Of a DNA stretch of 64,000 nucleotides, positions 1 through 64,000 are shown one piece after another. Made by a program: the position numbers and the translations under genes. Position 1 is the stretch's first letter; each line of letters opens with the position of its first letter. The DNA comes from an uncultured Anaerolineae bacterium (GTDB lineage Bacteria; Chloroflexota; Anaerolineae; JACIWP01): the NCBI GenBank assembly GCA_938049385.1, contig CALIBQ010000038.1, positions 33,974-97,973 on the forward strand, in the 5' to 3' direction. The notes beneath the pieces were generated by a model, which saw nothing but the letters and a program-made list of their open reading frames with translations, searched no databases and had not been told where the DNA came from.

Positions 1-78
1 ATAGCCCTCCTTCTCCAGCACCATGCGGGTGATTTCCAGGAAATCGGGGTCGTCGTCCACTACCAGCACTTTGCACAT
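1..78 (-). CDS. response regulator receiver-domain protein, N-terminal fragment (gene continues beyond window start)
   Basis: minus-strand reading from ATG at 76-78 gives MCKVLVVDDDPDFLEITRMVLEKEGY, a canonical CheY-like receiver N-terminus with DDD acidic pocket; absent from the ORF track because it runs off the window edge. Confidence 0.55.
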   Translation of the reverse strand, partial: MCKVLVVDDDPDFLEITRMVLEKEGY

Positions 79-163
79 GGTTATCCCTCCTTGCGATGTG
101 GTGGCACGAGCAGATATCGATGAACGCTTCTCTCGCGGCGTTACATGGGCGCTAGGGAAGCAG

Positions 164-1009
164 TCAGCCGCGTTTAGCCAGGAGCCGGCGCACCTCTGCC
201 ACCAGCCGGTCGGGCGCAATGGGCTTCGCCAGGAAGGCGTCGGCCGCCGGCGAGGCATCCATCGGGAACATGCCGGCATAGGGCGAATCGGCGATGGAGG
301 AGACCATCAGCACCGGGATGCCGGCGAGCGATTGGTCGGCCCGCATCTGCTCAGCCGCATGCAGACCGTCCCAGATGTCCCGCATCATCACATCGAGCAG
401 TACCAGGTCGGGCCGGCTGAGGTGCATCAATGCCAGTGCCTGTTCTCCATGGGCCGCAGAGCTGACCTGATAGCCGGCATGTGTCAGGACAGTGCGGCAG
501 AATTCGACGAAATCCGGATCATCGTCCACCACCAGGATGTGGCCGGGCCGCGCCGACGGAAGCCGCCAGTCTGCCGACGAGCGGATGATCTCCAGCACCT
601 GTAGGATGTTGGTGCGCAGGATGCCGCTCTGCTGGCCCAGGGTGTGCAGGAGGAAATAGGTCAGGGCGCGTGGGCTGTCGAAGGCGGCTTCGATGAGCAG
701 GTTCCATTCGCCGGCGACGAAATAGAGGGCGATGACGGCGCTTTCGTGCTGGAGTGTGCCGGCGATGCGCGGCACTGCCCCCGGCTCGCACTGCACGCCG
801 ATGAAGACATGATGCGGGTAGCCAACGCGCGGCAGGTCCAGCGCCACCGCCAGCCGCATCCAGCCCTCATCCAGCAGGCGTTCCAGACGCTTGCGGATGG
901 TGCCTTCGGCGACCCCCAGCCGGCGGGCGATTTCCACATTGGGAATGCGCCCGTTCTCCTGCAGGATGCGGATGATATCCCGGTCCAGCTCGTCCAGTTG
1001 TGCCGACAT
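164..1009 (-). CDS. Lrp/AsnC-family transcriptional regulator fused to a C-terminal response-regulator receiver domain
   Basis: ORF 164..1051(-); N-terminal AsnC-type HTH (DRDIIRILQENGRIPNVEIARRLGVAEGTIRKRLERL) plus RAM-like domain; C-terminal receiver with DDD pocket, LLDVMM acceptor Asp, LMVSS and LAKP motifs; start placed at ATG 1009 (MSAQLDELD) with GGAG RBS 8 nt upstream; ATG 1051 also possible. Confidence 0.8.
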   Translation of the reverse strand: MSAQLDELDRDIIRILQENGRIPNVEIARRLGVAEGTIRKRLERLLDEGWMRLAVALDLPRVGYPHHVFIGVQCEPGAVPRIAGTLQHESAVIALYFVAGEWNLLIEAAFDSPRALTYFLLHTLGQQSGILRTNILQVLEIIRSSADWRLPSARPGHILVVDDDPDFVEFCRTVLTHAGYQVSSAAHGEQALALMHLSRPDLVLLDVMMRDIWDGLHAAEQMRADQSLAGIPVLMVSSIADSPYAGMFPMDASPAADAFLAKPIAPDRLVAEVRRLLAKRG

Positions 1010-1085
1010 GGGGTGTGCTCCATATCTGTGCGCCTGACTATATGATACCATATTTTGCGAAAAATGTCAATAGCAAAATAAAAAT

Positions 1086-1100
1086 TTACGAAATTCGTAA
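1086..1100. promoter_or_regulatory. perfect 7-1-7 palindrome TTACGAA-A-TTCGTAA; candidate Lrp-type operator in divergent lrp/aspS intergenic region
   Basis: read directly; sits in a locally AT-rich stretch (1049-1110) 77 bp upstream of the Lrp-REC start. Confidence 0.3.
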
Positions 1101-1174
1101 GAACATAGGCTACTGCGCCTGCGCATGTTCGCCCGCGGCAGTATGGCTCGTCCAACACCCTCGTACCGCCCGAT

Positions 1175-1202
1175 TTGAAGAATTGGCCCTCTGCGTTATA
1201 AT
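1175..1202 (+). promoter_or_regulatory. sigma70-type promoter candidate for aspS (TTGAAG-N16-TATAAT)
   Basis: -35 TTGAAG 1175-1180, -10 TATAAT 1197-1202, ~35 nt upstream of aspS start. Confidence 0.45.
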
Positions 1203-1237
1203 AAGAGGAAAACTTGTGCACGAAGGAACACTCGCCT

Positions 1238-3031
1238 ATGATGAAGACCCATACTTGCGGGGAACTGCGGCGTTCGCATGTGGGACAGACGGTGACCCTC
1301 GCCGGCTGGGTGCACCGCCGGCGCGACCACGGCGGGCTGATCTTCATTGACTTGCGCGACCGCTGGGGCATCACCCAGGTGGTCTTCGACTCCTCCGCAT
1401 ACCCGGAGGCCCATCAGGTAGCCGCCCGCTTCCGCAACGAGTACGTGGTCCAGATCACAGGCCAGGTGCGCGCCCGGCCGGCCGGCCTGGAAAACCCCAA
1501 AATGGCTACTGGCGATATCGAGGTCTTGGGCCAGCACGCCGTCATCTTGAACGAGGCCAAAACCCCGCCCTTCTACATCAACGAGGATGTGGATGTGGAC
1601 GAAACCCTGCGCCTGCGCTACCGCTACCTGGACCTGCGCCGGGAACGCATGCAGAGGAACATGGTCCTGCGCCATCGCGTCGTCAAGTTCATGCGCGATT
1701 ATCTGGACGCTCGCGGCTTCATCGAGATCGAAACGCCCATCCTCATCAAGAGCACGCCGGAGGGAGCGCGCGACTACCTGGTGCCCAGCCGGCTCCATAA
1801 GGGGCGCTTCTATGCCCTGCCCCAGTCGCCCCAGCAGTTGAAGCAGTTGCTGATGGTTGCCGGCATCGAACGCTATTTCCAAATTGCCCGCTGTTTCCGC
1901 GACGAGGACCAGCGCGCTGACCGTCAGCCGGAATTCACTCAGCTCGACCTGGAAATGTCCTTCGTGGACCAGGAGGATATCCTCCAGCTTATCGAGGGCC
2001 TGTTCATCAGCCTGGTGGAGGCCATGCGCCGGCCCTTTGAGGAAGGGGGCATGGGGCTGACCAAGACCATCCAGCAAATCCCCTTCCCGCGCCTTTCCTA
2101 CGAAGAGGCCATGAACCGCTACGGCACGGACAAACCTGACCTGCGCTTCGGCATGGAAATCATTGACTTCAGCGACGTGGTGGCCGGCTCTTCGTTCGGC
2201 GTCTTTGCCAATGCCTTGGCCGCCGGCGGGAAGGTCAAGGGGCTGTGCGTGCCGGGTGCCGGCAGTTACACTCGCAAGCAGTTGGATGAGCTGTCGCTGT
2301 TGGCACAACGCCTGGGTGCCAAGGGGCTGGTCTGGATGATCCCGGACGCGGAAGGGGTGCGCTCGCCGGCCGCCAAGTTCCTGACGCCCGAGGAAATCCG
2401 CGGCATTATCCAGCGCGCCGGCGCCGGCCCCGAGGACCTTATCCTACTGGCTGCCGATAAGCCCGAGGTCGTCGCCGAAGTGCTGGGCGAACTGCGGGTG
2501 GAGATGGGCCGGCGGCTGGGCCTGCTGGACGAGAATGTGCTGGCCTTTTGCTGGATCGTGGACTTCCCCCTTCTGGAGTGGAGCGAGGAGGAACAGCGCT
2601 ATACCGCCAAGCATCATCCCTTCACCTCGGCGCGCGATGAGGATTGGGACCTGCTGGAGACCAACCCCGCCGCAGTGCGTGCCAAGGCATACGACATCGT
2701 GCTCAACGGCTATGAGGTAGGCGGCGGGAGCATCCGAATCCACCGCCGCGACCTGCAGAACCGGCTGTTCCGCGTCCTCGGCCTCTCCGAAGAGGAAATT
2801 CAGGCGCAGTTCGGCCATATGCTGGAGGCCTTCGAGTACGGCGCCCCGCCGCACGGCGGCATTGCCCCGGGCATTGACCGCATCGTCATGCTCTTGGCCG
2901 GCGAACCCAATATCCGCGAGGTCATCGCCTTCCCCAAGACGCAGTCAGCGGTGGACCTGATGACCGGCGCCCCCTCGCCGGTATCCCCTCGACAGCTTCA
3001 GGAACTGCATATCCGCATCGTCGAAGATTAA
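1238..3031 (+). CDS. aspS: aspartate--tRNA ligase
   Basis: ORF 1214..3031; N-terminal OB anticodon-binding domain ([29 protein letters not shown]), class II aaRS motifs ([18 protein letters not shown]; [11 protein letters not shown]; [14 protein letters not shown]); ATG 1238 follows GAAGGA RBS. Confidence 0.95.
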
Positions 3032-3040
3032 GCCAGGACT

Positions 3041-3070
3041 GCCGGCGGGGAGGGAGACCCTCCCCGCCGT
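3041..3070 (+). terminator. GC-rich hairpin downstream of aspS (CGGCGGGGAGGG-AGA-CCCTCCCCGCCG), weak T tract
   Basis: 12-bp perfect stem read directly, 10 nt after aspS stop; T-run poor, so may be a REP-like element instead. Confidence 0.4.
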
Positions 3071-3211
3071 TCCGCGTCCGAAGCTTTTATCTTAAAACCC
3101 TCCTTATGCCCTATACAGGGCGTGCAAAACCAGTATAATGATAAGCGTGTACCACAGACCACTGGGGTTCTGTCGCCTGGCACCCATTTTCGCTGGCAAG
3201 GAGGTTGACTG

Positions 3212-4237
3212 GTGATGATGCGCGCACGCTGGAGCGCCGCTGTACTGCTGGGGTTACTGCTGGTGGCCGCCGGCGTCATGCCGGCCTGGGCGCAGGAACC
3301 GGTGCATGTCGTGCAGGCCGGCGAGACGCTGAGCAGTATCGCCGCGCGCTATGGTGTCAGTGCCCAAGCACTTGCGCAGGCCAATCAGCTCACCAACCGG
3401 GATTGGATCTACGTCGGCCAGCGCCTGCGCATCCCCTCCCAGGGAGGCAGTGCATCCGCCGGCTCTCCCGCCGGCTATCACGTGGTGAGTTACGGCGAGA
3501 GCCTGACCACTATCGCCTGGAAGTACGGCGTGAGCGTCGAGGACCTGGTGCGGGCCAATGGTCTGCCGAACCCCAACTTTGTGTTTGCCGGCCAGCGGCT
3601 GGTGATCCCTTCCGGCGGTGCCCCGACAGCCAGCGCTGCACAGACCAGCGCCCCGACGGGGGTCGCCGGCGGCGAGACCACCCACATCGTGCAGGCCGGG
3701 CAGACGCTGACCAGCATCGCGGCACGCTACGGCGTATCGGTCAGCGCCCTCATGCAGGCTAACGGCTTGCGCAATCAGGACTTTATTTATGTCGGACAGA
3801 GACTGCGCATTCCCGCACCGGGTTCCGCGCCGGCCCCTTCCGCCTCCATCGCCTCCGCGCCGGTGCTGGCGGAGGCACCGTACGCCGGGCGTTGGATTGA
3901 TGTCAATCTCAGCACCCAGACCCTGACGGCCTACGAGGGCAGTATCCCGGTGTTCACGGCGTTGGTCTCTACCGGCCTGCCGGCCACCCCAACGGTGACA
4001 GGGCACTTCAAGATTTACTCCAAGTACACGGCCATTGACATGGCCGGCCCGGGTTATTACCTGCCGGCGGTCCCCTGGACCATGTTCTTCTACCGCGGCT
4101 ATGCCCTGCACGGCGCCTACTGGCATAATAACTTCGGCCAGCCCATGAGCCACGGCTGTGTGAACCTCAGCGTGCCCGACGCCAAATGGCTGTTTGAGTT
4201 CGCCAGCGTCGGCACCCCGGTGGTGGTGCACTACTGA
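3212..4237 (+). CDS. L,D-transpeptidase (YkuD domain) with three N-terminal LysM domains and signal peptide
   Basis: three LysM repeats ([19 protein letters not shown]...; [20 protein letters not shown]...; [19 protein letters not shown]...), C-terminal Ldt catalytic region with conserved HGCVNLS; AAGGAGG RBS 8 nt upstream. Confidence 0.85.
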
Positions 4238-4239
4238 TT

Positions 4240-4500
4240 GGGTTATGCATAAGGCCCGGCAGTTGAAACTGCGGCTACGTCTGCGAAGTCAGCCTGTTCC
4301 GACTGCGCGAGGCCTGCAGAGGCAGGCTTCGCAGTTATTGCTGTGGCTTATGGAATTTCATCCTCGCGCCTTGTCTGGTGCTGAAGCACCAGTTTCATGA
4401 GCCAGGTGCTTCAGCACCAGGCTCACGGTGCCAAGCCCCGCAGGGGCTTCGCTTCATAAGCCGGCGGCTGGGATGCCGCCGGCGAACCTGCTTGAGACCA
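4240..4500. repeat. intergenic repeat cluster: truncated copy of the MITE-like family (core 4255-4350) followed by hairpin module (4380-4490)
   Basis: core GCAGTTGAAACTGCG...CTGCGAAGTC...GCAGGCTTCGCAGTTATTGCTGTGGCTT matches copies at 13047, 22279, 31977, 43616, 49374; second module CCAAGCCCCGCAGGGGCTTCGCTTCATAAGCCGGCGGCTGGGATGCCGCCGGCGAAC recurs at 49531-49590. Confidence 0.6.
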
Positions 4501-4523
4501 CAGGCTTATTGCCGAAGTAAAAA

Positions 4524-4560
4524 CAAACGGCCGTCGTGGAACCACGGCGGCCGTTTTCTG
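4524..4560. terminator. bidirectional hairpin terminator (AAACGGCCGTCGTGG-AACC-ACGGCGGCCGTTTT) between LysM-Ldt gene and ftsB-like gene
   Basis: stem with A-run before and T-run after, read directly; 18 nt beyond the stop of the minus-strand ftsB-like gene. Confidence 0.55.
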
Positions 4561-4577
4561 TCCTCCCGCTGATGATG

Positions 4578-4973
4578 CTATGGCCCCAAGAAGCGCTTGC
4601 GCCACAGGTCCCAGAAGGGAGGGGCGGCGGGCGGTGGGGTGCTCGGCGCGGCCGGCGTTGGGGTAGCCGCCGGCGTTCCCTCGTACTGCAGGAGCACACT
4701 GCCCTCGCCGGCGCTGGCCCAGCCCAACTCTTCGCGCGCCAGTTGGTCCAGATAGCCGGCACTGCGCGTCTGCTCTACCAGGCGCTGAAGCTCATTGCGC
4801 CGCTCCTGCACTTGTAGGACCTGGCGCTGAAGCTCGCGCTTTTCGGCCAGCACGATCTGGAAGGCATATGATTTGCCGGCCAGCAGGATGATGAAGTAGA
4901 GCGCCAGGCAGGCGATGCCGAAGGTCAGCCATTGGGCCAGGGTGGGACGAAAGCGGCGCGCGCGTTTGGCCAT
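4578..4973 (-). CDS. septum formation initiator family protein (FtsB/DivIC-like), Pro/Ala-rich C-terminus
   Basis: ORF 4578..5042; start at MAKRARRF (ATG 4973, GAGGGAACGAG RBS); single N-terminal TM helix then coiled coil (QIVLAEKRELQRQVLQVQERRNELQRLVEQ) typical of FtsB/DivIC. Confidence 0.7.
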   Translation of the reverse strand: MAKRARRFRPTLAQWLTFGIACLALYFIILLAGKSYAFQIVLAEKRELQRQVLQVQERRNELQRLVEQTRSAGYLDQLAREELGWASAGEGSVLLQYEGTPAATPTPAAPSTPPPAAPPFWDLWRKRFLGP

Positions 4974-5094
4974 CTCGTTCCCTCGTTCAATTGTCCTAGC
5001 CGCTGAGGCCAGGTGAATGCCGGCGCCGGCCGGCGGCCGCATGACACAAAAAAGATACCCCAGGGCGTTGGGAGTCTGCCCTGGGGCTGTTCGA

Positions 5095-5183
5095 TGGTGC
5101 CGAAGGAGGGATTTGAACCCACACGGGCGTTATGCCCACTGCGCCCTGAACGCAGCGTGTCTGCCAGTTCCACCACTTCGGCA
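5095..5183 (-). tRNA. tRNA-Leu (anticodon CAG), long variable arm, CCA encoded
   Basis: minus-strand RNA GCCGAAGTGGTGGAACTGGCAGACACGCTGCGTTCAGGGCGCAGTGGGCATAACGCCCGTGTGGGTTCAAATCCCTCCTTCGGCACCA; anticodon stem CTGCG/CGCAG with loop TTCAGGG; T-stem has one U-U mismatch. Confidence 0.8.
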
Positions 5184-5209
5184 TCCCAGCTTCCATTGGA
5201 AGCACCTAT

Positions 5210-5238
5210 ATTATATCGGGTTCGCCCCAATTTGTCAA
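5210..5238 (-). promoter_or_regulatory. sigma70-type promoter for tRNA-Leu (TTGACA-N17-TATAAT on minus strand)
   Basis: reverse complement of 5210-5238 reads TTGACAaattggggcgaacccgaTATAAT; overlaps the 3' end of the GNAT gene. Confidence 0.5.
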
Positions 5239-5239
5239 A

Positions 5240-5782
5240 TCAAGCCGGAAGGCCTTTGCGGAATTCCTCCTCCAGGATGCCCATCTGATGGATATCATGG
5301 TACTGCCCGTCGCGGTACAGGGCCTGCCGGCGCGTGCCCTCCAGGCGGAAGCCGGCTTTCTCATAACAGCGCCTGGCCCGCGTGTTGAAATCGTATACCT
5401 CCAGCTCCACCCGATGCAAATTCAGCTCCAGAAAGGCGAAGCGCAGGAGCGTGCGCACCGCGTCGGTGCCAAGGCCCCGGTTCCAGAAGCGCTTCTCACC
5501 GATGGAGATGCCCAGTACTCCACAGCGGTTCTTCCAGTCCACCCGATGCAGGCCGATGGTGCCGATGGGCAGCCATTCTCCCCCTTCTTCGGTCTCGATG
5601 ACAAACATCATGTCGTCGCGCGCTTTGAGATGTTCCTCGAACCACTGCTCTTCCCGGGCCTGGGACATGGGGAGGTACATCAGCAGGTACTGGCGTACCT
5701 CTGGATCGTTGAACCAGCGCACGAAGGTGGGGATATCGCGGCGCTCCGGGGAGCGCAGGCGGATGCGTGCACCAAAGAGCAT
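5240..5782 (-). CDS. GNAT family N-acetyltransferase (RimJ/RimL-like)
   Basis: ORF 5240..5863; start at MLFGARIRLR (ATG 5782, GGAGAA RBS); acetyl-CoA binding motif region RGLGTDAVRTLLRFAF and conserved FNTRARRCYEKAGF. Confidence 0.8.
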   Translation of the reverse strand: MLFGARIRLRSPERRDIPTFVRWFNDPEVRQYLLMYLPMSQAREEQWFEEHLKARDDMMFVIETEEGGEWLPIGTIGLHRVDWKNRCGVLGISIGEKRFWNRGLGTDAVRTLLRFAFLELNLHRVELEVYDFNTRARRCYEKAGFRLEGTRRQALYRDGQYHDIHQMGILEEEFRKGLPA

Positions 5783-5792
5783 GCGCGTTCTC

Positions 5793-7634
5793 CTAATGTC
5801 TGAGGTAGAAGGGCACGTCCGTGATGATGCGGAAGCGTCCCTGGCTCGTATCCCGGCGGGCATAGTTCAAGGCCCACTTGAGCACCAGGGCGGTCTGGTT
5901 GTGCAGGAAGAAGTGCCACCAGCGCGCCGGCACGAACTCCGGCATGACGATAGTCACGTAATGGCCGTCCTCATCAATGAAACTGTTCACGTAATCCATC
6001 AACGGCTCCACCACAGAGCGGTACGGCGATGGCAGGACCTCCAGCGGGATATCGGGCAGGTAATGCTTCCAGCGCTCCAAAAGCTTGGCCGTTTCCTCCG
6101 GATTCACATCCACGGTGACCACGTGCACGTCCTCTCCCAATGCCTTGGCATAGTACACGGCCTTGACGACGCCGCGATGCAGGCCGGCCACCGGCACGAC
6201 GACGGTATGTTTCTTGACCGGGGTGGGCCAGCGCAGGGAGAGAGAAAGCTGTTCCGCCACCTCTTCGTAATGATGGTGAATGGCTTTGAACATCATCACC
6301 AACAGGGGGATGAGGGCCAGCACGATCCACGCGCCGTGGATGAACTTGGTGACCGCCATCATTACCGCCACGATGAATGTGGCAACCGCTCCCAGGGCGT
6401 TAAAGATGATGGAAGTTTGCCAGCCGGGGGTGCGCCGGCGCAGCCAGTACCGCACCATGCCGGTCTGGTTGAGGGTGAAGGATGTGAACACGCCCACCGC
6501 GTACAGCGGGATAAGGGCATGGGTGCTGGCATGGAAGAGGATGACCAGCAGGGATGAAAACAGCCCCAAGAGGATGATGCCGTTGGCATAGACCAGCCGG
6601 TCTCCCACGTTGGCGAGCTGGCGCGGCAGGAAGCGATCGCGCGCCATCCACATGGAAAGGCGCGGGAAATCGGCGTAGCTGGTGTTGGCCGCCAGCACCA
6701 GGATGAGCATGGTCGCCGCCTGAATCAGGTAATAGAAGATACTTCGGTCGAAGATGGTGCGGGCGATTTGCGAGACAACGGTCTCGCCTTCGCGCGGGAC
6801 GATCCCAAGCTGGTGCGCCAGGAAAGTGATGCCCAGGAACATGGTCACCAGAATGGTGACCATCCACAGCAGGGTTTTGCCGGCGTTCTCCCCTTCAGGC
6901 GGCTTGAAAACCGGCACCCCGTCGCTGATGGCCTCCACACCGGTCAGGGCGGTACAGCCGGAGGTGAAGGCGCGCAGAAGCAGGAACAAGGTGAGCGGTT
7001 GGGCGGCCTGTACCGCAGTGGCGGTAGCGGCCTCCGCCGGCTGGATGGAGCCGGTGAGCACACGCGCTATGCCGACGCCGATGAGGGTCAGAATGCAGGC
7101 GATAAAAAAGTAGGTAGGCACGGCGAAGACGCGCGCCGACTCCCGCACGCCGCGCAGGTTCATGATGGTGATGAAGGCGATGGCAACAACCGCCAGCTCC
7201 ACCCGCCAGGGATAGAGCGGGGGAAAGGCGGAAGTGATGGCGGCAATGCCGGCGGAGATGCTCACCGCCACCGTCAGGATATAGTCGGTCAGCAAAGCCC
7301 CGCCGGCGACCAGGCTGGGAAGCGTGCCCAGGTTCTCGCGCGATACGATGTACGAGCCGGCGCCTTTCGGGTAGGCGTGCACTGTCTGGTAGTAGGACAT
7401 GCCGACGATGACCAGCAGTGCGGCGATGGCCAGCGCGATGGGCCATGACAGGTTCAGCGCGGCACTGCCGGCGAGGATCAGCACCATCAGGATTTCCTCC
7501 GTCGCATAGGCGACCGAGGAAAGCGCATCCGATGACAAGACAGCTAACGCCTGGACCTTGCCCAGGCGCTCATGGGACATGCGGTACGTCGGCAGCGGCA
7601 TGCCGATTAATATTCTCTTGATGTAGGACAGCAT
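5793..7634 (-). CDS. APC-superfamily amino acid permease with C-terminal cytoplasmic domain
   Basis: 613 aa, ~12 predicted TM helices (e.g. ILAGSAALNLSWPIALAIAALLVIVGMSYY), conserved APC N-terminal segment LSSDALSSVAYATEEIL; soluble C-terminal ~150 aa domain. Confidence 0.8.
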   Translation of the reverse strand: MLSYIKRILIGMPLPTYRMSHERLGKVQALAVLSSDALSSVAYATEEILMVLILAGSAALNLSWPIALAIAALLVIVGMSYYQTVHAYPKGAGSYIVSRENLGTLPSLVAGGALLTDYILTVAVSISAGIAAITSAFPPLYPWRVELAVVAIAFITIMNLRGVRESARVFAVPTYFFIACILTLIGVGIARVLTGSIQPAEAATATAVQAAQPLTLFLLLRAFTSGCTALTGVEAISDGVPVFKPPEGENAGKTLLWMVTILVTMFLGITFLAHQLGIVPREGETVVSQIARTIFDRSIFYYLIQAATMLILVLAANTSYADFPRLSMWMARDRFLPRQLANVGDRLVYANGIILLGLFSSLLVILFHASTHALIPLYAVGVFTSFTLNQTGMVRYWLRRRTPGWQTSIIFNALGAVATFIVAVMMAVTKFIHGAWIVLALIPLLVMMFKAIHHHYEEVAEQLSLSLRWPTPVKKHTVVVPVAGLHRGVVKAVYYAKALGEDVHVVTVDVNPEETAKLLERWKHYLPDIPLEVLPSPYRSVVEPLMDYVNSFIDEDGHYVTIVMPEFVPARWWHFFLHNQTALVLKWALNYARRDTSQGRFRIITDVPFYLRH

Positions 7635-7850
7635 AGCACATCCTCCAAAGACATGCGCTAAACTCCAAGGTTATCATCAAAGGGCTGGGCTGTCAACTTT
7701 TTCGAGAGCTTTTTCCCTCTCCGATACTCTCGGCCAGACGCTGAAGCAGTAGGCTCATGGCGCAAAGCCTGCCGGGGCTTTCGTTCCCTCCGCACCGTCG
7801 GCTCCCACCCCCGCGCAGGTGATGCACCACTTTCGCTAGGGACGGGCGTG

Positions 7851-7880
7851 TTGCAGGCCGGCGCTTATCAGGCTATAATA
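7851..7880 (+). promoter_or_regulatory. sigma70-type promoter candidate for rel (TTGCAG-N18-TATAAT)
   Basis: -35 TTGCAG 7851-7856, -10 TATAAT 7875-7880; 55 nt upstream of rel start. Confidence 0.45.
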
Positions 7881-7935
7881 TAAGTTTAGAGAGCGGAGAT
7901 AGGATTGGCATTGTTCCTGGTTAGGTGAATAGGAT

Positions 7936-10113
7936 ATGGTTGGCTCAACCAAGCTGATTGATGTGGAACAGTTGATATCGCAGTTGGATGATAAGAGCGG
8001 CGTCGGTGCCCAGCTCGTACGCCGCGCCTACGAGCGCGCCCTGCAGGCCCACGCCGGCCAGGCTCGCGCCTCCGGCGAATCCTATATCCAGCACCCGCTG
8101 GCCGTCGCCAGCATCCTCGCAGACCTGCGCTTGGACCCGGCCACCATTGCCGCGGCTCTGCTCCATGATGTCGTGGAAGACACTACCATCACCCTGGATG
8201 ATATCCGTCAGGAGTTCGGGGAGGAGGTGGCCCGGCTGGTAGACGGGGTGACCAAGCTGGAGAACATCAACCAGCTTCGCAATATGGGCCGGCCGGACCT
8301 GGAGGAGGAGCAGGCCGAGAATCTGCGCAAAATCTTCCTGGCCATGGTGGATGATGTGCGCGTGGTGCTCATCAAGCTGGCGGACCGGCTCCATAATATG
8401 CGCACTCTCGGCGCGCTGCCGGAGCATAAGCGTCGGCGCATCGCCAAAGAGACGTTGGAGATTTATGCTCCACTGGCCAACCGGCTGGGTATCTGGCAGA
8501 TCAAGTGGGAGCTGGAGGACCTATCGTTCCGCTATCTGGAGCCGGCCACGTACAAGCGCATCGCCAGCCTGATTGACGAGCGGCGCGAGGACCGCATGCG
8601 CGCCTTGGAGCAGATCACCGAGGTACTGCGCCAGCGGCTGAAGGAAGCCGGCATCGAGGCGGAGGTGTCCAGCCGGCCGAAGCATATCTACAGCATCTAC
8701 CGCAAGATGCAGAGAAAGGGCGTGGACTTCGACCAGATTTATGACGTGCGCGCGGTGCGCATCATCGTCAATACCATTGCTGAGTGTTACGCCGCGCTGG
8801 GCATCGTCCATTCGCTCTGGAAGCCCATCCCGCGCGAGTTCGACGACTTCATCGCCACGCCGAAGGACAACATGTACCGCTCCCTCCACACGGCGGTGCT
8901 GGGGCCGGACGGCAAGCCCCTGGAAGTGCAGATTCGCACCTGGGAGATGCACCGCACGGCGGAATACGGCATTGCGGCCCATTGGCGCTACAAGGAACAG
9001 CTCACCAAGCGCGATGTGGATTTTGAGAACAAGATCGCCTGGCTGCGCCAGATTATGGAGTGGCGCAAGGAGGTCACGGACGCCCGGGAGTTTATGGACT
9101 CACTCAAGACCGATGTCTTCCAAGACAGGGTCTATGTGTTCACGCCGCAGGGCGATGTGATTGACTTGCCGGCCGGCGCGACACCGGTGGACTTCGCCTA
9201 TCATGTGCACACCGAGATCGGCCACCGCTGTCGGGGGGCACGCGTCAACGGCCGCATCGTCAGCCTGGATTACCAGCTCCAGAACGGCGACCAGGTCGAG
9301 ATCATCACCGCCAAGCGGGGAGGCCCCAGCCGAGACTGGCTCAACCCGCAGTTGAACTACGTCAAGACCTCCCGGGCGCGCAACAAGATTCGGCAGTGGT
9401 TCCGCCGGCTGGATCGCGAGCAGAACATCCAGCTCGGCCGGGAAATTCTGGAACGGGAGCTGAAGCGGCTCAACGCCGAGGATGCCAACATTGATGAGCT
9501 GGCGGTCAGCTTCGGCTATGAGAAAGCGGATGACTTCCTGGCGGCTATCGGTTACGGGGATATCAACAGCCAGCAGATCGCTACCAAGGTGCTGGCCGGC
9601 GAGCGGCTTCGGGCCCAGCAAGAGGAAAAACTTGCGGCGCTGAGCGAGATGAAGCCAGCGCCGGCCGCCGGCGATGTCAGCGTCATGGGCACCAGCGGAC
9701 TGCTCACCAAGCTGGCCGGCTGCTGCAATCCCCTGCCCGGCGACCCCATCGTGGGCTACGTCACCCGCGGCAAGGGTGTGACCATCCATCGCCAGGACTG
9801 CCCGAACGTCCTGCGCCTCCGGGACAAAGAGCGGCTGATCGCCGTGGATTGGGGGAGCGCCGAGGATCAGGCCTATCCGGTGATGATTGTGGTCAAGGCG
9901 TTCAACCGCGGTGGCCTTCTGCGGGATATCGCCGCGCTGGTGGCGGACGAGGGCATTGACATGAGCTCCGCCCACGCCATCACGGGCGAGAAGGGGAATA
10001 TCGCCACCATCACCGCCACCCTGGAGATCACCAGTGTCGCCCAGCTCAGCCGGGTGCTGGCCATGATTGAGCGCATCCCCAATGTGATCGAGGCCCGCCG
10101 GCTGGTGGGCTAG
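7936..10113 (+). CDS. rel: bifunctional (p)ppGpp synthetase/hydrolase RelA/SpoT homologue
   Basis: 725 aa; HD hydrolase motif (HPLAVASILADL...HDVVEDT), RelA_SpoT synthetase domain (YRSLHTAVLGPDGKPLEVQIRT), TGS and C-terminal ACT domains. Confidence 0.95.
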   Translation: MVGSTKLIDVEQLISQLDDKSGVGAQLVRRAYERALQAHAGQARASGESYIQHPLAVASILADLRLDPATIAAALLHDVVEDTTITLDDIRQEFGEEVARLVDGVTKLENINQLRNMGRPDLEEEQAENLRKIFLAMVDDVRVVLIKLADRLHNMRTLGALPEHKRRRIAKETLEIYAPLANRLGIWQIKWELEDLSFRYLEPATYKRIASLIDERREDRMRALEQITEVLRQRLKEAGIEAEVSSRPKHIYSIYRKMQRKGVDFDQIYDVRAVRIIVNTIAECYAALGIVHSLWKPIPREFDDFIATPKDNMYRSLHTAVLGPDGKPLEVQIRTWEMHRTAEYGIAAHWRYKEQLTKRDVDFENKIAWLRQIMEWRKEVTDAREFMDSLKTDVFQDRVYVFTPQGDVIDLPAGATPVDFAYHVHTEIGHRCRGARVNGRIVSLDYQLQNGDQVEIITAKRGGPSRDWLNPQLNYVKTSRARNKIRQWFRRLDREQNIQLGREILERELKRLNAEDANIDELAVSFGYEKADDFLAAIGYGDINSQQIATKVLAGERLRAQQEEKLAALSEMKPAPAAGDVSVMGTSGLLTKLAGCCNPLPGDPIVGYVTRGKGVTIHRQDCPNVLRLRDKERLIAVDWGSAEDQAYPVMIVVKAFNRGGLLRDIAALVADEGIDMSSAHAITGEKGNIATITATLEITSVAQLSRVLAMIERIPNVIEARRLVG

Positions 10114-10124
10114 CGTGGGAAAGT

Positions 10125-10156
10125 AAAACGGCGGGAGGAAGTTCCTCCCGCCGTTT
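10125..10156. terminator. bidirectional hairpin terminator AAAACGGCGGGAGG-AAGTT-CCTCCCGCCGTTT between rel and PPIase gene
   Basis: perfect 10-bp stem flanked by A-run and T-run, read directly. Confidence 0.65.
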
Positions 10157-10164
10157 GGCGTCTC

Positions 10165-11337
10165 TCAGCTCCCCAAGAATGCCGGCGTGGGGGTGGCCGG
10201 CACCTTGTCCGGCGACCAGTTGCGCTGGATATCCGCTTTCTGCATGGCCTGCTGGAGCCAATCGTTGAAAGCCTGCTGTTTCATCTGGTTGAGCACGGCG
10301 CTGTCATACGGCCGATCCATCTCGTGCGCATCCACGCGGATGATGTGATACCCGAACTGGGTCTTGACTGGCTCGCTGATCTGGCCCACTTCCAGCGCGA
10401 ACGCGGCGTCCTCAAATTCCTTCACCATCTGCCCGCGAGGGAACCAACCGAGATCGCCGCCGATAGATTTCGTGGCGGTGTCCTGGGAGAACTCCTGGGC
10501 GAGGTTGCCGAAATCCTCGCCGGCTTTCAACCGCTCCAGCACCTGTTTCGCTGTCTCTTCATCCGCAACCAAAATGTGCCGGGCGCGCACCTGCTCCCCA
10601 GAAGTGGGGACACGGCTTTCGATAAGTTCCTGCAGTTTCTCGCGGTAGAGCAGGCCGCGAATCACCTCGCGATACTCCGCTTCGGTCATGCCGCTGACGC
10701 GCTTCAGGTTTTCCAGATAGAGCGAGTAGAGGCGGTCGAATTCCTCACGCGTCATGACGGTGGGCGTGGGGGCCGGCGTCACCGCTGCGCCCGGCGTCGG
10801 TGAGGGTTCCGGGGTAGGGGTAGGTGGGTTGGGATTGTAGCCGAACAGCTCTTCAATCCGCTTCTGGACCTCCTCATCCGTCACGACAATGCCCTCATCG
10901 CGAGCGCCCTGACGGATGATGCGGTCCTGGATCAGGTCTTCCAGCACGGAGTTGGGCAAATCCGCGAGCTGGGCCTGTGCCTGGGTGATGAGCTGGTCGT
11001 AAAAACTGATAATGCTGGCCATGCTGGAATCGTTGGGGTCCAGCCGCGCCTTTTCCGTCTCCAGGTTGCGCAGGTACTCGTTCAGGTTGTTGAGCTGGTA
11101 CAGGTACATCTTCTGGTATTCGGTGGTGGAGATGCGCTCGCCGTTCACCACCGCGATGGGCGCAGAGGGCTTATAGACGTACTCGTAAATGATGCCGGCG
11201 ATAATAATGCCGGCGACGATGATGGCACCGATGATAACGCCCAGGAGCACATTCTTGCGCGCCTGCTGGTCACGGTAGCGCAGTCGCTCCTGTTTTTTCG
11301 TCAAGGTCATATCCTGTTTTCTGGGTTTCTTCGCCAT
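10165..11337 (-). CDS. membrane-anchored SurA/PrsA-like parvulin-type peptidyl-prolyl cis-trans isomerase
   Basis: ORF 10165..11370; start at MAKKPRKQ (ATG 11337); N-terminal TM helix; parvulin PPIase domain (RARHILVADEETAKQVLERLKAGEDFGNLAQEFSQD...GGDLGWFPRGQMVKEFEDAAF...GYHIIRV); Pro/Thr-rich linker. Confidence 0.8.
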   Translation of the reverse strand: MAKKPRKQDMTLTKKQERLRYRDQQARKNVLLGVIIGAIIVAGIIIAGIIYEYVYKPSAPIAVVNGERISTTEYQKMYLYQLNNLNEYLRNLETEKARLDPNDSSMASIISFYDQLITQAQAQLADLPNSVLEDLIQDRIIRQGARDEGIVVTDEEVQKRIEELFGYNPNPPTPTPEPSPTPGAAVTPAPTPTVMTREEFDRLYSLYLENLKRVSGMTEAEYREVIRGLLYREKLQELIESRVPTSGEQVRARHILVADEETAKQVLERLKAGEDFGNLAQEFSQDTATKSIGGDLGWFPRGQMVKEFEDAAFALEVGQISEPVKTQFGYHIIRVDAHEMDRPYDSAVLNQMKQQAFNDWLQQAMQKADIQRNWSPDKVPATPTPAFLGS

Positions 11338-11368
11338 ATCAACCTCGATGAATATGCCGGCATGGAGC

Positions 11369-11400
11369 AAGGCCTCCCGCGGCGCACTGCGGGAGGCCTT
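11369..11400 (-). terminator. hairpin terminator of rpsF-ssb-rpsR operon (AAGGCCTCCCGC-GGCGCACT-GCGGGAGGCCTT)
   Basis: perfect 12-bp stem 13 nt downstream of rpsR stop, read directly. Confidence 0.55.
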
Positions 11401-11412
11401 GAGGTTCAGGAA

Positions 11413-11796
11413 TTACGAACGCATGTGTTCGTCGGTGAAGGGCAGGAGCGCCAGGTGGCGGGCGCGCTTGATGGCGACGGCCAGGCGGCGCTGGTGTTTA
11501 GCGCAGGTGCCGGTTTTGCGCCGGCTCAGAATCTTGGCGCGGTCGGAGATGAAGCGGTACAGCAGGTCCACATTCTTATAATCAATGTAGTCCATGTGCT
11601 CGGCGCAGAAGAGGCACACTTTACGCCGGCTGGTGAAGCGCCGGCGGGGGCGCGCCTCGCGCTGGCGCGGCTCTGGTGCTTCTTCCACCTCTTCCTCTTC
11701 ATCCACGATGTCCAGGTCTTCTACTTCCTGGGCTCTCGGCTTATCCACGGCGGGTTTGGCGCCAGGACGTGCGGTTCTCTCGCGTTCTTCTGCCAA
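11413..11796 (-). CDS. rpsR: 30S ribosomal protein S18 with ~45-aa acidic N-terminal extension
   Basis: C-terminal 80 aa match S18 ([70 protein letters not shown]); N-terminal region Glu/Asp/Arg-rich. Confidence 0.85.
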
Positions 11797-11835
11797 GGTT
11801 ATCCCTCCTTTACTTGCAAAGGGTGATTTGGTGTG

Positions 11836-12543
11836 TTATGGGTGTTCGTCCAGCACCACCATTTCCCGGGCGACCAGTTCGGTGCGCCAGTGGAGCTGGT
11901 CCAACTGATTTTTCCAGGCGTAGGTATGGAGGTACCCCTCTACATACACTCGCCGACCTCGGGACAGCCACTGCCGGCATATTTCCGCCAGACTGCCCCA
12001 TGTCACCACATGAAACCATTCTGTGGTCTCACAGCGCTTGCCATCCGACGTGACCCAACTTTGTGACGCCGCCAGGCTGAAGCTTGCCCGCAGTTTCCCC
12101 GATGCAGAGGCGCGCACCTCCGGTTCGGTCTCCACCTGCCCAATGACCATCACCTTGTTGATGTGCTGGGGAAACAGGCCCGATGGGTCCTCGACCTCTT
12201 GAGGAGACTCGATAGCGGCGAAGGGTATCACCTCTGAGAGCACCAGTTCCGTGCGCACGCGCCGCAGGTGGTCCTGGCCGACCCATGTACGGGTTTGCAG
12301 GTGGCCTTCAACATACACGCGGTTGCCCTTTCTCAGCCACTGCTTACAGCGCTCCGCCTTGGTGCCCCAGGCGATGACATTGAACCATTCTTCGGCCTGC
12401 TGTGGGGTGCCGTCGGCGGTGAGCCACTGCCGGCGCGTGACCAGGCTGAACGCGGCCACGGCTTTGCCCTCCGGCGTGTAGCGAAGCTCTGGGTCCCGTC
12501 CCAGGTCGCCCACCACGATGACCTTGTTCAATCCTCGCGCCAC
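11836..12543 (-). CDS. ssb: single-stranded DNA-binding protein with two tandem OB folds
   Basis: 235 aa; two SSB OB repeats (KVIVVGDLGRDPELRYTPEGKAVAAFSLVTRRQW...EWFNVIAWGTKAE and KVMVIGQVETEPEVRASASGKLRASFSLAASQSW...EWFHVVTWGSLAE); located between rpsF and rpsR as in many bacteria. Confidence 0.85.
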   Translation of the reverse strand: MARGLNKVIVVGDLGRDPELRYTPEGKAVAAFSLVTRRQWLTADGTPQQAEEWFNVIAWGTKAERCKQWLRKGNRVYVEGHLQTRTWVGQDHLRRVRTELVLSEVIPFAAIESPQEVEDPSGLFPQHINKVMVIGQVETEPEVRASASGKLRASFSLAASQSWVTSDGKRCETTEWFHVVTWGSLAEICRQWLSRGRRVYVEGYLHTYAWKNQLDQLHWRTELVAREMVVLDEHP

Positions 12544-12600
12544 GGCTTTCTCCTCAGGAACACGGGGAACTGCCCAGCGGTCCGTCGAGGGGCCTCACCT

Positions 12601-12891
12601 CTACTCTTCGTCCATGCGCACGATGAGGTGACGGATGACGTTTTCCGAGATGAGCAGGTCGCGGTCGAGCTGTTTCACAGCTTCAGCGGGCATCTGCATC
12701 TGGACGACGACGTAGTGGCCTTCGCGGAACTTCTTGATGGGGTAGGCTAGTTTGCGCTTGCCCCAGACCGACAGCTTGGTCACTTCACCGCCGTAGCCGG
12801 CGATGCGCTTGGTGACTGTGTCGATCTGCGTCTGCACTTTCTCGTCGTCCGGCTGTGGGGCGACAATGAACACCAGCTCATAGGGTCGCAT
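12601..12891 (-). CDS. rpsF: 30S ribosomal protein S6
   Basis: ORF 12601..12933; start at MRPYELVFIV (ATG 12891); S6 signature YGGEVTKLSVWGKRKLAYPI. Confidence 0.9.
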   Translation of the reverse strand: MRPYELVFIVAPQPDDEKVQTQIDTVTKRIAGYGGEVTKLSVWGKRKLAYPIKKFREGHYVVVQMQMPAEAVKQLDRDLLISENVIRHLIVRMDEE

Positions 12892-13004
12892 TCCGTCTCG
12901 CTTCCTCCTTTCTTTGGGTTTGCCTCCGGTCAAATCGCGTCGGGCGACGGCCAGAGGCAGAAAGAACGAGGGAGTCCCGTTCCGCTCCCTCGTCGAGACA
13001 AGCG

Positions 13005-13034
13005 ATTTATACCATAAAGTGTCGAGATTGGCAA
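13005..13034 (-). promoter_or_regulatory. sigma70-type promoter candidate for rpsF operon (TTGCCA-N17-TATAAA on minus strand)
   Basis: reverse complement reads TTGCCAatctcgacactttatggTATAAA; leader of ~110 nt follows with a GC hairpin at 12966-12992. Confidence 0.45.
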
Positions 13035-13046
13035 AAATATCGCGCG

Positions 13047-13220
13047 AGAGTGTTGAAAAAGTCCAAACATATAATCTTGTGGAAGCGATCTAGCGGCTGA
13101 AGCCACGGCAACAACTGCGAAGCCTGCGCAGGCTTCGCGACGTCGGCCGACTTCGCAGGCACACAGCCGTAGTTTCAACTGCTAGGCGATGAGCCAATAC
13201 CCGCTTTTTCAACACTCTCT
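13047..13220. repeat. MITE-like repeat, full copy with perfect 16-bp terminal inverted repeats (GAGAGTGTTGAAAAAG ... CTTTTTCAACACTCTC)
   Basis: TIRs read directly at 13047-13062 and 13205-13220; internal core GTCCAAACAT...GCGGCTGAAGCCACGGCAACAACTGCGAAGCCTGCGCAGGCTTCGCGACGTCGGCCGACTTCGCAGGCACACAGCCGTAGTTTCAACTGCTAGGCGATGAGCCAATAC shared with five other intergenic loci. Confidence 0.75.
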
Positions 13221-13236
13221 TGCCAGGGTAACGGGA

Positions 13237-14334
13237 TCAGACGGCAAAGCGAATGTGGATGACATCGCCGTCCTGGACGATGTAGTCCCGCCCTTCCATG
13301 CGGACCAGGCCGGCGGCGCGGGCTTCCTGCCAGGAGCCGGCCTCCACCAGTTTGTCCCAGGGGATGACGTCCGCACGGATAAAGCCGCGCTGCATGTCGG
13401 TGTGAATCTTGCCGGCGGCGTCCCAGACCGTCAGGCCGGCGCGCAGGGGCCAAGCACGCACCTCTTCCGTGCCGGTGGCGGTGAAAAAGGTGATGAGGTT
13501 CAGCAGGCGGAAGCCGGCCCAGGCGAGCTGATGCAGTCCAGAGCGCTCCAGTCCCATCGCCTGGCGGAATTCCTCCGCTTCCGCCGGCTCCATCTGGGCC
13601 AGCTCCGCTTCCAGCTCCGCGCAAATCACCACCACCGGGATGTTTTCCATCTCGGCGCGCTGGCGCACCCGCTCGGCCAACAGGCCGCCGTCCGGCAGGG
13701 AATCCTCCCCCACGTTGGCGATCCAGAGCTGAGGCTTGGCGCTCAGCAGGAACAGCTCTTGGAGCCAAGCGCTTTCCTGTTCGCCGCAGTGGAAGCGGTC
13801 GGCGCGCTGGCCGGCGTTCAGATGTTCCCGCAGGGCCTGCAGGAAGGCGAGCTGAGGCGCGTAGGCTTTGGGGTCGGCCTTGGCCGCCGAGCGCACCCGT
13901 TCGATGCGGCGGTCTACGCTCTGGATATCCGCCAGGATGAGTTCAGCATTGACCGTTCCCATGTCCAGCAGGGGGTCAATCTCGCCGAACTGGTGCGGGA
14001 TGTCCGGGTCCTCGAAACAGCGCAGGACAAGGGCGATGGCATCTACGTTGCGGATGTGGCCCAGGAACTGGTTGCCCAGGCCCTCGCCGCGCGAGGCGCC
14101 TTTGACCAGGCCGGCGATGTCCACGAACTCGATGGCGGCCGGCACAACGCGTTTGGGGCGTACCACGCCGGCGACGCGCTGGAGCCGCTCATCCGGCACC
14201 TCGGCGACACCCACGTTGGGGTCAATGGTCGTGAAGGGATAGCTGGCGACAGCGGCCTGGGCGCGCGTTAAGGCGTTGAAAAGGGTGGATTTGCCCACGT
14301 TCGGGAGGCCAACAATGCCAATTTGGAGCGACAC
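13237..14334 (-). CDS. ychF: ribosome-binding ATPase YchF (Obg-family)
   Basis: 365 aa; G1 motif GIVGLPNVGKSTLFNALT, G4 region, C-terminal TGS domain (RAWPLRAGLTVWDAAGKIHTDMQRGFIRADVI). Confidence 0.9.
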   Translation of the reverse strand: MSLQIGIVGLPNVGKSTLFNALTRAQAAVASYPFTTIDPNVGVAEVPDERLQRVAGVVRPKRVVPAAIEFVDIAGLVKGASRGEGLGNQFLGHIRNVDAIALVLRCFEDPDIPHQFGEIDPLLDMGTVNAELILADIQSVDRRIERVRSAAKADPKAYAPQLAFLQALREHLNAGQRADRFHCGEQESAWLQELFLLSAKPQLWIANVGEDSLPDGGLLAERVRQRAEMENIPVVVICAELEAELAQMEPAEAEEFRQAMGLERSGLHQLAWAGFRLLNLITFFTATGTEEVRAWPLRAGLTVWDAAGKIHTDMQRGFIRADVIPWDKLVEAGSWQEARAAGLVRMEGRDYIVQDGDVIHIRFAV

Positions 14335-14378
14335 GGTCTCTGTATCCTTTCGAAAGGATTGCTGGGATGTGGGGTTGG

Positions 14379-17300
14379 TTAACGGGATGGCCGGCCGGCT
14401 GGCCGCGGCGGGCCGGCGGGATGGCTGGCCGGCGGCGATGGCTCCCGGGCCGGCGGAACAGCCCCACTAGGACGCAGGAACGTGGTCTCTTCGAGCACAT
14501 CGGCCAGCCGGCGGTCCTTGGGGATGGCCAAGTAGAAGATACTGCCAACGCCGACCTCGCTCTCGACCCACACCTGCCCGCCGTGCTGTTCCGCCACTTC
14601 CTTGACCAGGGCGAGGCCCAGGCCGGTGCCGTGGATATGCAGGGTCTCGCGCCGGCGCACGCGGTAGAATTTCTCGAAGATGCGCCGGCGGTCGGCCTGC
14701 GAAATGCCGATGCCTGAGTCAGCTATCTTGACCACCACCGCGGAGGCCAGCTCCTGCACGGAGACCTTCACCCAGCCGGGCGCCATGGTGTACTTGATGG
14801 CGTTATCAATAAGGTTGCGGATGGCGCGCTTGAGCCGGTCCGGGTCGCCGATGACCATCGACACGTCGGCCGGCAGTTCCACCAGGAAGCTCAGCCCTTT
14901 GCCCTCGGCGTAGGTGCGCATGTTCTCGGCGACCTCGCTCACCAGGTTGACGAGCTGGACCGGCGTCATGGTCATGCCAATCTTATTGGAGACCTCCGCC
15001 AGTTCGGTCAGCTCGTTGATGAGCTGGGTCAGGTCGTCACTGCCCTTCAGGATTTTCTCGATGTATTCGAGCTGGCGCTCGCTCACCGCTTCATCGCGCA
15101 GCATGGAGGCATAGCCGCGCACGAAGGTGAGCGGGCTTTTCATGTCGTGGGCGATGGTGTGAACGAAATCGGTCTGCAGTTCGTCCAGGCGCTTCCATTC
15201 GGTGATGTCGCGCATGACCAGCACCCATCCCTGCGGGGCGGTTTTCCCGCTCAACCGGATGGGGGAGGCGCTGACGTACAGCCGGCGGCCGTCCCGCTCC
15301 AGCTCGATAGTGGTGGGGCCGCGCCCACGCGCGATGTCGGAAAGCATGCGGAAAAGGGAATCGTCACTGATGAGTTCGGGCAGGGGAGTGCCGACACGCT
15401 CCTGGAAGTTGAACTCCAGCAGTTCTTCGGCGGCCGGATTCGCCAACTGCAGACGTCCCTCGGCATCCAGCACCAGGATGGTATCCGGTGTGCTGTTCAG
15501 GATGGCGGCCAGCCGACTGCGCTCGCTCTCCACCGCATGGTAGATGCGGTTGTTCTCAATCATGATGCCGCCCAGACTGGCCAGGGCGGACAGGAAGTGC
15601 ACATCCGAGGACGAGAAGGGGCGTGCCGCCGGCCATAATGCCCACAGGGCGCCCAGGTTGCGGCCCTCGCGAAGCATGGGGAGCATGACGAAGGCGGCCA
15701 CATTGGCGCGCTCCATCAAGGCAAGGGGCACCTCGCCGTGTTCCTCGTGCACATCGCTGACGATGACTTGCCGCGCCTTACGCCAGGTCTGGCCGGCCAT
15801 CTGCTCCAGGTACAATTCCAGGTCCGCCGGCAGGTTGCCCTCGCCTTCCATAAAGCGCTTCCAGATGGCGCCGTCGGTGCCGATCAGGTACATGCCGGCG
15901 GTGTGCGCTTCCATGCCCCGGGTGACGGCGCGGAGCAGGATGCCCACGGTGTGCTCCAGATTGGCGCGGGCGGAGACGTTCTGGCTGACCTCGACCAGGC
16001 GGGCCAGTTCCTCGACGCCGGCGCCCAGCCCGATGGTCATGCGTTTGATGGCGCGCACGAGCTGGCCGATTTCATCGCCGCGCCGGTCAGCTTCGGGCAG
16101 GGGGGTGTTCAGCTCGCCGGCGGCGATGCGCGCGGCGGCCTGGGCGATTTGTCCCAGTGGATGCAGTTGGGTCTGCAATTCCCAGACCATGCCGGCGGCT
16201 AGGATGGCGAACAGACCGATCAGCAAAAAGAGCAGAGGGCGTGCCAGCCGGCCGGCGGACTGCATGATCGTGCCTTGGTCGGTCTCCATCACAAGGTGCC
16301 ATCCGAGACGGTCCATCCGCCGCCAGTAGGTGAGCTGGGGCTGACCACCAGCACCGTTCTCCGCGTATGCCTGGCCGGCCCGCACGGTAAAGCGGCGCAG
16401 AGGTTCGGCATTGGCTACCCAGGTAGAAATGTTAGGAGGAGCGCCGGCGGAAAAGAGGATACTGCCGCGATCGTCAATGAGGTACACGCGGTCGGCAGTA
16501 TCGTTCCCCTGACGCATGGACAACGCCGCCTCCACGGCCGGCTGTCGGAGGGGAAGCATCCGTCCGATGAGCACGCCGCGCACCTGCCGGTCGCGTGGGT
16601 CCAGGAGTGGGGTCGCCATGGAAATCGCCGGCTGGCCGTCGGCCCAGCGGTAGGTACGGCTCAGCGCGGTATGTCCCTGTGCGATGGCGTCCGCAAGGGC
16701 AGCGAACTCTGCTTCGTTCAACGGCGGTGTGCCAGCGCTCTCGCCCAGGGCACGCACCGCTACGATGTTGGCGGTCTGGTCCAGCAGGATGAGCGTGTGG
16801 AAAGGTGCATTCGCCAGTTCCACTGTCTCCAGCGCGCCCGCCCACTGGTTGGTGGGGATGTCGGCGAAGCGGCCGGCGGCAGTAATAGAGTCCAGGCTTT
16901 CTAGGCCGGCCTGCGCCGTGCCCTCCAGCGCGCCGGCGAGATCGCCGGCGGCGTTCTCCATCTGCCCCAGGGCCTGCTCGAATGCGATGCGGGTGCTGGC
17001 GGCGTAAAGAGCGATGATGGAGACGATCGCAGTGATTGTAAGAAGCGGCATCAGCCGGGCGCGCAGGCTGGCGGCCAGGGTGCGTTGGGGGATGATTTCC
17101 CCTGCTGACCCGAGACCCTGGCGCAGTGCGGGGGAAAGGGCGAGCAGGAGCTGTGCCAAGCCTCCCAGTACGAGCGCGCCGACACATACGGGGATGATCT
17201 GGCCGGCTGGCGGAACCGCCGGCGCCAGCAGTCCTGCCCATAGGGCGGGATTCACCAGGTAGGCGTACAGCGGAAGCGGCCAGAGGAGCACGCTGACCAG

Positions 17301-17774
17301 CGGAGTGCTGAAGAGCGGCTGGCGGAGCAGGGCAAGCAGAAGCCCGCGATGAGTTTGGCGCAGGCACCAGGCCAGCACAAAGCCGGCCAGGGCGCCGAGC
17401 AGTGGATGCAGGCTGGGCGCGGTGGTCGAAAGGGCGTAGATGAGGCCGCTGATGCCGCCGGCCAGCGCGGCCGGCGCACGTCCCAGCCAGAGCGCGGCCA
17501 TCAGTAAGGGCAGGGACGCCAGCAGGGGGACTGGTGTCTGGCCGGCCGGCGTGGAGGCTTCGGAAAAGCGCAGGACAAGGGGCGCAGTGATGGCGGCGGC
17601 CAGTGTCGCGAAGAACAGCGGCAGGTGCCGGCGGATAATGGTCAATTCATCCTGGTACAGCCAGAAAATGAAGATGATGAACAATGGGGCGAAGGCAAGG
17701 AATATCAGGGCGAGGGGGTTGTCCAGTATCACTGCCGGCGAGCCGGGCAGGCCGCCAATCCATTCCAGCCGCAT
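14379..17774 (-). CDS. multidomain membrane sensor histidine kinase (polytopic N-terminal domain, HAMP, GAF/PAS, HisKA, HATPase_c)
   Basis: 1131 aa; ~8 N-terminal TM helices; H-box FVHTIAHDMKSPLTFVRGY, N-box NLIDNAIKYT, G-boxes DSGIGIS and GTGLGLALV; no cognate response regulator adjacent. Confidence 0.85.
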   Translation of the reverse strand: MRLEWIGGLPGSPAVILDNPLALIFLAFAPLFIIFIFWLYQDELTIIRRHLPLFFATLAAAITAPLVLRFSEASTPAGQTPVPLLASLPLLMAALWLGRAPAALAGGISGLIYALSTTAPSLHPLLGALAGFVLAWCLRQTHRGLLLALLRQPLFSTPLVSVLLWPLPLYAYLVNPALWAGLLAPAVPPAGQIIPVCVGALVLGGLAQLLLALSPALRQGLGSAGEIIPQRTLAASLRARLMPLLTITAIVSIIALYAASTRIAFEQALGQMENAAGDLAGALEGTAQAGLESLDSITAAGRFADIPTNQWAGALETVELANAPFHTLILLDQTANIVAVRALGESAGTPPLNEAEFAALADAIAQGHTALSRTYRWADGQPAISMATPLLDPRDRQVRGVLIGRMLPLRQPAVEAALSMRQGNDTADRVYLIDDRGSILFSAGAPPNISTWVANAEPLRRFTVRAGQAYAENGAGGQPQLTYWRRMDRLGWHLVMETDQGTIMQSAGRLARPLLFLLIGLFAILAAGMVWELQTQLHPLGQIAQAAARIAAGELNTPLPEADRRGDEIGQLVRAIKRMTIGLGAGVEELARLVEVSQNVSARANLEHTVGILLRAVTRGMEAHTAGMYLIGTDGAIWKRFMEGEGNLPADLELYLEQMAGQTWRKARQVIVSDVHEEHGEVPLALMERANVAAFVMLPMLREGRNLGALWALWPAARPFSSSDVHFLSALASLGGIMIENNRIYHAVESERSRLAAILNSTPDTILVLDAEGRLQLANPAAEELLEFNFQERVGTPLPELISDDSLFRMLSDIARGRGPTTIELERDGRRLYVSASPIRLSGKTAPQGWVLVMRDITEWKRLDELQTDFVHTIAHDMKSPLTFVRGYASMLRDEAVSERQLEYIEKILKGSDDLTQLINELTELAEVSNKIGMTMTPVQLVNLVSEVAENMRTYAEGKGLSFLVELPADVSMVIGDPDRLKRAIRNLIDNAIKYTMAPGWVKVSVQELASAVVVKIADSGIGISQADRRRIFEKFYRVRRRETLHIHGTGLGLALVKEVAEQHGGQVWVESEVGVGSIFYLAIPKDRRLADVLEETTFLRPSGAVPPAREPSPPASHPAGPPRPAGRPSR

Positions 17775-18113
17775 GAGCTTGATTTCCCTGTCTTGGCAGG
17801 TCGCATGCCGAAATCGTGTTGCCCGAAAACCTCGTCCAGTCTACATATGGTGATACACATTGTATCGCAACACTATATATATTCTACAACACCCGCCGGC
17901 ATTTGTCAACTGAATTATTAAAATTGAAATTTTAAAAGAGAGGAAAAGGATGGATGCCGGCCTATCGGCCGGTTTTGACAGTCCCCCTGGGTGTAGGTAC
18001 CGCATTACTCTCCCCACCAAGCACAGCGGACAAAGCCCCCTGCATGGGCTGGATGGGAGCCGGCAGGGCCTCGGTTCTTCCTGCACAGGCCGTCCCCCGC
18101 CCTTCGTCAACTG

Positions 18114-18163
18114 GTCAAACATCGGCACAGCGTTTTGACAAAAACTATTCACTATGTTATAAA
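18114..18163 (+). promoter_or_regulatory. padR promoter (TTGACA-N17-TATAAA) with overlapping inverted repeat GTCAAAC-N11-GTTTTGAC (candidate PadR operator)
   Basis: -35 TTGACA 18135-18140, -10 TATAAA 18158-18163; inverted repeat 18114-18139 overlaps the -35 element; GAAGGGAAGGAGG RBS precedes padR ATG. Confidence 0.45.
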
Positions 18164-18193
18164 ATTTTGCAGAAGGGAAGGAGGTTATATCTG

Positions 18194-18793
18194 ATGTCCG
18201 TGCGGTACGCTGTCCTCGGCCTGCTGGCCCAACAGCCGCATCATGGGTACGCGCTCCATGCGCGGCTCCAGGCGCTGGTCGGCGGCGCGGAGAACTGGGA
18301 CCTCAAGCCGGCCCAGGTGTACAACACCCTCGCTCGTCTGGCCGAAGCCGGCTTGGTGCGTGAAGAAGCGGTGGAGAAGGAAGGTGGGCCGGAGAAGCAT
18401 GTCTTCGCCATCACCCCGGCCGGCCAGGCTGAACTGCTGGGCTGGCTCCAGAGCGAAGCGCTTCAGCTTACCATCCACGATGATATTTTCCTGAAGTGTA
18501 TGCTGGCCCTTGCGATCGACGAGGACCTGGCAAGGCGTGTTCTCCAGGCCCAACGGGCCGCCCTCTATCGCGAACTGCACCGGGTTACCACACAGCGGGC
18601 ACAGGCTGACCCTGCCCGGGAGCTAGGGGTGATACTGCTCCACGACAAGGCGATCATGCATCTGGAGGCAGACCTGCGCTGGCTTGACATGCTGGAAGCA
18701 CGGCTTGATGAAGTGCACCGACAGCCTTTGCCAGAACCGCCCATGCGCCGGCGCGGCCGGCCGCCCAAGCCTTTCCTTCCCCATCCCAGATAG
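18194..18793 (+). CDS. PadR family transcriptional regulator
   Basis: ORF 17954..18793; start at MSVRYAVLGL (ATG 18194) after strong RBS; PadR wHTH (YAVLGLLAQQPHHGYAL...VYNTLARLAEAGLV), C-terminal coiled-coil dimerization region. Confidence 0.85.
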   Translation: MSVRYAVLGLLAQQPHHGYALHARLQALVGGAENWDLKPAQVYNTLARLAEAGLVREEAVEKEGGPEKHVFAITPAGQAELLGWLQSEALQLTIHDDIFLKCMLALAIDEDLARRVLQAQRAALYRELHRVTTQRAQADPARELGVILLHDKAIMHLEADLRWLDMLEARLDEVHRQPLPEPPMRRRGRPPKPFLPHPR

Positions 18794-18811
18794 TTCTAAG
18801 GAGCGTGCGCC

Positions 18812-19555
18812 ATGAAAATCGTCCAGACCGAAAACCTCACCCGCGTGTACGGCAGTGGCGAGACCGCGATTACTGCGCTCGACCATGTCAACCTCAGTGT
18901 CAGCGAAGGGGAATTCGTAGCCGTCATGGGGCCCAGCGGATGCGGCAAGTCCACGCTACTGCATCTGATCGGTGGGCTTGACCGCCCGACGGAGGGGAGG
19001 GTACTGCTGGCCGGCCAGGACCTCACCCAGTTGGATGATGATGCCCTGACGCTCCTGCGCCGGCGCAAGATCGGCTTCGTCTTTCAGTTCTTCAACCTCA
19101 TCCCGGTGCTGACGGCGCTGGAGAATGTGGCCCTGCCGCTACTGCTGGACGGCGTGCCGGCCAAGGAAGCGCGCCAGCGCGCGGTGGAGTGGCTGGAGCG
19201 CATGGGCCTGGGCGAGCGCCTGCACCACCGCCCTGACCAGCTATCGGCCGGCCAACAGCAGAGGGTCGCCATCGCGCGTGCCATGGTAACAGAGCCGGCG
19301 CTTATCCTAGCAGATGAGCCGACCGGCAACCTGGACACGCGCGCCGGCGATGACATCGCCAACCTGCTCCGCCAGACGGTCAATCAGTGGGGGCGCACGG
19401 TGCTGATGGTCACCCATGACCCGCGCATCGCCGCTTATGCGGACCGCATCGTCTTTCTGAAGGACGGCCGGATTGTGGATGAAACCCTCCTGACGGGGAA
19501 CGGCGACCAGCAGGAGGCCCAAGCTCTGCATGAGCGCATGGAAACCCTGCGCTGA
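18812..19555 (+). CDS. ABC transporter ATP-binding protein (MacB/LolD/FtsE-like)
   Basis: Walker [11 protein letters not shown]-loop, signature [14 protein letters not shown], Walker [13 protein letters not shown]. Confidence 0.9.
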
Positions 19556-19567
19556 AAGGAGTCTAAT

Positions 19568-22093
19568 ATGGCCGTGTATCTGACTCTCGCATGGCGGTAT
19601 CTATCGGGCAGAAAACTGCGTGCCGTCCTGACCACGTTGGCGATCGCCATTGGGGTGATGATCCTTTCCGGGTTGAGCAGTCTCCTGCCGACCATGACAC
19701 AGTCGTTCCGGCAAAACATGCTTTCTGCCGCCGGCGAAGTGGATATCACCATTGGCCATGTGAGCGGGAGCCCGTTCCGCCCTTCGGCGCTGGATGTGGT
19801 GCGAACCACCGAAGGGGTAGCGCGGGCCGGAGGGCTTCTGCGCCAGGCCGTCCTCCTGCCGGCCAGCGAAACCGCCGGCACGCAGGTAAATTCCGTTGTC
19901 GTGGTAGGGCTGGAGCTGGACCCGGCGCACCAGACGCGTGCCTACCCGCTGGCCGATGGACGCTGGCTCCAGCCTGGGGATGCCGACGTGGTGGTCATCC
20001 CCGCCTCCCTGGCGGAGCAGTTGGGACTGCATGTGGGGGATGATTTTATCCTGCCGGCGGCAGAGGGCCAGGTGCGCCTGCAAATTGTGGGCACTGTGCA
20101 CACGGTCGCTCTCCCGGGTGCGGAAGAGGTGTACATGCCGCTGGATACCGCCCAGCGGGTGCTGAACTTAGAAGGGTATATTAACGGCATCGAGGTGCTG
20201 GTCGAGGCCGATGAGGACAGGAAGGTGGTGCAGGAACGCTTGCTGGAGCGGCTGGGAGCCGGCTACAGCACGGTTCTGCCAGAGTTCGGCCAGGAGTTTA
20301 TGACCAGCATGGAAATCGGCGAGAAATTCTTCCAGGTCATCGGCATCTTGGCGCTCATCATGGGCGGATTCATCATCTTCAATACTTTCCGCACCGTCGT
20401 GGCGGAACGCCGCTATGATATGGGGTTGCTGCGCGCCATCGGCGCAACGCGGCGCGCCATCCTGCGCCTGATACTGGCCGAGAGCCTGGTGCAGGGGGCG
20501 TTGGGGACGGCGGCCGGCCTGGCCGCCGGCTATTTCCTCGCGGTTGCGACGCTGGCCATGATGCGGCCGGTTGCCCGCGACTTCCTGCGCATGGAGCTGG
20601 GCGAGCCGGTCTTCAGCCTGGCGAACTTGTTCACGGCCGTATTCATGGGCATTGGGATAACTATCCTTGGTGGGCTGTGGCCGGCGCTGTCCGCCATGCG
20701 TGTTACGCCGCTGGAGGCCCTGCGGCCGATGCTTCTCCGCCCTGAGAAAAGGGCTGCACGCACCCGCACCCTGGTCGGCGCCGCCATGCTGGTGGCGGCA
20801 TTCATTGGGCTGATATCCAGGAACCTCGGCTGGTCAGCGCTGGGGCTGGTGATGTTTTTGGCCGGCATGGTGCTGGTGACGCCGGCGCTGGTCAACCCAT
20901 TAGCTAAGCTCCTCAGCACGGCGCTGGCGTTCCTGCTCCAGCGGGAAGGCCAGCTTGCACAGGGCAACCTGGCTCGCCAGCCCGGCCGTGCCGCCATCAC
21001 CGCCTCCACGGTGATGATCAGCATCGCCATCGTAGTCGCCACGGCCAGCCTGACCACCAGCGTGTACCTGGGCCTTGACCAGTATATCAAGGCGTCCCTG
21101 GGCGCCGATTTTCTGGTGATGCCGTCCGCCATGGTGTTGAGCGCCGGCAACCTGGGCGCGGCCCCAGAGCTGGCGGAATCCATAAAGCAAACGCCCGGGG
21201 TCGCCGAGGTGAGCACCCTGCGGCTGGGCAAAACGGTTGTGGACGGGGCCGTCCTGCAGTTGGTGGGTGTGGACCCGGAGACGTATCCCAAGGTCTCCGG
21301 CCTCATCTTCAGCGCCGGCGACCCTGACACGGCGTTCCAAGCGCTCGGCCAGGGCCGCGCCGTGATCGTGAACGGGGTATATGCCCTGCAGGCCGGCGTC
21401 AGATTGGGGCAAACCCTCACCCTCCAAACCCCGGAAGGCCCACAGGACTACACGGTCGTAGGCATCGGTGTAGACTTCCTGAACGCCAAACTCGCCACCG
21501 GCTATATCTCCCACCAGAACCTGGAGCGGGACTTCCACATCACCAGCGATGTGCTCATCATGGCGAACGTCCAGCCTGGTGCAGACCGGGCGGCGGTGCG
21601 AGAGGCATTGAAACAGCGGCTCACAAACTATCCCAATTTCGCGCTGTTTGATTCGGAGGATTATCGCGCCACCACAATGCGCGCTGCCCAGTCCAGCTTT
21701 GCCCTGCTTTTCATCATCGCGCTGGCGCTGGTGGCGCCCAGCTTGCTGGGGATGATGAACACCCTGGCCATCAACATCATCGAACGGACGCGGGAAATTG
21801 GCCTGCTGCGGGCTATTGGCAGTACTCGCCGGCAGGTTCGCCGCATGATCCGCGCGGAGAGCCTGCTTCTCTCCGCGCTGGGGACAGCCTTCGGACTGAT
21901 CGCCGGCGTATGGCTGGGCTACGTGCTGAACGATGCCCTGCGCGCCGGCGGCTTCCCCATGCCGTTCAGCTTCCCGCTGGCCGGCATCCTGCTGGCGATC
22001 GCCGCCGGCATCCTGCTGGGGGTTGCGGCGGCTTCTCTGCCGGCGCGGCAAGCGGCCCGCATGGATATTGTGTCCGCCCTGCGGTACGAGTAA
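19568..22093 (+). CDS. ABC transporter permease, MacB/FtsX family with duplicated FtsX domains
   Basis: 841 aa; two 4-TM FtsX modules each preceded by a large periplasmic domain; forms padR-ABC-FtsX cluster. Confidence 0.85.
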   Translation: MAVYLTLAWRYLSGRKLRAVLTTLAIAIGVMILSGLSSLLPTMTQSFRQNMLSAAGEVDITIGHVSGSPFRPSALDVVRTTEGVARAGGLLRQAVLLPASETAGTQVNSVVVVGLELDPAHQTRAYPLADGRWLQPGDADVVVIPASLAEQLGLHVGDDFILPAAEGQVRLQIVGTVHTVALPGAEEVYMPLDTAQRVLNLEGYINGIEVLVEADEDRKVVQERLLERLGAGYSTVLPEFGQEFMTSMEIGEKFFQVIGILALIMGGFIIFNTFRTVVAERRYDMGLLRAIGATRRAILRLILAESLVQGALGTAAGLAAGYFLAVATLAMMRPVARDFLRMELGEPVFSLANLFTAVFMGIGITILGGLWPALSAMRVTPLEALRPMLLRPEKRAARTRTLVGAAMLVAAFIGLISRNLGWSALGLVMFLAGMVLVTPALVNPLAKLLSTALAFLLQREGQLAQGNLARQPGRAAITASTVMISIAIVVATASLTTSVYLGLDQYIKASLGADFLVMPSAMVLSAGNLGAAPELAESIKQTPGVAEVSTLRLGKTVVDGAVLQLVGVDPETYPKVSGLIFSAGDPDTAFQALGQGRAVIVNGVYALQAGVRLGQTLTLQTPEGPQDYTVVGIGVDFLNAKLATGYISHQNLERDFHITSDVLIMANVQPGADRAAVREALKQRLTNYPNFALFDSEDYRATTMRAAQSSFALLFIIALALVAPSLLGMMNTLAINIIERTREIGLLRAIGSTRRQVRRMIRAESLLLSALGTAFGLIAGVWLGYVLNDALRAGGFPMPFSFPLAGILLAIAAGILLGVAAASLPARQAARMDIVSALRYE

Positions 22094-22124
22094 CGGCGGG
22101 TCCTGGACTCGCCGCTACCTGCAT

Positions 22125-22174
22125 ACGCGGCCGGCGCGATAGGGATAACCTCTTCGCGCCGGCCGCGTTTTTAT
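22125..22174 (+). terminator. rho-independent terminator after FtsX permease gene
   Basis: hairpin ACGCGGCCGGCGCGA-(15 nt loop)-CGCGCCGGCCGCGT followed by TTTTTA, read directly. Confidence 0.65.
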
Positions 22175-22278
22175 ACCGGGACGCACCAATCATCGGAGTA
22201 AGTCAGGGCTTGCCCCCGCATGATTGATGAAATCCACGGCCAATGTTATAATGCCTTGCAGTGTCAGGCTGTGATGCA

Positions 22279-22480
22279 GGAGGTGTTGGAAAGGTCAAGA
22301 TTGTCATTCGATTTGCGGGTATTGGCTCATCGCCTGATAGTTGAAACTGCGGTTGTGCCTACGAAGTCGGCCGGCGCCGACTTCGTGAAGCCTGCGCAGA
22401 CAGGCTTTATAGTCGTTGCCGCGGCTTCAGCCGCCAGGCCGCTTCCACAGATTGTATGTTTGGACTTTTTCAGCACCCTC
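22279..22480. repeat. MITE-like repeat copy (inverted orientation relative to copy at 13047)
   Basis: contains GGTATTGGCTCATCGCCTGATAGTTGAAACTGCGG...CGAAGTCGGCCGGCGCCGACTTCG...GCCTGCGCAGACAGGC...GTTGCCGCGGCTTCAGCCGCCAGGCCGCTTCCACAGATTGTATGTTTGGAC with TIR-like ends GAGGTGTTGGAAAGGTC / GACTTTTTCAGCACCCTC. Confidence 0.7.
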
Positions 22481-22496
22481 GGTGCAGGAGCTGGGG

Positions 22497-23393
22497 ATGG
22501 ACTTCGCTGGGAAAAAGGCCCTGGTAACAGGGGGTTCAAGCGGCATCGGTAAGGCGACCGCGAAGGCGCTGGCGGCCGCCGGCGCGCACGTCTGCATCAT
22601 CGCCCGCACGCCGGGAAAGATAGACGAGGCGCTGGAAGAGATACGCTCCGCCGCTGTAGACCCTTCTGGCCAGACGATCATGGGGAAGCCGGCGGATGTG
22701 TCCGATTACGCGCAGGCGCGCGCCGTCGTGCGGGAGCTGGTGCAGGCCGGGTGGGAGCCGGATTTGCTCTTCAATTTCGCCGGCATCGCCCATCCGGGCT
22801 ATTTCCATGAGCTTCCCCTGGACGTCTTCCGCCGCACCATGGAGACCAATTTCTTCGGCACCCTGCACATGTGCAAGCTGGTCGCTCCGCTGATGATGCG
22901 GCGCCGGCAGGGGCATATCCTCAATACCTCATCGGTAGCCGGCTTCATCGGGGTCTTCGGGTACACCGCCTACGGCGCGTCCAAATTTGCCGTGCGCGGC
23001 TTCACCGACGTACTGCGGAGCGAGCTGAAGCCCTATGGGGTGCGGGTCTCCATCCTTTTCCCGCCGGACACCGACACGCCGCAGTTGTGGGAGGAGAACA
23101 AGATCAAGCCGGCAGAAACGCGGGCGCTCGCCGGCACCGTCAAGGTTATGAGCCCGGAGGAAGTGGCGCGGCAGTTACTGCGCGGGGTGGCGCAGGGGCA
23201 GTATATCATCCTGCCCGGACTGGAGAGCAAGCTGGTATACACGGCCGCCGGCCTGCTGGGAGCCAAACTGCACTGGTTCCTGGACGCGATCGTCCGAAAG
23301 AATCAGCGGGAGCGGGGAGGGCCGCCGCCGGTGCGTGACGAACTGCTTGCGGAACTCTACGGCCTGCAGGGGCAGACGGATACCGATGGATGA
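22497..23393 (+). CDS. SDR family NAD(P)-dependent oxidoreductase
   Basis: ORF 22416..23393; start at MDFAGKKALV (ATG 22497, GGAG RBS); cofactor motif TGGSSGIGKAT, catalytic YTAYGASKFA (YxxxK). Confidence 0.85.
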   Translation: MDFAGKKALVTGGSSGIGKATAKALAAAGAHVCIIARTPGKIDEALEEIRSAAVDPSGQTIMGKPADVSDYAQARAVVRELVQAGWEPDLLFNFAGIAHPGYFHELPLDVFRRTMETNFFGTLHMCKLVAPLMMRRRQGHILNTSSVAGFIGVFGYTAYGASKFAVRGFTDVLRSELKPYGVRVSILFPPDTDTPQLWEENKIKPAETRALAGTVKVMSPEEVARQLLRGVAQGQYIILPGLESKLVYTAAGLLGAKLHWFLDAIVRKNQRERGGPPPVRDELLAELYGLQGQTDTDG

Positions 23394-24435
23394 GGCGGGA
23401 TTTTCTTTGCAGAGCCAGGCCCAGACCGCTTTCATGAAGGCCCTGCGCCGCGGCGAGCGCTATGCCGTGCGGCGGGAGTGGCGCGGTCTACCGGCGGAGC
23501 TTCTCCCGTTCAACGTCGTGGTGCGCACGCTGGGACTGTTCCGCCGCGAGGAGCGAGGGTTGCAGGAGGTGCCCCTCGATGCCATTGTGGGAAGTGTGGA
23601 CCGCGTCGGCGATTTCTGGCGCAATTTTCTGCCGCGGCATGCATACCTGCGCGAGCGCTGGTGCCGGGTCTATGTCTACGTCGTCGAGCACGGCCCCGAC
23701 CCGGTTTCGCTCTTCAAGATCGGGGACATCTATTTCGTCAATGACGGCAATCATCGGGTCTCGGTCCTGCGGGCGCTCGAGTCCAGGACGGTGGAAGCGC
23801 AAGTGGTGGAGTATCCCTGCCGCATCACGCTGGGGCCGGACCTGCCCCTTGCGCGGGTAACGTGCAAGGCCGCCTATGCGGAGTTCCTGGAACAGACCGA
23901 TCTCGACCTCTCGCGCCCGGGGGTGAACATCGAGCTTTCGGACGCGACGGGGTATCGTGTCCTGGAAGAGCATATCGCTAGCCACGCCTACTGGCTGGAG
24001 TACACGTCTGGCCGGCCGGTCTCCGTGTTCCGCGCTGCCGCAAGCTGGTACGACCTGGTGTATCTGCCGACCGTGCAGTTGATCCGGGAGAAGAAGCTCC
24101 TGCGCGATTTCCCGGGCATGTTCGAGGGGGATTTGTACATCAGTGTGACGCGCCATCACCGTGAGCTGGTGCGGGCACTCGGCCGGCCAGTTCCGCTGGA
24201 GCAGGTCATCGAGCATCTGCGTGCCGCGGAGGCGCGGCCGCTGTGGCGTCGGCTGTGGTACCGGCTGACACGGCGAGGGGCGCTGAGGCTTCCGTCGGCG
24301 CCGCCCGAGATGACGCCGGCCGAGGCGGCGGCACGCGCTGGCCGGCGGCTGTGGCATTTCCCGGCGCGGGTATCGGACGCCGAAGGCGGCGCGTCCGCGT
24401 CGGATGAGCCGAGGGAGAAAATGGAAGGGAGGTGA
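23386..24435 (+). CDS. hypothetical protein with ParB/Srx-like DGxHR motif (DndB/DGQHR-like fold candidate)
   Basis: ORF 23335..24435; region VVEHGPDPVSLFKIGDIYFVNDGNHRVSVLRAL resembles ParB-N/sulfiredoxin-superfamily core (DGQHR in DndB-like proteins); start uncertain (ATG 23386 overlaps SDR stop). Confidence 0.45.
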   Translation: MDEAGFSLQSQAQTAFMKALRRGERYAVRREWRGLPAELLPFNVVVRTLGLFRREERGLQEVPLDAIVGSVDRVGDFWRNFLPRHAYLRERWCRVYVYVVEHGPDPVSLFKIGDIYFVNDGNHRVSVLRALESRTVEAQVVEYPCRITLGPDLPLARVTCKAAYAEFLEQTDLDLSRPGVNIELSDATGYRVLEEHIASHAYWLEYTSGRPVSVFRAAASWYDLVYLPTVQLIREKKLLRDFPGMFEGDLYISVTRHHRELVRALGRPVPLEQVIEHLRAAEARPLWRRLWYRLTRRGALRLPSAPPEMTPAEAAARAGRRLWHFPARVSDAEGGASASDEPREKMEGR

Positions 24436-24640
24436 AACCCCACCTCTGGCCCTTCCTCGTGCACAAGGGGCAAGGAACGCGGGTAAAAATCCCTGCCAGG
24501 CTTTGGAATATGAGCCGACTGCTTCGGCGCCTGACGAAGAACACCCGGCCTTTCCCGCATGCAGGGAGGGGAGCCGGCGGCCGGCCTTGGTATCGTGACC
24601 GTGGTGGAAAACGTTTACTGCAGTTGCTCAGGAGGCGCCT

Positions 24641-25678
24641 ATGACTCGACCGACGAAACGAACCAACTCCTCTGCCACCAGGTCCAGCCCCGTCATCGCC
24701 ATCGCGGTGGGGGTGTTCGTGCTGATGGCAGTGGGCGTGATGCTGTGGCGCGCTTTTTCCTTGCCCGCCGGCGGCGAAGTGCCGGCCCCAACCCCAACGC
24801 TGGCAGAGCAAGGACAGATCGCACGCCCGCCCACAGTCTCCCCGACCCGCTCTGCGTTGGTGCTGGGCATCGCCCACACCAACGACACGTGGGGCTATCT
24901 TTTCCCCTGCGGCTGACGGCCCAAGGTTGGTGGAGTGACCCGTCGGGCCACAAAGCTGGATGAATTCCGCGACAGCCTGCGCCATGTGCTGGTGCTGGAT
25001 GCCGGCAACAGCTTGGTAGGTGATGGGTATATGGCGGACCGGAGCAAAGGCGCCACCAGCGTCGAAGCGATGAACCGGCTGGGCTATGACGCCATGGCGC
25101 TGGGGCCGAAGGACCTGGCGTTGGGTGAGGAGGTGCTCCGCAAGCGGATGGCGGAGGCGCGCTTTGCTGTGCTGTCGGCCAATGTGCGGGCGGCCGGCAC
25201 GGGCCAGCTCCTGGCGCCGGCCTATGTGGTGCGGGAGCTAAGCGGCCACCGCATTGCCATTATCGGGCTGACCGAGAAGGAGGATGTGCCGGGGTTCATC
25301 ATTGATGACCCGCTGGAGACCCTGCGCCGGCTGGTGCCGGAGGTTGCCGCGACCAGCGATATCGTCATCCTGCTGACGCACACGCCGGTGAGCCAGACGC
25401 GCCAGCTCCTGCAAGCGGTGGGAGGGATTGATATCGCGGTGACCGGTGGGGTCGAGCCTCTGCCGAATGGCGAGATGGTGGGGGAGACGTTCCTGGTGCA
25501 TGCGGATGTGCCGTCGCCTGGGCATGCCGGCCGGTACCTGGGGCTGGTGACGGCGGTGTTTGATGGGGAAGGCCGGCTGGTGGAGAGGAAGCACGAGATC
25601 GTTGCGCTGATGGAGGATATCCCCGAGGACCCAGCGATGCTGGACTGGATGATCAACGAGGCGCCGTATATGGAGTGA
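24641..25678 (+). pseudogene. membrane-anchored 5'-nucleotidase/metallophosphoesterase-like gene interrupted by in-frame TGA (24914-24916)
   Basis: ORFs 24641..24916 and 24935..25678 share one frame; translation across the TGA gives ...LVLGIAHTNDTWGYLFPCG*RPKVGGVTRRATKLDEFRDSLRHVLVLDAGNSLVGD..., continuous with the UshA-type N-terminal domain (HTNDxHG...GGxARxAT...LLLDAGD...GYDAMAxG). Confidence 0.6.
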
Positions 25679-25757
25679 GGAAGCGCCAGCATGTTCGCAG
25701 GAGATACCCGCCAATCCGCAGACGCTCACGCCGATAGGTTGGCTGTCACCTCGCGGT

Positions 25758-26354
25758 TCAGCGTTTGGGCCGGCTGATGATGGATAGGTAGCGCGCTTCC
25801 TCATCTCCCAGGGCGCGCACGCTCTCTAGATAGCGGTTCTCGAAGTAAATGCTGTCGCCGGCCGCTAGCTCGTAGGTCTCGCCGGCAATGGTGACCTCGA
25901 TGCGGCCGGCGAGCACCAGGATGCACTCTTCGGAGGGTTCCGCCAGCGGCTGCTGCACCATGTTGCCGGCATCGGCACGCGCCTTGACCTCGAAGACCAC
26001 CAGGTCGCGCGTCAACTGCGGAGTGACGATCTCATACGTGACATTGCCGGGCGGGAAGGTCATGCGCGCCCGACGGTGGTAGCGCACGATGGGCGTATGG
26101 TTGGGCGGCTCCCCCATGAGCTGATAAATGGGGAGCTTGAGTGCGTTGGCGATGCGGCGGATGGATGCTAGGGTCGGATTGCCGATGCCGCGCTCCAGGT
26201 TATTGATGAAGGTGGGGCTTAGATCGGTGATTTTGGCCAGATCGCGCAGGCTCAAGCCCATTTCCTTGCGCCGGGCGCGGATGCGCTCTCCGATATGAAG
26301 CCCTACATTGCGGTCGCTCGTGTAACTTTCCTCAGGGTCCTGTGGTCCAATCAT
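25758..26354 (-). CDS. XRE-family HTH transcriptional regulator with C-terminal cupin domain
   Basis: HTH_XRE (IRARRKEMGLSLRDLAKITDLSPTFINNLERG) and cupin barrel (ECILVLAGRIEVTIAGETYELAAGDSIYFEN). Confidence 0.8.
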   Translation of the reverse strand: MIGPQDPEESYTSDRNVGLHIGERIRARRKEMGLSLRDLAKITDLSPTFINNLERGIGNPTLASIRRIANALKLPIYQLMGEPPNHTPIVRYHRRARMTFPPGNVTYEIVTPQLTRDLVVFEVKARADAGNMVQQPLAEPSEECILVLAGRIEVTIAGETYELAAGDSIYFENRYLESVRALGDEEARYLSIISRPKR

Positions 26355-26399
26355 ATCGTCCCTCCTGTGCGGTATGCATATTGTATACCAGGGGACGAT
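26355..26399 (-). promoter_or_regulatory. inverted repeat ATCGTCCC...GGGACGAT directly upstream of XRE-cupin gene; left arm contains its RBS
   Basis: 8-bp arms flanking GTATGCATATTGTATAC core read directly; AGGAGGG RBS is inside one arm. Confidence 0.3.
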
Positions 26400-26452
26400 A
26401 TTGTCAACTATGAAGGTTTAGAGAAAACTCGCCCCGGCCCCTTTCCCTGCGC

Positions 26453-27718
26453 CTATGACAGTGCCCGGGTGCGCCGGCGCACAGCGAGATACATGCCCAA
26501 CAGGCCGATGCCCGGCAGGATGCTCAGGCCGCAGACCTCGGGCGCAGGTGCCGGCGTGGGCGAAGCCTGCGGCGTGGCCTCCCCTTCCGCGACGGGCGGA
26601 GTGCCTGCGGCCGGCAGTTGGCGCGGCCCCAGCCCCAGGCTCTCCCGCCACAGCCGGTCCAGCTCATCCAGCCCGAAACCGTACACTCTTTGTAGGGCAT
26701 CCTCCTGATACGCCCCCCGCTTGAACTCCTGCAGGAGGGCGACCAGCTTCTCGCGCCCGTAGGTCTCCAGGAGGAACTTCACCAGGCTGTACGATTCGGC
26801 GTAGAAGAGGTCCACTTTGGCGGGGTCGCCGCTGTAGCCGGACAGGGAGCGGACGGAGATGAGGTCATCCTGCTTGACGGCCTGGTCGAGGGCGCGGCGG
26901 TTGCGGGCCGGCAGTTCCCCCTCGGCGTACATGGCCAGCCCCTCGTCCAGCCAGCGCGGCAGATCGCCAAAGGGATTTTTCGTCGCCAGGCCGACCACGA
27001 TATGGCTCAGCTCATGGGCCAGGGTCTGGTCCAGATCCGGCTCACTGCCCAAGAGCAGGAGCGTATCATCGGCGACCACCATGCCCAGCGTCACTGTCAT
27101 CTCGTCATAGCGCTCACTGCGCGAGGGCAGGGCCAGGCGCATGTCATTCCGGTTGGCATAGACGTAGATGTGAATGGGCTGTTCGAGCGTGACGCCGATT
27201 TCCTGGCCCAGCCTCTCCAGAATCTGGAGGGACTGCTGGAGCAGTGCCTGGGCTTTCTTGGCGTCGCGATAGGCGTAAACATGCACCAGGTCTTGGGCAT
27301 ATTCCTGCCAGTCGAAGCGGTCGTCCTGATAGACAAGGGAATAGGAGGTAGTGCGGGTCTGCCGGCCGGCGGCGTCGCTGATCTGCCAGTAATAGGTTAT
27401 CAGGGCGCCGGGGTACAGGGAGCCGGGGAACAACTGCCAGCGCCACTCGGCCTGCACCTGCCGGCTGGGCCGAAATTCCGGATAAGCGCGCGTGACCACT
27501 CGGCTGTCCCCTACCCGATAGAATAGGATGACCGACTGGATGTCGGCGTCGCTCTGCGCCGTCAGGCGGAAGCGGATTTCTTTGGCGAAGGAATAGCTGG
27601 CGCTGGAGTTGAGCACCTGGATGCCGGCGTCCTGGCTCCACACCAGGCCGGCCGGCGCGATGAGCAGGGCGCAGAACAGGGCCAGGAAAAGGTAGAACCA
27701 CCAGCGGGATCGCTTCAT
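26453..27718 (-). CDS. secreted peptidase MA-family zinc metalloprotease (HEXXH) with C-terminal TM anchor
   Basis: N-terminal signal peptide MKRSRWWFYLFLALFCALLIAPAGLVWSQ; zinc motif LAHELSHIVV; C-terminal APAPEVCGLSILPGIGLLGMYLAVRRRTRALS (hydrophobic helix plus Arg-rich tail). Confidence 0.7.
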   Translation of the reverse strand: MKRSRWWFYLFLALFCALLIAPAGLVWSQDAGIQVLNSSASYSFAKEIRFRLTAQSDADIQSVILFYRVGDSRVVTRAYPEFRPSRQVQAEWRWQLFPGSLYPGALITYYWQISDAAGRQTRTTSYSLVYQDDRFDWQEYAQDLVHVYAYRDAKKAQALLQQSLQILERLGQEIGVTLEQPIHIYVYANRNDMRLALPSRSERYDEMTVTLGMVVADDTLLLLGSEPDLDQTLAHELSHIVVGLATKNPFGDLPRWLDEGLAMYAEGELPARNRRALDQAVKQDDLISVRSLSGYSGDPAKVDLFYAESYSLVKFLLETYGREKLVALLQEFKRGAYQEDALQRVYGFGLDELDRLWRESLGLGPRQLPAAGTPPVAEGEATPQASPTPAPAPEVCGLSILPGIGLLGMYLAVRRRTRALS

Positions 27719-27723
27719 GTCTG

Positions 27724-27945
27724 TTATTCCCTGGGCGGGGGCACCGGCAGGCGCTCCGCCGGCGTCGTGCTCCAGCGGTTCCCGATCTCTTCCAGCATGT
27801 ACGGGATGTCATCAATGATCGGGTACTTGCGGCCGCACTCCTGGCACACCAGCCAGCACTCTTTCACCAGTTCCAGCAGTCCCTCCCGGCCCTGCGGGGC
27901 ACAGTGGGGACAGCGCAGGATGGTCAGCAGTTCCTGGTCAATCAT
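27724..27945 (-). CDS. Trm112-family small zinc-ribbon protein
   Basis: ORF 27724..28017; start at MIDQELLTIL; motif LLTILRCPHC...LVCQECGRKYPIIDDIPYMLEE typical of Trm112/UPF0434. Confidence 0.6.
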   Translation of the reverse strand: MIDQELLTILRCPHCAPQGREGLLELVKECWLVCQECGRKYPIIDDIPYMLEEIGNRWSTTPAERLPVPPPRE

Positions 27946-28013
27946 GGGATGGCCTCCTTGCGGCAGGGCATCGAGTTTTGCCGGCCGCAGTATAGCACAA
28001 GAGGGGCGAGGGT

Positions 28014-28658
28014 TCAATTCCCCGCCGGCGGCTCCTCTTCCTCGGCGGGCGGATACAGACCGCCCAAGTCATCCACCGTCTTGATGACCCGGGCCGGGTT
28101 GCCGGCGGCTACCGCACGCGGCGGGATGTCATGGGTAACGACGGAGCCGGCGCCGATGAGGGCATCGGCGCCGATGCGTCGGCCGGGCAGGATGGTGGTG
28201 TTGGCGCCGATCTTGGCGCGCCGGCCGATGACCGGCCCCTCGAGTTGTTCCTTCACCCCCACCGACAGGGGGTAGCGGGCGTTGGTCAGCACCACGTTCG
28301 GCCCCAGCCAGCATCCCTCCTCCAACACTGAGTACTCCGGCACAAAGGCCTGGGAGTGCACCCGGACACCGTCCTCGATGCGCACATGGTGCTCAATAAC
28401 AGTGTGGGAACCGATGCTGACGTTGTTCCCGATCTCGTTCTCTTCGCGGATCAGGACGTGGTGGCCCGTCTGGAAGTTGTCGCCGATGCGGTTGCCGGCG
28501 TATATCACCGTGTGCGAGCGGATGACCGCGTTATCCCCGATGACTGTCTCCAGCTCGCCGGGGGCGCGGCCGCGCGGCGGCTCGCCGATGATGACGAAAG
28601 CGCCGATCTGCACATTCTTGCCCAGTCGGACGTTGGGGTAAATCTTGGCTTCGGTCAT
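28014..28658 (-). CDS. sugar N-acetyltransferase with left-handed beta-helix (hexapeptide repeats), WbpD/PglD-like
   Basis: ORF 28014..28826; start at MTEAKIYP (ATG 28658, GAGGAAA RBS); repeated [LIV]-G-x-x-x-x hexapeptides (VIGDNAVIRSHTVIYAGNRIGDNFQTGHHVLI...IGSHTVIEHHVRIEDGVRV). Confidence 0.8.
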   Translation of the reverse strand: MTEAKIYPNVRLGKNVQIGAFVIIGEPPRGRAPGELETVIGDNAVIRSHTVIYAGNRIGDNFQTGHHVLIREENEIGNNVSIGSHTVIEHHVRIEDGVRVHSQAFVPEYSVLEEGCWLGPNVVLTNARYPLSVGVKEQLEGPVIGRRAKIGANTTILPGRRIGADALIGAGSVVTHDIPPRAVAAGNPARVIKTVDDLGGLYPPAEEEEPPAGN

Positions 28659-28704
28659 GCTGGTTTCCTCGTATGAGAGTATCGGGGGAAAAGCTGGCAA
28701 GCTA

Positions 28705-30027
28705 TCACAGCTTGACGATTTTCGCTCGCGGCGCCCGCACCCCGCGCAGGGCGTTGCGCGTGTCCACGATAAGGCCGGCGTTCTGCGCCACCCACTCCCA
28801 ATCGTAAGCGGAGTGGTCCGTGACAATGACGACGCAGTCCGCCTGCTGAAGCGCCTGCGCGGTCAAATCCACGGACCGCATGACCGCATCATCCAACTGG
28901 AGTTGGGGCACATGCGGGTCATGGTACGAGAGGTTCGCGCCGCGCAGGAGCAGTTCGCGCATAATGTCCAGCGCCGGCGATTCGCGGATATCGCCCACAT
29001 CCTTTTTATAGGCCGCGCCCAGTATCAACACCGAGGAGCCGCGCACCGGCTTGCGGGCATCGTTCAGCGCGGCGATAACCTTGTCCACCACGTAGTGCGG
29101 CATATGGGAGTTGATCTCGCCGGCCAGTTCGATGAAGCGCGCCGTGTAGTTCAGGGTGCGCAGTTTCCAGGCCAGATAATGGGGGTCCACCGGGATGCAG
29201 TGCCCGCCGAGGCCCGGCCCCGGCAGGAAGCGCATGAAGCCAAAGGGCTTGGTGGCGGCGGCGTCAATCACCTCCCATACGTCCAGCCCCAGTCGGTCGC
29301 ACATGATGGCGATCTCATTGACCAGGGCGATGTTGACGGCGCGAAAGGTGTTTTCCAGCAGTTTGGTCATCTCGGCGGCCGCCGGCGAGCTGACCGGCAC
29401 AATGGTCTCGATGATGGAACCGTAGAGCGCGCTGGCTACCTCCAGGCAGGCCGGCGTCATCCCCCCGATGACCTTGGGCGTGTTGCGGATGGTGTAGACC
29501 GGGTTGCCAGGGTCCACCCGTTCCGGCGAGAAGGCCAAGAAAATGTCCTCGCCGATGCGCAATCCGTTGGCCGCCAGGCGCGGGGCGATGATTTCCTCGG
29601 TGGAGCCGGGGTAGGTAGTGGATTCCAGGACGATGAGCTGGCCGCGCCGGCTCCGCTGGGAGATAGCGTCCGCGGCCTGCAGGATGTACGAGATGTCCGG
29701 GTCGCGGCTCTTGCCCAGCGGTGTGGGCACGCAGATGGAAATGGTGTCGAGTTGGGGAATCATGTCGTAAGAGCTGGTGGCCATGAGCCGGCGCCCCTCC
29801 ACCAACAGCCGCAGTCGCTCCGCCGGCACGTCCCCAATGTAGCTCTGGCCGGCGTTGATGGCCGATACCCGATGCGGGGCCAGATCAATGCCCAACACGG
29901 TAAAGCCGGCCTCGGCAAATTCCACCGCCAGTGGCAGGCCTACATATCCAAGGCCCACCACCCCCACGCGGGCTTCCTTCCGCCGGATGCGCTCCAGGAG
30001 AGCTTCCTTCACAGACGGAATAGACAT
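28705..30027 (-). CDS. nucleotide-sugar 6-dehydrogenase (UDP-N-acetyl-D-glucosamine/mannosamine dehydrogenase, WbpA/WecC-like)
   Basis: 440 aa; NAD-binding GVVGLGYVGLPLA; catalytic Cys region PGPGLGGHCIPVDPHYL; UDP-glucose/GDP-mannose dehydrogenase family C-terminal domain. Confidence 0.9.
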   Translation of the reverse strand: MSIPSVKEALLERIRRKEARVGVVGLGYVGLPLAVEFAEAGFTVLGIDLAPHRVSAINAGQSYIGDVPAERLRLLVEGRRLMATSSYDMIPQLDTISICVPTPLGKSRDPDISYILQAADAISQRSRRGQLIVLESTTYPGSTEEIIAPRLAANGLRIGEDIFLAFSPERVDPGNPVYTIRNTPKVIGGMTPACLEVASALYGSIIETIVPVSSPAAAEMTKLLENTFRAVNIALVNEIAIMCDRLGLDVWEVIDAAATKPFGFMRFLPGPGLGGHCIPVDPHYLAWKLRTLNYTARFIELAGEINSHMPHYVVDKVIAALNDARKPVRGSSVLILGAAYKKDVGDIRESPALDIMRELLLRGANLSYHDPHVPQLQLDDAVMRSVDLTAQALQQADCVVIVTDHSAYDWEWVAQNAGLIVDTRNALRGVRAPRAKIVKL

Positions 30028-30030
30028 GTC

Positions 30031-31044
30031 TCAATATCCCTCCTCCGGGTTGATTTCATTCAGCAGTGGCTCGCCAGCCAGATATCGGCGCAGGTTTTCT
30101 GCGAACAGACGGGAGGCGCGCTCCTCATAGCGGTCTGTGATGGCGGAGATATGGGGTGTGAGGATGACGTTGTCCAGCTCCCAGAGCGGGTGGTCCGCCG
30201 GCAGGGGTTCTTTGGAGAACACATCGAGGGCGGCGCCGGCGATCCACTTTTCCCGCAGGGCCTGGAGCAAGTCCTGCTCCACGATAATATCCCCGCGCGC
30301 CACATTGATAAGGAGTGCCGAGGGTTTCATGGCGCGCAGCGCGTCGGCGTTGATAAGGCCGCGGGTGGCCGGCGTCAGCGGGAGGGTCACCATCACATAG
30401 TCGCACTCACCCAGCATGCTGTGCAGTTCCTCCGGGCCGTACCAGCGTTCTGGAAGCCGACCTTCCGGGTCCCCCAATCCTGGCTCGATATAGCCGCGGT
30501 CGCGCCGGTCCTGCGGGTGGCGCTTGAGTGCCAGGATGCGCATGCCGAAGGCCGAGGCCAGCCGGGCGACCTCGCGGCCGATACTGCCGTACCCCACGAT
30601 GCCCAAGACAGCGTCGCGCAGTTCCAGACTGCGCAGGATGTTCCAGCGTCCTTTGGGCCATTCCCGCCGGCGCTGAAGCTCCAGCGTGGTCGGCAGGCGG
30701 CGCGCCCAGGCCAGCATGACGGCCATAACATATTCCGCCATGGGGCCGGCGTGGATGCCGCTGGTGGTGGTGATGTGGATGTGCCGGGCGGCCATGACCG
30801 GATGGCCGGCCAGGTGCTCCGCGCCGGCACTGGAAAGCTGAACCCAGCGCAGGCTGGGCACCTGTTCCAGCGAAGGGGGCAGTCCAAAGGTGTACAGCAC
30901 CTCAGCGCGCGCCAGCGGCTCGCCGATGGAAGCAAAATCCTGGGTAGGGATTTGCTCCACGTTCAGTTGGGGGGAGACGGAACGCAGTCGCTCGAGCTGG
31001 CTGTCGTTGAAGCGGCCGAGGCATAATACGTGAACGGTGTGCAT
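30031..31044 (-). CDS. D-isomer-specific 2-hydroxyacid dehydrogenase family protein (NAD-binding)
   Basis: 337 aa; Rossmann motif GIVGYGSIGREVARL, conserved RGDIIVEQDLLQAL...LDVFSKEP...NVILTPHIS catalytic region. Confidence 0.85.
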   Translation of the reverse strand: MHTVHVLCLGRFNDSQLERLRSVSPQLNVEQIPTQDFASIGEPLARAEVLYTFGLPPSLEQVPSLRWVQLSSAGAEHLAGHPVMAARHIHITTTSGIHAGPMAEYVMAVMLAWARRLPTTLELQRRREWPKGRWNILRSLELRDAVLGIVGYGSIGREVARLASAFGMRILALKRHPQDRRDRGYIEPGLGDPEGRLPERWYGPEELHSMLGECDYVMVTLPLTPATRGLINADALRAMKPSALLINVARGDIIVEQDLLQALREKWIAGAALDVFSKEPLPADHPLWELDNVILTPHISAITDRYEERASRLFAENLRRYLAGEPLLNEINPEEGY

Positions 31045-31122
31045 AGGGTGCTTCTCCTCCGGAAAGGTGATGGAGTGCAGAGAAGGTGTCTGGCGAAGGC
31101 CCAGCCGGCGTTGGAACCGGGA

Positions 31123-31806
31123 TCAACGGGCCGGCGGGGCATGGCTCTCCGGTGGGAGCACCAGACGGTAGCCCTGCCCGCGCACCGTCTGAAGATAGAC
31201 CGGGTGCTGGGGGACTGGCTCGATTTTCTTCCTCAGCCAGCAGACATGTACTTCCAGCGTGCGTGTATCTTTGACGTAATCGGTGTTCCAAATGGTGCGC
31301 ATAATCTCCCCGCGGGTGACGACCTCGCCGGCGCGCGCCACCAGCAGGGACAGCAGAGCGGCTTCCTTGGGCGTCAGATGGATGGTGTCCTCCCCTCGCA
31401 GGAGGAGGCGGTGCTTGGGATCGAAGGTTACATCTCCCAGCCGGACGAGATAGCGTGGGGGGATTTGCTGGAGGCGCCTGATGCGGTAGTAGAGCTTGCG
31501 GAAGGTGATGGGCGGCTCGAAATACGCGTCCACCGCCTGGGGGACGGATGAACATGTACGCGGCAGGGCGGCAATCAACCAGACATAGGGGTCTGAATGC
31601 CGCACCTTTTCGCACAGGGCTAATCCCTTTCCCAGGTCATCGGTGGTGTCGACAAAGGCATAGTCGGCATCAGCGTTAGCGGCCCATGCCACCATCTGCC
31701 GTTTGTTGCCGGTGGTCTGGACCGCGAAGCCATGCTGATCCAGCGCCTTCGCCAGTGACGAGGCCACTGCCCGATTGTGGGTGAAAATCAGCACCTTTTC
31801 CGACAT
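31123..31806 (-). CDS. OmpR/PhoB-family winged-helix regulator with degenerate (atypical) receiver domain
   Basis: C-terminal trans_reg_C (LTPKEAALLSLLVARAGEVVTRGEIMRTIW...LEVHVCWLRKKIE...VRGQGYRL); N-terminal receiver-like fold has LIFTHN instead of VVDDD and EPP instead of KP. Confidence 0.75.
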   Translation of the reverse strand: MSEKVLIFTHNRAVASSLAKALDQHGFAVQTTGNKRQMVAWAANADADYAFVDTTDDLGKGLALCEKVRHSDPYVWLIAALPRTCSSVPQAVDAYFEPPITFRKLYYRIRRLQQIPPRYLVRLGDVTFDPKHRLLLRGEDTIHLTPKEAALLSLLVARAGEVVTRGEIMRTIWNTDYVKDTRTLEVHVCWLRKKIEPVPQHPVYLQTVRGQGYRLVLPPESHAPPAR

Positions 31807-31976
31807 GGTGGGTATCCTGCGCGCTTCTTGACCGAACTTAAGTCAGGTGAAGCTAGCACCGGTTGGGGCTGCCGGCCTGGGAAGAAGAGGCACGTCCGTC
31901 ACGTGAATACCTGCTTTCCGCACCAACACACATACCATTATACCGGACGCGGCCGAATCCGGCAATATGTACCATC

Positions 31977-32137
31977 GAGGGTATGGGAAAAAGTCCAAAC
32001 ATGCAATCTGTGGAAGCGGCCTAGCGGCTGAAGCCACGGCAATAATTGCGAAGCCTGCCTGCGCAGACCGACTTCGCAGGCACACAGCCGCAGTTTCAAC
32101 TGCCAGGCGATGAGCCAATATCTTTTTCGACACCCTC
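31977..32137. repeat. MITE-like repeat copy with imperfect TIRs (GAGGGTATGGGAAAAAG ... CTTTTTCGACACCCTC)
   Basis: same orientation and near-identical core as copy at 13047 (GTCCAAACATGCAATCTGTGGAAGCGGCCTAGCGGCTGAAGCCACGGCAATAATTGCGAAGCCTGCCTGCGCAGACCGACTTCGCAGGCACACAGCCGCAGTTTCAACTGCCAGGCGATGAGCCAATAT). Confidence 0.75.
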
Positions 32138-32254
32138 ACTATCGGGCCATTTTCGCCGGCGCTTAATCTTCTTTTAATCCAGCCGTGATACACATGTAGC
32201 GGGTGTTATGCCCATACTTGAAAATCCTACCAATCTGAAGGAGCAAGGAGGGGT

Positions 32255-33445
32255 GTGCCTATGTGGCGACATCGTAGCCTGGCCTGGATCAGTTTGCTGG
32301 TCTTGCTGTCCTTGCTGGTAAGCCCGCTGGTTGTGCTGGCCCAGGGGGAGGCCGGCGCGTCCGCACCGTTCCGCATGTTCACCTCCTACCCGGCGCGCGA
32401 GGTGGCCAAGGGTGGGACGGCGACCTTCGACATCTCTCTGCTGGCCAACTCCGAACCGCAGATCGTCTTCCTGGAAGTGCAGGGACTGCCCGAAGGTTGG
32501 AAAGCCACCCTGCGCGGCGGGGGTGACGTCATCCGCGCGGCCTACGTGCAGACCGAGGATAAGACCTCTGTCTCGCTGAAGATCGAGGTGCCGGCGGAGG
32601 CCGCCCCGGACACCTACCGCTTCACACTGGCCGGCAAGAGCGATCGAGGGCAGGTGACGCTCCCGCTGGAACTGACCGTGAAGGAGAAGCTTCCCCCGAC
32701 CCTGACTTGGGAGGTCAAACTGCCCACCCTGCGGGGCAATCCGACTACCACTTTCCGCTATGATGCCACCCTGCGCAACGACGGCGGCGAGGACCTCAAC
32801 GTCAACCTGGTTTATGAAGCGCCGCAGGACTTCAAGGTGGTCTTCCGCCTGCTGGGGCAGGATGTGAGCAGTTTCCCCATCAAAGCCGGCGAATCCAAAT
32901 CCCTGACCATCGAAGTTGACCCGCCTGATACCATGCCGGCCGGCAAGTACGACATCACCCTGCGGGCGCGCGGCGGGGAGACTGAGGCCGAGACCAAGCT
33001 GACAGCGGACATCACGCCTAAACCCGGCAGTCCCGTGCTCAGCATCAGCGGTGCGGACGGCCGGCTCTCCGGCGATGCCTATGCCGGCAAGGAGAACACC
33101 CTCAAGATCGTGGTGTACAATACCGGCGATGCCGCGGCCGAGAAGGTGAAGATGAGCTCCTCGGAGCCAGCCGGCTGGACGGTCTCCTTTGACCCCGAGG
33201 AAATCGCCAGAATCCCCGCCGGCGAGCAGGCCGAGGTGAAAATGACCATCAAGCCGGCGGAGAAGGCCATTGCCGGCGATTACATGATCAGTATTACCGC
33301 CAAGCCGGAGAAGGAAAGCTCCAAGTCGGTGGACTTCCGCATTACCGTCCGCACCTCGACCTTGTGGGGCGTTGTCGGTGTGGCTCTGATCGCCGTCGCT
33401 GTGGGGGTGGTCGCCATCGCTGTCCTGCGCTTCGGCCGCCGCTGA
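32255..33445 (+). CDS. exported NEW3-domain (NPCBM-associated) repeat protein with C-terminal membrane anchor
   Basis: signal peptide; repeated beta-sandwich modules ([23 protein letters not shown]; [27 protein letters not shown]; [25 protein letters not shown]); C-terminal [29 protein letters not shown]; first gene of NEW3-ABC ATPase-ABC2 permease trio. Confidence 0.65.
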
Positions 33446-33464
33446 CGGCGGAAGGAGGGCGCCT

Positions 33465-34415
33465 ATGGACGAACTGGTGATCGAGACCGAGGGCCTGACC
33501 AAGCATTACAACGGGGTGGTGGCGGTGGAGGACCTGAACCTGCGGGTGCGCCGGCAGGAGGTCTTCGGCCTACTGGGCCCCAACGGTTCCGGCAAGACCA
33601 CCACCATCCTCATGCTCCTCGGGCTGACGGAGCCAACCGCCGGCTGGGTGCGTGTGCTGGGCCTGGACCCAGCCCGCCAGCCCCTCAGCGTCAAAGCGCG
33701 CGTCGGCTATATGCCTGACGAGGTGGGCTTTTACGAAGAGCTGACCGCTCGCGAGAACCTGGCCTACATCGCTCGGCTGAACGGCCTCTCCGGGCGCGCC
33801 GCCTATGAGCGCATCGAGGAAGCGCTGGGGCGGGTGGGCTTGCTGGAGGTGGCGGACCGCCCCGTCGCCACCTATTCCCACGGCATGAAGCGCCGGCTGG
33901 GCGTGGCCGACGTGCTCATCAAGAAACCCCAGCTCATCATTATGGATGAGCCTACCCAGGGCCTGGACCCGGAGGCGGCGCGCGAGTTCCTGCGCATCAT
34001 TCGAAGCCTCAAGGAGGAGGGCATCACCATCGTTCTTTCCTCCCATTTGCTCCATCAGGTGCAGGCGGTCTGTGACCGGGTGGGTCTGTTCCACAAAGGG
34101 CGTATGGTGCTGGAAGGGACGGTCACCGAGCTGGCGCGGAAGGTGCTGGGCACCGCCTACCACATCCAGCTCGAGGCAGAGGGCCAGTCGGAGAGGATTA
34201 TGGAGGCACTGCGCCGGCTCCCTGGCGTTACCGACGTGATTTGGGATAGCAAGCATCACTATCGGGTGGCGGCAGTGGAAGACCTGCGCACGGAAGCCGC
34301 CGGCGCCGTCATGTCCGCCGGTGGCCGGCTCCTCTCGCTCGAGCTGGACCGCCCTAGCTTGGACGACATCTATGCCCGCTACTTCGAGGAGGTGGAGCAT
34401 GTCCCAGCCGCGTGA
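33465..34415 (+). CDS. ABC transporter ATP-binding protein (ABC-2 type)
   Basis: Walker [10 protein letters not shown], signature SHGMKRRLG, Walker [13 protein letters not shown]. Confidence 0.9.
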
Positions 34416-35385
34416 GGAAGGCCGGCGTTTGCCGGCACGCGAAGGCTCTCCCTGGACGGGGTTGTGGGCAGTGGTCGCCAAGGAGATGGCTGACCATCTC
34501 ACCAGCGCGCGCATGCGCATCCTGGAAATCCTCATCGTACTGACCGCCGTCGGCACGGTGTACATGGCCATCCAGGAAATCCGCACCACCATCGCCCAGG
34601 ACCCCTTCCTGTTCCTGCGTCTGTTCACGACGTCGAAGGACCCTGTGCCGGCCTTCGTCGGTTTCCTGGGCTTCTTGATACCGCTCATCGCCATTGCCCT
34701 GGGCTTTGACAGCATCAACGGCGAGTTTAACCGCCGCACCATCTCTCGTGTGCTGGCCCAGCCCATTTACCGCGACGCGCTGTTGATGGGCAAGTTCCTG
34801 GCAGGCCTCTTCACCCTGACCATAGTGCTGACGGCCATCTGGCTGTTGATCATCGGGCTGGGGCTGATCACGCTGGGAGTGCCGCCCAGCCCGGAGGAGC
34901 TGGCGCGCGCCCTGTGCCTGCTTCTGCTGTCTATCTTCTACGGCGGCATCTGGCTGGCAGTGGCGATGGTCTTTTCGGTGGTGTTCCGCCAGCCGGCCAC
35001 GGCGGCATTAGCGGCTATCGCCATCTGGCTCTTCTTCCTGGTGTTCTGGGACATCTTGAGCAGTCTGCTGGCGTCTGCGCTCCTGCCCATCCGCTACGGC
35101 GCGATGGAGGAAATCCTGGCGCAGACCAAACTGGCCATGAACCTGGCGCGCATCTCGCCCAACACCCTGTTCAGCGAGGCCATCATCCCCATCCTCCAGC
35201 CCAACGTGCGCTCCCTGGGGCTGGTGCTGACCTGGCAGTTGCAGGGGGCCATTTTGGGCACGCCCCTGCCGCTGGGGGAGAGCCTAGTGCTCATCTGGCC
35301 GCATCTGACCGGCCTCATCGCCGGCACTATCCTCCTCTTCGCCCTGTCCTACATCCTCTTCCAGCGGCGGGAAATCCGCGTCTGA
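34399..35385 (+). CDS. ABC-2 family transporter permease
   Basis: ORF 34321..35385; start at MSQPREEG (ATG 34399, GGAGGTGGAGC RBS, 17-nt overlap with ATPase gene); 6 TM helices. Confidence 0.8.
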
Positions 35386-35392
35386 ACCTTCC

Positions 35393-35422
35393 GGGGCGGG
35401 CACCAGGCCCGCCCCAATTTTT
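35393..35422 (+). terminator. rho-independent terminator after ABC-2 permease (GGGGCGGGC-ACCA-GGCCCGCCCC + TTTTTTT)
   Basis: read directly. Confidence 0.7.
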
Positions 35423-35518
35423 TTGACATCCCCCAGGAAATGGATATGCTATGAAGGAGCCGGGAATGTCGGATGTAGGTCGGCATTGGAGTTTCGCCAG
35501 GCGCTTCCACCCCTTCCG

Positions 35519-35606
35519 TGCCACCTGCTCCCCTCCCTGCGTGCGGGGAGGGGGTGGGGGTGGGGCATTTCCCTCCCCGCGTGCGGGGAGGGGCCAGGGG
35601 TGGGGT
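35519..35606. repeat. tandem ~42-bp G-rich REP-like units, each a hairpin (CCCTCCC-TGCGTGCG-GGGAGGG) followed by GGTGGGGGTGGGG (G-quadruplex-capable)
   Basis: two direct copies read at 35519-35560 and 35563-35606 in the obg leader; related hairpin at 41615-41657. Confidence 0.5.
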
Positions 35607-35643
35607 AACTCCCTATATCACAAAACACACAGGGGATGGCATC

Positions 35644-36915
35644 GTGTTCCTCGACGAGGTAAAGATATTCGTGCAGGGCGGCAAAGGCGGCGACGGCTGT
35701 GTCAGCTTTCGCCGCGAAAAATTTGTGCCCTTCGGCGGGCCGGACGGCGGCAAGGGGGGCAAAGGGGGTGATGTATACCTGGAGGTTGACCCCAACCTGA
35801 ACACCCTCCTCCATTTCAAGCACCGCATTCACTGGAAAGCGGAGCGCGGCCAGCACGGCCGCGGCAAGAACCAGACCGGTGCGCAGGGCGAGGACCTGAT
35901 CATCCCGGTGCCGCCGGGGACCGTGGTCTATGATGTGGTGACGGGTGCCCTGCTGGGGGACCTGACCCGGCCGGGACAGCGCCTGCTGGTGGCGCGCGGC
36001 GGCAGGGGCGGGCGCGGCAACGCCTCTTTCGCTACACCCACTAACCAGGCTCCCCGCATCGCCGAAAAGGGGGAGCCGGGGGAGGAGCGCTGGCTGAGGC
36101 TGGAGTTGAAGCTGATCGCGGACGTGGGCATCGTGGGGAAGCCCAACGCCGGCAAGTCCACTCTCCTCTCTGTGGTCAGCGCGGCGCGCCCCAAGATCGC
36201 CGACTATCCCTTCACCACGCTAGAGCCGCACCTGGGCGTGGTGGAAATGGACCACCGCACCTTCGTCATGGCCGATATCCCGGGCCTCATCGAAGGGGCG
36301 CACGCCGGCGCCGGCCTGGGCCATCAGTTCCTGCGCCATGTCGAGCGCACCCGTCTGCTGGTGCACCTGGTTGACGGCACATCCGACGATCCCCTGCGCG
36401 ATTTCGAGCAGATCAACCGCGAGCTGGCGCTCTTCAGCGAGAAGCTGGCGGCCAAGCCTCAGCTTGTGGTGTTGAATAAAATTGACGTGCCGGAGGCGCG
36501 CGCCAAATGGCCGGCTCTGCGCGCCGCATGGGAAGAGCGCGGCTACCGTGCCGTGGCCATCTCCGCCGCCACGCGCGAGAACGTGCCGGCACTAGTGCGG
36601 ACGCTGTTCGAAATGCTGGAGAGCCTGCCGCGCGAGGAGGTCGAGCCGGCCGAGGAAGTGCCGGTCTTCGGACTGCCGCCCGACGAGGGGCATTTCGAGA
36701 TCGAGCGCGAAGAAGATGGCTGGCGGGTGCGCGGTGTGGCCATTGAGCGCGCTGCCGTCATGACCCGCTGGGACCTGCACGAATCGGCTATGCGCTTCCA
36801 GCGCATCCTGGACGCCCTGGGCATCTCCCAGGCCCTGCGGGAGGCCGGCGTGCAGGACGGTGATACCGTGCGCATCGGTGATGTGGAGCTGGAGTGGCAG
36901 GAATGGCAGGAGTAG
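35644..36915 (+). CDS. obg: GTPase Obg
   Basis: ORF 35518..36915; start assigned to GTG 35644 ([18 protein letters not shown]); Obg-fold glycine-rich N-domain ([33 protein letters not shown]), G1 [10 protein letters not shown]3 [10 protein letters not shown]-terminal OCT domain. Confidence 0.9.
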
Positions 36916-37559
36916 CGGCCCGCCGGCTGGGCATTCTGGGCGGCACCTTCGATCCCGTGCACTTTGGGCATCTGCTTCTGGCGGAGCAGGCGCGCCAGGC
37001 ACTGGAGCTACAGCAGGTGCTCTTCGTGCCGGCCGGCGTGCCGCCCCACAAGCTCGACGAACCCCATACCCCCACAGAGCACCGCCTGCGCATGCTGGAA
37101 CTGGCGCTGGCCGACAATCCCGCCTTCGCCATCTCCCGTGTCGACGTGGACCGCCCCGGACCGCATTATTCGGTGGACATGGTGCGCCTTATTGGAGAAA
37201 CCCAGGCACCGGGGACGGAGCTGTTCTTCCTCATGGGGATGGATTCGCTGGCCAACATCTTAAGCTGGCACCGTCCTGACCTGCTCATCCAGCTCTGTCT
37301 GCTGGCGGTGGCCCGCCGGCCAGGCTATACCTGCGACCTGGACGAACTGGAGCATCAGCTCCCGGGCGTCCGCGCCCGCATCCGCTTCTTCGACATGCCC
37401 CTGATGGGAATCTCCGGTGAGGACCTCCGCCAGCGCATCCGCCTCGGGCGCTCTATCCGCTACCTGACCCCGGAGCCGGTGCGCCGCTACATCGAGGAGC
37501 ACGGCCTCTATCGAGCCTCAGCGCAGTACCAAGGCAATGCCGGCCAGTGTCACGACTAG
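36894..37559 (+). CDS. nadD: nicotinate-nucleotide adenylyltransferase
   Basis: [16 protein letters not shown] (HxGH nucleotidyltransferase motif), SRVDV...YSVDMV; overlaps obg stop, classic obg-nadD arrangement; start 36894 or 36903. Confidence 0.85.
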
Positions 37560-38375
37560 GCCGATGATGGCGGCCGGCCCCGGCATTTCCCCCAACACAA
37601 GGATTCCCAGCAACACCCCGCCGGTCACCTCCTGGGTGGTGATGAGATTGGCATAGGCGGCGTGGGTGTGCCGCACGGCGGCGTTGTAAAGTGTATGGCC
37701 GGCGGCCATGGGGATCAGCCCCAAACCGATGACCGCCAGCACTTGTGGCCATCCCGGCGCAGAATGCGTCGTCGCGATGGCCAGCGGTGCCAGCCATAAT
37801 GCCGCCAGGCCGTAGACCAGGCCGGCATAGGTGAACAAGGGGTAGCGCTCGCGCTGGGACCTGCCGGCGATGGTGTACAGGGCGAACATCACCGCCGAGG
37901 CCAGCGCCAGCAGGTCGCCGATGATCATCTGCCGGCTCATCTGCGGCTCGAACCCCACCATGATGCCCAGGCCGGCCAGCGTCACCAGCATGCCGGCGTA
38001 CTGCCGCGGTTGGAGCGGCTCGTTCAGGCGCCAAGCCGACAACAGCGCCACCCAGATGGGCGCCGTGTATACCAGCGTCAGGGCGTGCGCCAGGGTGGTG
38101 TACAGGATGGCGGCCACATAAAAGACAAAGTGCGCGGCGGTGATGGCTCCGTACGCGATGAAGCGGGGCCATTCAGCGCGCGCCGGCCAGCGGTGCTCCC
38201 GCCGCAGAAAGCCCAACAGCAGGATGGCCGCCGAACCGACCACCAGCCGGCCACAGCTTATCTGATAGGTCGAAAGCGGGGCAGACAGGCGCACCAGGAT
38301 GGCGCTGGTGGAGAAAAAGAAGACGGCGGCGATGGCGTACAGCAGGCCGATGCGATCGTGTCCCAAGGTGCGCAC
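37518..38375 (-). CDS. EamA/DMT-family transporter
   Basis: 285 aa, 10 TM helices in two EamA repeats. Confidence 0.8.
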   Translation of the reverse strand: MRTLGHDRIGLLYAIAAVFFFSTSAILVRLSAPLSTYQISCGRLVVGSAAILLLGFLRREHRWPARAEWPRFIAYGAITAAHFVFYVAAILYTTLAHALTLVYTAPIWVALLSAWRLNEPLQPRQYAGMLVTLAGLGIMVGFEPQMSRQMIIGDLLALASAVMFALYTIAGRSQRERYPLFTYAGLVYGLAALWLAPLAIATTHSAPGWPQVLAVIGLGLIPMAAGHTLYNAAVRHTHAAYANLITTQEVTGGVLLGILVLGEMPGPAAIIGLVVTLAGIALVLR

Positions 38376-38399
38376 CCCTGTGCTGATGAGGCGAGGCCG

Positions 38400-38702
38400 T
38401 TACGCGGAAGGGCTGGCCGCCGGCGTAGGGGCCAGGGCCGGCGCCGGCGCGCTCGGTGTTGGCGTGCCCGTGGGCGTGGCGGTGGGGGCGGCCGGCGTTT
38501 CCATCAGCACAGCCGCCGGCGTCGGGGTCGGCGTGGGCGTAGGCGGCTCCGGCTGGGGGAGCGCGATCAGCACGGCGCTGATGACCATGGCCAGCCCGAC
38601 GATGACGGACAGGACGATGAAGTAGGTTTGCCGGCGGTCCGGCTGGCGAGATGCCGGCTGTTTCGCTGGTGCGCGTTTCTTCGACGGACTGCGGCGGCTC
38701 AC
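38400..38702 (-). CDS. small membrane protein, Pro/Thr/Ala-rich C-terminus (hypothetical)
   Basis: basic N-terminus, one TM helix (YFIVLSVIVGLAMVISAVLIAL), then low-complexity PTPTPTPAA region; coding status uncertain. Confidence 0.35.
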   Translation of the reverse strand: MSRRSPSKKRAPAKQPASRQPDRRQTYFIVLSVIVGLAMVISAVLIALPQPEPPTPTPTPTPAAVLMETPAAPTATPTGTPTPSAPAPALAPTPAASPSA

Positions 38703-38919
38703 GTTTTCCTCCGGAACACAGCTCTGCGGATTTGACCGCTATTATACCACAAGGGAGTGTGCCGGAGCGAATTACCGGCGTGCTTGCGCCCTGCCGTTTC
38801 GGCAGCCGCGTGCGTAAATGGTCCTGCTTCTACTGCCGCCGGCCGTGCGAAGCGCTTGACGGCAGGAATAGGAACCATGTGTGGTCAAGATATCCTCGCG
38901 AGGGCAAGGATGGGGCACA

Positions 38920-38993
38920 GTACCCCCGGCGCGATTCGAACGCGCAACCAACTGCTTAGAAGGCAGCTGCTCTGTCCGTTGAGCTACGGGGGC
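38920..38993 (-). tRNA. tRNA-Arg (anticodon TCT)
   Basis: minus-strand RNA GCCCCCGTAGCTCAACGGACAGAGCAGCTGCCTTCTAAGCAGTTGGTTGCGCGTTCGAATCGCGCCGGGGGTA; anticodon loop CTTCTAA; A20 and C35 Arg identity elements present. Confidence 0.8.
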
Positions 38994-39174
38994 ACACTCA
39001 CTCTTCATTGTATCAGCCGGCCCCATTGTGTCAAATCTATACCCCCTAATTCCCCGTCATATGTCAACCACGAATTGACATTTATGCCCCATTGTATAAA
39101 ATACCTGCGGCACGCTCGCCGGCCCATCCCAGCATACCAGTGCCAGTATACCACTTCGCCGTTATGAGAGGTGT

Positions 39175-41577
39175 ATGATGAAACAGCCCATCGACTGGAA
39201 AGCCATGTTCACCCCTCTCGACGTCATGAATATCCCGGTTCCCGACACGTACCTGCGCCGCATCGCCGGCGTACAGCAAACCTCCGCCGGCCTGCTCCTT
39301 ACTGTGGAAACCGCCGCCGGCCAGCCCGTCCCTGTGCAACTCGACATCATTATGCCCGATGTCATCCGCCTGCGCATGAACCCGCAGGGCATCCGCCAGA
39401 CGAAAAGCGATATCCTGGTCCAGGAAAACTGGCCGGCCCTGGCGTTCGAGGTGCACGAGGCCCCAGAGCACATCACCCTGCTCACCGAACGCCTGCGGGT
39501 AGTGCTCCAGCGCTTCCCCTGGCAGTTGCGCGCCTATGACCGGCATGCGCCGGCCGACGCCGAACCTTTCTTCTCCGAGCGCATCAACGATCGCGCCTAC
39601 GGCTACGCCTACGAGGTTCTTCCCATCGGCTATCAGCAAGACGCCGGCGGCTTCATCAGCGTCCACGAAACTATTGCGCTCCATCCCGGTGAGGCGCTCT
39701 ACGGCTTCGGGGAGAAATTCACCCCGCTCAACAAGCGCGGCCAGGAAATGTATTCATGGGCCATAGACTGCGGCAATGTCAGCAGTTTCCGCTCGTACAA
39801 AAACGTGCCGTTCTTCACGAGCACCGCCGGCTACGGCCTCTTTATCCACACCTCCTTCCCTATCGTCTACCGCATGGGAAGTGAATCCAGCATCTCGTAC
39901 TCCTTTCACATCGCCGACAGCCAGCTCGATTATTTCCTCATCTACGGCCCGTCGCTGAAGCATATCCTCTCCCGCTACACCGAGCTGACCGGACGCGCGC
40001 CGGTCCCGCCCAAATGGTCCTTCGGGTTCTGGATATCGCGCTGTGGCTATAAATCCCGCCAGGAGGTCGAGGCCGTGGTGCGGGAGATGCGGGCGCGCGG
40101 CTTCCCCTGCGACGTGCTGAGCCTGGACCCGTGGTGGATGGGGGATGGGCCGTGGTGCACGTATGAATGGGACGAGGAGCGTTTTCCCCGGCCGGCCGAG
40201 ATGATGGCCGAACTGCGCCGGCAGGGCATCCGCACCTGCCTTTGGATCACCCCCTATATCCCTGCCGGCACCCCGCTCTACGAGGAAGGCCGGCAGAAGG
40301 GATACTTCCTGCGCCGGCCCGACGGGTCGGTCAGCCCCGTGCTGGAGACCTTCGCCGGCCGGGACTTGGCGGCGGTGGATTTCACCAATCCCGAAGCGGT
40401 GGAGTGGTTCCTCTCCAAACTGCGCCGGCTCCTGGATATGGGCGCGGCGGTATTCAAGACCGATTTCGGCGAACAAGCGCCGGCTGACGCCGTTTGTCAC
40501 GACGGCCGCTCCGGTCTGGAAATGCACAACCTGTATCCCCTGTTGTACAACCGCGCCGTGTTCGAGCTGACCCGTCAGTACTTCGGCCGCGGCCTGACCT
40601 GGGGGCGCTCCGCCTACGCCGGCTCCCAACGCTACCCTGTCCAATGGGGAGGCGACAGCTACAGCAGTCTGGACCAGATGGGCACCCAGCTCCTCGGCCT
40701 GCTCAGCTACGGCATGTCGGGCGTGCCTTTCTGCAGTCATGATGTCGGGGGGTTCGACTATCCCCCCGAAGCCTTCGACTACCCGCGCCAGGAGGAGTAC
40801 CCGCGCGACCCGGTGGTCTATGCGCGCTGGCTTCAGTTCGGCGTCTTCTCCTCTCACCTGCGCGCCCACGGCAAACAGCCGCGCGAGCCGTGGGAGTACG
40901 GGCCGGCGGTCGAGGCTATCGCTCACCGCTACCTCTCCCTGCGCTACCGCCTCCTGCCGTACATCTATTCGGAGGCCGTGCGCAGTGCCGATACCGGCCT
41001 GCCTATGGTGCGGCCGCTGGTACTGGAGCACCAGGACGAACGCTGTACCTGGAACATTGACCATGAATACTTGTTCGGGGAGAGCTTCTTGGTCGCGCCG
41101 GTCACCTCCCGCGACGGCCGGCTCGCCGTCTACCTGCCGGCCGGCACCTGGTTCGATTATTGGACCAAGTCTCCCCTCCAAGGCGGGCGCTGGATGGACA
41201 TCCAGGCTCCGCTGGATATCTTACCGCTGTGGGTGCGCGCCGGCAGTATCATCCCCATGGGTCCCGAGATGGAGTACGTGGACCAGAAACTGTGCGACCC
41301 ACTGACGCTGGAGCTGTACGGCCCGGAAGGGGAGAGCAGTTATGTGATATTCGACGAGGACCGCCCGTCTATTACCGTGCGGTACCAGCGCCGGCATGAC
41401 CAGCTCCTGGTGCAGGTGGACCCCGCGCCGGGAGAGGTCATCGTCATGCTGTACGGCGCCGCAGCGCGGCAGGCCTCGGTGAATGGCCGGCCGGCAGACC
41501 TTGAACCTCTGGCGCAAGGTCTGCAGGTGCGGGGCGACGGCCGGCGGGGCATTCAGCTCGTGCTGAAGCTGGCGTAG
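39175..41577 (+). CDS. glycoside hydrolase family 31 (YicI-like alpha-xylosidase/alpha-glucosidase)
   Basis: 800 aa; GH31 catalytic nucleophile motif FKTDFGE, conserved DVLSLDPWWM and GFWISRCGYKS regions; GAGAGG RBS. Confidence 0.9.
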   Translation: MMKQPIDWKAMFTPLDVMNIPVPDTYLRRIAGVQQTSAGLLLTVETAAGQPVPVQLDIIMPDVIRLRMNPQGIRQTKSDILVQENWPALAFEVHEAPEHITLLTERLRVVLQRFPWQLRAYDRHAPADAEPFFSERINDRAYGYAYEVLPIGYQQDAGGFISVHETIALHPGEALYGFGEKFTPLNKRGQEMYSWAIDCGNVSSFRSYKNVPFFTSTAGYGLFIHTSFPIVYRMGSESSISYSFHIADSQLDYFLIYGPSLKHILSRYTELTGRAPVPPKWSFGFWISRCGYKSRQEVEAVVREMRARGFPCDVLSLDPWWMGDGPWCTYEWDEERFPRPAEMMAELRRQGIRTCLWITPYIPAGTPLYEEGRQKGYFLRRPDGSVSPVLETFAGRDLAAVDFTNPEAVEWFLSKLRRLLDMGAAVFKTDFGEQAPADAVCHDGRSGLEMHNLYPLLYNRAVFELTRQYFGRGLTWGRSAYAGSQRYPVQWGGDSYSSLDQMGTQLLGLLSYGMSGVPFCSHDVGGFDYPPEAFDYPRQEEYPRDPVVYARWLQFGVFSSHLRAHGKQPREPWEYGPAVEAIAHRYLSLRYRLLPYIYSEAVRSADTGLPMVRPLVLEHQDERCTWNIDHEYLFGESFLVAPVTSRDGRLAVYLPAGTWFDYWTKSPLQGGRWMDIQAPLDILPLWVRAGSIIPMGPEMEYVDQKLCDPLTLELYGPEGESSYVIFDEDRPSITVRYQRRHDQLLVQVDPAPGEVIVMLYGAAARQASVNGRPADLEPLAQGLQVRGDGRRGIQLVLKLA

Positions 41578-41614
41578 CAAACGCAGCCAGGTGCTGTTTC
41601 GCCTGGTGCTTCTG

Positions 41615-41657
41615 CGCCGGCCTTCCCCTCCCCACGCACAGGGAGGGGAGGGCCGGC
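41615..41657. terminator. bidirectional GC hairpin between convergent GH31 and mgtE (GCCGGCCTTCCCCTCCCC-ACGCACA-GGGAGGGGAGGGCCGGC)
   Basis: ~17-bp stem read directly; same CCCTCCC...GGGAGGG family as the repeats upstream of obg. Confidence 0.55.
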
Positions 41658-41677
41658 TGTTATTGGACCCCTCCCCG

Positions 41678-43033
41678 TCAGATACCCAGGATCGCTTTGG
41701 CGATGCGGAAGTAAATGTACAGGCCGGTCGCATCCACCATGGTTGCCATGAACGGGCCGGAGACGATGGCCGGGTCAATCTTCAGCCGGGCGGCGATGAT
41801 GGGCAGGAGCGACCCCAGGCAGTTGGCCCAGAAGACGATCGCCACGGCGGCAGTGCCCACCGCGATGGCCAGCAGGGGATGTGAGGGATCCCAGGTAATC
41901 GCGCGGATAAAGGCGGCCGCCCCCATCATAAGCCCCAGGGAGAATCCGACTCGCGCCTCGTGCCAGAAGACGCGCAGAGCATCGCGGATGCGGATTTCAC
42001 CTGTGGCCAGGCCGCGGATGATGGTGGAGGTGGTCTGAGAGCCGGCATTGCCGCCCGTGCCGATCAGCAGTGGGATGAAGAACGAGAGCGCCACCACCGC
42101 CGCCAGCTCATGCTCGAAATGCCGCAGGACCGTGCCGGTAAACGTGTCCGCCACGAAGAGCAGGAACAGCCAGCCCATGCGCTTGCGCGCCACCTGGAAC
42201 ACCGAGGTATCCAGATAAGGCTTGTCCAGGGGCAGGGAGCCGCCAAAGCGCTCCATGTCCTCGCTCTGCTCATCTACGATGACGTCCACGATGTCGTCCA
42301 CGGTGATGACGCCGATGAGGTGGTTGCCGGCATCCACCACGGGCAGGGCGTACAGGTCATAGCGGCGCATCAAATGCGCGCACTGCTCCTGGTCCGCCTC
42401 CGCCGGCACACTGATCACATCGGTGGACATGATCTCGCCCAGGCGCTGGTCAGGGCCGGCTTTGATCAGCTCATACAGGCTGACAATCCCCTGCAGGCGG
42501 TCCTGGTTGTCCACGATAAAGAGATAATGCACCGCCTCTTCCTTTTCAGGGGACCACTGGCGCACCGCTTCCAGTGCCTGGCGCACCGTCATCCGCTCGC
42601 GCAGGGCCAGGAACTCAGAGGTCATCAGGCCGCCGGCGGTCTCATCTTTATGGAGCAGGAGCGGACGCACGTCATCCGCATCCCGCATGCGTGCCAGCAC
42701 CTCGCTGGCCTGCTCCGGCTCCATATCGCCCAGCAGGTCCGCCGCCTCATCCGTCTCCATCTCGTCCACGATGTCGGATAGGGTTTCCAGCGGCAGGCGC
42801 GCGGCGATCTCCGCCGCCTCCTCGTCTTCCAGTTCTTCGAGGATATCGGCGGCCTGTTCGGTTTCCAGTTGGGTCAGCAGGGCTTCCTGCTGGTCGGGTT
42901 CCAGTTCGCTGAGGATGTCCGCCTGATCAGGTGGGTACAGGCGTTCGATGATGTCGATCGCGCCGGCCAGGTCGTTGTGCTCCAGCCGGTCGCGCACGCG
43001 GTCCAGGATGGTATCCAGCACGCGCTGCTCCAT
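41678..43033 (-). CDS. mgtE: magnesium transporter MgtE
   Basis: ORF 41678..43087; start at MEQRVLD (ATG 43033, GGAGGA RBS); MgtE N-domain, tandem CBS, TM domain with GTGGNAGSQ. Confidence 0.9.
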   Translation of the reverse strand: MEQRVLDTILDRVRDRLEHNDLAGAIDIIERLYPPDQADILSELEPDQQEALLTQLETEQAADILEELEDEEAAEIAARLPLETLSDIVDEMETDEAADLLGDMEPEQASEVLARMRDADDVRPLLLHKDETAGGLMTSEFLALRERMTVRQALEAVRQWSPEKEEAVHYLFIVDNQDRLQGIVSLYELIKAGPDQRLGEIMSTDVISVPAEADQEQCAHLMRRYDLYALPVVDAGNHLIGVITVDDIVDVIVDEQSEDMERFGGSLPLDKPYLDTSVFQVARKRMGWLFLLFVADTFTGTVLRHFEHELAAVVALSFFIPLLIGTGGNAGSQTTSTIIRGLATGEIRIRDALRVFWHEARVGFSLGLMMGAAAFIRAITWDPSHPLLAIAVGTAAVAIVFWANCLGSLLPIIAARLKIDPAIVSGPFMATMVDATGLYIYFRIAKAILGI

Positions 43034-43282
43034 AGTCGTCCTCCTCTGTCTGCCAGGATGAATGTGGACGGAGGACGGTGGGTCCACCTTCTCCTGGCAC
43101 CGGAGGCCGAACAGCGCGTCAGAGGCTGGGGTCCATTACGGCGCGGAGAAGGTGGGCGCACCGCCCTTACGTGATGATGGGTCGTCTTCGGAAAGGGTAT
43201 TGGATTCTGGTACTGCGATCACGTTCATGGTTCTCCTTCTCCGCCGCAAAGTTGGTCTCATCAGGCCGGCCGGCAGGCAACA

Positions 43283-43310
43283 AAAAAGGCCACAGCACAG
43301 GCTGCGGCCT
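43283..43310 (-). terminator. minus-strand rho-independent terminator (GGCCGCAG-CCTGTG-CTGTGGCC + TTTTTT) upstream of the mgtE leader
   Basis: read on the reverse complement of 43283-43310; 8-bp stem (one G-U) followed by T6; no annotated minus-strand gene ends here. Confidence 0.5.
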
Positions 43311-43615
43311 CGCCCAGGGCAGGCGCGGACTGCACCCGGCAGTCCGGCTCCCGCCTACGGCAGGTCGAGCTGTCCTGTCACAGCCAAGCCTCGCTTGTCA
43401 AAGTGGTTCATCCACCCACTGCCAGTCATCCCTATATGGGGACGACTGTCATCACTGCTGGAAGCCTTCAACGTCGTCATACTCCATCGGTTGCGAACAG
43501 TTCCGCCGGCCCCTTGTTTCGTCCGCCGGCACATCCACCTACGCTGTCATTTCGAAAGCCATCCCAAAACTATGCTAAATGTACCACGCGCGGGTGAGAA
43601 TGTCAACTTTTTGTC

Positions 43616-43755
43616 AGGAGGATGTGGAAAAGGCCAAGATTTGCGGGTATTGGCTCACTGCCTGGCAGTTAAAACGGCGGGCCTGCGCCGGCTTCGCGAA
43701 ACCTGCGCAGGCGGGCTTCGCAGTTATTGCCGTGGCTTCAGCCGCCAGACCATGG
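43616..43755. repeat. MITE-like repeat copy (inverted orientation; right end degenerate)
   Basis: GAGGATGTGGAAAAGGCC...GGTATTGGCTCACTGCCTGGCAGTTAAAACGGCGGGCCTGCGCCGGCTTCGCGAAACCTGCGCAGGCGGGCTTCGCAGTTATTGCCGTGGCTTCAGCCGCCAG. Confidence 0.65.
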
Positions 43756-43923
43756 CGCGCACTGATATATAACTGGCATACTTGACATCGGCATTGAAAT
43801 ATGATACTTTGTAATTAGCGCGCAGGCGCTTTTCTTTTGCGGCCCGCTGCATACATTCGATATACCAGCGTTACGCACGCCGGCCGCCTATCATTTTTCT
43901 GCCCCAAAAAGGAGGAAGGAAAC

Positions 43924-45342
43924 ATGCTACAACGATTTGTGGAGTTTCTGACCCCAGCAGATGTAACGCGCATCCATGAGCAGTCCATGCGCCTGCTGGA
44001 AGAAGTGGGGGTGGAAATGCCGGTGGAGGCGGCGCGCGAGGCGCTCCGCCAGCGCGGCGCGCGGGTCGAGGGCACGCGCGTCCACCTGCCCCGCCGGCTG
44101 GTGGAAGAAAGCATCCGCCTGGCCCCCTCCCGCTTCACCATTCACGCCCGCAACCCGCAGAAAGACGTGGTGGTCGGCGGCGGCAGTTCCGTCTTCGCGC
44201 CAGGTTACGGCGCACCGTTCCTGATGGATTACGAGAAGGGCCAGCGCCACGCCACTATGGAGGATTACCAGAACCTGGTGCGCATCATTGACGCACTGCC
44301 CAACCTCGACCTTTCCGGGCACCTGTTGGTGGAGCCGCACGACGTGCCGGCCGGCAGTGCTCACCTCCATATGCTCATGGCGCACCTGCGCTACTCCGAC
44401 AAGCCCTTCATCGCCTCCAGCAACGGACAAAAGGGCGCCGAGGCCACGCTGGACATGGCCGGCATCGTGTTTGGCAGTCGCGACGCCCTGCGCAATAAGC
44501 CGGTCACCATCGCGCTCATCAACACCCTCAGTCCCCTGAGCTTCGCCACGGAAATGCTGGAAGCATTGATGGCCTTCGCCGAATGGGGTCAGCCTGTGGT
44601 CATCGCCAGCATGGCGCAGGCCGGCGCCACCGCCCCCGTCACCCTGGCCGGCATGATCGCCCAGATCAACGCCGAAATCCTCAGCGGCGTCGTCCTTGCC
44701 CAGGCCATCAATCCGGGCACACCGGTCGTCTACGGCTCCACCAGCACCATCATGGACATGAACACCGCCGCGGCCGCCATCGGCAGTCCGGAATATTCCA
44801 TCCTGGTCGCCTGCCAGGCGCAGATGGGCCGCTTCTACGGCCTGCCCAGCCGCTCCGGCGGAAGCCTGACCGATTCGCAGGTGCCTGACGCCCAGGCCGG
44901 CCTGGAGTCTATGATGTCCCTGCTCACCACTGTCAACGCCGGCATTGACTTTGTCCTGCACGCCGCCGGCATTCTCGGCTCGTACCTCACCTTCTCCTAC
45001 GAGAAGCTGGTCATGGACCATGAAATCTGCGGTATGGTGCGGCGCTACCGCCAGGGTCTGCTGGTGGATGACGAGTCCCTGGCCTTCAGCACCATCGCCG
45101 CCGTGGGGCCGGGCGGCAACTTCCTGATGGAAGAGCACACCCTGCGCCACTTCCGCGGCGCCTTCTACATGCCGAAGCTGTGTAACCGCGATGCCCTGCC
45201 GGCCTGGCAGGAAAAGGGGTCCCTCGATATGGCTCAGCGCGCCCATCAGTACTGGCAGAGGGTCCTGCAGACCCATCAGCCGGCGGAGCCGGACGCCGCA
45301 GTCATCCGCGCCCTCGAGGCATACGTCGAGCGGCACTCCTGA
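43924..45342 (+). CDS. MttB-superfamily methyltransferase (non-pyrrolysine; glycine betaine/quaternary amine:corrinoid methyltransferase-like)
   Basis: ORF 43837..45342; start at MLQRFVEF (ATG 43924, AGGAGGAAGG RBS); full-length similarity to trimethylamine methyltransferase fold (TIM barrel) with no in-frame amber codon. Confidence 0.75.
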   Translation: MLQRFVEFLTPADVTRIHEQSMRLLEEVGVEMPVEAAREALRQRGARVEGTRVHLPRRLVEESIRLAPSRFTIHARNPQKDVVVGGGSSVFAPGYGAPFLMDYEKGQRHATMEDYQNLVRIIDALPNLDLSGHLLVEPHDVPAGSAHLHMLMAHLRYSDKPFIASSNGQKGAEATLDMAGIVFGSRDALRNKPVTIALINTLSPLSFATEMLEALMAFAEWGQPVVIASMAQAGATAPVTLAGMIAQINAEILSGVVLAQAINPGTPVVYGSTSTIMDMNTAAAAIGSPEYSILVACQAQMGRFYGLPSRSGGSLTDSQVPDAQAGLESMMSLLTTVNAGIDFVLHAAGILGSYLTFSYEKLVMDHEICGMVRRYRQGLLVDDESLAFSTIAAVGPGGNFLMEEHTLRHFRGAFYMPKLCNRDALPAWQEKGSLDMAQRAHQYWQRVLQTHQPAEPDAAVIRALEAYVERHS

Positions 45343-45383
45343 GGGATTCGCCCTGCACGTACCACACAACGGGAAGGGGGAGT

Positions 45384-46013
45384 ATGGCGCAAACCGCGAC
45401 CGAACGAGCCTACCGCACCATTCGCGAGAAGATCATCCGCCTGGAGTATGCCCCCGGCGAACTGCTGGTCGAATCCGGCCTGGCGGAGGAGCTGGGCACT
45501 GGCCGCACCCCGGTGCGCGAGGCCCTGAAAATGCTGGCCTGCGAGAACCTGGTGGTCATCATCCCCCAGCGCGGCATCTATGTCGCGGACATCAGCCTGA
45601 CCGACCTGCAGGAGATCGCGGAACTGCGCCTGGCGGTGGAAGGGCTGGCCGCGCAGTTGGCCGCCCAGCGCATCACACCCCAGCAGTTGGAACGGCTCCG
45701 CTCCCTGACCCATCAGCTCGCCCACACTGCCCCCGACGATGTAGAGAAGCTGATGGAGATTGACCGCCAATTTCATCTGACCGTGGCAGAGGCCGCCGGC
45801 AACAAGCATCTGGCCGACGTCATCGTCAGCCTGTACGACAAATCCCTGCGGCTCTGGCGGCTGGCACTGACCCGTGTGGGCGCGCTGGCCAGCTCCATTG
45901 AACGCCATGAGGAGCTCCTGGACGCGCTGGAATACGGCAACGCCGCCAAAGCGTCCGAGATCATGCAGGAGCATGTGCGCGATTTCCATCGGCGCATGCG
46001 TGAGGCGTTCTGA
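45384..46013 (+). CDS. GntR-family transcriptional regulator (FadR/FCD subfamily)
   Basis: N-terminal wHTH (LVESGLAEELGTGRTPVREALKML), C-terminal FCD helical domain. Confidence 0.85.
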   Translation: MAQTATERAYRTIREKIIRLEYAPGELLVESGLAEELGTGRTPVREALKMLACENLVVIIPQRGIYVADISLTDLQEIAELRLAVEGLAAQLAAQRITPQQLERLRSLTHQLAHTAPDDVEKLMEIDRQFHLTVAEAAGNKHLADVIVSLYDKSLRLWRLALTRVGALASSIERHEELLDALEYGNAAKASEIMQEHVRDFHRRMREAF

Positions 46014-46045
46014 ATACCATATTCCATCACATCGAGGAACGCGCC

Positions 46046-47563
46046 ATGTCATTCCGCCTTCATGCCGCCCTGCCGGAAGATATTCTGCCGGCCCTGCGTG
46101 AACGGGCACACACGTACCGCGATGCTATCATCGCCGGTATCCAGCACCTTGTCGCCATCCCCAGTGTCAACTCGATGGGCGCCGCATTCCCCAGCCAGGA
46201 GACCCGCGCCGCCCTGCGCTGGATGCTGGAGCACGCCGGCGCCCTCGGCTTCCGCACCCAGAACCTGGACGATATGGTCGGCTTCGTGGAGTATGGGCCG
46301 GCGGATGCCCCAGAGGTCGTGGCAGTGTTGGTCCATCTGGACGTCGTCCCGCCAGGTGAGGGATGGACCCATCCACCCTTTGCCGGCATCGTCTCCGACG
46401 GCATGATCTGGGGGCGCGGCGTGGAAGATGATAAAGGGCCGGCGGTTTCCGCACTATATGCCATGAAGGTGCTCAGCGACCTTGGGCTTCCTCTGCGCCG
46501 CCGCATCCGTCTCATCCTGGGCACGCTGGAAGAGAGCGGCGACTGGAGCGACATCCGGCATTACGAGGCGCGCGAGGGCCGGCCGGTCATGGGCTTCACC
46601 CCGGATGCCCATTTCCCCGTTATCTGCGGCGAGAAGGGCATCCTGAACGTCACTTTCCGGGCGCAGGGGCCGGCGTCCAGCGCTTCTGCCGGCAGACATG
46701 ACATGCGTATTGCCGCATGGCATGCCGGCAGTGCCCCCAACATCGTGCCGGCGTTCGCCTGGGCCGCCCTTGCTTTGGATTCGCGGCGCCTGGAGCCGGC
46801 ATTGGTCTCCCTCCAACGTTCTGCCCGCCGCTTCGCCCAGCATCATCCGGACAGCCAGCTCCAGGTCATGCGGGCCGAACGGTTCCGCGAGCATTACCCC
46901 CAGGAGAGACTGCCGGCGGATGCACAGGTGGTGATCGCCGCAAGCGGGAAAGAGGCGCACGGCGCCCTGCCCTGGGACGGGCATAATGCTCTCCAGGACC
47001 TGGCCAATTTCCTGGCGGCCTGTAAGGTCTGCGACAATGCGATCGGCCGGCTGGCGCATTTCACTGCCCGGCACCTCGGGGTCGGATGGGACGGCGTCGG
47101 CCTGGGCATCGCCGCAGAGCACGACAAACTTGGCCCCACCACGGTCAGCCTGGGCATGGCCCGAGGAGATGCCGATCATGCCAGCATCACGCTGAACATC
47201 CGCCTGACGCCTCCGCATACGGTCGCCAGCCTCTCGGAGAAGCTTCTTCGCATCGGGGAAGAAGCCGGCCTGCAGGTGGAGATTGACCCGACCGCGATGA
47301 ATCCCCTTTTTGTGGACGAACGCGATCCCTTGGTCGTGGGCCTGAAGCGCGCCTATCAGCTTGTTACCGGCCGGCCGGCGGCCTGTGCCTATATCGGCGG
47401 CACCACCTATGCCAAGGCTTTCCCGCGTATGGTGGCCTTTGGCCCCCTGATGCCGGATGAGCCGATGCTGGCGCATCATGTGGACGAGCGGATCAGTCTG
47501 GAGTCGCTGGTGCGCAACACGGAAATCTATGCGCTGGCCCTGTATTTCCTCGCCGGCGCGTAG
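46046..47563 (+). CDS. M20-family dipeptidase (PepV/Sapep-like)
   Basis: 505 aa; M20 metal-binding motifs (LVHLDVVP; GVEDDKGP; GTLEESGDW), dimerization lid domain. Confidence 0.85.
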   Translation: MSFRLHAALPEDILPALRERAHTYRDAIIAGIQHLVAIPSVNSMGAAFPSQETRAALRWMLEHAGALGFRTQNLDDMVGFVEYGPADAPEVVAVLVHLDVVPPGEGWTHPPFAGIVSDGMIWGRGVEDDKGPAVSALYAMKVLSDLGLPLRRRIRLILGTLEESGDWSDIRHYEAREGRPVMGFTPDAHFPVICGEKGILNVTFRAQGPASSASAGRHDMRIAAWHAGSAPNIVPAFAWAALALDSRRLEPALVSLQRSARRFAQHHPDSQLQVMRAERFREHYPQERLPADAQVVIAASGKEAHGALPWDGHNALQDLANFLAACKVCDNAIGRLAHFTARHLGVGWDGVGLGIAAEHDKLGPTTVSLGMARGDADHASITLNIRLTPPHTVASLSEKLLRIGEEAGLQVEIDPTAMNPLFVDERDPLVVGLKRAYQLVTGRPAACAYIGGTTYAKAFPRMVAFGPLMPDEPMLAHHVDERISLESLVRNTEIYALALYFLAGA

Positions 47564-47652
47564 ACTGCCTGTTTCCATTCCAACGCATACGCAAAGGCCC
47601 GGAACCGCAGTGGTCCCGGGCCTTTGGCTTTTCAAGGAGATAGAGCGCACCC

Positions 47653-49284
47653 CTACGGCAGATAGTCCAGGGGGTTGCGCCGCACGTTATTCACGATCAC
47701 TTCGAGATGCAAGTGCGGGCCGGTCGCCCGGCCGGTGGCACCCACAGTGCCGATGGTCTGCCCCTGGGTGACGGCGGTGCCGGCCTCCACGAAAATCTCG
47801 TTGAGGTGGGCATACAGCGTCTGCATGCCGTTGTTGTGCTCAATCACCACCATCAACCCATAGCCCACGTCGGTCCAGCCGGCGCGCACCACATAGCCCG
47901 TGTCCGCCGCCGCGACCGGGGTACCCCGCCGCGTGGCGATATCCAGGCCTGGATGACCTCTTGTGAAGCGCTGGCTGATGCTCCCGCGCACCGGCCAGAT
48001 GAGCGCGCCGGTGCCTACAGGGGCATCTGCCGGCAGTGAGGCTTTGGTCATCCCTTTCCGCGCCTGGCGGATGGGCATTTTGCCGCCCGGCACAAAGAGC
48101 TTCTCTCCAACCTTCAGCGCCTCCGGGTCCAGGACCGGGTTGTACTGGCTGTCCAGGATGGCGTTCATGGTGACGCCGTACTGCCGGGCGATGCCCAGCA
48201 GGGTGTCACCGCGCTGGATGGTATGCACCACACCGTCCGCCGGCGGTATCACCAGCTCCTGTCCCACCCGCAGGCGGTTGGGATTGGCCTGCAGGTCCGG
48301 GTTGGCCCAGATGATGGATTTCTGGTCCAGCCCGAGGGCGCTGGCGATGCTGGAGATGGTGTCCCCTTCCCGCACGACATATTTGCGCAGAAGCACCGTC
48401 TTCGGGCGGAGCTGAGGAAGGTTTGGCGGGATGCCTTCTCCCAGCGGCGTGGCATGCGTCGGCACAATCATGCTGTTCGGCAGGGCAGTCCCTTCCTCAT
48501 CGATCGCCCCCTCTTTCGCCGAGCGGCCGGCGCCTGGTATGCGGAGTTCTTGCCCGATGCTGAGTTTGTCCGGGTCATCCTGCAGTTCCGGGTTCGCCAG
48601 CAGGATATCCAGCAGGCTCACCCCGAACTGCTTGGCGATGCCCGTCAGCGTATCCCCGTCCTGCACCACGTAGACGGCCGGCTCGGGTTCAGGCGTGGGC
48701 AGGAAAGGAATCGCCTCAGGGCTCAGGTCCTCGCCCAGCGGCGTGGCATGGCTGGGCAGAGGCGGCGTGGGCACGCCTACCGGCGTCGCGACAGCCGCCG
48801 GCGCGGCGCCGGCATTTTTCGGCGCTTCCTGGCCGGCGCGGGGGATGCGCAGTTCCTGGCCGACCTTTAGCCGGTGCGGGTCATTCTGCAGGTCCGGGTT
48901 GGCATCCAGGATTTCCTCCTGTTTCACCCCGAAGCGTTTGGCAATGCCGGACACGGTATCTCCCTGCTGAACCGTATAGAGCTGGAACCCCGGTGTAGAC
49001 GCAGGGGATACCGGGGTGATCGCCGGCAGGGCCGGCACCGCCGCTGAGGTCGGCGTTGCCGATGGGGTTGGGGCGCCCGGGGCCGCCGGCGTGGAAGGTG
49101 CCTGCGGCGCGGCCGGCGGAACATACCCTCTGCCGAGCAGTGGGAGGAAGACCCTGGGAGAAGTGCCGCCTTGAGCGTAGGCGAAACGTGCGAAGGGGGA
49201 GAAGAGTGCTATCAGGATGGAGAGAAGAACCATGACCGGCAGGCATTTGTGGGGCGTTGCTGCACGGTAGTCTGGTTCAGCCAC
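47653..49284 (-). CDS. M23-family metallopeptidase with four LysM domains and N-terminal membrane anchor
   Basis: four LysM repeats (e.g. YTVQQGDTVSGIAKRFGV; YVVQDGDTLTGIAKQFGV; YVVREGDTISSIASALGL; HTIQRGDTLLGIARQYGV); C-terminal M23 motifs (HPGLDIA; HLHLEV). Confidence 0.85.
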   Translation of the reverse strand: MAEPDYRAATPHKCLPVMVLLSILIALFSPFARFAYAQGGTSPRVFLPLLGRGYVPPAAPQAPSTPAAPGAPTPSATPTSAAVPALPAITPVSPASTPGFQLYTVQQGDTVSGIAKRFGVKQEEILDANPDLQNDPHRLKVGQELRIPRAGQEAPKNAGAAPAAVATPVGVPTPPLPSHATPLGEDLSPEAIPFLPTPEPEPAVYVVQDGDTLTGIAKQFGVSLLDILLANPELQDDPDKLSIGQELRIPGAGRSAKEGAIDEEGTALPNSMIVPTHATPLGEGIPPNLPQLRPKTVLLRKYVVREGDTISSIASALGLDQKSIIWANPDLQANPNRLRVGQELVIPPADGVVHTIQRGDTLLGIARQYGVTMNAILDSQYNPVLDPEALKVGEKLFVPGGKMPIRQARKGMTKASLPADAPVGTGALIWPVRGSISQRFTRGHPGLDIATRRGTPVAAADTGYVVRAGWTDVGYGLMVVIEHNNGMQTLYAHLNEIFVEAGTAVTQGQTIGTVGATGRATGPHLHLEVIVNNVRRNPLDYLP

Positions 49285-49373
49285 TATGCCAACCTCCGAT
49301 GTCTAAGATGTGAGCGAGCCGGCACAACGCCGCCATAATAGCATAAATGCGCCGTATGCGCAAATCGGCACAA

Positions 49374-49600
49374 GGAGGGTGTGGAAAAAGACTCATTGCC
49401 TGGCAGTTGAAACTGCGTCTGGTGCCTGCGAAGTCGGCACAGGTCGACTTCGCGAAGCCTGCGCAGGCAGGCTTCGCAGGTGTTGCCGTGGCCTCAGCCG
49501 CCAAACGCTAGCGCACCAGGCTTACGCTACCAAGCCCCGTAGGGGCTTGGCTTCCTGAGCCGGCGGCTTCCAGCCGCCGGCGAACTTCCGACAAGCGGAT
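49374..49600. repeat. MITE-like repeat copy (inverted orientation) plus hairpin module
   Basis: GGAGGGTGTGGAAAAAGACTCATTGCCTGGCAGTTGAAACTGCG...CTGCGAAGTCGGCACAGGTCGACTTCGCGAAGCCTGCGCAGGCAGGCTTCGCAGGTGTTGCCGTGGCCTCAGCCGCC; second module CCAAGCCCCGTAGGGGCTTGG...AGCCGGCGGCTTCCAGCCGCCGGCGAAC as in 4431-4490. Confidence 0.7.
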
Positions 49601-49750
49601 GGCCGACCTCCTGGGCCACACTGAGGGCGGCCAAGAAGGCACTGAATCCTCAGACCACCATATGTAGGTTCGCTGTGGGATGTCTCCTGCGCATTCTTAT
49701 GCTCCAGCGCCAACATGCCGCGTTTTCATGACCTTTTCAGCGTTCTCAAT

Positions 49751-49820
49751 TTCCAGGAACTGCCGACGCGTGCTATAATGATTGTTATCACTGCGGCCCA
49801 CTGAACACGTGGGCCGCAGT
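49751..49820 (+). promoter_or_regulatory. promoter (TTCCAG-N17-TATAAT) plus 5'-UTR stem-loop ACTGCGGCCCAC-TGAACAC-GTGGGCCGCAGT upstream of GT2 gene
   Basis: -35 49751-49756, -10 49774-49779; perfect 12-bp hairpin 49790-49820 beginning within ~5 nt of predicted TSS; GAGGAGG RBS at 49845. Confidence 0.45.
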
Positions 49821-49858
49821 ACATGGAAGACGAGCCTCTGGTCTGAGGAGGATGCACT

Positions 49859-51337
49859 TTGCTGGTGAGCGCGCTGAAAGCTGTCTACCTGATTGCCGCC
49901 CTGCTCTTGGGAATATACGGCCTCCAGGCGCTGGTCCTCAGCATATTGTACTGGCTCCACCGTCGCGAGAGCGTTGCCCTGCCGGCCGTCTCCTCTTGGC
50001 CGGCGGTCACGGTCCAACTGCCCATCTATAATGAGATGTATGTGGCAGAACGCATCCTGCGCGCGGTGGCACGCCTGCGGTACCCGCGCGAGAAACTGCA
50101 TATTCAGGTGCTGGACGACTCCACCGATGAGACCAGCCGTCTGCTGGAGCGGGCGGTGGAGCGCTATCGCGAGGCCGGCTTCAATATTGACCTCATCCGC
50201 CGGCCGGAGCGTCGGGGGTTCAAGGCCGGCGCACTGCAGTACGGCCTCGCAGTAGCAAAGGGGGAGTTTATCGCCATTTTCGACGCCGATTTCGTCCCGC
50301 CGGCCGATTTTCTCCTGCGCACCATCCCCTATTTTTCGCTCGACCCACGCCTGGGTTTCGTGCAGACGCGCTGGGGGCACTTGAACGCGGAGCACTCCAC
50401 ACTGACGCGCGCGCAATCCATCGGCTTGGACGGCCATTTTGTCGTGGAGCAGACCGGCCGCCAGCGCGGGGGGCTGTTCATGTCCTTTAACGGCACGGCC
50501 GGCGTCTGGCGGCGCTCCTGCATCGTCGAGAGCGGGGGATGGCAGGCGGACACCCTGTGCGAGGACCTGGACTTGAGCTATCGGGCGCAGATGGCTGGCT
50601 GGCACTGTATATATCTGCCGGATATTGTGGTGCCGGCAGAGATACCGCCGCAGATAGCCGCCTTCAAACGCCAGCAGGCCCGCTGGGCGCACGGCTCCGT
50701 GCAGTGCCTGATGAAGCTCTGGCGGCCGGTCCTGACCAGCTCCAAGCCGCTGGCGGCGAAATTACTTGGCCTGGTGCACCTGGGGGCGTACCTGGCGCAT
50801 CCGATGAGCCTGCTGTTGCTGTTGTGCCTCGTGCCCCTGCTGGCATGGGATGGGGGGGTCCATCTGAAGCTGGCGTTTTTGAACGCGGTGAGCTTCGGGC
50901 CGCCCCTGGTCTATCTCCTCGGACAACAGCGGTTGTACCGGGATTGGCCGCGCCGGCTGGCATATTTCCCGGTCCTGTTCCTGCTGGGCACTGGGTTGAG
51001 CTGGAGCAATAGCCTAGCCATTGCAAAAGCGGTACTGCGCCGGCCCATGGTCTTCCAACGCACGCCTAAGTTCCGGCTTACCTCCTCTACTGCCGGCTGG
51101 GAGCGCAAGCGCTATGTCCTCCGCTGGAATTGGGACAATCTGGGCGAGGTGTTGATGATGGCATACGCCGGCACGGGGATACTCATAGCCGTGGAGCATG
51201 AGGCCTTCTACATCATCCCCTTCCTGGCGCTGTATTTTCTGGGCTTCGGCTACGTAGCCTTCTACGACCTTTGGCGGCAGTGGCGGGCTTCCCGAGCAGA
51301 GCGCCGATCGGCCTCTCCACGTCATTCGCCGGTATGA
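49859..51337 (+). CDS. processive family-2 glycosyltransferase (cellulose synthase/PgaC/NodC-like) with flanking TM helices
   Basis: TTG start at 49859 after GAGGAGG RBS; GT2 motifs DDSTDET, FDADF (DxD), QQARWAHG (QxxRW). Confidence 0.85.
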   Translation: MLVSALKAVYLIAALLLGIYGLQALVLSILYWLHRRESVALPAVSSWPAVTVQLPIYNEMYVAERILRAVARLRYPREKLHIQVLDDSTDETSRLLERAVERYREAGFNIDLIRRPERRGFKAGALQYGLAVAKGEFIAIFDADFVPPADFLLRTIPYFSLDPRLGFVQTRWGHLNAEHSTLTRAQSIGLDGHFVVEQTGRQRGGLFMSFNGTAGVWRRSCIVESGGWQADTLCEDLDLSYRAQMAGWHCIYLPDIVVPAEIPPQIAAFKRQQARWAHGSVQCLMKLWRPVLTSSKPLAAKLLGLVHLGAYLAHPMSLLLLLCLVPLLAWDGGVHLKLAFLNAVSFGPPLVYLLGQQRLYRDWPRRLAYFPVLFLLGTGLSWSNSLAIAKAVLRRPMVFQRTPKFRLTSSTAGWERKRYVLRWNWDNLGEVLMMAYAGTGILIAVEHEAFYIIPFLALYFLGFGYVAFYDLWRQWRASRAERRSASPRHSPV

Positions 51338-51353
51338 AGCGCTCTGTCAGGCG

Positions 51354-51848
51354 TCAGTGACGCTGAAGGAAGGCGCGGGCGATGGCCTCTTTCTCCTCGT
51401 CGGTGAGGTTGTGTTCCGACTCCCAGCCGCACAGGGGCTTGGCATAGACGCGCTGATTCTGCCGGCCGGCCAGGCTGGTCAGCACCACGCCGTTGCCGTG
51501 CCCATCCACCAGGGCGATGGAGAAGCTCTGCTGGCCGCTGACATCCGGGTAAGCGTCGAAGCGCACGATGCCGAGGTGCTGGAGGGAGAGCTTGGCGGCC
51601 TTTTCCAACTGGCGCGAGGCGCGGGTCAACTGCTCCACCTGTTCGGCGGTGACCCGGGCCTGCTGGAGGTATTCGTCGAGGATTTCCTCCAGCGGCCGCC
51701 CTTCGCGACCGCGCATCAGTTGCAGATAGCGCCCTAACAGCCGGCTGACGCGCGCCTGCATCGTCACCAGCCAGAGCAGAAGGATGATGAGCAGGCCGGC
51801 GGAGACGAGCCACAACAGCGCCAGATGGTTTTCGATCCAGACCAGCAT
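51354..51848 (-). CDS. DUF4446-like membrane-anchored hypothetical protein
   Basis: ORF 51354..52091; start at MLVWIENH (ATG 51848, GGAGGGG RBS); N-terminal TM helix then coiled-coil region. Confidence 0.55.
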   Translation of the reverse strand: MLVWIENHLALLWLVSAGLLIILLLWLVTMQARVSRLLGRYLQLMRGREGRPLEEILDEYLQQARVTAEQVEQLTRASRQLEKAAKLSLQHLGIVRFDAYPDVSGQQSFSIALVDGHGNGVVLTSLAGRQNQRVYAKPLCGWESEHNLTDEEKEAIARAFLQRH

Positions 51849-51921
51849 ATACAGGCCCCTCCGTGGGAGATGAAGGACATTACACGGCCTGATTGTAGCG
51901 AAATTACGCCCGAGGGTCAAC

Positions 51922-52533
51922 ATGTCGCGCCATGCCAAACTGCTCATTGCCACGAATAACGCCGGCAAACTGCGGGAATATGCGGACCTGCTGGGGGATT
52001 TGCCGGTGCAGTTGACCACGCCGCGCCAGGAAGGCATCGAGCTGGAGGTCGAGGAAAGCGGCACCACCTTCGCGGAGAATGCCCTGCTCAAGGCGCGCGC
52101 CTACTGCGCGGCCAGCCGGCTCCCGACCCTGGCGGATGACTCCGGCCTGGAGGTGGATGCGCTGGGCGGTGCGCCGGGCGTGTTTTCGGCGCGCTATGCC
52201 GGCAACAACGCCACCGACCGCCAGCGCTATGAGAAGCTCTTGGCGGAACTGCGGGGGGTTCCGCCGGCGGAGCGCACCGCCCGCTTCCGCTGTGTGATTG
52301 CCCTGGTCATGCCGGACGGCACCGAGGAAATTACCGAAGGGGAATGCGAGGGCGTCATCATTGACACACCGCGGGGCGAACATGGTTTTGGTTACGACCC
52401 GGTCTTCTATATGCCGGCGCTGGGCAAGACCATGGCGGAGCTTCCGCCGGTGCTGAAGAACCGGGTCAGCCATCGGGCGCGCGCCCTGATGCGCATGAAG
52501 CCCGTCCTGCAGGCTTTGCTGGAGCGCTCATAG
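51922..52533 (+). CDS. rdgB: non-canonical purine NTP pyrophosphatase (dITP/XTP pyrophosphatase, Ham1/RdgB)
   Basis: LLIATNNAGKLREY, LEVEESGTTFAENALLKA, GFGYDPVFY conserved Ham1 motifs. Confidence 0.85.
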   Translation: MSRHAKLLIATNNAGKLREYADLLGDLPVQLTTPRQEGIELEVEESGTTFAENALLKARAYCAASRLPTLADDSGLEVDALGGAPGVFSARYAGNNATDRQRYEKLLAELRGVPPAERTARFRCVIALVMPDGTEEITEGECEGVIIDTPRGEHGFGYDPVFYMPALGKTMAELPPVLKNRVSHRARALMRMKPVLQALLERS

Positions 52534-53289
52534 GCCGGCCAGGAACTCACTCACTGCGCCGGCGACCTCTTCCGGGCGCTCGAAGGTCAGCATATGGCCG
52601 GCGCCGGCGAATGTCACCATGCGGGCGCGCGGCAGTCCATGGTACAGTTCCTCGGATAGGGCGAGGGGGACCATGCGGTCCTCACTGCCGGCCAGGATGA
52701 GGGCCGGCGGTTGGATGTCCTTCAGCTCGGCGCGGCGGTTGAACCGACTGCAGGCCAGGAAATCGCGGTACAGCACCGCCGGCGGCACCTGCTCCAGCCG
52801 CCGGCGGGCCAGGGCTTTGCCCTCTTCCGGAAAATCCCATCCGTATGCCCAGCCGATAATGCGAGGGATGATCTCTCCCGGCGACTGCTGAAGCTCTTCC
52901 AGGATGAGCGGCGAGACCGGCAGTCGCGCGCCGGCGCCGATGAGCACCAGGGCGCGCACCAATCCAGGCTCCTGCAGGGCCAGCTCCAGCGCGATGGCCG
53001 CGCCCATGGAATGGCCGACCAGCACCGCCGGCGGCAGTGCCAAGGCGCGCATCCATTCTGCTGTCCAGGCGCTGTAACCGGCGATAGAATCGCGTGCCGG
53101 CGGCGCAGAGCGCCCATGCCCGGGCAGGTCAAGGGCATATACCCGCGCATCGGGCAGGCGCCGCAGGGAAGCCGGCCAGTCCAGATGGCTCCCGCCGGCG
53201 CCGTGAATGAGCAGGAGGGTGTGTGCGGCTTCTAGCGGGCCGGCGGCCGTGTAATAGGCGCGGCCTGTGGGGGTGTTTAGGAATGGCAT
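52528..53289 (-). CDS. alpha/beta-fold hydrolase
   Basis: oxyanion HGAGGS, nucleophile elbow GHSMGAAIALE, ~250 aa single domain. Confidence 0.8.
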   Translation of the reverse strand: MPFLNTPTGRAYYTAAGPLEAAHTLLLIHGAGGSHLDWPASLRRLPDARVYALDLPGHGRSAPPARDSIAGYSAWTAEWMRALALPPAVLVGHSMGAAIALELALQEPGLVRALVLIGAGARLPVSPLILEELQQSPGEIIPRIIGWAYGWDFPEEGKALARRRLEQVPPAVLYRDFLACSRFNRRAELKDIQPPALILAGSEDRMVPLALSEELYHGLPRARMVTFAGAGHMLTFERPEEVAGAVSEFLAGL

Positions 53290-53310
53290 GGGTGCATCCT
53301 CCGGCCGGCC

Positions 53311-54063
53311 TCACGCCGGCAGGGGTTCCAGGTCGCCGGCCTCGTAGAGAATGGCGGCGGCGGCGACGATGCCGGCGGTCTCGGCGCGCAGGATGCGCGG
53401 CCCTAGGCTGATGGTGCGGACGCCGTAGGCCTGGGCCATACGCACCTCATCCTCCGTGAAACCGCCTTCCGGCCCGATGAAGAGGTTGATGGAGAAGGGG
53501 AGCGGTGCGCTGGACAGCAGGCGCTTCAGGCTGGTGCGAGTCTCGTCCTCCCAGGGGAGCAGGGTCAAGCCGCCGGCATCGCGGGCGCGTTCCAGCGCCT
53601 GCTGGAACATGGCGGCCGGCTCCAGGATGGGGAGCCGGCCGCGGCGAGACTGCTCGGCGGCCTCGCGGATAATGCGCTCCCAGCGCTCATGCTTGCGGCG
53701 GATGTCGTCCAGGTTGGCGACCACACAGCGGGAGGTGATGATGGGCACGAACTCGACGATGCCCAGCTCCGTCCCCTTTTGCAGGGCGAATTCGAAGCGG
53801 TCTCCCTTCAACATGGCTTGGTACAGGCTGACCTTGACCCGTGGTTCTCCCCGGGCGAGCATGCGTCGGATAATGTTCCCGCTGATCTGGTACGGCTCGA
53901 CCTCGGTCAGCTCCACCTCCATTTCCCAACCGGAATCATCCAGGACGATGATGTGCTCCCCCGGGGTCATGCGCAGGACGTTGCGGATATGGTGTGCCTG
54001 CTGGCCCTGGATGAGCACTCGGCCGCGCCCGATGGCGTTTGGGGAGACGAAAAAGCGGTGCAT
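53311..54063 (-). CDS. rsmE: 16S rRNA (uracil1498-N3)-methyltransferase RsmE
   Basis: MHRFFV N-terminal PUA-like domain, SPOUT C-terminal domain (LFIGPEGGFTEDE). Confidence 0.85.
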   Translation of the reverse strand: MHRFFVSPNAIGRGRVLIQGQQAHHIRNVLRMTPGEHIIVLDDSGWEMEVELTEVEPYQISGNIIRRMLARGEPRVKVSLYQAMLKGDRFEFALQKGTELGIVEFVPIITSRCVVANLDDIRRKHERWERIIREAAEQSRRGRLPILEPAAMFQQALERARDAGGLTLLPWEDETRTSLKRLLSSAPLPFSINLFIGPEGGFTEDEVRMAQAYGVRTISLGPRILRAETAGIVAAAAILYEAGDLEPLPA

Positions 54064-54072
54064 GGTACCACC

Positions 54073-55041
54073 TCATCCTCCGGTTTTGCGGACGACTAAT
54101 CCCACCCAATCGCCCTGGGTTTGGCGCTCTATGACGATGAGGCCGGCTTCTTCCAGGGCGTCATGTACCAGTTCCTCACGTTCCTGGATGATACCGGAGA
54201 GGATCATCAGGCCATCCGGCGCGAGCCAGGCGTCCAGGCCGTGTGATATCATGGTGGCGATGACCTCAGCCAGGATGTTGACCAGCATGAGGTCGAACCC
54301 CTGCGGCGCCATCAGGGCGGCCTCGTCCACGGCGCGCTGGTCCTCCTCGCCGCGCGGCGGTAGGGTGCCCTGCAGGACTATGATGCGGTCCGCCAGGCCG
54401 TTGGCGGCGGCATTGTCCGCGGCGACCTCCACGGCCAGGGCGTCAATATCGAGGGCCAGGATGCGCGCCGCGCCCAGCTTGCCGGCGGCAATGGAAAGGA
54501 TGCCGGAACCGCATCCCAGGTCGAGGACCTTCTGGCCGGGCCGGCAGTGGCGTTCCAACGCCTGGAGGCACAACTGCGTGGACGGATGCAGGCCGGTGCC
54601 GAAGGCCATGCCCGGGTCTAGCTCAACAATAATCTCATCCGCCTGTGCCTGCCACTCGCACCAGGTGGGTTTGATGACGATCCGCTCGCCCAGCTTCATT
54701 GGGCGGTAATGAGCCTTCCAGGCCTCCGCCCAATCCGAGTCCTCCAGCAGTTTGAACTGCACGGGGCCGGTGGGGTGTACTTGGTTGATGTGCCAGACGG
54801 CCTCCTCCACCCGCCGGCGGCACTCTTCTTCTTCCAGCGTGTGATGGACGGGGAAGTAGCCGATGACCCAGTACAGGCCGGCTTCTGGGGAATCGGGCGG
54901 CGCGGCCGGCTCCACCCGCTCCAGCACGGCGCCGCCGGTGCTCATGCGGTTGAAATATTCACTGATAGCCTCCACGGCCTCCCCATCGGCCCGCACGCGC
55001 GCTTCCAACCAGCGTACCCGAGGTGAACTAGTGTGGTTCAT
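54073..55041 (-). CDS. prmA: ribosomal protein L11 methyltransferase PrmA
   Basis: [15 protein letters not shown]-binding [22 protein letters not shown]. Confidence 0.85.
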
Positions 55042-56168
55042 GGCTTAAAGGCGTCTTTGAATCGCTCAAAGATGTTTTTGCTGTTCTGTGGGATGACCGG
55101 TTTGCCCAAGGTCTTGCCCAGCTCTTCCAGCAGTTCTTTCTGACGAGCGGTCAGCTTGGTCGGTGTGACCACACGAGCGACGATGACCAGGTCGCCGCGC
55201 CCGTTGCGGCGCAGGTGGGGCACGCCGCGGCCTTTGAGGCGGAAGATATCGCCGGTCTGGGTGCCGGCCGGCACGGTGAAATCTTCCTCCCCTTCCAGGG
55301 TGGGGATGCGCACCATATCGCCGAGGGCCGCCTGGGCGAAGTTGAGCGGAAGCTCCAGGATGATATCATCCTCCTGGCGCTGGAATACGGGGTGCGGCCT
55401 GACCGTCAGCACGACATAGAGGTTGCCGGGCGGCCCGCCGTATAAGCCGGCCTCGCCCTCGCCGGCCAGGCGGATTTTGGTACCGTTGTCCACGCCGGCG
55501 GGAATGGTGACAGTGATCTTACGCATGCGCTGAACATGCCGGCGGCCGCGGCATTCAGAGCACGGGGTAGTGATGATGGTGCCCTCTCCCTGACAGCGCG
55601 GACAGACGCTGACGGTCACGAAGGACCCCAGGATGGACTGCTGGACGCGGCGCACCTCGCCGGTGCCCTTGCACTGGGGGCAGGTGGTGGGGTAGGTGCC
55701 CGGTTCGGCGCCGCTCCCGTTACAGCGCGGGCAGGTCTCCGTGCGCGGAATCTCGATTTCCTTCTCACAGCCGAACACGGCTTCCTCAAAGGAAATCTCC
55801 ACCTGCACGCGCAGGTCTTCGCCGCGTCGGGGCCGCCGGCTGGCGCGAGTGGAAGTGCCCATGCCGAAGCCGGCGAACAGGTCCTCGAAGAGATCGCCCA
55901 GCCCGCCGAAGCCGAAGCCGGTGAAATCGCCGAAACCGTTGCCGGAGACGCCGGCATGGCCGAAGCGGTCATAGGCGGCGCGCTTCTCGGGGTCGCTCAG
56001 CACCTCGTAGGCCTCGTTGATCTCCTTAAAGCGGGCCTCTGCTTCAGGGGATTTGTTGACGTCGGGATGGTACTGGCGAGCCAGCCGGCGGTATGCTTTT
56101 TTGATTTCCTCGGGGGAGGCGGTTCGCTCCACACCGAGGACCTCATAGTAGTCGCGCTTGGCGCTCAT
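55038..56168 (-). CDS. dnaJ: molecular chaperone DnaJ
   Basis: J domain DYYEVLGV...HPD, Gly/Phe-rich linker, four CxxCxGxG zinc-finger repeats ([32 protein letters not shown]). Confidence 0.95.
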
Positions 56169-56228
56169 CCCTGTGCCGCTCGTATGGTGATGATGGGGGC
56201 GGCCCTCGCGCCGCCCCTACGGGTGGAT

Positions 56229-58127
<1,899 letters not shown>

Positions 58128-58303
58128 ATGTGTTGTTCTCCTGAGGTTTCATCTGTAGGTATTGGAAACACCTTGTTGAACAATCTCATCCCGAAGCCCC
58201 TTCCCCGCACCCAGGAAAGAGGCTAGGGGTTGGGGCTTTGCATTTTCCTCTTACATTGATACGAGGGGTCGGGTGATTGGAACCCTATCCTCCCTGCATT
58301 CCA

Positions 58304-58984
58304 TCACGAAGACGATGCTTCTGTGCCGCCGGCCTCTGATACCTTGCGCCGGCGGGCGACGCGCACCTGCGCCGGCCGCAGGACGCGATCGCCGAAGCGG
58401 TAGCCGCGCCGCACCACGCCGATGATGGCGCCGTCCTCGTGTTCGGTGCTTTCTTCATTTGAGACTGCTTCATGATAGAGGGGGTCGAACTGGCCACCTT
58501 CCGCCTCGATGGGCTGTAGGCCCTCCTGCCGCAGGAGGTCCTGCAGTTTCTGGTAGACCATCTGCATGCCGATCACCCATTCATGGCCGGCCAGGTCCGC
58601 CGGCAGGTGGGCGAAGGCGCGCTCCATGTCATCCACCACCGGCAGGAGGCGCTTGAGGAAGTCCGCGGTGGCAGTCTTCTGAAATTCCTGGCGGTCGCGC
58701 TCCATGCGCTTGCGGTAGTTGGAGAATTCGGCTACAGAACGCCGCCACTGGTCGAGATATTCGTCGGCCTTGGCCTGTGTTTCCTCCAACTGCCGGCGCA
58801 GTTCCGCCACTTCCCCTGCGGCCACTGCCTCTGCGGCTTCTTCGGTGATAGGTGCAGGCGCGGGCGTTTCGGCGGAGGGGGCATCGGCGGCTGGGCCGAG
58901 GGCCGGCTCCTGACCGAATTCGATCTTCTCTTTCCCGTTATCTTTCACAGGTTCATCACCTCCTGGATGCCAGTCTGCGGGCAC
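58304..58984 (-). CDS. grpE: nucleotide exchange factor GrpE
   Basis: coiled-coil tail then GrpE core (EFSNYRKRMERD...LLPVVDDMERA...GVVRRGY); GTG start. Confidence 0.9.
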   Translation of the reverse strand: MPADWHPGGDEPVKDNGKEKIEFGQEPALGPAADAPSAETPAPAPITEEAAEAVAAGEVAELRRQLEETQAKADEYLDQWRRSVAEFSNYRKRMERDRQEFQKTATADFLKRLLPVVDDMERAFAHLPADLAGHEWVIGMQMVYQKLQDLLRQEGLQPIEAEGGQFDPLYHEAVSNEESTEHEDGAIIGVVRRGYRFGDRVLRPAQVRVARRRKVSEAGGTEASSS

Positions 58985-58987
58985 TGG

Positions 58988-60073
58988 TTATTCCTCCATA
59001 TCGATAATGTTTGCCTCGTTTTCAGAAGGCATTTTTTCTTCGGCATACAGGGAGCGGATAAGCTCGCTGAGCACGTCAGAGACGTAGCGCACGGCGGAGA
59101 TGTTGCGGGCGTAGGGCATGCGCATGGGGCCCAGCACACCCAAGAGGCCGGTAACGCGGTCGCACCAGCCGTAGCGGGAGAGCACCACACTGCAGGCGCT
59201 CAGCCCTTCCCAGCGGCCTTCTCCGCCGATGATGACCTGGATACTGCCCGATGTGGACGCCTCCCGCGAGAGCATGCTGAGCAGGTCGCGCTCTTCCAGG
59301 ACGCGGATGAGCTGGAGGCCGGCTTCGGGGTCGGAGAATTCGGGCGTCTCCAGCACATGGGCCAGGCCGTGGCGGTATACCTCGACACTGCCCTGGCGGT
59401 CGCTTTCCTCAATGAGGTCGATGACCAGGTCGCGGATGCCGGTTTCGAAGGCGTCGAGGGCGGCGGATTTGGCGCGAATCTGGCCGGCGGTCAGTCCCAC
59501 GAACAGGTCGTTGAACCTATTGGAGATGCGCTGGAGCTCCTCCTGGGGCTTGGCTTGGGCCAGGGAGAGCATGCGCTGCATGACGATGCCGCCCTGGAGC
59601 ACCAGCACCAGCAGGACCAAGGTGTCGCGGATGGAGATCAGCTCCAGGTGTTTGTATTGGCCGCGAGAGATGCGGGGGCTGGAGACCAGGGCCGCGCTGT
59701 GGGTGACGTGTGCCAGGACTGCCGCGGCGAGCTTGGCCCATTCTTCCAGGCTCATGCCGGCCTGGTGGAACTGATGGCGGATCATGATGCGCTCGCGTTC
59801 GGGGAGCTGGCTTTCCCCCATGAGGTGTTCGACGAAGAAGCGGTAGCCGGCCTCGGTGGGGACGCGGCCGGCGGAGGTATGGGGGTGCGTCAGGTAGCCC
59901 AGCTCCTCCAGGTAGGCCATTTCGTTGCGGATGGTGGCCGGGCTGACCCCCAGCCCGTACTGCTCCACGACGGTTTTGGAGCTGACCGGCTGAGCGGTCT
60001 GGATATATTGTTTGACGACTAGTCCGAGGACGGTCTTTTGTCGTTCGGTCAGTTCGGGTGTTGTCATAGCCAT
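58988..60073 (-). CDS. hrcA: heat-inducible transcription repressor HrcA
   Basis: N-terminal wHTH (LTERQKTVLGLVVKQYIQTAQPVSSKTVVE), HrcA C-domain; CIRCE operator upstream. Confidence 0.9.
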   Translation of the reverse strand: MAMTTPELTERQKTVLGLVVKQYIQTAQPVSSKTVVEQYGLGVSPATIRNEMAYLEELGYLTHPHTSAGRVPTEAGYRFFVEHLMGESQLPERERIMIRHQFHQAGMSLEEWAKLAAAVLAHVTHSAALVSSPRISRGQYKHLELISIRDTLVLLVLVLQGGIVMQRMLSLAQAKPQEELQRISNRFNDLFVGLTAGQIRAKSAALDAFETGIRDLVIDLIEESDRQGSVEVYRHGLAHVLETPEFSDPEAGLQLIRVLEERDLLSMLSREASTSGSIQVIIGGEGRWEGLSACSVVLSRYGWCDRVTGLLGVLGPMRMPYARNISAVRYVSDVLSELIRSLYAEEKMPSENEANIIDMEE

Positions 60074-60125
60074 TTGGGTGGTAGGGCCGGCGGGGCCGGC
60101 GTGCCGTGCAGTTATGTAATGGTTT

Positions 60126-60152
60126 TTAGCACTCTCTTCTCAAGAGTGCTAA
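60126..60152. promoter_or_regulatory. CIRCE operator (TTAGCACTC-N9-GAGTGCTAA), HrcA binding site
   Basis: perfect consensus inverted repeat read directly 53 nt upstream of hrcA start. Confidence 0.92.
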
Positions 60153-60164
60153 AATTCGAAATAT

Positions 60165-60193
60165 ATAATACCATTGTCTGGCGTGTCTGTCAA
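60165..60193 (-). promoter_or_regulatory. sigma70-type promoter of hrcA-grpE-dnaK-dnaJ operon (TTGACA-N17-TATTAT, minus strand), immediately upstream of CIRCE
   Basis: reverse complement reads cTTGACAgacacgccagacaatggTATTATatatttcgaaTTTTAGCACTC. Confidence 0.6.
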
Positions 60194-60228
60194 GAAACGC
60201 GTGCTGCGGCGGGGGGCCGGCGGGGGAA

Positions 60229-60257
60229 TTTGACGCGAGGTGTAAATTGTTTATAAT
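60229..60257 (+). promoter_or_regulatory. sigma70-type promoter for tRNA-Arg (TTGACG-N17-TATAAT)
   Basis: -35 60229-60234, -10 60252-60257, tRNA starts 7-8 nt downstream. Confidence 0.55.
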
Positions 60258-60264
60258 GGACAGC

Positions 60265-60337
60265 GCGCCCGTAGCTCAACGGACAGAGCGCCTGACTTCG
60301 AATCAGTAGGCTGGGAGTTCGAGTCTCCCCGGGCGCG
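60265..60337 (+). tRNA. tRNA-Arg (anticodon TCG)
   Basis: GCGCCCGTAGCTCAACGGACAGAGCGCCTGACTTCGAATCAGTAGGCTGGGAGTTCGAGTCTCCCCGGGCGCG; D-arm identical to the tRNA-Arg(TCT) at 38920; anticodon loop CTTCGAA; 27:43 is C-T mismatch; CCA not encoded. Confidence 0.7.
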
Positions 60338-60707
60338 CCTTATTTTACCTTGTACCGCCGTATGTAGTACCGCTCTGCCTGTATGCCCCTATATGTGGGC
60401 ATATCCCCCCAAAGGGCGCAGGACGCTTCCCTTGTGATATCCCAAAGATTGCTACACAGATTGCTGTCAGAACATGCGTTCTAAAACACAAAGCCCCGCC
60501 AGGTTTGCGCCTGACGGGGTCCTTGTATACAATACCCCTCGGTCAGGTGCTGTGCTCACCTGGCCCACGCCCCAGGGCGTCCCTTGCGCCGCTGGGGCAC
60601 TGTTTGTCTGGGGGTATTATAGCACCGCTCCCGAAAAAGTCAATACCCTTCGCGCGTCAGTTTCTGACGTCTTGCAGACGATATGCAACGCATGAGCGCG
60701 CAAATTC

Positions 60708-61112
60708 CTACAAACATGATCTCCGCCGGTAGGCCCGGCGCAGGGCGCGCTCCCAGTCCTCAAAGTCGCGCCAGTCCCTACAGGTGCGCACCAGCTCCAG
60801 GCGCACGGTGGGCGGGTCGGGGCGCGGATCGCCGCCCAGGTAGCGGAATACGTCGAAGGGCCCCTCGGGGAAGCCGGTGACGATGTACACGGGCACATAG
60901 GGGGCCAGGGCGTTGTAGGCGATGATTTCCGCAAAGGTGATGCGGTCGTTGGGGTGCTTGTAGTCCACCAGCGCCGCGATGCCGGGCGGGTCTTTCTCCA
61001 CCAGCATGAGATCAGCGTCCGCGGCGTAGAAGCGGGGGGATATGGCCTTGTGCGCCCGCTTGAAGCGGTCGCGCCAGGAACTGCCCTGCAGGGTGCGCTT
61101 GTCATCGTTCAT
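60708..61112 (-). CDS. hypothetical protein (island)
   Basis: ORF 60708..61145; start at MNDDKRT (ATG 61112, GGAGG RBS); overlaps upstream gene by 11 nt; contains DADLMLVEK segment. Confidence 0.5.
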   Translation of the reverse strand: MNDDKRTLQGSSWRDRFKRAHKAISPRFYAADADLMLVEKDPPGIAALVDYKHPNDRITFAEIIAYNALAPYVPVYIVTGFPEGPFDVFRYLGGDPRPDPPTVRLELVRTCRDWRDFEDWERALRRAYRRRSCL

Positions 61113-61413
61113 CCCGCGCCTCCAGCGCACCGTACCAGTCCTCAAAGTCCGCCAGGCGCATGATCACCAGCGCGTCGCTGTAGCGCTGGCCCAGCGCATG
61201 CAGGACAACGATGGGCAGGCGACCGTCCGCGCCCGACACCGCCTGCGCCACCGCCTCCACCAGCCACTTGGGGAGCGCTTTACGGGTCTTGACCTCCACC
61301 GCCAGCCAGTCCGAGACCACATCGGGCCCTGCGCGGCCCGTTATCGGTATACGCTGGCCCCCCAGGTGATCCGCTATCGCCCGTTCCGCTCGCTTCCAGG
61401 CCTTCTCAGCCAT
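61102..61413 (-). CDS. PD-(D/E)XK-fold nuclease family protein (VRR-NUC/Holliday-junction-resolvase-like)
   Basis: start at MAEKAWKRAE (ATG 61413, GGGGAG RBS); motif GRAGPDVVSDWLAVEVKTRK = PD-x7-EVK catalytic signature. Confidence 0.5.
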   Translation of the reverse strand: MAEKAWKRAERAIADHLGGQRIPITGRAGPDVVSDWLAVEVKTRKALPKWLVEAVAQAVSGADGRLPIVVLHALGQRYSDALVIMRLADFEDWYGALEARDER

Positions 61414-61630
61414 CGTGATGCTCCCCGCAGGCCCTGCAGTGCCCAGTGCTGTCATGGGCCACTATGAAATAAAAATGCGCCCCCGGGTGCTCCTGACGAC
61501 TGCGCGCCAGCAGTGCCTGGTAACAGGCGTCCGGCAGGCCGCGGTTGTGCAGGAGCAGTACAAACACCACTTCATCCTTGCCCTGCATACGGCGCAGTTT
61601 GCGCTCCAACTTGTGCAGTTTATCCCTCAT
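61406..61630 (-). CDS. small hypothetical protein (74 aa), translationally coupled to upstream HTH gene
   Basis: ATG 61630 preceded by GGAGGTGAGGC RBS and overlapping the stop of the HTH gene (ATGA-type overlap region C ATG AGG GAT AAA). Confidence 0.45.
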   Translation of the reverse strand: MRDKLHKLERKLRRMQGKDEVVFVLLLHNRGLPDACYQALLARSRQEHPGAHFYFIVAHDSTGHCRACGEHHDG

Positions 61631-62009
61631 GCCTCACCTCCAGTGCTTCAACTATGCGCTCCAGCTTCTCCACCCGCTGGGTCAGCTCCACCGCCTCATA
61701 GACCTGCAGGAGGCGCGACAGCACCGTGTCCGCCGCGCGCAGGCGCAGGCGTGCGTCATCAGCCCGCATGGAGGCCTCCAGCACGTCGCCCGCGCGCCCC
61801 GCCAGCGCCAGCAGGCGACTGCGCAGGTCTGCCAGGGCCTGTTCCTGCGCCTTACCAAGCGCCTCGCAGAACGCGGACTGCTTCAGCCAGCGGTAGAGCG
61901 TCCTGGGGGCAATGCCTGCGGCCCGGCAGGCCTCCCGCCTGCTCCCCGTGCTCACCAGCGCCTCCACCGCCCTCCTCTGCTTTGGTGTAATCGTATCCTT
62001 TTCGGTCAT
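61620..62009 (-). CDS. small helix-turn-helix DNA-binding protein (phage terminase-small-subunit/regulator-like)
   Basis: ORF 61620..62204; start at MTEKDTITPK (ATG 62009, GGGGAGGG RBS); HTH ACRAAGIAPRTLYRWLKQ; C-terminal coiled coil. Confidence 0.55.
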   Translation of the reverse strand: MTEKDTITPKQRRAVEALVSTGSRREACRAAGIAPRTLYRWLKQSAFCEALGKAQEQALADLRSRLLALAGRAGDVLEASMRADDARLRLRAADTVLSRLLQVYEAVELTQRVEKLERIVEALEVRHEG

Positions 62010-62060
62010 TCTTTGCCCTCCCCTACAGCGCGCCCTATCGCCACAGACCTCAAAGGGCAA

Positions 62061-62210
62061 GGAAGTGTTGAGAATGTTGAGAATCTTGAGAATTTCCAGA
62101 AAACTTTTTATTTTCGTTCCTCTTCTACTTCGCACTATACTAACAAAATTTCGACTTTTTCCCCAGATTCTCAATTTTCTCAACATTCTCAACAATCTCG
62201 ACAATCTTAC
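62061..62210. repeat. AT-rich (~35% GC) region flanked by inverted arrays of 9-bp iterons: 3x (G/C)TTGAGAAT left, 4-5x ATTCTCAA(T/C)-like right; candidate replication origin/operator array
   Basis: read directly: GTTGAGAAT 62067-62075, 62076-62084, CTTGAGAAT 62085-62093; ATTCTCAAT 62167-62175, TTTCTCAAC 62176-62184, ATTCTCAAC 62185-62193, AATCTCGAC 62194-62202; ~70-bp AT-rich core between. Confidence 0.6.
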
Positions 62211-62225
62211 GAGGTATCAGGCCAG

Positions 62226-63947
62226 CTAAGACCTCCAGATAGTCCAGAGAGTTCCATGCCCGAACCGCTCTTCTTGTGCCTTGATGCCCGCACAGCGCAA
62301 AGTGCCCGACAGCTCCCGCAGTCGTCTGGAGATGGCTTTGCCGCCGCCCATGTAGGGCAGGTCCGCACCTGCGTCCTGGAGCGCCTGCACGATCTGGGTA
62401 GCGGTGCCACGCAGTCCTTCAGGGGGCAGGTAGGCCATCAGCGCCTGGACCAGCGGGTCCAGGTCAACAACAGACAACTGCTGAGCCATACGCCAGGCAC
62501 GCAGGTAGTGGTCGCGCAGTTTCGCGTCCCCGTCCACTAGATGATGCAAGAGACGGGCGATGGTCTGGAAGCGGGATGGCAGTCCGCTGGGCGCCTCCCC
62601 GCCCAGCGTCCACCGTGCCGCATGGCTCGCAAGGTAGGCCAGCACCCCGCTCCGCCTGTCCAATACCTCGACCACCAGCGCCCCGTCATCAAGCCTGTTC
62701 TCATCGGGCAGATCACCGATGAAGATGGGGATGAGGCGCTCCAAAATGTCAGGGCGATCCGCAAAGCCAGCGGTTCTGGTCGTGATGACGATGCCCGCCT
62801 GAATAGGGAGACTCACCAGCTTGCTGTCGGTGTACAGCTTGCGAGCGGTGATGACGCCGCCGGTAACCGCCTGCGCCAGAGCGTCGTGGAACCAAGCGTC
62901 GGGCTCGGCGTCCAGGTTGTCCAGGACGCAGACAGGGCGCCCCGTCAGGGCGGTCTTGAAATCCCGCTCGCTCAGATGCCCATCCGACGCCTCGCCCAGA
63001 CCGCCCAGAAAGATTTTAGCGACCGCCCGTGCCGCAGTGGACTTACCCGAACCCTTGGCGCCGATGAAGGCCAGCGCTGGCAAAGGCCACGCGCCCGACA
63101 TGCGCGCCAAGAGCCAGGCGATGAGCAGGAGCTTCTGACAGACGACGTCGTACTCGGGCACCTCGGGCGGGGCCTCCAGCGGAGGCTGAAGAGCCCGCAG
63201 TTCCAGCGGATGGACGGGTTCCGCGCTGGGACACCATTCAGGCAGGACGGTATCACTAGCGAAGAGCACCCCATCCGCCCCGTTCTTGAGCAAGGTGAGC
63301 CTGCCATCTGGACCAGCACGCACCAGATGCCGCATCCCGCAGGAGATGTACAGCGCGTCATCCCGCCGCAGAACCCAGCGAGCGAGCCGAACACGCCTGC
63401 CCTCATTGAAGGCCCTTGCCTGGAGGTCGGAGACCACCCAGCGGTATATCGGTTCCGCGGCGTTGAGCCCCGCCTCGGCCAGCATGGCGCGGAAGGCCAG
63501 CGCCTCACCGTCCAGGCGCAGTACCGAACCGTCCTCGGCGATGACGTAGGGCGTCCAGGACTGCGGGTCGTCGGACGCGGTGTCCAGCAGGAGGCGATCC
63601 TTGCGGGCCAGGAGGTCACCGATGGCGCTGGAGACCGAACGCTTCACGTCGCGCGACGTGCGGCTGGCCAGTGTCTCGTGCACCCAGGGTGTCAGGTCCG
63701 CCAAGCTTTCCGCATCCGGCGGTGGATCCTCCGACCGTTCGGGCGTGCGCTCCGCTGATGGCGCGGCTGGGCGCAGGGGGATGACGCGCGGCTCCGCCAG
63801 CTTGGATGGTTCCTGGGGAGGCACCTTGGCCCCGTCCCTCTCCCAGGCGGGCAGGCGGTTCGATCGCAACGCCTCCTGACGATCCCGCTCCTGGCGAACC
63901 ACTGCTTTGGCCAGATCCAACCACTCTAAGGGCGTTTTCTGCATCAC
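62226..63947 (-). CDS. P-loop NTPase, phage/plasmid primase-helicase C-terminal-like (VirE/D5 family candidate)
   Basis: 573 aa; Walker A AFIGAKGSGKSTAA, Walker B-like PVCVLDNLD; GTG start overlapping stop of an upstream minus-strand ORF (GTGATG). Confidence 0.55.
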   Translation of the reverse strand: MMQKTPLEWLDLAKAVVRQERDRQEALRSNRLPAWERDGAKVPPQEPSKLAEPRVIPLRPAAPSAERTPERSEDPPPDAESLADLTPWVHETLASRTSRDVKRSVSSAIGDLLARKDRLLLDTASDDPQSWTPYVIAEDGSVLRLDGEALAFRAMLAEAGLNAAEPIYRWVVSDLQARAFNEGRRVRLARWVLRRDDALYISCGMRHLVRAGPDGRLTLLKNGADGVLFASDTVLPEWCPSAEPVHPLELRALQPPLEAPPEVPEYDVVCQKLLLIAWLLARMSGAWPLPALAFIGAKGSGKSTAARAVAKIFLGGLGEASDGHLSERDFKTALTGRPVCVLDNLDAEPDAWFHDALAQAVTGGVITARKLYTDSKLVSLPIQAGIVITTRTAGFADRPDILERLIPIFIGDLPDENRLDDGALVVEVLDRRSGVLAYLASHAARWTLGGEAPSGLPSRFQTIARLLHHLVDGDAKLRDHYLRAWRMAQQLSVVDLDPLVQALMAYLPPEGLRGTATQIVQALQDAGADLPYMGGGKAISRRLRELSGTLRCAGIKAQEERFGHGTLWTIWRS

Positions 63948-64000
63948 CGACCTCCCTGCCTCCGGCGCTTCTGCTCTTCCGCCAGGCGCTTCAGGCGCTC
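63944..64000 (-). CDS. C-terminal fragment of an upstream island gene (truncated by window end)
   Basis: minus-strand frame ...ERLKRLAEEQKRRRQGGR then TGA overlapping the start of the P-loop gene. Confidence 0.35.
   Translation of the reverse strand, partial: ERLKRLAEEQKRRRQGGR

Follow-up and report, generated by a model that had tools for sequence, protein, structure and literature searches.

A conserved Lrp/AsnC-receiver fusion heads its own predicted signaling operon in Anaerolineae

Results

The Lrp/AsnC-receiver fusion gene and its protein

The window (the whole 64-kb stretch of DNA analyzed here) begins with two minus-strand genes. A sequence-only reading described the first as an AsnC/Lrp helix-turn-helix (HTH) and RAM module fused to a fully canonical phospho-receiver (REC) and the second as another receiver gene, and both assignments were borne out by domain searches, structural modeling and comparison with homologs. 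The features of these genes are as follows.

164..1009, minus strand: Lrp/AsnC-REC fusion gene (281 aa) encoding an HTH, a RAM domain, a conserved linker and a receiver; based on Pfam, an AF2 model and homologs
875..997, minus strand: AsnC-type HTH, aa 5-45 (PF13404, E 3.9e-16, 59 bits against a cut-off of 27)
590..802, minus strand: RAM (Lrp/AsnC ligand-binding and oligomerization) domain, AsnC_trans_reg, aa 70-140 (PF01037, E 2.8e-8, 34 bits against a cut-off of 25; Foldseek matches to full-length Lrp structures, TM 0.85-0.93 normalized to target)
539..589, minus strand: linker, aa 141-157 (W148 invariant and P151 nearly so in alignments; pLDDT 79-87)
191..538, minus strand: REC domain, aa 158-273 (PF00072 Response_reg, E 2.9e-22, 79 bits against a cut-off of 30)
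392..394, minus strand: codon (GAT) of the predicted phospho-acceptor Asp206 (aligned to CheY D57; invariant in 121 sequences)
79..163, minus strand: 85-nt spacer separating the fusion gene from the stand-alone receiver gene (GGAGG Shine-Dalgarno sequence, no terminator-like hairpin)
1..78, minus strand: start (26 codons) of a stand-alone receiver gene clipped at the window edge, encoding MCKVLVVDDDPDFLEITRMVLEKEGY (identified through its ortholog in the related locus L001)

The 281-aa translation is uninterrupted, and all three domains exceed the Pfam gathering cut-offs. We prefer the ATG at 1009 over that at 1051 because the equivalent residue begins the homologous proteins and because 1051 would lie upstream of the predicted -10 box (1042-1047). 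In the AF2 monomer model (mean pLDDT 88.4), the RAM domain shows the beta-alpha-beta-beta-alpha-beta topology. Foldseek superposed the N-terminal half of the model on whole Lrp/FFRP chains (7fby, 9w4w, 2e1c, 2cg4 and 2gqq; TM 0.82-0.93 normalized to target, rmsd 1.3-2.7 A) and the C-terminal half on receivers; the relative orientation of the two halves in the model is uncertain (pTM 0.57). The N-terminal part, an AsnC-type HTH followed by the RAM alpha/beta sandwich that together characterize the Lrp/AsnC (FFRP) family, is thus AsnC-like by both sequence and fold. The effector loop of the RAM domain, which in the family follows the motif (T99)-G100-E101-x-(D103), reads A-G-E-W-N in the window protein.

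Alignment with Escherichia coli CheY equates D162/D163 of the receiver with D12/D13, D206 with D57, S237 with T87, F259 with Y106, and K262 with K109, so that the acidic pocket, acceptor Asp, Thr/Ser, aromatic switch residue and Lys expected of a response regulator are all present. Among 121 family members of about 45-50% identity, D162, D163, D164, D206, K262 and P263 never vary, S237/S238 are conserved to 90% or more, and F259 is either invariant or conserved to at least that level. Judged by these residues, the fused receiver is catalytically complete. Its alpha4 region (aa ~240-257) is irregular, non-canonical and modeled with low confidence (pLDDT 51-73); since alpha4 belongs to the alpha4-beta5-alpha5 dimerization face, the transmission of phosphorylation through this region may be unconventional.

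Two other class assignments were considered and rejected. A siroheme decarboxylase (AhbA/B-NirDL-like) enzyme scored below threshold (PF22451, 16.5 bits against a cut-off of 27) and is also disfavored by the conservation of the DNA-contact residues and the operator. An OmpR/NarL/NtrC-type regulator does not fit a protein in which the receiver is C-terminal and HTH_AsnC and RAM are the only output domains; NCBIfam matches to PhoB, MtrA, NarL and similar models cover the receiver portion only and fall far under the cut-offs.

Operon organization, kinase and metabolic neighbors

The sequence to the left of the window was represented by the locus of the nearest relative, L001 (83% amino acid identity), which is collinear with window positions 1..1837 at 81.6% nucleotide identity. 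The L001 ortholog of the clipped gene encodes a 129-aa protein consisting of Response_reg only, so the window holds the start of a single-domain receiver. No terminator-like site was found in positions 1..1400, and the fusion gene and the downstream receiver gene are likely co-transcribed because the spacer between them contains no terminator-like hairpin.

It had been noted from the sequence that no kinase is adjacent. This is true within the window, because the operon runs past its left edge (position 1), but in L001 the fusion gene is followed by two receivers, an aspartokinase-like ACT protein and a 6-TM histidine kinase. The ACT protein and the kinase lie 1.5-5 kb downstream of the fusion gene in L001, L002, L004, L007, L009, L012, L021 and L086, and the kinase was also found in L089, that is, in L001 and eight other loci altogether. 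At these loci, the kinase is of the 6TM-HisKA-HATPase type, carries the HELRAP H-box and follows one to three stand-alone receivers; the ACT gene encodes an ACT-ACT protein resembling the regulatory domain of aspartokinase. The receiver-ACT-kinase module recurs in distant relatives. Receivers within the cluster share 37-66% identity, against 22-30% with CheY, which places the fused receiver and its stand-alone neighbors in a single REC subfamily. No Hpt protein was seen at the loci examined, and a branched scheme in which one kinase serves several receivers is therefore more likely than a phosphorelay.

In the relatives, the cluster is repeatedly linked to genes for [NiFe]-hydrogenase, Hdr/Mvh-like proteins, formate dehydrogenase and NuoEF, and in several genomes the hydrogenase, formate dehydrogenase and NuoEF genes lie inside the operon headed by the operator boxes described below. 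These neighbors point to H2, formate and redox metabolism rather than amino acid metabolism. A tblastn search of the window with proteins of the related loci yielded no homologs of the hydrogenase, Hdr, NuoEF, formate dehydrogenase, ACT or kinase proteins; the lone match was to an unrelated histidine kinase (~14520-15194).

Predicted promoter and phased operators

The region upstream of the fusion gene contains a promoter and two boxes.

1042..1070, minus strand: sigma-70-type operon promoter, with -35 TTGACA (1070..1065), a 17-nt spacer and a TG-extended -10 TATCAT (1047..1042); 11 of 12 consensus positions
1055..1069, minus strand: Box M, a degenerate operator TGACATTTTTCGCAA over the -35 hexamer and spacer, centered at 1062, exactly 31 bp from Box U
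1086..1100, no strand assigned: Box U, a perfect 15-mer palindrome TTACGAAATTCGTAA centered at 1093, ~59 bp upstream of the predicted transcription start

The palindrome, already proposed as a plausible auto-operator in the sequence-only reading, is real; its correct coordinates are 1086-1100, and its match to a characterized Lrp optimum (see below), conservation in register and phasing all favor that proposal for what is still a predicted site. Its 13-mer core TACGAAATTCGTA (1087-1099) is unique in the 64-kb window, even when two mismatches are allowed. The shorter core pattern ACGAWWWTCG occurs three times in the 64 kb against 0.45 expected, a count reached in none of 100 shuffles; one of these matches, at 28715-28724, was judged to be due to chance as it lies at the 3' end of a coding region and has no -10 box. 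The divergent aspS promoter shares the same AT-rich intergenic region.

The same promoter layout precedes 15 orthologs. When all offsets from -50 to +60 around the -35 box are compared across the 16 related promoters, half-site counts of at least three are confined to -32/-31, 0 and +31 bp (3, 14, 20 and 12, in that order). Operators of the form TACGA-WWW-TCGTA are spaced exactly 31 bp, or three helical turns, apart: the first precedes the -35 box, the second covers it, and most relatives have a third that spans the transcription start. In the window, only the right half-site TTCGC of Box M is intact, and full palindromes occupy this position in L002, L006, L007 and L021. Box D, like the kinase and the ACT gene, is absent from the window and is known from relatives only. 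In 1.24 Mb of related loci, the combined box-plus-promoter signature was found 19 times, and 17 of these occurrences head an Lrp-REC cluster. No second target site beyond the operon's own promoter was found in the 64-kb window, nor was an operator outside that promoter found in most related loci.

The palindrome is the strongest finding of this analysis. It matches the sequence expected from the protein's own HTH residues under the published FFRP code (PMC2715240). The base-contacting residues are N24, A34, E35, G36, T37 and R39 (FL11 numbering, identical to the protein's own). The core of Box U is the SELEX optimum of the archaeal Lrp TvFL3, TACGA[AAT/ATT]TCGTA (PMC2715240), and Lrp-REC shares with TvFL3 at least four of the six contact residues (N24, E35, G36 and R39). 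Positions 34 and 37 contact base a; the window protein has A34, as in FL11, and T37, at a position where Thr or Ala is reported (PMC2715240). Across the orthologs, N24, E35, T37 and R39 are strongly conserved. In agreement with the code, every box of the single Ser36 protein (L004) has G at operator base b. Proteins with Ala36 and Gly36 also show some TCGC half-sites, so that the covariation of residue 36 (G, A or S) with base b (A or G) across orthologs is not clean. We conclude that this Lrp-type regulator very probably binds the matching palindrome in its own promoter, Box U being the predicted high-affinity operator for one Lrp-REC dimer.

Family and distribution

More than 120 homologs of 275-300 aa from NCBI, JGI, ENA and Logan assemblies carry the same architecture in a single ORF, and a divergent clade adds 26 more. 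All named homologs come from Anaerolineae/Chloroflexota; taxonomic breadth was taken from record titles and source names. The sequence-only reading called the architecture rare. By these searches, it is narrow, not sporadic: among 1.84 billion representatives it accounts for some five full-length clusters (50% identity), a compact family, but one with many members in Anaerolineae metagenomes. Of the loci kept from a contig scan with the generic receiver pattern LVVDDDPD, only ~10 of 80 contain a full-length fusion. Tandem Lrp-Lrp proteins retrieved in the family search were set aside as a different architecture. The L011 locus encodes a 301-aa protein with a C-terminal receiver and an N-terminal part that is not detectably Lrp.

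Exact-sequence look-up gave no match to the window protein, and structure searches gave no solved structure with a receiver fused after a RAM domain. Full-text literature searches returned no paper on an Lrp-receiver fusion; an earlier mention in censuses of output domains is possible.

Discussion

A probable phosphorylation-controlled Lrp-type regulator and its alternatives

The best reading of these data is that a phosphorylation-controlled Lrp-type regulator autoregulates its operon through phased operators. We consider it probable that the DNA-binding output of this multi-receiver two-component system is an Lrp/AsnC factor that carries its phospho-accepting receiver C-terminal to the RAM domain. 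The downstream kinase would phosphorylate Asp206, and phosphorylation would alter the association of Lrp dimers, for example, through receiver-receiver contacts between neighboring dimers. With the association changed, the phased boxes could be filled with different cooperativity and wrapped differently, so that the promoter, and possibly targets elsewhere, would be activated when only Box U is bound and repressed when the boxes covering the -35 and the start site are filled. Single-domain receivers might compete for phosphoryl groups or pair with the fused receiver, and small-molecule input could enter through the ACT protein and possibly the RAM pocket. In relatives, the system would control the hydrogenase, Hdr-like, formate dehydrogenase or NuoEF genes in or beside the operon.

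Among the alternatives, the one that survives best, which we still regard as unlikely, is that the fusion integrates signals or acts as a phosphate sink: RAM ligand or DNA binding would tune how much phosphate it draws, the single receivers would be the true outputs, and DNA binding would be autoregulatory only. The one to three stand-alone receivers of the same subfamily in the operon and the confinement of operators to the operon's own promoter, in the window and in most loci, would suit such a role, as would the L011 and L088 loci, in which the boxed promoter drives a receiver gene first. However, the strong conservation of N24, E35, T37 and R39 and of three phased operators befits a bona fide transcription factor. 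Moreover, with metabolic genes (hydrogenase, formate dehydrogenase and NuoEF) inside the boxed operon of several genomes, autoregulation there already amounts to regulation of metabolic genes.

Somewhat less plausible still is a pseudo- or atypical receiver, that is, one that does not depend on phosphorylation and has a structural role only, adding an oligomerization surface to an otherwise ordinary ligand-controlled Lrp. Atypical receivers that work independently of phosphorylation exist in other families, and the irregular, poorly modeled alpha4 and the reversed domain order relative to classical response regulators are features that such a module could display. Yet the DD pocket, D206, S237, F259 and K262 are invariant or nearly so in the 121 sequences, and the operon has kept a histidine kinase whose H-box is intact.

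That the palindrome arose by chance or belongs to another regulator, with Lrp-REC not autoregulated, appears very improbable. The AT-rich intergenic region does make W-rich palindromes likelier and is common to the divergent aspS promoter, but neither the uniqueness of the 13-mer and the over-representation of its core nor the persistence of the site in register at the promoters of orthologs with no other neighbors in common fits this explanation, and the site is what the FFRP code predicts from the protein's own recognition residues. Finally, an assembly or frameshift artifact joining separate Lrp and receiver genes, a doubt raised in the sequence-only reading, can be dismissed given the same ORF in the more than 120 independent homologs and the divergent clade, and the invariant Trp of the linker.

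To return to the phosphorylation-controlled regulator, its fullest version is more tentative and, in our estimate, has somewhat less than an even chance of being correct. Lrp-REC would then represent a new class of response regulators in which phosphorylation gates Lrp assembly on three operators spaced 31 bp apart, together with or instead of an amino acid ligand; single receivers and an ACT sensor would tune the response, and the system would be a dedicated Anaerolineae regulator of hydrogenase, Hdr-like, formate dehydrogenase and NADH-module genes.

Comparison with known systems

The N-terminal 145 aa of Lrp-REC comprise the full HTH and RAM fold of Lrp/AsnC regulators (FL11/PH1519, PH0140, TvFL3, Ss-LrpB, E. 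coli Lrp and AsnC), with a predicted operator of the same form, abcdeWWWedcba (palindromes of 13-15 bp in this family), and base-contacting residues nearly those of TvFL3. Autoregulation is common among Lrp proteins, as are DNA wrapping and binding to sites separated by two or three helical turns, and several boxes three helical turns apart in the regulator's own promoter are likewise found in autoregulated Lrp proteins (PMC2995911). Unlike these regulators, Lrp-REC has a 125-aa receiver after the RAM domain, is encoded within a two-component operon, and would be controlled by phosphorylation instead of, or beside, amino acids.

The domain order, with an N-terminal (w)HTH and a C-terminal receiver, is shared with FilI-FilR1/FilR2 of Methanosaeta harundinacea and LtrK-LtrR of Methanococcoides burtonii (PMC5847659). 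FilR1, acting together with one kinase and with FilR2, a stand-alone receiver, regulates genes of energy metabolism (PMC5847659), a circuit logic like that of Lrp-REC with its single receivers and kinase; we claim homology no further than the receiver. FilR/LtrR are archaeal proteins of the wHTH-DUF1724 type, whereas Lrp-REC is a bacterial (Chloroflexota) protein with HTH_AsnC-RAM. The REC-NitrOD1 proteins of Thaumarchaeota lack an AsnC HTH, have an N-terminal receiver and are confined to Nitrosopumilus (PMC5847659); unlike Lrp-REC, NitrOD1 proteins are not DNA-binding Lrp proteins.

With the OmpR/PhoB, NarL/FixJ, NtrC and LytTR classes, Lrp-REC has in common a canonical receiver, a kinase in the operon (in relatives) and a DNA-binding output, but this output is Lrp/AsnC rather than winged-helix, GerE, Fis or LytTR. 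In contrast to classical response regulators, in which the receiver usually comes first, Lrp-REC has it at the C-terminus, and the expected functional unit is a higher-order assembly on three phased sites rather than a dimer on a single site.

Implications

As far as sequence comparison goes, the Lrp-REC gene switch is real, conserved and unstudied, and heads its own signaling operon. Metabolite-controlled DNA wrapping has its textbook case in Lrp/AsnC proteins, and phosphorylation-controlled dimerization in response regulators; their natural and conserved fusion would show how a phospho-switch can be coupled to a DNA-wrapping regulator of the octamer type. The proposal is unusually open to experiment: sequence data predict the operator, the geometry of the three boxes, the acceptor residue and a candidate kinase. 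Digesters, sediments and subsurface habitats harbor abundant Anaerolineae, a group in which, to our knowledge, almost no regulators have been characterized. The placement of the cluster beside hydrogenase, Hdr/Mvh-like, formate dehydrogenase and NuoEF genes suggests that it may control the handling of H2, formate and reducing power; if so, the circuit would be a useful marker and engineering handle.

The Lrp-receiver fusion and its family

The gene at 164..1009 (minus strand) is a single uninterrupted ORF of 281 codons, in which three Pfam domains were identified, all above the gathering cut-offs:

aa 5-45, AsnC-type HTH (E = 3.9e-16)
aa 70-140, Lrp/AsnC ligand-binding (RAM) domain (E = 2.8e-8)
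aa 158-273, Response_reg receiver (REC) (E = 2.9e-22)

The fusion of an Lrp/AsnC regulator with a receiver proposed in the sequence-only reading is borne out by this ORF, the N-terminal part of which is AsnC-like. No frameshift was found, and a reading as two separate genes is dismissed given the intact ORF and the same architecture in the best 120 of 881 homologues retrieved from 5.8 billion proteins (each 274-303 aa, with HTH_AsnC, AsnC_trans_reg and Response_reg). The start is likely the ATG at 1009, in preference to the upstream ATG at 1051, because the equivalent residue opens the homologues and 1051 is upstream of the predicted -10 box. Lrp-type NCBIfam models (ChrS, AsnC, LrpA, LysM) matched aa 3-140 and response-regulator models (PleD, MtrA, PhoB and others) aa 155-280, all partially and below threshold, so that no curated family covers the whole protein.

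The window protein itself is absent from the 5.8-billion-protein collection; its closest relatives are 92% and 83% identical, and the remainder cluster at 44-52%. Source names, where present, are either a generic Lrp/AsnC label or "response regulator [Anaerolineae / Chloroflexota bacterium]". When 1.84 billion proteins, each representing one cluster at 50% identity, were searched with a profile, only about five clusters of full-length, single-stretch Lrp-REC proteins emerged (P0121-P0125), followed by fragments and then by tandem Lrp-Lrp and multi-receiver proteins; a divergent clade seeded with P0125 added 26 members of identical domain architecture. All full-length Lrp-REC loci from species-representative genomes belong to Anaerolineae MAGs. 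Judging from these few clusters, this distribution and the many homologues, the family is compact and apparently lineage-restricted, yet many-membered. The architecture previously called rare is thus confined in its spread but is a conserved family rather than a sporadic rarity.

In the alignment of 121 members, D162, D163, D164, D206, K262, P263 and the linker residue W148 are invariant, and S237, S238 and F259 are at least 90% conserved, in agreement with the earlier description of the receiver as canonical (pocket Asp, acceptor Asp, Ser and Lys all present). D162/D163, D206, S237, F259 and K262 align with D12/D13, D57, T87, Y106 and K109 of Escherichia coli CheY, so the receiver has the residues required for both phosphoryl chemistry and the conformational switch. 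AlphaFold2 modeling from the 121-sequence alignment gave a mean pLDDT of 88.4 and a pTM of 0.57; each half is modeled confidently, whereas their mutual orientation is uncertain. In Foldseek comparisons with the PDB, the N-terminal half superposed on whole Lrp/FFRP chains (rmsd 1.3-2.7 A; TM 0.81-0.93 normalized to target), including PH0140 (7fby/9w4w), FL11 (2cyy/2e1c), NMB0573, AsnC (2cg4) and Lrp (2gqq), and the C-terminal half on receiver domains; no PDB chain spans both halves, by fold or by sequence. The fusion is therefore one conserved polypeptide in which a competent receiver is joined to an Lrp fold. The modeled receiver lacks a regular alpha4 helix: aa ~240-257 (SIADSPYAGMFPMDASPAAD) have pLDDT of 51-73, and the motif of this region, SSIxxSxYAxxFPTDE (also given as SSIxDSxxAxxFPTDE), is conserved in the family and in neighboring stand-alone receivers (seen in loci L001, L002, L004 and L086). 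The alpha4-beta5-alpha5 signaling face of these receivers may thus be unconventional.

An operon of receivers, an ACT protein and a kinase

An 85-nt spacer, which contains a GGAGG ribosome-binding site but lacks any terminator-like hairpin, separates the fusion gene from a second minus-strand gene, which starts at 78, begins MCKVLVVDDDPDFLEITRMVLEKEGY and runs off the window edge. Contig L001, from a close relative, is collinear with window 1..1837 (81.6% nucleotide identity, divergent aspS included), carries an 83%-identical fusion orthologue, and continues past the left edge of the window with four genes:

gene 1, 129-aa receiver, with the same start as the 78..1 gene of the window
gene 2, 125-aa receiver
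gene 3, 157-aa ACT_7/ACT_9 protein
gene 4, histidine kinase with several N-terminal membrane passes, truncated by the end of the contig

The first of these confirms the second, stand-alone receiver gene proposed from the sequence. The reported lack of an adjacent kinase holds inside the window; in L001, a kinase lies downstream, past the window edge, as in the modules of other relatives. The module, in the order Lrp-REC, one to three stand-alone receivers, ACT protein and 6TM_PilS-HisKA-HATPase_c kinase, recurs in L002/L003, L004/L005, L007, L009, L012, L021 and L086; the ACT gene is also present in L008, where only part of a kinase was matched, on the opposite strand. The Lrp-REC gene accordingly stands first in an operon that also encodes paralogous receivers, an ACT protein and a kinase.

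The kinases contain a HELRAP H-box. The ACT_7/ACT_9 proteins (157-161 aa; L001 2529-3002, L002 13971-14447, L004 10905-11378, L086 12049-12534) are always encoded directly upstream of the 6TM kinase and resemble the regulatory ACT-ACT region at the C-terminus of aspartate kinases (E about 1e-29, with scores falling far short of the whole-enzyme cut-offs); they may be cytoplasmic ligand-sensing accessories of the kinase. Fused or free, the receivers share 37-66% identity with each other, compared with 22-30% to CheY, which groups the fused receiver with the operon's own paralogues. An Hpt protein was not seen in the clusters, and the wiring is likely one kinase to several receivers rather than a His-Asp-His-Asp relay. 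Elsewhere in the window, not adjacent to this operon, 14520-15194 (minus strand) is another histidine-kinase-like coding region, with ~31% identity to the catalytic cores of the cluster kinases.

Phased candidate operators in the promoter

The fusion gene is preceded by the following elements:

1086-1100, palindrome TTACGAAATTCGTAA (15-mer, center 1093), denoted box U
1070..1065, -35 hexamer TTGACA of a strong sigma-70-type promoter
1047..1042, TG-extended -10 hexamer TATCAT, after a 17-nt spacer

The core ACGAWWWTCG occurs three times in the window compared with 0.45 expected, a count that no shuffle reached; allowing up to two mismatches, the 13-mer TACGAWWWTCGTA has no second match in the window. 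Orthologues that are only 40-50% identical as proteins and have different neighbors carry in their upstream regions the same -35 and extended -10 elements and [AG]CGA-WWW-TCG[TC] boxes in fixed register at three positions: upstream (U), over the -35 hexamer and spacer (M), and immediately downstream of the -10 box, covering the expected start site (D). Among half-sites counted in 16 promoters for each offset between -50 and +60 relative to box M, three or more occurred only at -32 (3), -31 (14), 0 (20, partly forced by the anchoring pattern) and +31 bp (12). Across all retrieved loci (1.24 Mb), the signature of -35, half-site and -10 was found 19 times: 15 copies immediately precede Lrp-REC genes, two head related operons (L088 and L011), and two, in unrelated phyla, are chance-like. 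The window promoter itself lacks box D; its box U is perfect, and box M, centered at 1062 and 31 bp from U, retains only the right half (TTCGC).

The boxed promoters (TTGAC, half-site, TGnTATAAT) at L088 23-70 and L011 313-360 head operons that start with a stand-alone receiver; the L088 Lrp-REC gene, 8 kb downstream in the same orientation, has no boxed promoter of its own. A box-M-like sequence at window 28712-28725 (plus strand; CTTGACGATTTTCGC), with a -35-like hexamer and a full ACGA-TTT-TCGC site, is probably a chance occurrence rather than a second operator, because no -10 box follows it and it lies within the 3' end of ORF 28705..30027 (minus strand).

Archaeal FFRPs bind abcdeWWWedcba sites, as determined by SELEX (Yokoyama et al. 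2009, PMC2715240), and the optimum for Thermoplasma TvFL3, TACGA[AAT/ATT]TCGTA, is matched letter for letter by window 1087-1099. In the published code (PMC2715240), bases are read by residues 24, 34, 35, 36, 37 and 39 (FL11 numbering, identical to that of the fusion): Arg39 specifies G at position c, Glu35 C at d, Asn24 positions e and d, and Thr/Ala37 together with residue 34 T at a, contacted by Ala34 in FL11; Gly/Ala36 pairs with A at b, and Ser36 moves b toward G or A. TvFL3 has Asn24, Ser34, Glu35, Gly36 and Arg39, position 37 of these proteins being Thr or Ala. The window protein has Asn24, Ala34 (as in FL11), Glu35, Gly36, Thr37 and Arg39, and the 121-member alignment shows no variation at N24, E35 and R39 and at least 90% conservation of T37. 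The code thus predicts TACGA-WWW-TCGTA for the window protein, the sequence found at its own promoter. The suggestion that the palindrome is an auto-operator is strengthened by its phased conservation and its fit to the HTH residues, binding being a prediction. In agreement with the code, all boxes of the only Ser36 orthologue (L004) are GCGA/TCGC; TCGC half-sites also accompany some Ala36 and Gly36 proteins, so that covariation of residue 36 with the operator base is only suggestive.

Gene neighborhoods

Redox and energy genes are repeatedly interleaved with, or placed after, the Lrp-REC clusters of relatives:

L002 11679-13398, NuoE and NuoF within the operon (both above NCBIfam cut-offs); hypF, hypC, hypD and an AIRS-domain (hypE-like) gene adjoin the cluster
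L086 9921-11633, NuoE and NuoF within the operon (both above cut-offs)
L088 1595-6999, FdhA-, FdhB-, FdhC- and FdhE-like set (formate dehydrogenase) between the boxed promoter and the Lrp-REC gene
L011 903-4879, [NiFe]-hydrogenase operon behind the boxed promoter and receiver
L087 6217-14011, and L010, DsrMK/HdrD-like proteins, GcvH, lipoate ligase, MvhD (FlpD)
L089 8628-15032, HdrABC-like and NuoEF-like proteins, HycI, cytochrome/NrfD genes
L090 3064-10624, HdrD, HdrA, MvhD, [NiFe]-hydrogenase, HycI, FocA-REC fusion

These recurrent neighbors suggest that the family controls H2, formate and reducing-equivalent metabolism rather than the classical amino-acid feast/famine response. Amino-acid responsiveness, put forward in the sequence-only reading, is for this protein no more than a possibility. 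None of these genes is present in the 64-kb window, where the right-hand neighbors are housekeeping genes (aspS, LysM-YkuD transpeptidase, DivIC, tRNA-Leu, GNAT acetyltransferase, amino-acid permease), and in this lineage the operon appears to be a bare signaling module with targets elsewhere. The tRNA-Leu (anticodon CAG; 5095-5182, minus strand) lies between the DivIC-like and GNAT acetyltransferase genes. Divergent aspS (aspartyl-tRNA synthetase; 1238-3031, plus strand) has a promoter-like site at 1175-1202 (plus strand; TTGAAG, 16-nt spacer, TATAAT), ~80 bp from the palindrome; this arrangement is common only to the window and L001, so aspS co-regulation is not a conserved feature.

The L011 hydrogenase operon ends with a gene (4982-5887, plus strand) for a 301-aa protein whose C-terminal receiver is from the same subfamily (34% identical to the fusion's) and whose N-terminal ~170 aa, without a Pfam match, may be a different output fused in the same orientation.

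Proposed mechanism and relation to known systems

The operon has its own promoter with three phased candidate operators of the Lrp type in relatives, and U with half of M in the window. Lrp proteins typically have site centers two or three helical turns apart, cooperative DNA-wrapping dimers or octamers, and autoregulation; Ss-LrpB uses three boxes in its own promoter to pass between positive and negative autoregulation (PMC2995911). We propose that D206 would be phosphorylated by the operon kinase and that, because the receiver is attached to the RAM domain mediating Lrp dimer-dimer assembly, phosphorylation would alter higher-order assembly and hence the way in which boxes U, M and D are cooperatively occupied and wrapped. 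Filling of U alone (center about -59) could activate, and filling of M (at -35) and D (at the start site) would repress, making a self-limiting switch. The free receivers may be phosphate competitors or partners of the fused one, with the ACT-ACT protein as a candidate cytoplasmic ligand sensor for the kinase. Family members conserve the T-G-E-x-D effector loop of the RAM domain (A-G-E-W-N in the window protein), so a second, direct ligand input is possible. We consider the overall picture, a phosphorylation-controlled Lrp-type regulator of an autoregulated operon with phased operators, reasonably probable, and any single mechanistic step much less so.

By sequence and fold, the fusion belongs to both the Lrp/AsnC family and the receiver superfamily, and its output and domain order place it outside every classical response-regulator class. 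Among described systems, those closest in circuit logic are found in archaea: FilI-FilR1/FilR2, with a wHTH-DUF1724-REC regulator, stand-alone receiver and kinase, and LtrR, an HTH-REC regulator (PMC5847659). Thaumarchaeal REC-NitrOD1, which comes closest in pairing a receiver with a RAM-like domain, lacks an HTH. A full-text literature search found no paper on an Lrp-receiver fusion, although classic census reviews may mention one in passing, and database pipelines already tag family members "response regulator." Lrp-REC proteins would thus form an uncharacterized class of response regulators whose output is of the Lrp type, whose operon is conserved and whose operator geometry is predicted. 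They do not overturn current concepts but cleanly connect two paradigms of bacterial gene control, in a form amenable to experiment and in a lineage that is poorly studied yet environmentally important.

Follow-up and report, generated by a model that had tools for sequence, protein, structure and literature searches.

The window, that is the whole stretch of 64,000 nt of Anaerolineae DNA analysed here (G+C content 63.7%), harbours six homologous repeat loci and no others above noise, as determined with an nhmmer profile built from the copies (E-values from 1.3e-54 to 1.3e-38). A scan for direct and inverted repeats and the alignment of the loci agree with nhmmer on these six copies, which amount to a density of six per 64 kb. 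All of them are intergenic according to GC3-based gene calls, four lying on the plus strand and two on the minus strand. They measure 111-201 nt, within the size range of miniature inverted-repeat transposable elements (MITEs; approximately 70-300 bp), and their pairwise identity is 74-92%. Inspection of the alignment revealed no reading frame conserved between the copies, the frame being shifted by indels. Thus, the first-pass annotation of this DNA, which had noticed six intergenic loci occurring in both orientations and lacking coding capacity, was right on all three counts. Its coordinates were kept for two copies (31977-32137 and 4240-4350) and slightly refined for the others (to 13046-13219, 22280-22480, 43616-43752 and 49374-49505). 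In two copies, the left end contains a Shine-Dalgarno-like AGGAGG with an ATG or GTG behind it; this possible sign of coding potential was discarded because no spacing separates the two motifs and the copies do not keep a common frame.

Three of the six copies are full-length (161-201 nt), with terminal inverted repeats (TIRs) of 16 nt at both ends, a length in the range usual for MITEs (about 15-30 bp). The copy at 13046..13219 (174 nt, minus strand), which stands between the ychF stop codon and the rpsF promoter, is bounded by TIRs that are perfect, as had been claimed (13046-13061 and 13204-13219). The copy at 22280..22480 (201 nt, plus strand) is the longest and most complete palindrome of the family; it occupies the 5' leader of an SDR oxidoreductase gene, between the promoter and the Shine-Dalgarno sequence. 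The copy at 31977..32137 (161 nt, minus strand) is separated by about 11 nt from the downstream -35 hexamer of a response-regulator gene, and an internal deletion has fused its two central hairpins. The TIRs of these last two copies are imperfect; the near-identical TIRs that had been ascribed to both of them, and to the copy at 49374, hold for the former two and not for the latter, which has only a left one.

The right end is missing in the three remaining copies. Those at 43616..43752 (plus strand, between the divergent mgtE and mttB-like genes) and 49374..49505 (plus strand) consist of a left TIR (43618-43633, with three mismatches, and 49375-49390, respectively) and the core, and they share the same end boundary, located in the 43616 copy just past the GTTGCCGTGGCTTCAGCCGCC hairpin. 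The copy at 4240..4350 (plus strand) is reduced to the core, without TIRs, and begins 3 nt past the stop codon of a LysM/L,D-transpeptidase-like gene. It is abutted by a second REP-like hairpin block (GGTGCTTCAGCACC, AAGCCCCGCAGGGGCTT, GCCGGCGGC..GCCGCCGGC; 4351..4500, plus strand), a homologous copy of which (49506..49600, plus strand) abuts the 49374 copy.

The consensus of the TIRs is GAGGGTGTTGAAAAAG (16 nt), and the string GRRGGTGTTGAAAAA forms the TIR end of the family. With up to three mismatches, the consensus occurs seven times in the window versus 0.21 times expected, a number reached in none of 100 shuffles. Two distant arms, CCTGGCAGTTGAAACTGCGGC and GCCGTGGCTTCAGCCGCCAGG, pair together and enclose a central pair of hairpins; the nested palindromes of the earlier description are mostly these arms. 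In the core, a GC-rich REP-like module with two hairpins is present as an inverted doublet, so that the whole element forms one long imperfect palindrome.

That copies were inserted follows from two orthologous sites of close relatives, which are empty. First, in five assemblies of one relative (L202-L206, each from its own sequencing run), whose SDR gene is 88% identical to that of the window at the nucleotide level, the SDR leader is uninterrupted. It reads GTCAGGCTGTGATGCAGGAGGTGGGGATG, whereas the window reads GTCAGGCTGTGATGCAG, the 201-nt element and then GGTGCAGGAGCTGGGGATG, the promoter and the start codon being unchanged. The break falls exactly from TIR to TIR, except that the target continues with GAGGTG, like the start of the TIR, which makes the exact left boundary of this copy ambiguous. 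The element is flanked by the direct repeats GATGCAG on the left (22273..22279, plus strand) and GGTGCAG on the right (22481..22487, plus strand; 6/7 identical to the left one). Upstream stands a promoter-like TTGATG-17-TATAAT sequence with an upstream TG (22224..22252, plus strand), which is conserved in the relatives and places the 22280 copy inside the SDR transcript; judging from this sequence, transcription has to carry the copy into an mRNA leader.

Second, two other relatives, L210 and L211, lack the 31977 copy upstream of the response-regulator gene, while the synteny of the S-layer-like and response-regulator genes is kept. The spacer measures 286 nt in L210, 285 nt in L211 and 448 nt in the window, which falls to 287 nt without the 161-nt element. 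In the window, the junctions read GATAGT-element-GATGGT (minus strand; left duplication at 32138..32143, right duplication at 31971..31976), versus a single GATGGT in L210, where the empty site is CCCGATGGTACAT. Hence, two of the three full-length copies possess target-site duplications (7 bp for the 22280 copy; 6, or 7, bp for the 31977 copy), each with a single target in the relatives. The flanks of the 13046 copy show no recognisable duplication (3/6 matches) in spite of its perfect TIRs, and in the relative L001 the corresponding spacer contains a different hairpin-rich filling, not a clean empty site.

No copy of the core was found in the non-redundant sequence of close relatives (about 50 kb), and the family profile (nhmmer) detected nothing in 1.36 Mb around relA of the 80 nearest GTDB genomes (best RelA identity 64-68%). 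Exact patterns gave no match either, whether with 32 nt of the core in the GTDB representative genomes or with the left arm in the JGI metagenomes, which means that these two collections do not include the genome studied here. Neither the element nor its module matched plasmids by BLAST. The 13-nt core of the TIR (at most one mismatch) is near-absent elsewhere, with three scattered single matches in 2.25 Mb of fetched loci. The identity between copies (74-92%), compared with that of the orthologous genes of the window and its relatives (84-88%), fits an expansion of the family after the split from these relatives.

From these lines of evidence, we propose, with a probability of about 80%, that the six repeats represent a non-autonomous DNA transposon (a MITE) specific to this Anaerolineae lineage. 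This is the reading that the first-pass annotation had favoured, and it is now supported by the conserved ends, the target-site duplications and the empty orthologous sites. A transposase encoded elsewhere, presumably of the DDE type and acting by cut-and-paste or copy-out, would bind the 16-bp TIRs and mobilise the element in trans. The 160-200-bp unit would integrate into intergenic DNA at staggered cuts 6-7 bp apart, and the repair of the gaps would generate the flanking direct repeat. Its cargo would be the inverted doublet of the REP-like module, not a gene, and the copies located in transcribed spacers would be carried into mRNAs, where they could fold as a long hairpin. The family may have expanded after this genome split from the sampled relatives, and it may now be decaying, as suggested by the loss of the right end in three of the six copies; these three copies all stop at the same module boundary, which random truncation does not predict.

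In a third relative, L207 (GCA_052743915.1), GAAGGTGTTGAAAAAC...TTTTTTCAACACCCCT enclose an unrelated 176-bp interior, and one solo TIR also occurs; such a change of interior between shared TIRs is expected if a transposase recognises the ends. Neither an autonomous insertion sequence nor a longer element or transposase gene with these TIRs was found in the window or in the approximately 50 kb of the relatives. An ORF with an HTH_Tnp-like domain (61620-62204) was rejected as a candidate transposase because phage small terminase subunits match it better, and it has no TIR nearby. The TIRs of the IS5 and IS1595 families start with G(A/G)G or GGG and comprise TGTTG...AAAA-like strings (e.g., IS903, GGCTTTGTTGAATAAATC), and these features make both families possible sources of the present TIRs. 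IS5 subgroups duplicate 2-4, 8 or 9 bp and the IS1016 group of IS1595 duplicates 7-9 bp, so the 6-7-bp duplications observed here fit the former poorly and the latter better.

The REP-like module reaches far beyond the window. It is composed of a variable 7-8-bp GC hairpin, a TTCSC...GTTGCC linker and a 5-bp hairpin (GCGNN-TTCA-NNCGC), and more than 100 soil-metagenome contigs contain it, singly, as inverted doublets or in tandem. In all, 126 distinct instances were collected. It is intergenic in 67 of 77 metagenome instances, without orientation bias relative to the genes, and both of its hairpins display compensatory changes. In L152, AT-rich 19-nt inverted flanks surround the module, and in L113 an ORF lies between an inverted pair of modules and did not, by eye, resemble a Y1 transposase. 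The module pattern had no match in viral contigs. Such a distribution might be expected if it were the hairpin doublet that moves or is maintained, with a RAYT-like tyrosine (HUH) transposase processing it in the form of single-stranded DNA, and if the TIRs were no more than the outermost part of the palindrome. The three short copies of the window, which stop exactly at the module boundary, speak for this explanation, as does the existence of dimers and TIR-flanked variants among the published REP families (PMC3733652). We nevertheless regard it as improbable, for the following reasons. First, the two insertions are bounded exactly by the TIRs, with 6-7-bp target duplications, which, to our knowledge, neither IS200/IS605-type nor RAYT-type mechanisms generate. 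Second, the same TIRs enclose an unrelated interior in L207. Third, all-against-all clustering of the 1172 ORFs near the 77 module instances revealed no recurrent protein family, RAYT included. Fourth, REPs are defined as 20-40-bp palindromic units with a GTAG (or CGTC) tag at one end (PMC3733652), whereas no such tag is conserved next to the stems here: the position between the hairpins, several nt from either stem, is variable (GTAG, GTGG, GTCG, GTTG or GCAG). The ordinary REP-type palindromes that the first-pass annotation had set against its own reading apply in part, in that the interior consists of a REP-like module widespread in metagenomes, but what was inserted is a unit bounded by TIRs.

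We tentatively consider, as a speculation with perhaps one chance in four, that the cargo belongs to an undescribed and widespread class of structurally constrained intergenic elements of GC-rich environmental bacteria. These elements would have their own mobilising or binding protein and would have been repeatedly packaged by different lineages between unrelated terminal repeats. If so, the 16-nt TIRs of the window and the AT-rich flanks of L152 would be two such packages, and the MITE would serve to carry a functional hairpin module and be more than junk between two ends.

It was also envisaged that the repeats are structured cis-acting RNAs or small RNAs (terminators, stabilisers or regulators acting in leaders or 3'-UTRs) maintained by selection and not by transposition. 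The predicted folds of the copies are indeed strong (-51 to -93 kcal/mol; z-scores from -3.3 to -6.3 for four folds, run on two copies with both strands each). As RNA, the forward strand folds more stably than the reverse one in five of the six copies, the sixth being near-equal (-75.0 versus -74.7 kcal/mol), and it would form 50 G-U pairs versus 17 for the reverse strand. These features could reflect a constraint at the RNA level, with the reservations that the copies share ancestry, so that the strand and G-U counts are not independent, and that a G-U excess can also stem from a transcription-associated C-to-T bias. In addition, each copy has the same orientation as one or more of its neighbouring genes, the 22280 copy lies in a 5' leader, and the 4240 and 13046 copies begin 3 and 17 nt past stop codons. 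Against this, the orthologous leaders and spacers of the relatives do without the element, although the promoter, the Shine-Dalgarno sequence and the gene are conserved, and the genes adjacent to the copies are functionally unrelated. Double (compensatory) changes affect only two of the 36 consensus pairs among the six copies. Rfam, at the gathering threshold, identified three tRNAs in the whole window and no family matching the copies, and relaxed searches of two copies (13000-13260 and 43560-43800) returned only CRISPR-DR28, a 24-nt hairpin model, at 15-21 bits versus a gathering score of 35. Neither a promoter nor a terminator of its own was seen in the element; a TTGAAA...TATAAT combination in the right end of the 13046 copy was dismissed as a sigma-70 promoter because its spacer is merely 11 nt. 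An independent family of small-RNA genes is therefore not supported, and RNA function as the primary nature of the repeats, which the first-pass annotation had offered as the alternative, seems very unlikely.

Lastly, a chance likeness between GC-rich palindromes or low-complexity sequences, in favour of which there is nothing except the high G+C content, is refuted by the profile E-values (down to 1e-54), the TIR count and the alignment of the six copies over 110-200 nt.

The MITE that we propose has well-known counterparts in other bacteria. The Correia (NEMIS) MITEs of Neisseria possess 26-bp TIRs and duplicate a TA dinucleotide. Similarly to them, the present elements are 100-200 bp long, non-coding and bounded by TIRs that can pair into a long RNA hairpin, with many intergenic copies near promoters or in transcribed leaders and trailers, and truncated and internally deleted variants coexist; they differ by their 16-bp TIRs, 6-7-bp duplications, unrelated sequence and GC-rich REP-like interior. 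The Correia element is itself listed as a MITE (PMC3733652). Like the ERIC/IRU elements of Enterobacteria and Yersinia, they are imperfect palindromes throughout, occupy transcribed intergenic sites and vary in size through internal indels, but they have no sequence similarity to them, reside in another phylum, and their duplicating insertion was observed directly from empty sites. With the REP/BIME/REPIN and TIR families around RAYT-like genes (Di Nocera et al. 2013, PMC3733652), they share short GC-rich stem-loops in inverted doublets, next to which hairpins of other types are sometimes clustered (as at 4351-4500 and 49506-49600), and related modules dispersed in many genomes; they depart from them by the lack of a GTAG/CGTC tag by the stem, by the absence of any RAYT gene seen, and by the TIR-bounded unit with target duplication. 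Searching the literature for the 17-mers of the element and for the TIR string retrieved no relevant paper, and a full-text search found, among the papers listed and judging by titles and abstracts, no description of such a MITE in Chloroflexi.

Together, these data indicate that the element is an ordinary kind of mobile element in a little-studied lineage, which leaves the current understanding of how such elements work unchanged. The module, which is found again, with compensatory changes, in numerous soil metagenomes, may be a more useful lead than the MITE itself. The empty sites and target duplications document MITE activity in an uncultured lineage of the Anaerolineae, in which the biology of mobile elements has hardly been described. 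The copies are marks of recent change in the genome, and they can break the assembly of metagenome-assembled genomes. Furthermore, the 22280 copy is predicted to lengthen the SDR leader by about 200 nt of RNA with a strong fold, and two other copies, which precede promoter -35 boxes by about 10 nt, are candidates for altering gene expression.

The six intergenic repeats of about 170 bp that the first-pass annotation had described as MITE-like, with a small-RNA family as the alternative, proved on reading of the loci and in a repeat scan to be one family present in both orientations, and GC3-based gene calls bore out the intergenic placement of every copy. A profile made from the six-way alignment recovered the six loci and no others in the 64 kb (E 1.3e-54 to 1.3e-38), apart from weaker reverse-strand self-hits that arise because the element is palindromic. 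Pairwise identity among the copies is 74-92% over aligned columns. When up to three mismatches are allowed, the window has seven occurrences of the terminal motif GAGGGTGTTGAAAAAG versus 0.21 expected, a number that no shuffle reaches, and six of the seven sit at copy ends. Three copies are full-length with a 16-nt terminal inverted repeat (TIR) at both ends, namely 13046-13219 (minus strand, perfect TIRs), 31977-32137 (minus strand) and 22280-22480 (plus strand). Two others, 43616-43752 and 49374-49505, comprise the left TIR and the core, the right end being absent, while 4240-4350 is a core-only copy. Hence, the TIRs previously claimed for four copies stand for three of them, with starts at 13046, 31977 and 22280, whereas copy 49374 has the left TIR only. 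The neighbouring genes are functionally unrelated to each other (L,D-transpeptidase-like; YchF/S6; ABC permease/SDR; response regulator/S-layer-like; MgtE/MttB-like; LysM-M23/glycosyltransferase). At 3309-3762, within a 341-aa ORF, lie three direct repeats, each about 76 nt long and 64-72% identical; they are not non-coding, since they correspond to the LysM domains that recur in an L,D-transpeptidase-like protein.

Folding and alignment of the copies showed that the whole element is one long imperfect palindrome, in which the TIRs pair mutually, the left arm CCTGGCAGTTGAAACTGCGGC pairs with the right arm GCCGTGGCTTCAGCCGCCAGG, and two central hairpins, GCGAAGTCGGC...GCCGACTTCGC and CGAAGCCTGC-GCAG-GCAGGCTTCG, lie between the arms. 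The predicted RNA folding energies of the copies are −51 to −93 kcal/mol, and four folds (both strands of two copies) gave z-scores of −3.3 to −6.3 versus dinucleotide shuffles. Copy 22280, which has 21 extra nt near its left end, is the most complete palindrome of the family, and in copy 31977 the central hairpins are fused at their common CGAAG motif by an internal deletion. The three short copies all stop right after the right-arm hairpin, at the same module boundary, an end point that random truncation does not predict. Copies 4240 and 49374 run on into one common second hairpin block (4351-4500 and 49506-49600), which carries GGTGC-TTCA-GCACC, a form of the small hairpin of the REP-like module described below that differs by compensatory changes. 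This block also includes AAGCCCCGCAGGGGCTT and GCCGGCGGC...GCCGCCGGC, a weak relic of it occurs at 7732-7786, and its position directly after two truncated copies is a BIME-like mosaic arrangement.

We propose, with a probability of about 0.8, that the family is a MITE mobilised in trans: a transposase would act on the TIRs, making cuts staggered by 6-7 bp, and the REP-like hairpin doublet would be carried as cargo. Target-site duplications, which the first-pass annotation had advised looking for, were found at copies 22280 and 31977, each against an empty site in relatives; none flanks the perfect-TIR copy 13046-13219, which agrees less well with the proposal. First, the SDR leader is empty in L202-L206, five contigs of one relative that each come from a different sequencing run, reading ...TGATTGATG-N17-TATAAT...GTCAGGCTGTGATGCAGGAGGTGGGG-ATG, as compared with ...GTCAGGCTGTGATGCAG[GAGGTGTTGG...201 nt...CAGCACCCTC]GGTGCAGGAGCTGGGG-ATG in the window, where the interruption spans TIR to TIR exactly. 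The 7-nt target GATGCAG stands on both flanks of copy 22280, the right one as GGTGCAG; it continues with GAGGTG, like the TIR start, so that the left boundary could be drawn differently there. Second, the divergent S-layer-like/response-regulator gene pair is retained in two other relatives, L210 and L211, whose spacers measure 286 and 285 nt, and the corresponding spacer of the window, 448 nt, equals 287 nt plus a 161-nt element. At the junctions the window has CCCGATAGT[element]GATGGTACAT, versus a single CCCGATGGTACAT in L210, which makes the duplication 6 nt long, or 7 nt when the target is taken to include the terminal C, compared with 7 nt at the SDR site. These two empty sites show that a TIR-bounded unit inserted with target-site duplication after the window lineage split from these relatives. 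The divergence between copies (about 8-26%, versus 12-16% for orthologous genes) is consistent with an expansion that followed the split without being very recent.

By protein searches, the window belongs to an uncultured lineage of Anaerolineae (Chloroflexota). Its closest GTDB genomes share just 64-68% RelA identity with it, and a few assemblies contain relatives with 85-92% protein identity (84-88% nucleotide identity in orthologous genes). No match to the family core turned up in non-redundant close-relative sequence (about 50 kb) or in 1.36 Mb from more distant Anaerolineae and other genomes. In the relative L001, the ychF-rpsF spacer (L001:3650-3850) is filled by some 200 nt of other, hairpin-rich sequence where the window has 13046-13219. 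This filling, which offers no clean empty site and ends in a TIR-like CCCTTTCAACAACCTA (12 of 16 matches), may have arisen by replacement of the interior or by an earlier insertion at this position that has since diverged.

The TIRs also surround another interior. The relative L207 (NCBI GCA_052743915.1, 'Anaerolineae bacterium'; its SDR protein is 86% identical) carries a 176-bp element (L207:1877-2052) bounded by the window's TIRs, GAAGGTGTTGAAAAAC ... TTTTTTCAACACCCCT, with an interior unrelated to the window family, as well as a solo right TIR (L207:8205-8220) 12 nt upstream of the -35 of its SDR promoter. With at most one mismatch, the 13-nt TIR core occurs in the window and L207-L209, and elsewhere in the 2.25 Mb of loci scanned as three scattered single matches only. 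The TIRs are thus the conserved, lineage-specific part of the element, and constant ends with interchangeable interiors are as expected if a transposase recognises the ends. The L207 interior has a CCCCTCCCC...GGGAGGGG-type hairpin, which is resembled in style by a hairpin repeat of the window that consists of CCCTCCC(T/C)GCGTGCGGGGAGGG and an ensuing G-rich run; two 40-nt units of it stand in tandem at 35531-35610, and one inverted relative lies at 24549-24581.

Scanning JGI metagenomes with the right-arm 19-mer returned at least 120 loci (L082-L201); about 60% of the matches listed are not due to chance and share a common architecture. The corresponding module, which occurs in more than 100 soil-metagenome contigs, consists in order of a variable GC hairpin (for instance AGCCCGC-GNAG-GCGGGCT, AGCCTCGC-GCGGTTT-GCGAGGCT or AGTCCGC-GAAG-GCGGACT), TTCSC, 4-8 nt, and GTTGCC-GCGGC-TTCA-GCCGC-C, more generally GTTGCC-GCGNN-TTCA-NNCGC-C. 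The 19-mer is invariant by construction of the pattern search, and a profile search of the same loci found 56 more instances lacking the exact pattern. Both hairpins show compensatory changes; in the small one, pairs changed from GC to AT five times and from CG to TA, AT or GC eight times, only two or three are broken, and the TTCA loop is kept in 122 of 126 distinct sequences. Instances are mostly intergenic (67/77), show no orientation bias relative to genes and have no recurrent neighbouring protein; no match was found in plasmids and viral contigs. They occur singly, as inverted doublets (L152:1077-1195; L106:7270-7750; also L181 and L186) or as a tandem array of five 108-nt units (L137:1-560); L113:5560-5640 is a further example of the module. 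The L152 doublet has both central hairpin types of the window (E 1.3e-13 to the window profile) and is flanked by AT-rich 19-nt inverted repeats of its own. Two copies of this module in inverted orientation make up the MITE core, and in the window the module stands at 13093-13135, 22392-22436, 43692-43747 and 49448-49503. The variable hairpin reaches the gathering score of the 24-nt Rfam CRISPR-DR28 in two metagenome loci, and not in the window. Long palindromes of the GTCATTCTGAGCGCAGCGAAGAATC / GTCATTGCGAGCGGAGCGAAGCAATC type beside the module (L106:7380-7530; L152:1260-1335) are another dispersed hairpin family of environmental bacteria.

The module agrees with REP elements as broadly described by Di Nocera et al. 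(2013, PMC3733652), but has no conserved GTAG or CGTC tag adjoining a stem. Mobilisation of the hairpin core itself by a REPIN/RAYT-type system is an unlikely reading, contradicted by the target duplications, by the lack of a tag and by the lack of a RAYT gene or other recurrent neighbour beside 77 module instances.

Copy 22280 lies between the SDR start codon and a promoter conserved in the relatives, and must therefore belong to the SDR mRNA leader, in which duplication of the target restored the Shine-Dalgarno sequence. In three independent cases the right element end stands 9-12 nt upstream of a -35 hexamer: rpsF (13030-13045, copy 13046), the response regulator (31950-31976, copy 31977) and the SDR gene of L207 (L207:8221-8240, solo TIR). 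This suggests a preference for insertion or retention just upstream of promoters, which may be where insertions are tolerated or preferred. Each copy is co-oriented with at least one adjacent gene, and the forward-strand RNA folds better by 1.5-20 kcal/mol in five of the six copies (the strands being essentially equal in the sixth), with 50 G-U pairs versus 17 on the reverse strand. This bias and co-orientation could mean a constraint at the RNA level; equally, they can reflect shared ancestry of the copies and a transcription-linked C-to-T bias. A cis-RNA or sRNA family under selection is even less probable than REPIN/RAYT-type mobilisation, given the empty orthologous sites and weak covariation, with double changes in 2 of 36 consensus pairs among six related sequences. 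Chance similarity is refuted by the profile E-values and the excess of terminal motifs, and has next to no probability.

Elsewhere in the window, a prophage-like remnant (60265-63947) adjoins tRNA-Arg(TCG). It encodes a RusA-like resolvase (61102-61455), a small-terminase-like HTH protein (61620-62204), small unknown ORFs and a 573-aa ORF devoid of family match, and contains an AT-rich 53-nt inverted repeat of TTGAGAA-like heptamers (62066-62194).

Returning to the MITE, four of the five defining features tested are present; the fifth, an autonomous IS with matching TIRs, was not found within the window. The TIR may resemble the ends of IS5- or IS1595-type elements. The mode of action of the element is that of bacterial MITEs such as Correia/NEMIS and ERIC, but it belongs to no named family, since its sequence is unrelated to theirs and its duplication length differs from that of Correia, which duplicates TA. 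A MITE as such will not surprise a specialist; the useful leads are that empty sites prove insertion in a lineage of uncultured Anaerolineae, and that the element contains a hairpin module of wide distribution.

Follow-up and report, generated by a model that had tools for sequence, protein, structure and literature searches.

The regulator gene described here probably encodes a phosphorylation-independent, orphan transcription factor of the OmpR/PhoB type, with a pseudo-receiver in place of the usual receiver, that leads a sugar operon. It lies in the genome of an uncultured Anaerolineae bacterium; the window is the whole 64,000-nucleotide stretch of DNA that was analyzed (Table 1). By alignment, the receiver lacks four of the five residues used in phosphorylation switching (DD1, DD2, T, and K), and the central Asp remains.

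Table 1. Features of the regulator locus, in coordinates of the window.
Feature	Position	Strand	Basis or details
Regulator gene, orphan OmpR/PhoB-family atypical response regulator, 227 aa	31123..31806	minus	ORF list, Pfam and NCBIfam scans, PDB matches, AF2, Foldseek
Pseudo-receiver domain, residues 1-115	31462..31806	minus	DD1 = T9, DD2 = H10, D = D53 (retained), T = Ala/none, K = P98, K+1 = P99
Winged-helix DNA-binding domain, residues 120-220	31147..31449	minus	Clade signature DTRTLEVHVCWLRKKIE in recognition helix
D-isomer-specific 2-hydroxyacid dehydrogenase	30031..31044	minus	Pfam 2-Hacid_dh_C, 192 bits; first gene downstream of the regulator, 78-nt gap
Nucleotide-sugar dehydrogenase, closest to UDP-ManNAc dehydrogenases	28705..30027	minus	TIGR03026, 446.7 bits (cutoff 189.8)
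Left-handed beta-helix (LbH, hexapeptide) sugar acetyltransferase	28014..28658	minus	Pfam Hexapep; NeuD/PglB/VioB-type match below its cutoff
Sigma-70-like promoter of the regulator, TTGCCG-17-TATAAT	31937..31965	minus	Promoter scan; followed by a leader of ~130 nt (31807-31936)
Dispersed repeat element, 167 bp, between direct repeat and regulator promoter	31982..32148	minus	Specific to this genome
Invariant 26-nt block CACGGCTGGATTAAAAGAAGATTAAG, candidate OmpR-type operator	32162..32187	minus	Direct repeat GATTAA-N5-GATTAA, 11-bp period
Divergent operon: NPCBM_assoc/CARDB membrane protein, DrrA-like ABC ATPase, ABC-2 permease	32255..35385	plus	Pfam

The ORF is real, and its ATG start is kept in orthologues. 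Its sequence matches in the PDB include RegX3, RpaA, KdpE, and MtrA, and the AF2 model (pLDDT 89.8) retrieves OmpR/PhoB regulators in Foldseek. The C-terminal half had been predicted to be a standard OmpR/PhoB winged helix, and it is: Trans_reg_C (PF00486) matches residues 141-215 at 95.6 bits (cutoff 26.2, E = 1.9e-27), which places the protein in the OmpR/PhoB family. The isolated effector domains of KdpE, YycF, and VicR match this half with target-normalised TM-scores of 0.84-0.91 (Foldseek).

The receiver half is a different matter. The original prediction described an aspartate-less receiver with no acidic pocket, no conserved Lys, and Ala at the T/S position. The position of the acidic pair (DD1/DD2) is occupied by T9-H10 both in three independent HMMER alignments, against the solved regulators RegX3, RpaA, and KdpE, and in a MAFFT alignment with E. 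coli PhoB, where these residues stand opposite the E/D-D of RegX3, KdpE, RpaA, and PhoB. Read directly from the sequence, the codons at 31777-31782 are ACC CAC (Thr-His). Both aligners put P98, within E97-P98-P99, at the position of the conserved Lys (codon CCG at 31513-31515), and among close orthologues this position varies between P, G, and E. The T position falls on I78, A79, or L81 according to the aligner. No Ser or Thr occurs in beta4 and its exit (residues 76-83, WLIAALPR); the predicted Ala largely holds. The alignments thus agree with the prediction on the missing acidic pair and Lys, and depart from it on the phospho-acceptor Asp, which is present. D53 (codon GAC at 31648-31650) sits at the end of the predicted beta3 (residues 49-53) in the AF2 model and is invariant in all 77 sequences of the alignment. 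The Gly at D+8 and the Pro at K+1 are likewise invariant in close orthologues. In aspartate-less receivers (ALRs) the phospho-acceptor Asp is, by definition, substituted by another residue (Maule et al., 2015, PMC4395418). Because D53 is retained, the domain is not an ALR but a pseudo-receiver (PsR) of an atypical response regulator (ARR) in the sense of Bourret et al. (2025, PMC12632262), with four of five residues absent and a receiver-like fold predicted at a pLDDT of ~90.

The fold of this half is also incomplete. Pfam Response_reg covers residues 5-75 and scores 22.5 bits, below its cutoff of 30.2, with a match that spans profile positions 1-71 of 111 only. The domain lacks both the above-threshold profile match and the full (beta-alpha)5 fold of a canonical receiver, and among the canonical residues it has the phospho-acceptor Asp and lacks the DD pair, the Thr/Ser, and the Lys. 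A tblastn with the PhoB receiver did not detect it, and did detect another receiver in the window. Searching 1.84 billion representatives with the receiver alone returned 10 matches at E<=1e-3. In place of helix alpha4 there is a Pro-rich loop of 13 residues (81-93). DSSP of the AF2 model gives beta4 at 76-80, coil at 81-93, and beta5 at 94-96, with no helix between, and a 5-residue deletion and two to three prolines are directly visible in the alignment of this segment. Helix alpha4 is part of the usual OmpR/PhoB dimer surface. Its loss strips part of that surface, and therefore constitutive dimerisation via the receiver is not assured.

The receiver is nonetheless well kept. In a comparison that leaves out locus L010, whose rows are out of frame, the receiver has a dN/dS of 0.08-0.15 and the DNA-binding domain one of 0.07-0.135; at about 0.1, the two are under purifying selection of equal strength. 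The N-terminal 30 residues are nearly identical across orthologues. Since the receiver is as constrained as the DNA-binding domain, it does something.

Conservation of the degenerate pocket was followed in the 24 aligned members of the clade. DD2 is H, K, or R in every one of them, K is lost in three of the four subgroups, and the D position is invariant. Subgroups C and D lie in unrelated gene contexts, which counts against the preferred reading. In Anaerolineae MAGs, the DNA-binding domain has as its nearest relatives (46-51% identity) stand-alone winged-helix proteins of 111-134 aa that have no receiver. We tried several named families. GlnR was rejected at 13.6 bits for GlnR_1st (PF21695; E = 0.065, cutoff 27), NblR at 75.4 bits (NCBIfam NF045914, cutoff 300), and MtrA, RpaB, PhoB, KdpE, and similar families because all NCBIfam equivalogs score far below their cutoffs. 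The protein had been likened to atypical regulators of the HP1043, GlnR, JadR1, and NblR kind. Sequence, profile scores, model, and orthologues agree on an orphan OmpR-family protein with a receiver unable to phospho-switch normally, but the scores put it outside the GlnR and NblR families. It is an uncharacterised addition to a well-recognised class and involves no new principle.

GlnR of actinomycetes (Amycolatopsis, Streptomyces, Mycobacterium) is similar in being an orphan OmpR/PhoB protein with a pseudo-receiver that has kept the central Asp and lost other pocket residues, and its structure (8hih) matches the two-domain fold of the regulator in Foldseek. GlnR and RamR require the D residue in order to dimerise, not in order to be phosphorylated (PMC12632262). 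GlnR, however, has the alpha4-beta5-alpha5 dimer surface from which the regulator lacks alpha4, and GlnR targets nitrogen assimilation, whereas the apparent targets here are sugar-nucleotide genes in the phylum Chloroflexota. NblR of Synechococcus elongatus is also an atypical regulator of the OmpR type, works without phosphorylation (PMC12632262), and is among the better full-length NCBIfam matches; it is not orthologous (75.4 against 300 bits), and it comes from an unrelated context and lineage. HP1043 (HsrA) of Helicobacter pylori and ChxR of Chlamydia are orphan OmpR/PhoB proteins with highly degenerate receivers as well, and are constitutive, phosphorylation-independent dimers (PMC8345958, PMC3960148, PMC12632262). 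The structure 2hqr matches the regulator by structure and sequence, although identity to HP1043 is only about 18%. HP1043 and ChxR dimerise via an intact alpha4-beta5-alpha5 face, whereas the Anaerolineae clade has no alpha4, has kept the Asp, and has a basic DD2. The combination of a basic side chain at the second metal-binding Asp and a retained phospho-acceptor Asp is found in the CheY mutants D13K and D13R, and CheY D13K is poorly phosphorylated and constitutively active (PMC4671073; bioRxiv 10.1101/781468). These mutants are engineered forms of a single-domain chemotaxis protein in which T87 and K109 are still present; in the clade the change is natural and clade-wide, and T, K, and alpha4 are lost as well. 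JadR1 and RedZ of Streptomyces are atypical regulators encoded with the biosynthetic cluster that they control, and their pseudo-receivers sense the product (PMC12632262). The type of pathway differs from that of the regulator, and of the two only JadR1 has an OmpR-type output domain.

As predicted, no kinase gene adjoins the regulator: Pfam detected neither HisKA nor HATPase_c in the flanking genes, nor was a kinase found beside the regulator in orthologous and distant loci. With a kinase-free neighborhood, the protein is an orphan response regulator. The only histidine kinase among the scanned ORFs is an orphan Cache-HAMP-GAF-PAS HisKA protein at 14379-17774. Its presence 13 kb away counts against phosphorylation independence.

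The genes that do adjoin the regulator are those of a sugar-nucleotide cluster. The original prediction had the regulator diverge from this cluster, but regulator and cluster share the minus strand, and the regulator lies upstream across a gap of 78 nt. They are co-directional and probably form an operon. The 2-hydroxyacid dehydrogenase holds the same position after the regulator in loci L001, L003, L048, L009, and L050. In L044, L045, and L050 the gene right after the regulator homologue encodes a homologue of the nucleotide-sugar dehydrogenase, 64-72% identical to it, and L050 also has a 73% identical acetyltransferase in the same gene order. The same-strand order of regulator and 2-Hacid_dh, nucleotide-sugar dehydrogenase, or LbH genes is kept in L009 (51% identity), L050 (46%), L044 (43%), and L045 (39%, with a 5-nt gap). 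Its persistence in relatives down to 39-46% identity makes the tie to the sugar cluster stronger than the original prediction knew.

The N-terminal half has kept the (beta-alpha) receiver core and D53 and has given up the metal-binding acids, the Thr/Ser, the Lys, and alpha4. With the Mg2+ site and both phosphate-binding side chains missing, phosphotransfer should not occur, and thus the regulator is most likely phosphorylation-independent. Against this reading, a pseudo-receiver with the Asp in place could in principle still accept phosphate, if inefficiently (PMC12632262). The basic DD2 of the clade adjoins D53 in the receiver fold, the same change as in CheY D13K, and D53 probably serves not as a phospho-acceptor but for structure, for charge pairing, or, like its counterparts in GlnR and RamR, for dimer formation. 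The receiver most likely keeps the protein competent for DNA binding, probably as a dimer, or takes a non-phosphoryl input, and direct repeats would be the binding sites of the winged helix. From the conserved gene order, the likely target is the co-directional operon of 2-hydroxyacid dehydrogenase, nucleotide-sugar dehydrogenase, and acetyltransferase. Residue pattern, fold, selection, and synteny were observed; the lack of phosphorylation, the dimer, the target genes, and the operator are inferred from them.

More tentatively, the clade may be specific to Chloroflexota and its receiver self-neutralised, with a basic residue (H/K/R) in the former Mg2+ site pairing with the retained Asp, as a natural lock of the CheY D13K kind, and with alpha4, which forms half of the canonical dimer surface, deleted. 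If so, the receiver would work via a surface or input unlike those of other OmpR/PhoB atypical regulators, possibly sensing a UDP-sugar from its own operon, and the clade would be an evolutionary intermediate toward the receiver-less, stand-alone winged-helix proteins, which abound in Anaerolineae. Several percent of receiver domains overall are pseudo-receivers, and little is known of what turns the bacterial ones on and off (PMC12632262). The clade joins a retained Asp, a basic metal-site residue, and a deleted alpha4 in one compact natural example. It belongs to a little-studied phylum and has, as its clear candidate target, a conserved operon for making cell-envelope sugar nucleotides. Taken together, these traits make the clade a reasonable choice for studying the function of the retained Asp.

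The strong constraint on a receiver that has lost its catalytic residues, and the tight and deep linkage of the regulator to one biosynthetic gene set, would also fit a small-molecule sensor. A pathway product or intermediate, e.g., a UDP-sugar acid, would bind the remodelled beta4-beta5 region or the former active site and tune DNA binding, as end-product feedback on the sugar operon comparable to that of jadomycin B on JadR1 and of undecylprodigiosin on RedZ. Ligand binding by PsRs is documented for JadR1, RedZ, ShkA, CikA, and KaiA (PMC12632262). We regard such a sensor as unlikely; the K position is free to vary (P/G/E) in close orthologues, which argues against a precise pocket there. A sensor of this kind agrees with the preferred reading on the lack of phosphorylation and differs in the input only. 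That the protein is instead a working but inefficient response regulator, with D53 phosphorylated by an unlinked kinase such as the orphan HisKA protein, is improbable. The invariance of D53, with that of the Gly at D+8 and the Pro at K+1 in close orthologues, is what one would expect of it, the orphan kinase has no adjoining regulator of its own in the window, and substitutions of DD, T, or K do not always fully abolish phosphotransfer (PMC12632262). Here, however, four of the five catalytic residues are missing together, both metal ligands among them, and DD2 is basic, as in the poorly phosphorylated CheY D13K (PMC4671073). Also gone is alpha4, part of the phosphorylation-coupled output surface, and the regulator gene and the orphan kinase share no link.

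Redox control through C65 (alpha3), C85 (in the loop that replaces alpha4), and C190 (recognition helix), after the manner of RitR and HP1021, is highly improbable. Control of ARRs by Cys is known (PMC12632262), C65 is invariant in subgroups A and B, and C190 (HVCWLRKK) is shared by most clade members and by the stand-alone winged-helix relatives. Yet C65 also occurs in ordinary phosphorylatable relatives and so is not derived, C85 alternates with Tyr in close orthologues, other family members have Arg or His in place of C190, and the linker Cys of the RitR type is absent. Scarcely credible, and already disfavoured, is a decaying, functionless N-terminal domain in a protein of which the winged helix alone matters. 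The receiver-less stand-alone relatives of the DNA-binding domain would suit such decay, but the receiver has a dN/dS as low as that of the DNA-binding domain, its N-terminus is almost identical in orthologues, and AF2 predicts a confident, compact fold. We retain the phosphorylation-independent regulator with a pseudo-receiver under selection as the best explanation.

The promoter of the regulator is conserved in five orthologous intergenic regions, and TTGCxx-17-TATAAT with a leader of 125-155 nt is also found in the distant relatives L009, L044, L045, and L050. Regulator activity is probably set mainly by the amount of protein made from this conserved promoter with its long leader. A structured leader or riboswitch was rejected: the fold energy of the ~130-nt leader equals that of shuffles (z = 0.18), the covariation term of the alignment fold is unfavourable (+2.2), and no Rfam family matches. 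A terminator-like hairpin at 31905-31891 was also rejected as an attenuator, as it has 5 bp only and a non-compensated change in L003.

The divergent intergenic region holds a candidate operator. The 26-nt block is the longest invariant stretch of the aligned intergenic regions, lies 76-92 nt upstream of the NPCBM gene start, and occurs once in the window. It is present in all nine close orthologous loci; L047 differs in the spacer only. Its GATTAA-N5-GATTAA repeat is a candidate site in this lineage. As a binding site of the regulator it is a weak candidate, because the repeat is found only in close orthologues and is absent from distant relatives with no ABC operon, and because the family has no operator motif in common: the upstream regions of L001, L009, L044, L045, and L050 share only the -10 box. 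The repeat could serve another regulator of the ABC operon. The divergent ABC operon itself is syntenic only in close orthologues (81-88% identical), is lost in L050, and is absent beside distant relatives; a functional tie of the regulator to this ABC-2 transporter operon was accordingly downgraded relative to the sugar cluster.

In this genome the 167-bp element parts the direct repeat from the regulator promoter, which counts against a role for the repeat in the proposed regulation. The element matches no known RNA in Rfam and is absent from the orthologous intergenic regions. It is hairpin-rich, with nested hairpins, and at least five further copies occur in the window.

The winged helix of the 227-aa regulator, whose ATG start is kept in all orthologues, is of the standard OmpR/PhoB type, as originally predicted (Pfam Trans_reg_C, residues 141-215, E=1.9e-27, 95.6 bits vs. 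a cutoff of 26.2). The Pfam Response_reg match is sub-threshold and partial (22.5 bits vs. a cutoff of 30.2), covering only residues 5-75, i.e., profile positions 1-71 of 111. The NCBIfam models MtrA, CopR, RpaB, PhoB, YycF, NblR, and KdpE match full-length, all far below threshold. Active-site residues were assigned from HMMER alignments with three regulators of solved structure (RegX3, RpaA, KdpE), compared with a MAFFT alignment that included E. coli PhoB. Both methods place T9-H10 at the acidic metal-binding pair (DD1-DD2), D53 at the phospho-acceptor, and P98 at the Lys, followed by the conserved Pro99; the codons are ACC CAC (31777-31782), GAC (31648-31650), and CCG (31513-31515). Which residue falls on the Thr/Ser position (I78, A79, or L81) varies with the aligner, but residues 76-83 (WLIAALPR) contain no Ser or Thr. 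The proposed losses of the acidic pair, the Lys, and the hydroxyl residue thus hold. The label "aspartate-less" is incorrect: D53 is retained, and its column belongs to the only seven without variation in an alignment of 77 sequences.

A receiver that lacks at least one of the five active-site residues is a pseudo-receiver (PsR), its host protein is an atypical response regulator (ARR), and the PsR subset without the Asp is termed ALR; PsRs account for about 6% of receivers in bacteria (PMC12632262), and in raw numbers ALRs are most frequent with OmpR-type outputs (PMC4395418). Judged by its residues, the regulator is a PsR/ARR, not an ALR. Its pseudo-receiver keeps the Asp, whereas the other four of the five catalytic residues and helix alpha4 are gone. 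The PsR/ARR class is already well known; literature searches found no published description of this Chloroflexota clade, and the regulator is a so far uncharacterised new protein within that class.

Close orthologues (proteins P0002-P0010, loci L010 and L046-L049; 81-88% identity) keep THN, D53, and LIAAL, while the residue at the Lys position drifts between P, G, and E. Among more distant homologs, DD1-DD2 is T-H in P0011 (51% identity), T-K in L050 (46%) and P0121 (43%), and E-K in P0012, P0013, P0126, and L011, all with the Thr/Ser and Lys lost. P0124 (39%) has T-R, an aligned Thr, and no Lys. P0014-P0017 and L012-L014, whose receiver Pfam labels PDE8A_N, have G-K, retain the Lys, and mostly retain the Thr/Ser. 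All 24 tabulated clade sequences have the Asp, a basic DD2 (H/K/R), a Pro after the Lys position, and the alpha4 deletion; the L050 regulator, read apart from these, likewise has the Asp, a basic DD2, and the Pro. All genome matches are Anaerolineae or other Chloroflexota MAGs. The DD2 residue directly ligates Mg2+ (PMC12632262), CheY D13K, with a basic DD2 as in this clade, is poorly phosphorylated and signals constitutively (PMC4671073; bioRxiv 10.1101/781468), and the retained Asp of GlnR and RamR is needed for dimer formation, not phosphorylation (PMC12632262). From these precedents we infer that a structural role, or charge pairing with the basic DD2, may be why D53 is kept.

The AlphaFold2 model (77-sequence alignment as input) is confident (mean pLDDT 89.8) and lacks alpha4. 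Alignment with relatives puts a 5-residue deletion exactly there, leaving LPRTCSSVPQAVD, with two prolines (three in some orthologues), and canonical relatives have a longer linker between the receiver and the DNA-binding domain. Foldseek against the PDB returned both ordinary and known atypical OmpR/PhoB regulators (RpaA, KdpE, MtrA, RegX3, CosR, RitR, HP1043, GlnR). The clade-wide basic DD2 and alpha4 deletion are mildly unusual, as is the close relationship of the DNA-binding domain to receiver-less winged-helix proteins. The closest relatives of this domain (loci L015-L041, in Anaerolineae/Chloroflexota MAGs; 42-51% identity) are stand-alone winged helices of 111-134 aa sharing the recognition-helix signature DTRTLEVH[IV]CWLRKKIE. 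Grouped by eye, they seem to form about four subfamilies, with at most three paralogues per MAG.

Features of the regulator and its surroundings (window coordinates unless a locus or residues are named)
Feature	Position	Strand	Remarks
Regulator	31123-31806	-	
Promoter TTGCCG-17-TATAAT	31965-31937	-	sigma-70-like
Promoter/leader regions compared	window 31807-31965; L009 1-171; L044 1-310; L045 1-204; L050 2095-2295	- (window)	
Longest invariant intergenic block	32187-32162		26 nt
Dispersed repeat, upstream copy	31982-32148		167 bp
Dispersed repeat, further copies	13055-13199; 22320-22471; 43648-43745; 49392-49501; 4258-4349		
2-Hacid_dh	30031-31044	-	78-nt gap from regulator
Nucleotide-sugar dehydrogenase	28705-30027	-	TIGR03026 446.7 bits; nearest UDP-ManNAc DH
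Hexapeptide acetyltransferase	28014-28658	-	
Trm112-like protein	27724-28017	-	
Peptidase_MA_2	26453-27718	-	
XRE-cupin protein	25758-26354	-	
NPCBM_assoc/CARDB protein, DrrA-like ABC ATPase, ABC-2 permease	32255-35385	divergent from regulator	then Obg
Histidine kinase	14379-17774	-	1131 aa; Cache-HAMP-GAF-PAS-HisKA-HATPase_c
MttB-family trimethylamine methyltransferase homologue	43837-45342	+	Pfam MTTB, 543 bits
ORF with canonical receiver	164-1051	-	295 aa; receiver about 173-541
beta1; alpha1 (AlphaFold2 model)	residues 4-8; 12-24		
beta2; alpha2	residues 28-32; 35-44		
beta3; alpha3	residues 49-53; 58-71		
beta4; coil	residues 76-80; 81-93		
beta5; alpha5	residues 94-96; 102-113		winged helix after alpha5

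The sugar cluster had been described as divergent from the regulator; its genes in fact lie downstream on the same minus strand, and no terminator was found in the gap before 2-Hacid_dh. As predicted, no kinase adjoins the regulator. The only one among the scanned ORFs, 13 kb away, is an orphan flanked by YchF and PadR-family genes without an adjacent response regulator, and no link between the two was found. Close orthologues are syntenic on both sides, which says little; the distant relatives are the informative set. In L050 the regulator (46% identical) is followed on one strand by 2-Hacid_dh (53%), an inserted 199-aa ORF, nucleotide-sugar dehydrogenase (71%), and LbH acetyltransferase (73%), and the ABC operon is absent upstream. 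The dehydrogenase directly follows the regulator in L044 (regulator 43%, dehydrogenase 72% identical) and in L045 (39%, 64%; 5-nt gap), and 2-Hacid_dh follows it in L009 (51%). This order, kept in distant relatives, supports a functional link to the sugar-nucleotide genes, with which the regulator is probably co-transcribed. Clade subgroups C and D have unrelated contexts, also without kinases.

We regard the regulator as a genuine orphan OmpR/PhoB ARR. Our preferred reading, held with moderate confidence, is a phosphorylation-independent transcription factor that heads the conserved sugar-nucleotide operon and probably controls it, and whose activity would be set by expression level or a non-phosphoryl input. 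That the pseudo-receiver senses a product is unlikely; residual phosphorylation is more doubtful again, and redox control somewhat more so. When 1.84 billion representative proteins were searched by phmmer with the receiver alone, only 10 matched at E≤1e-3, and tblastn of the window with the PhoB receiver missed this receiver but detected the canonical one at the left edge (E=1e-9). Despite this divergence, the pseudo-receiver is not decaying: among the regulator gene and three of its orthologues, Nei-Gojobori dN/dS is 0.08-0.15 over residues 1-115 and 0.07-0.135 over residues 120-220, which makes a functionless remnant highly improbable. The regulator does evolve faster than its neighbors (window 25758-36915 vs. 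L046, L048, and L050), with 84-86% identity to L046/L048 vs. 91-98% for flanking enzymes and transporter proteins, and 46% to L050 vs. 53-73% for the three sugar-cluster enzymes.

The promoter and a regulator leader of roughly 130 nt are common to all five orthologous intergenic regions that were aligned. In each of the family members compared, a near-consensus TTGCxx-17-TATAAT precedes the start codon by 138-164 nt. The length of the leader is conserved, its sequence and predicted structure are not, and neither a structural signal nor an Rfam match was found in it. The longest invariant block, CACGGCTGGATTAAAAGAAGATTAAG, holds the direct repeat GATTAA-N5-GATTAA. Its 11-bp period is typical of OmpR/PhoB sites. 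The repeat occurs in all nine close loci (L047 differs in the spacer only) and once in the window, where 0.61 matches to the degenerate pattern would be expected by chance. The center of the repeat in orthologues lies about 72 bp before the inferred start site of the regulator, and the repeat precedes the divergent gene by 76-92 nt. It is a candidate operator, perhaps belonging to the ABC operon, and is lineage-specific because L009, L044, L045, and L050 lack it, the upstream regions of distant loci sharing no motif except the -10 box. L050 carries an exact 11-nt repeat, TTTGAGGGTTC, in the promoter spacer (about 2122-2134) and directly before the regulator start codon (about 2280-2292), a possible autoregulatory site of that lineage.

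In the window, a dispersed repeat element is inserted between the direct repeat and the regulator promoter; this copy is absent from orthologous loci. The element is hairpin-rich and about 100-170 bp long; the 64-kb window holds at least six copies, all of which appear to be intergenic. It has no match in Rfam. With the consensus ...GGCAGTTGAAACTGCGGCTG...GCGAAGCCTGCGCAGGCAGGCTTCGC...GCCGTGGCTTCAGCCGC..., it resembles a MITE or a REP-like element.
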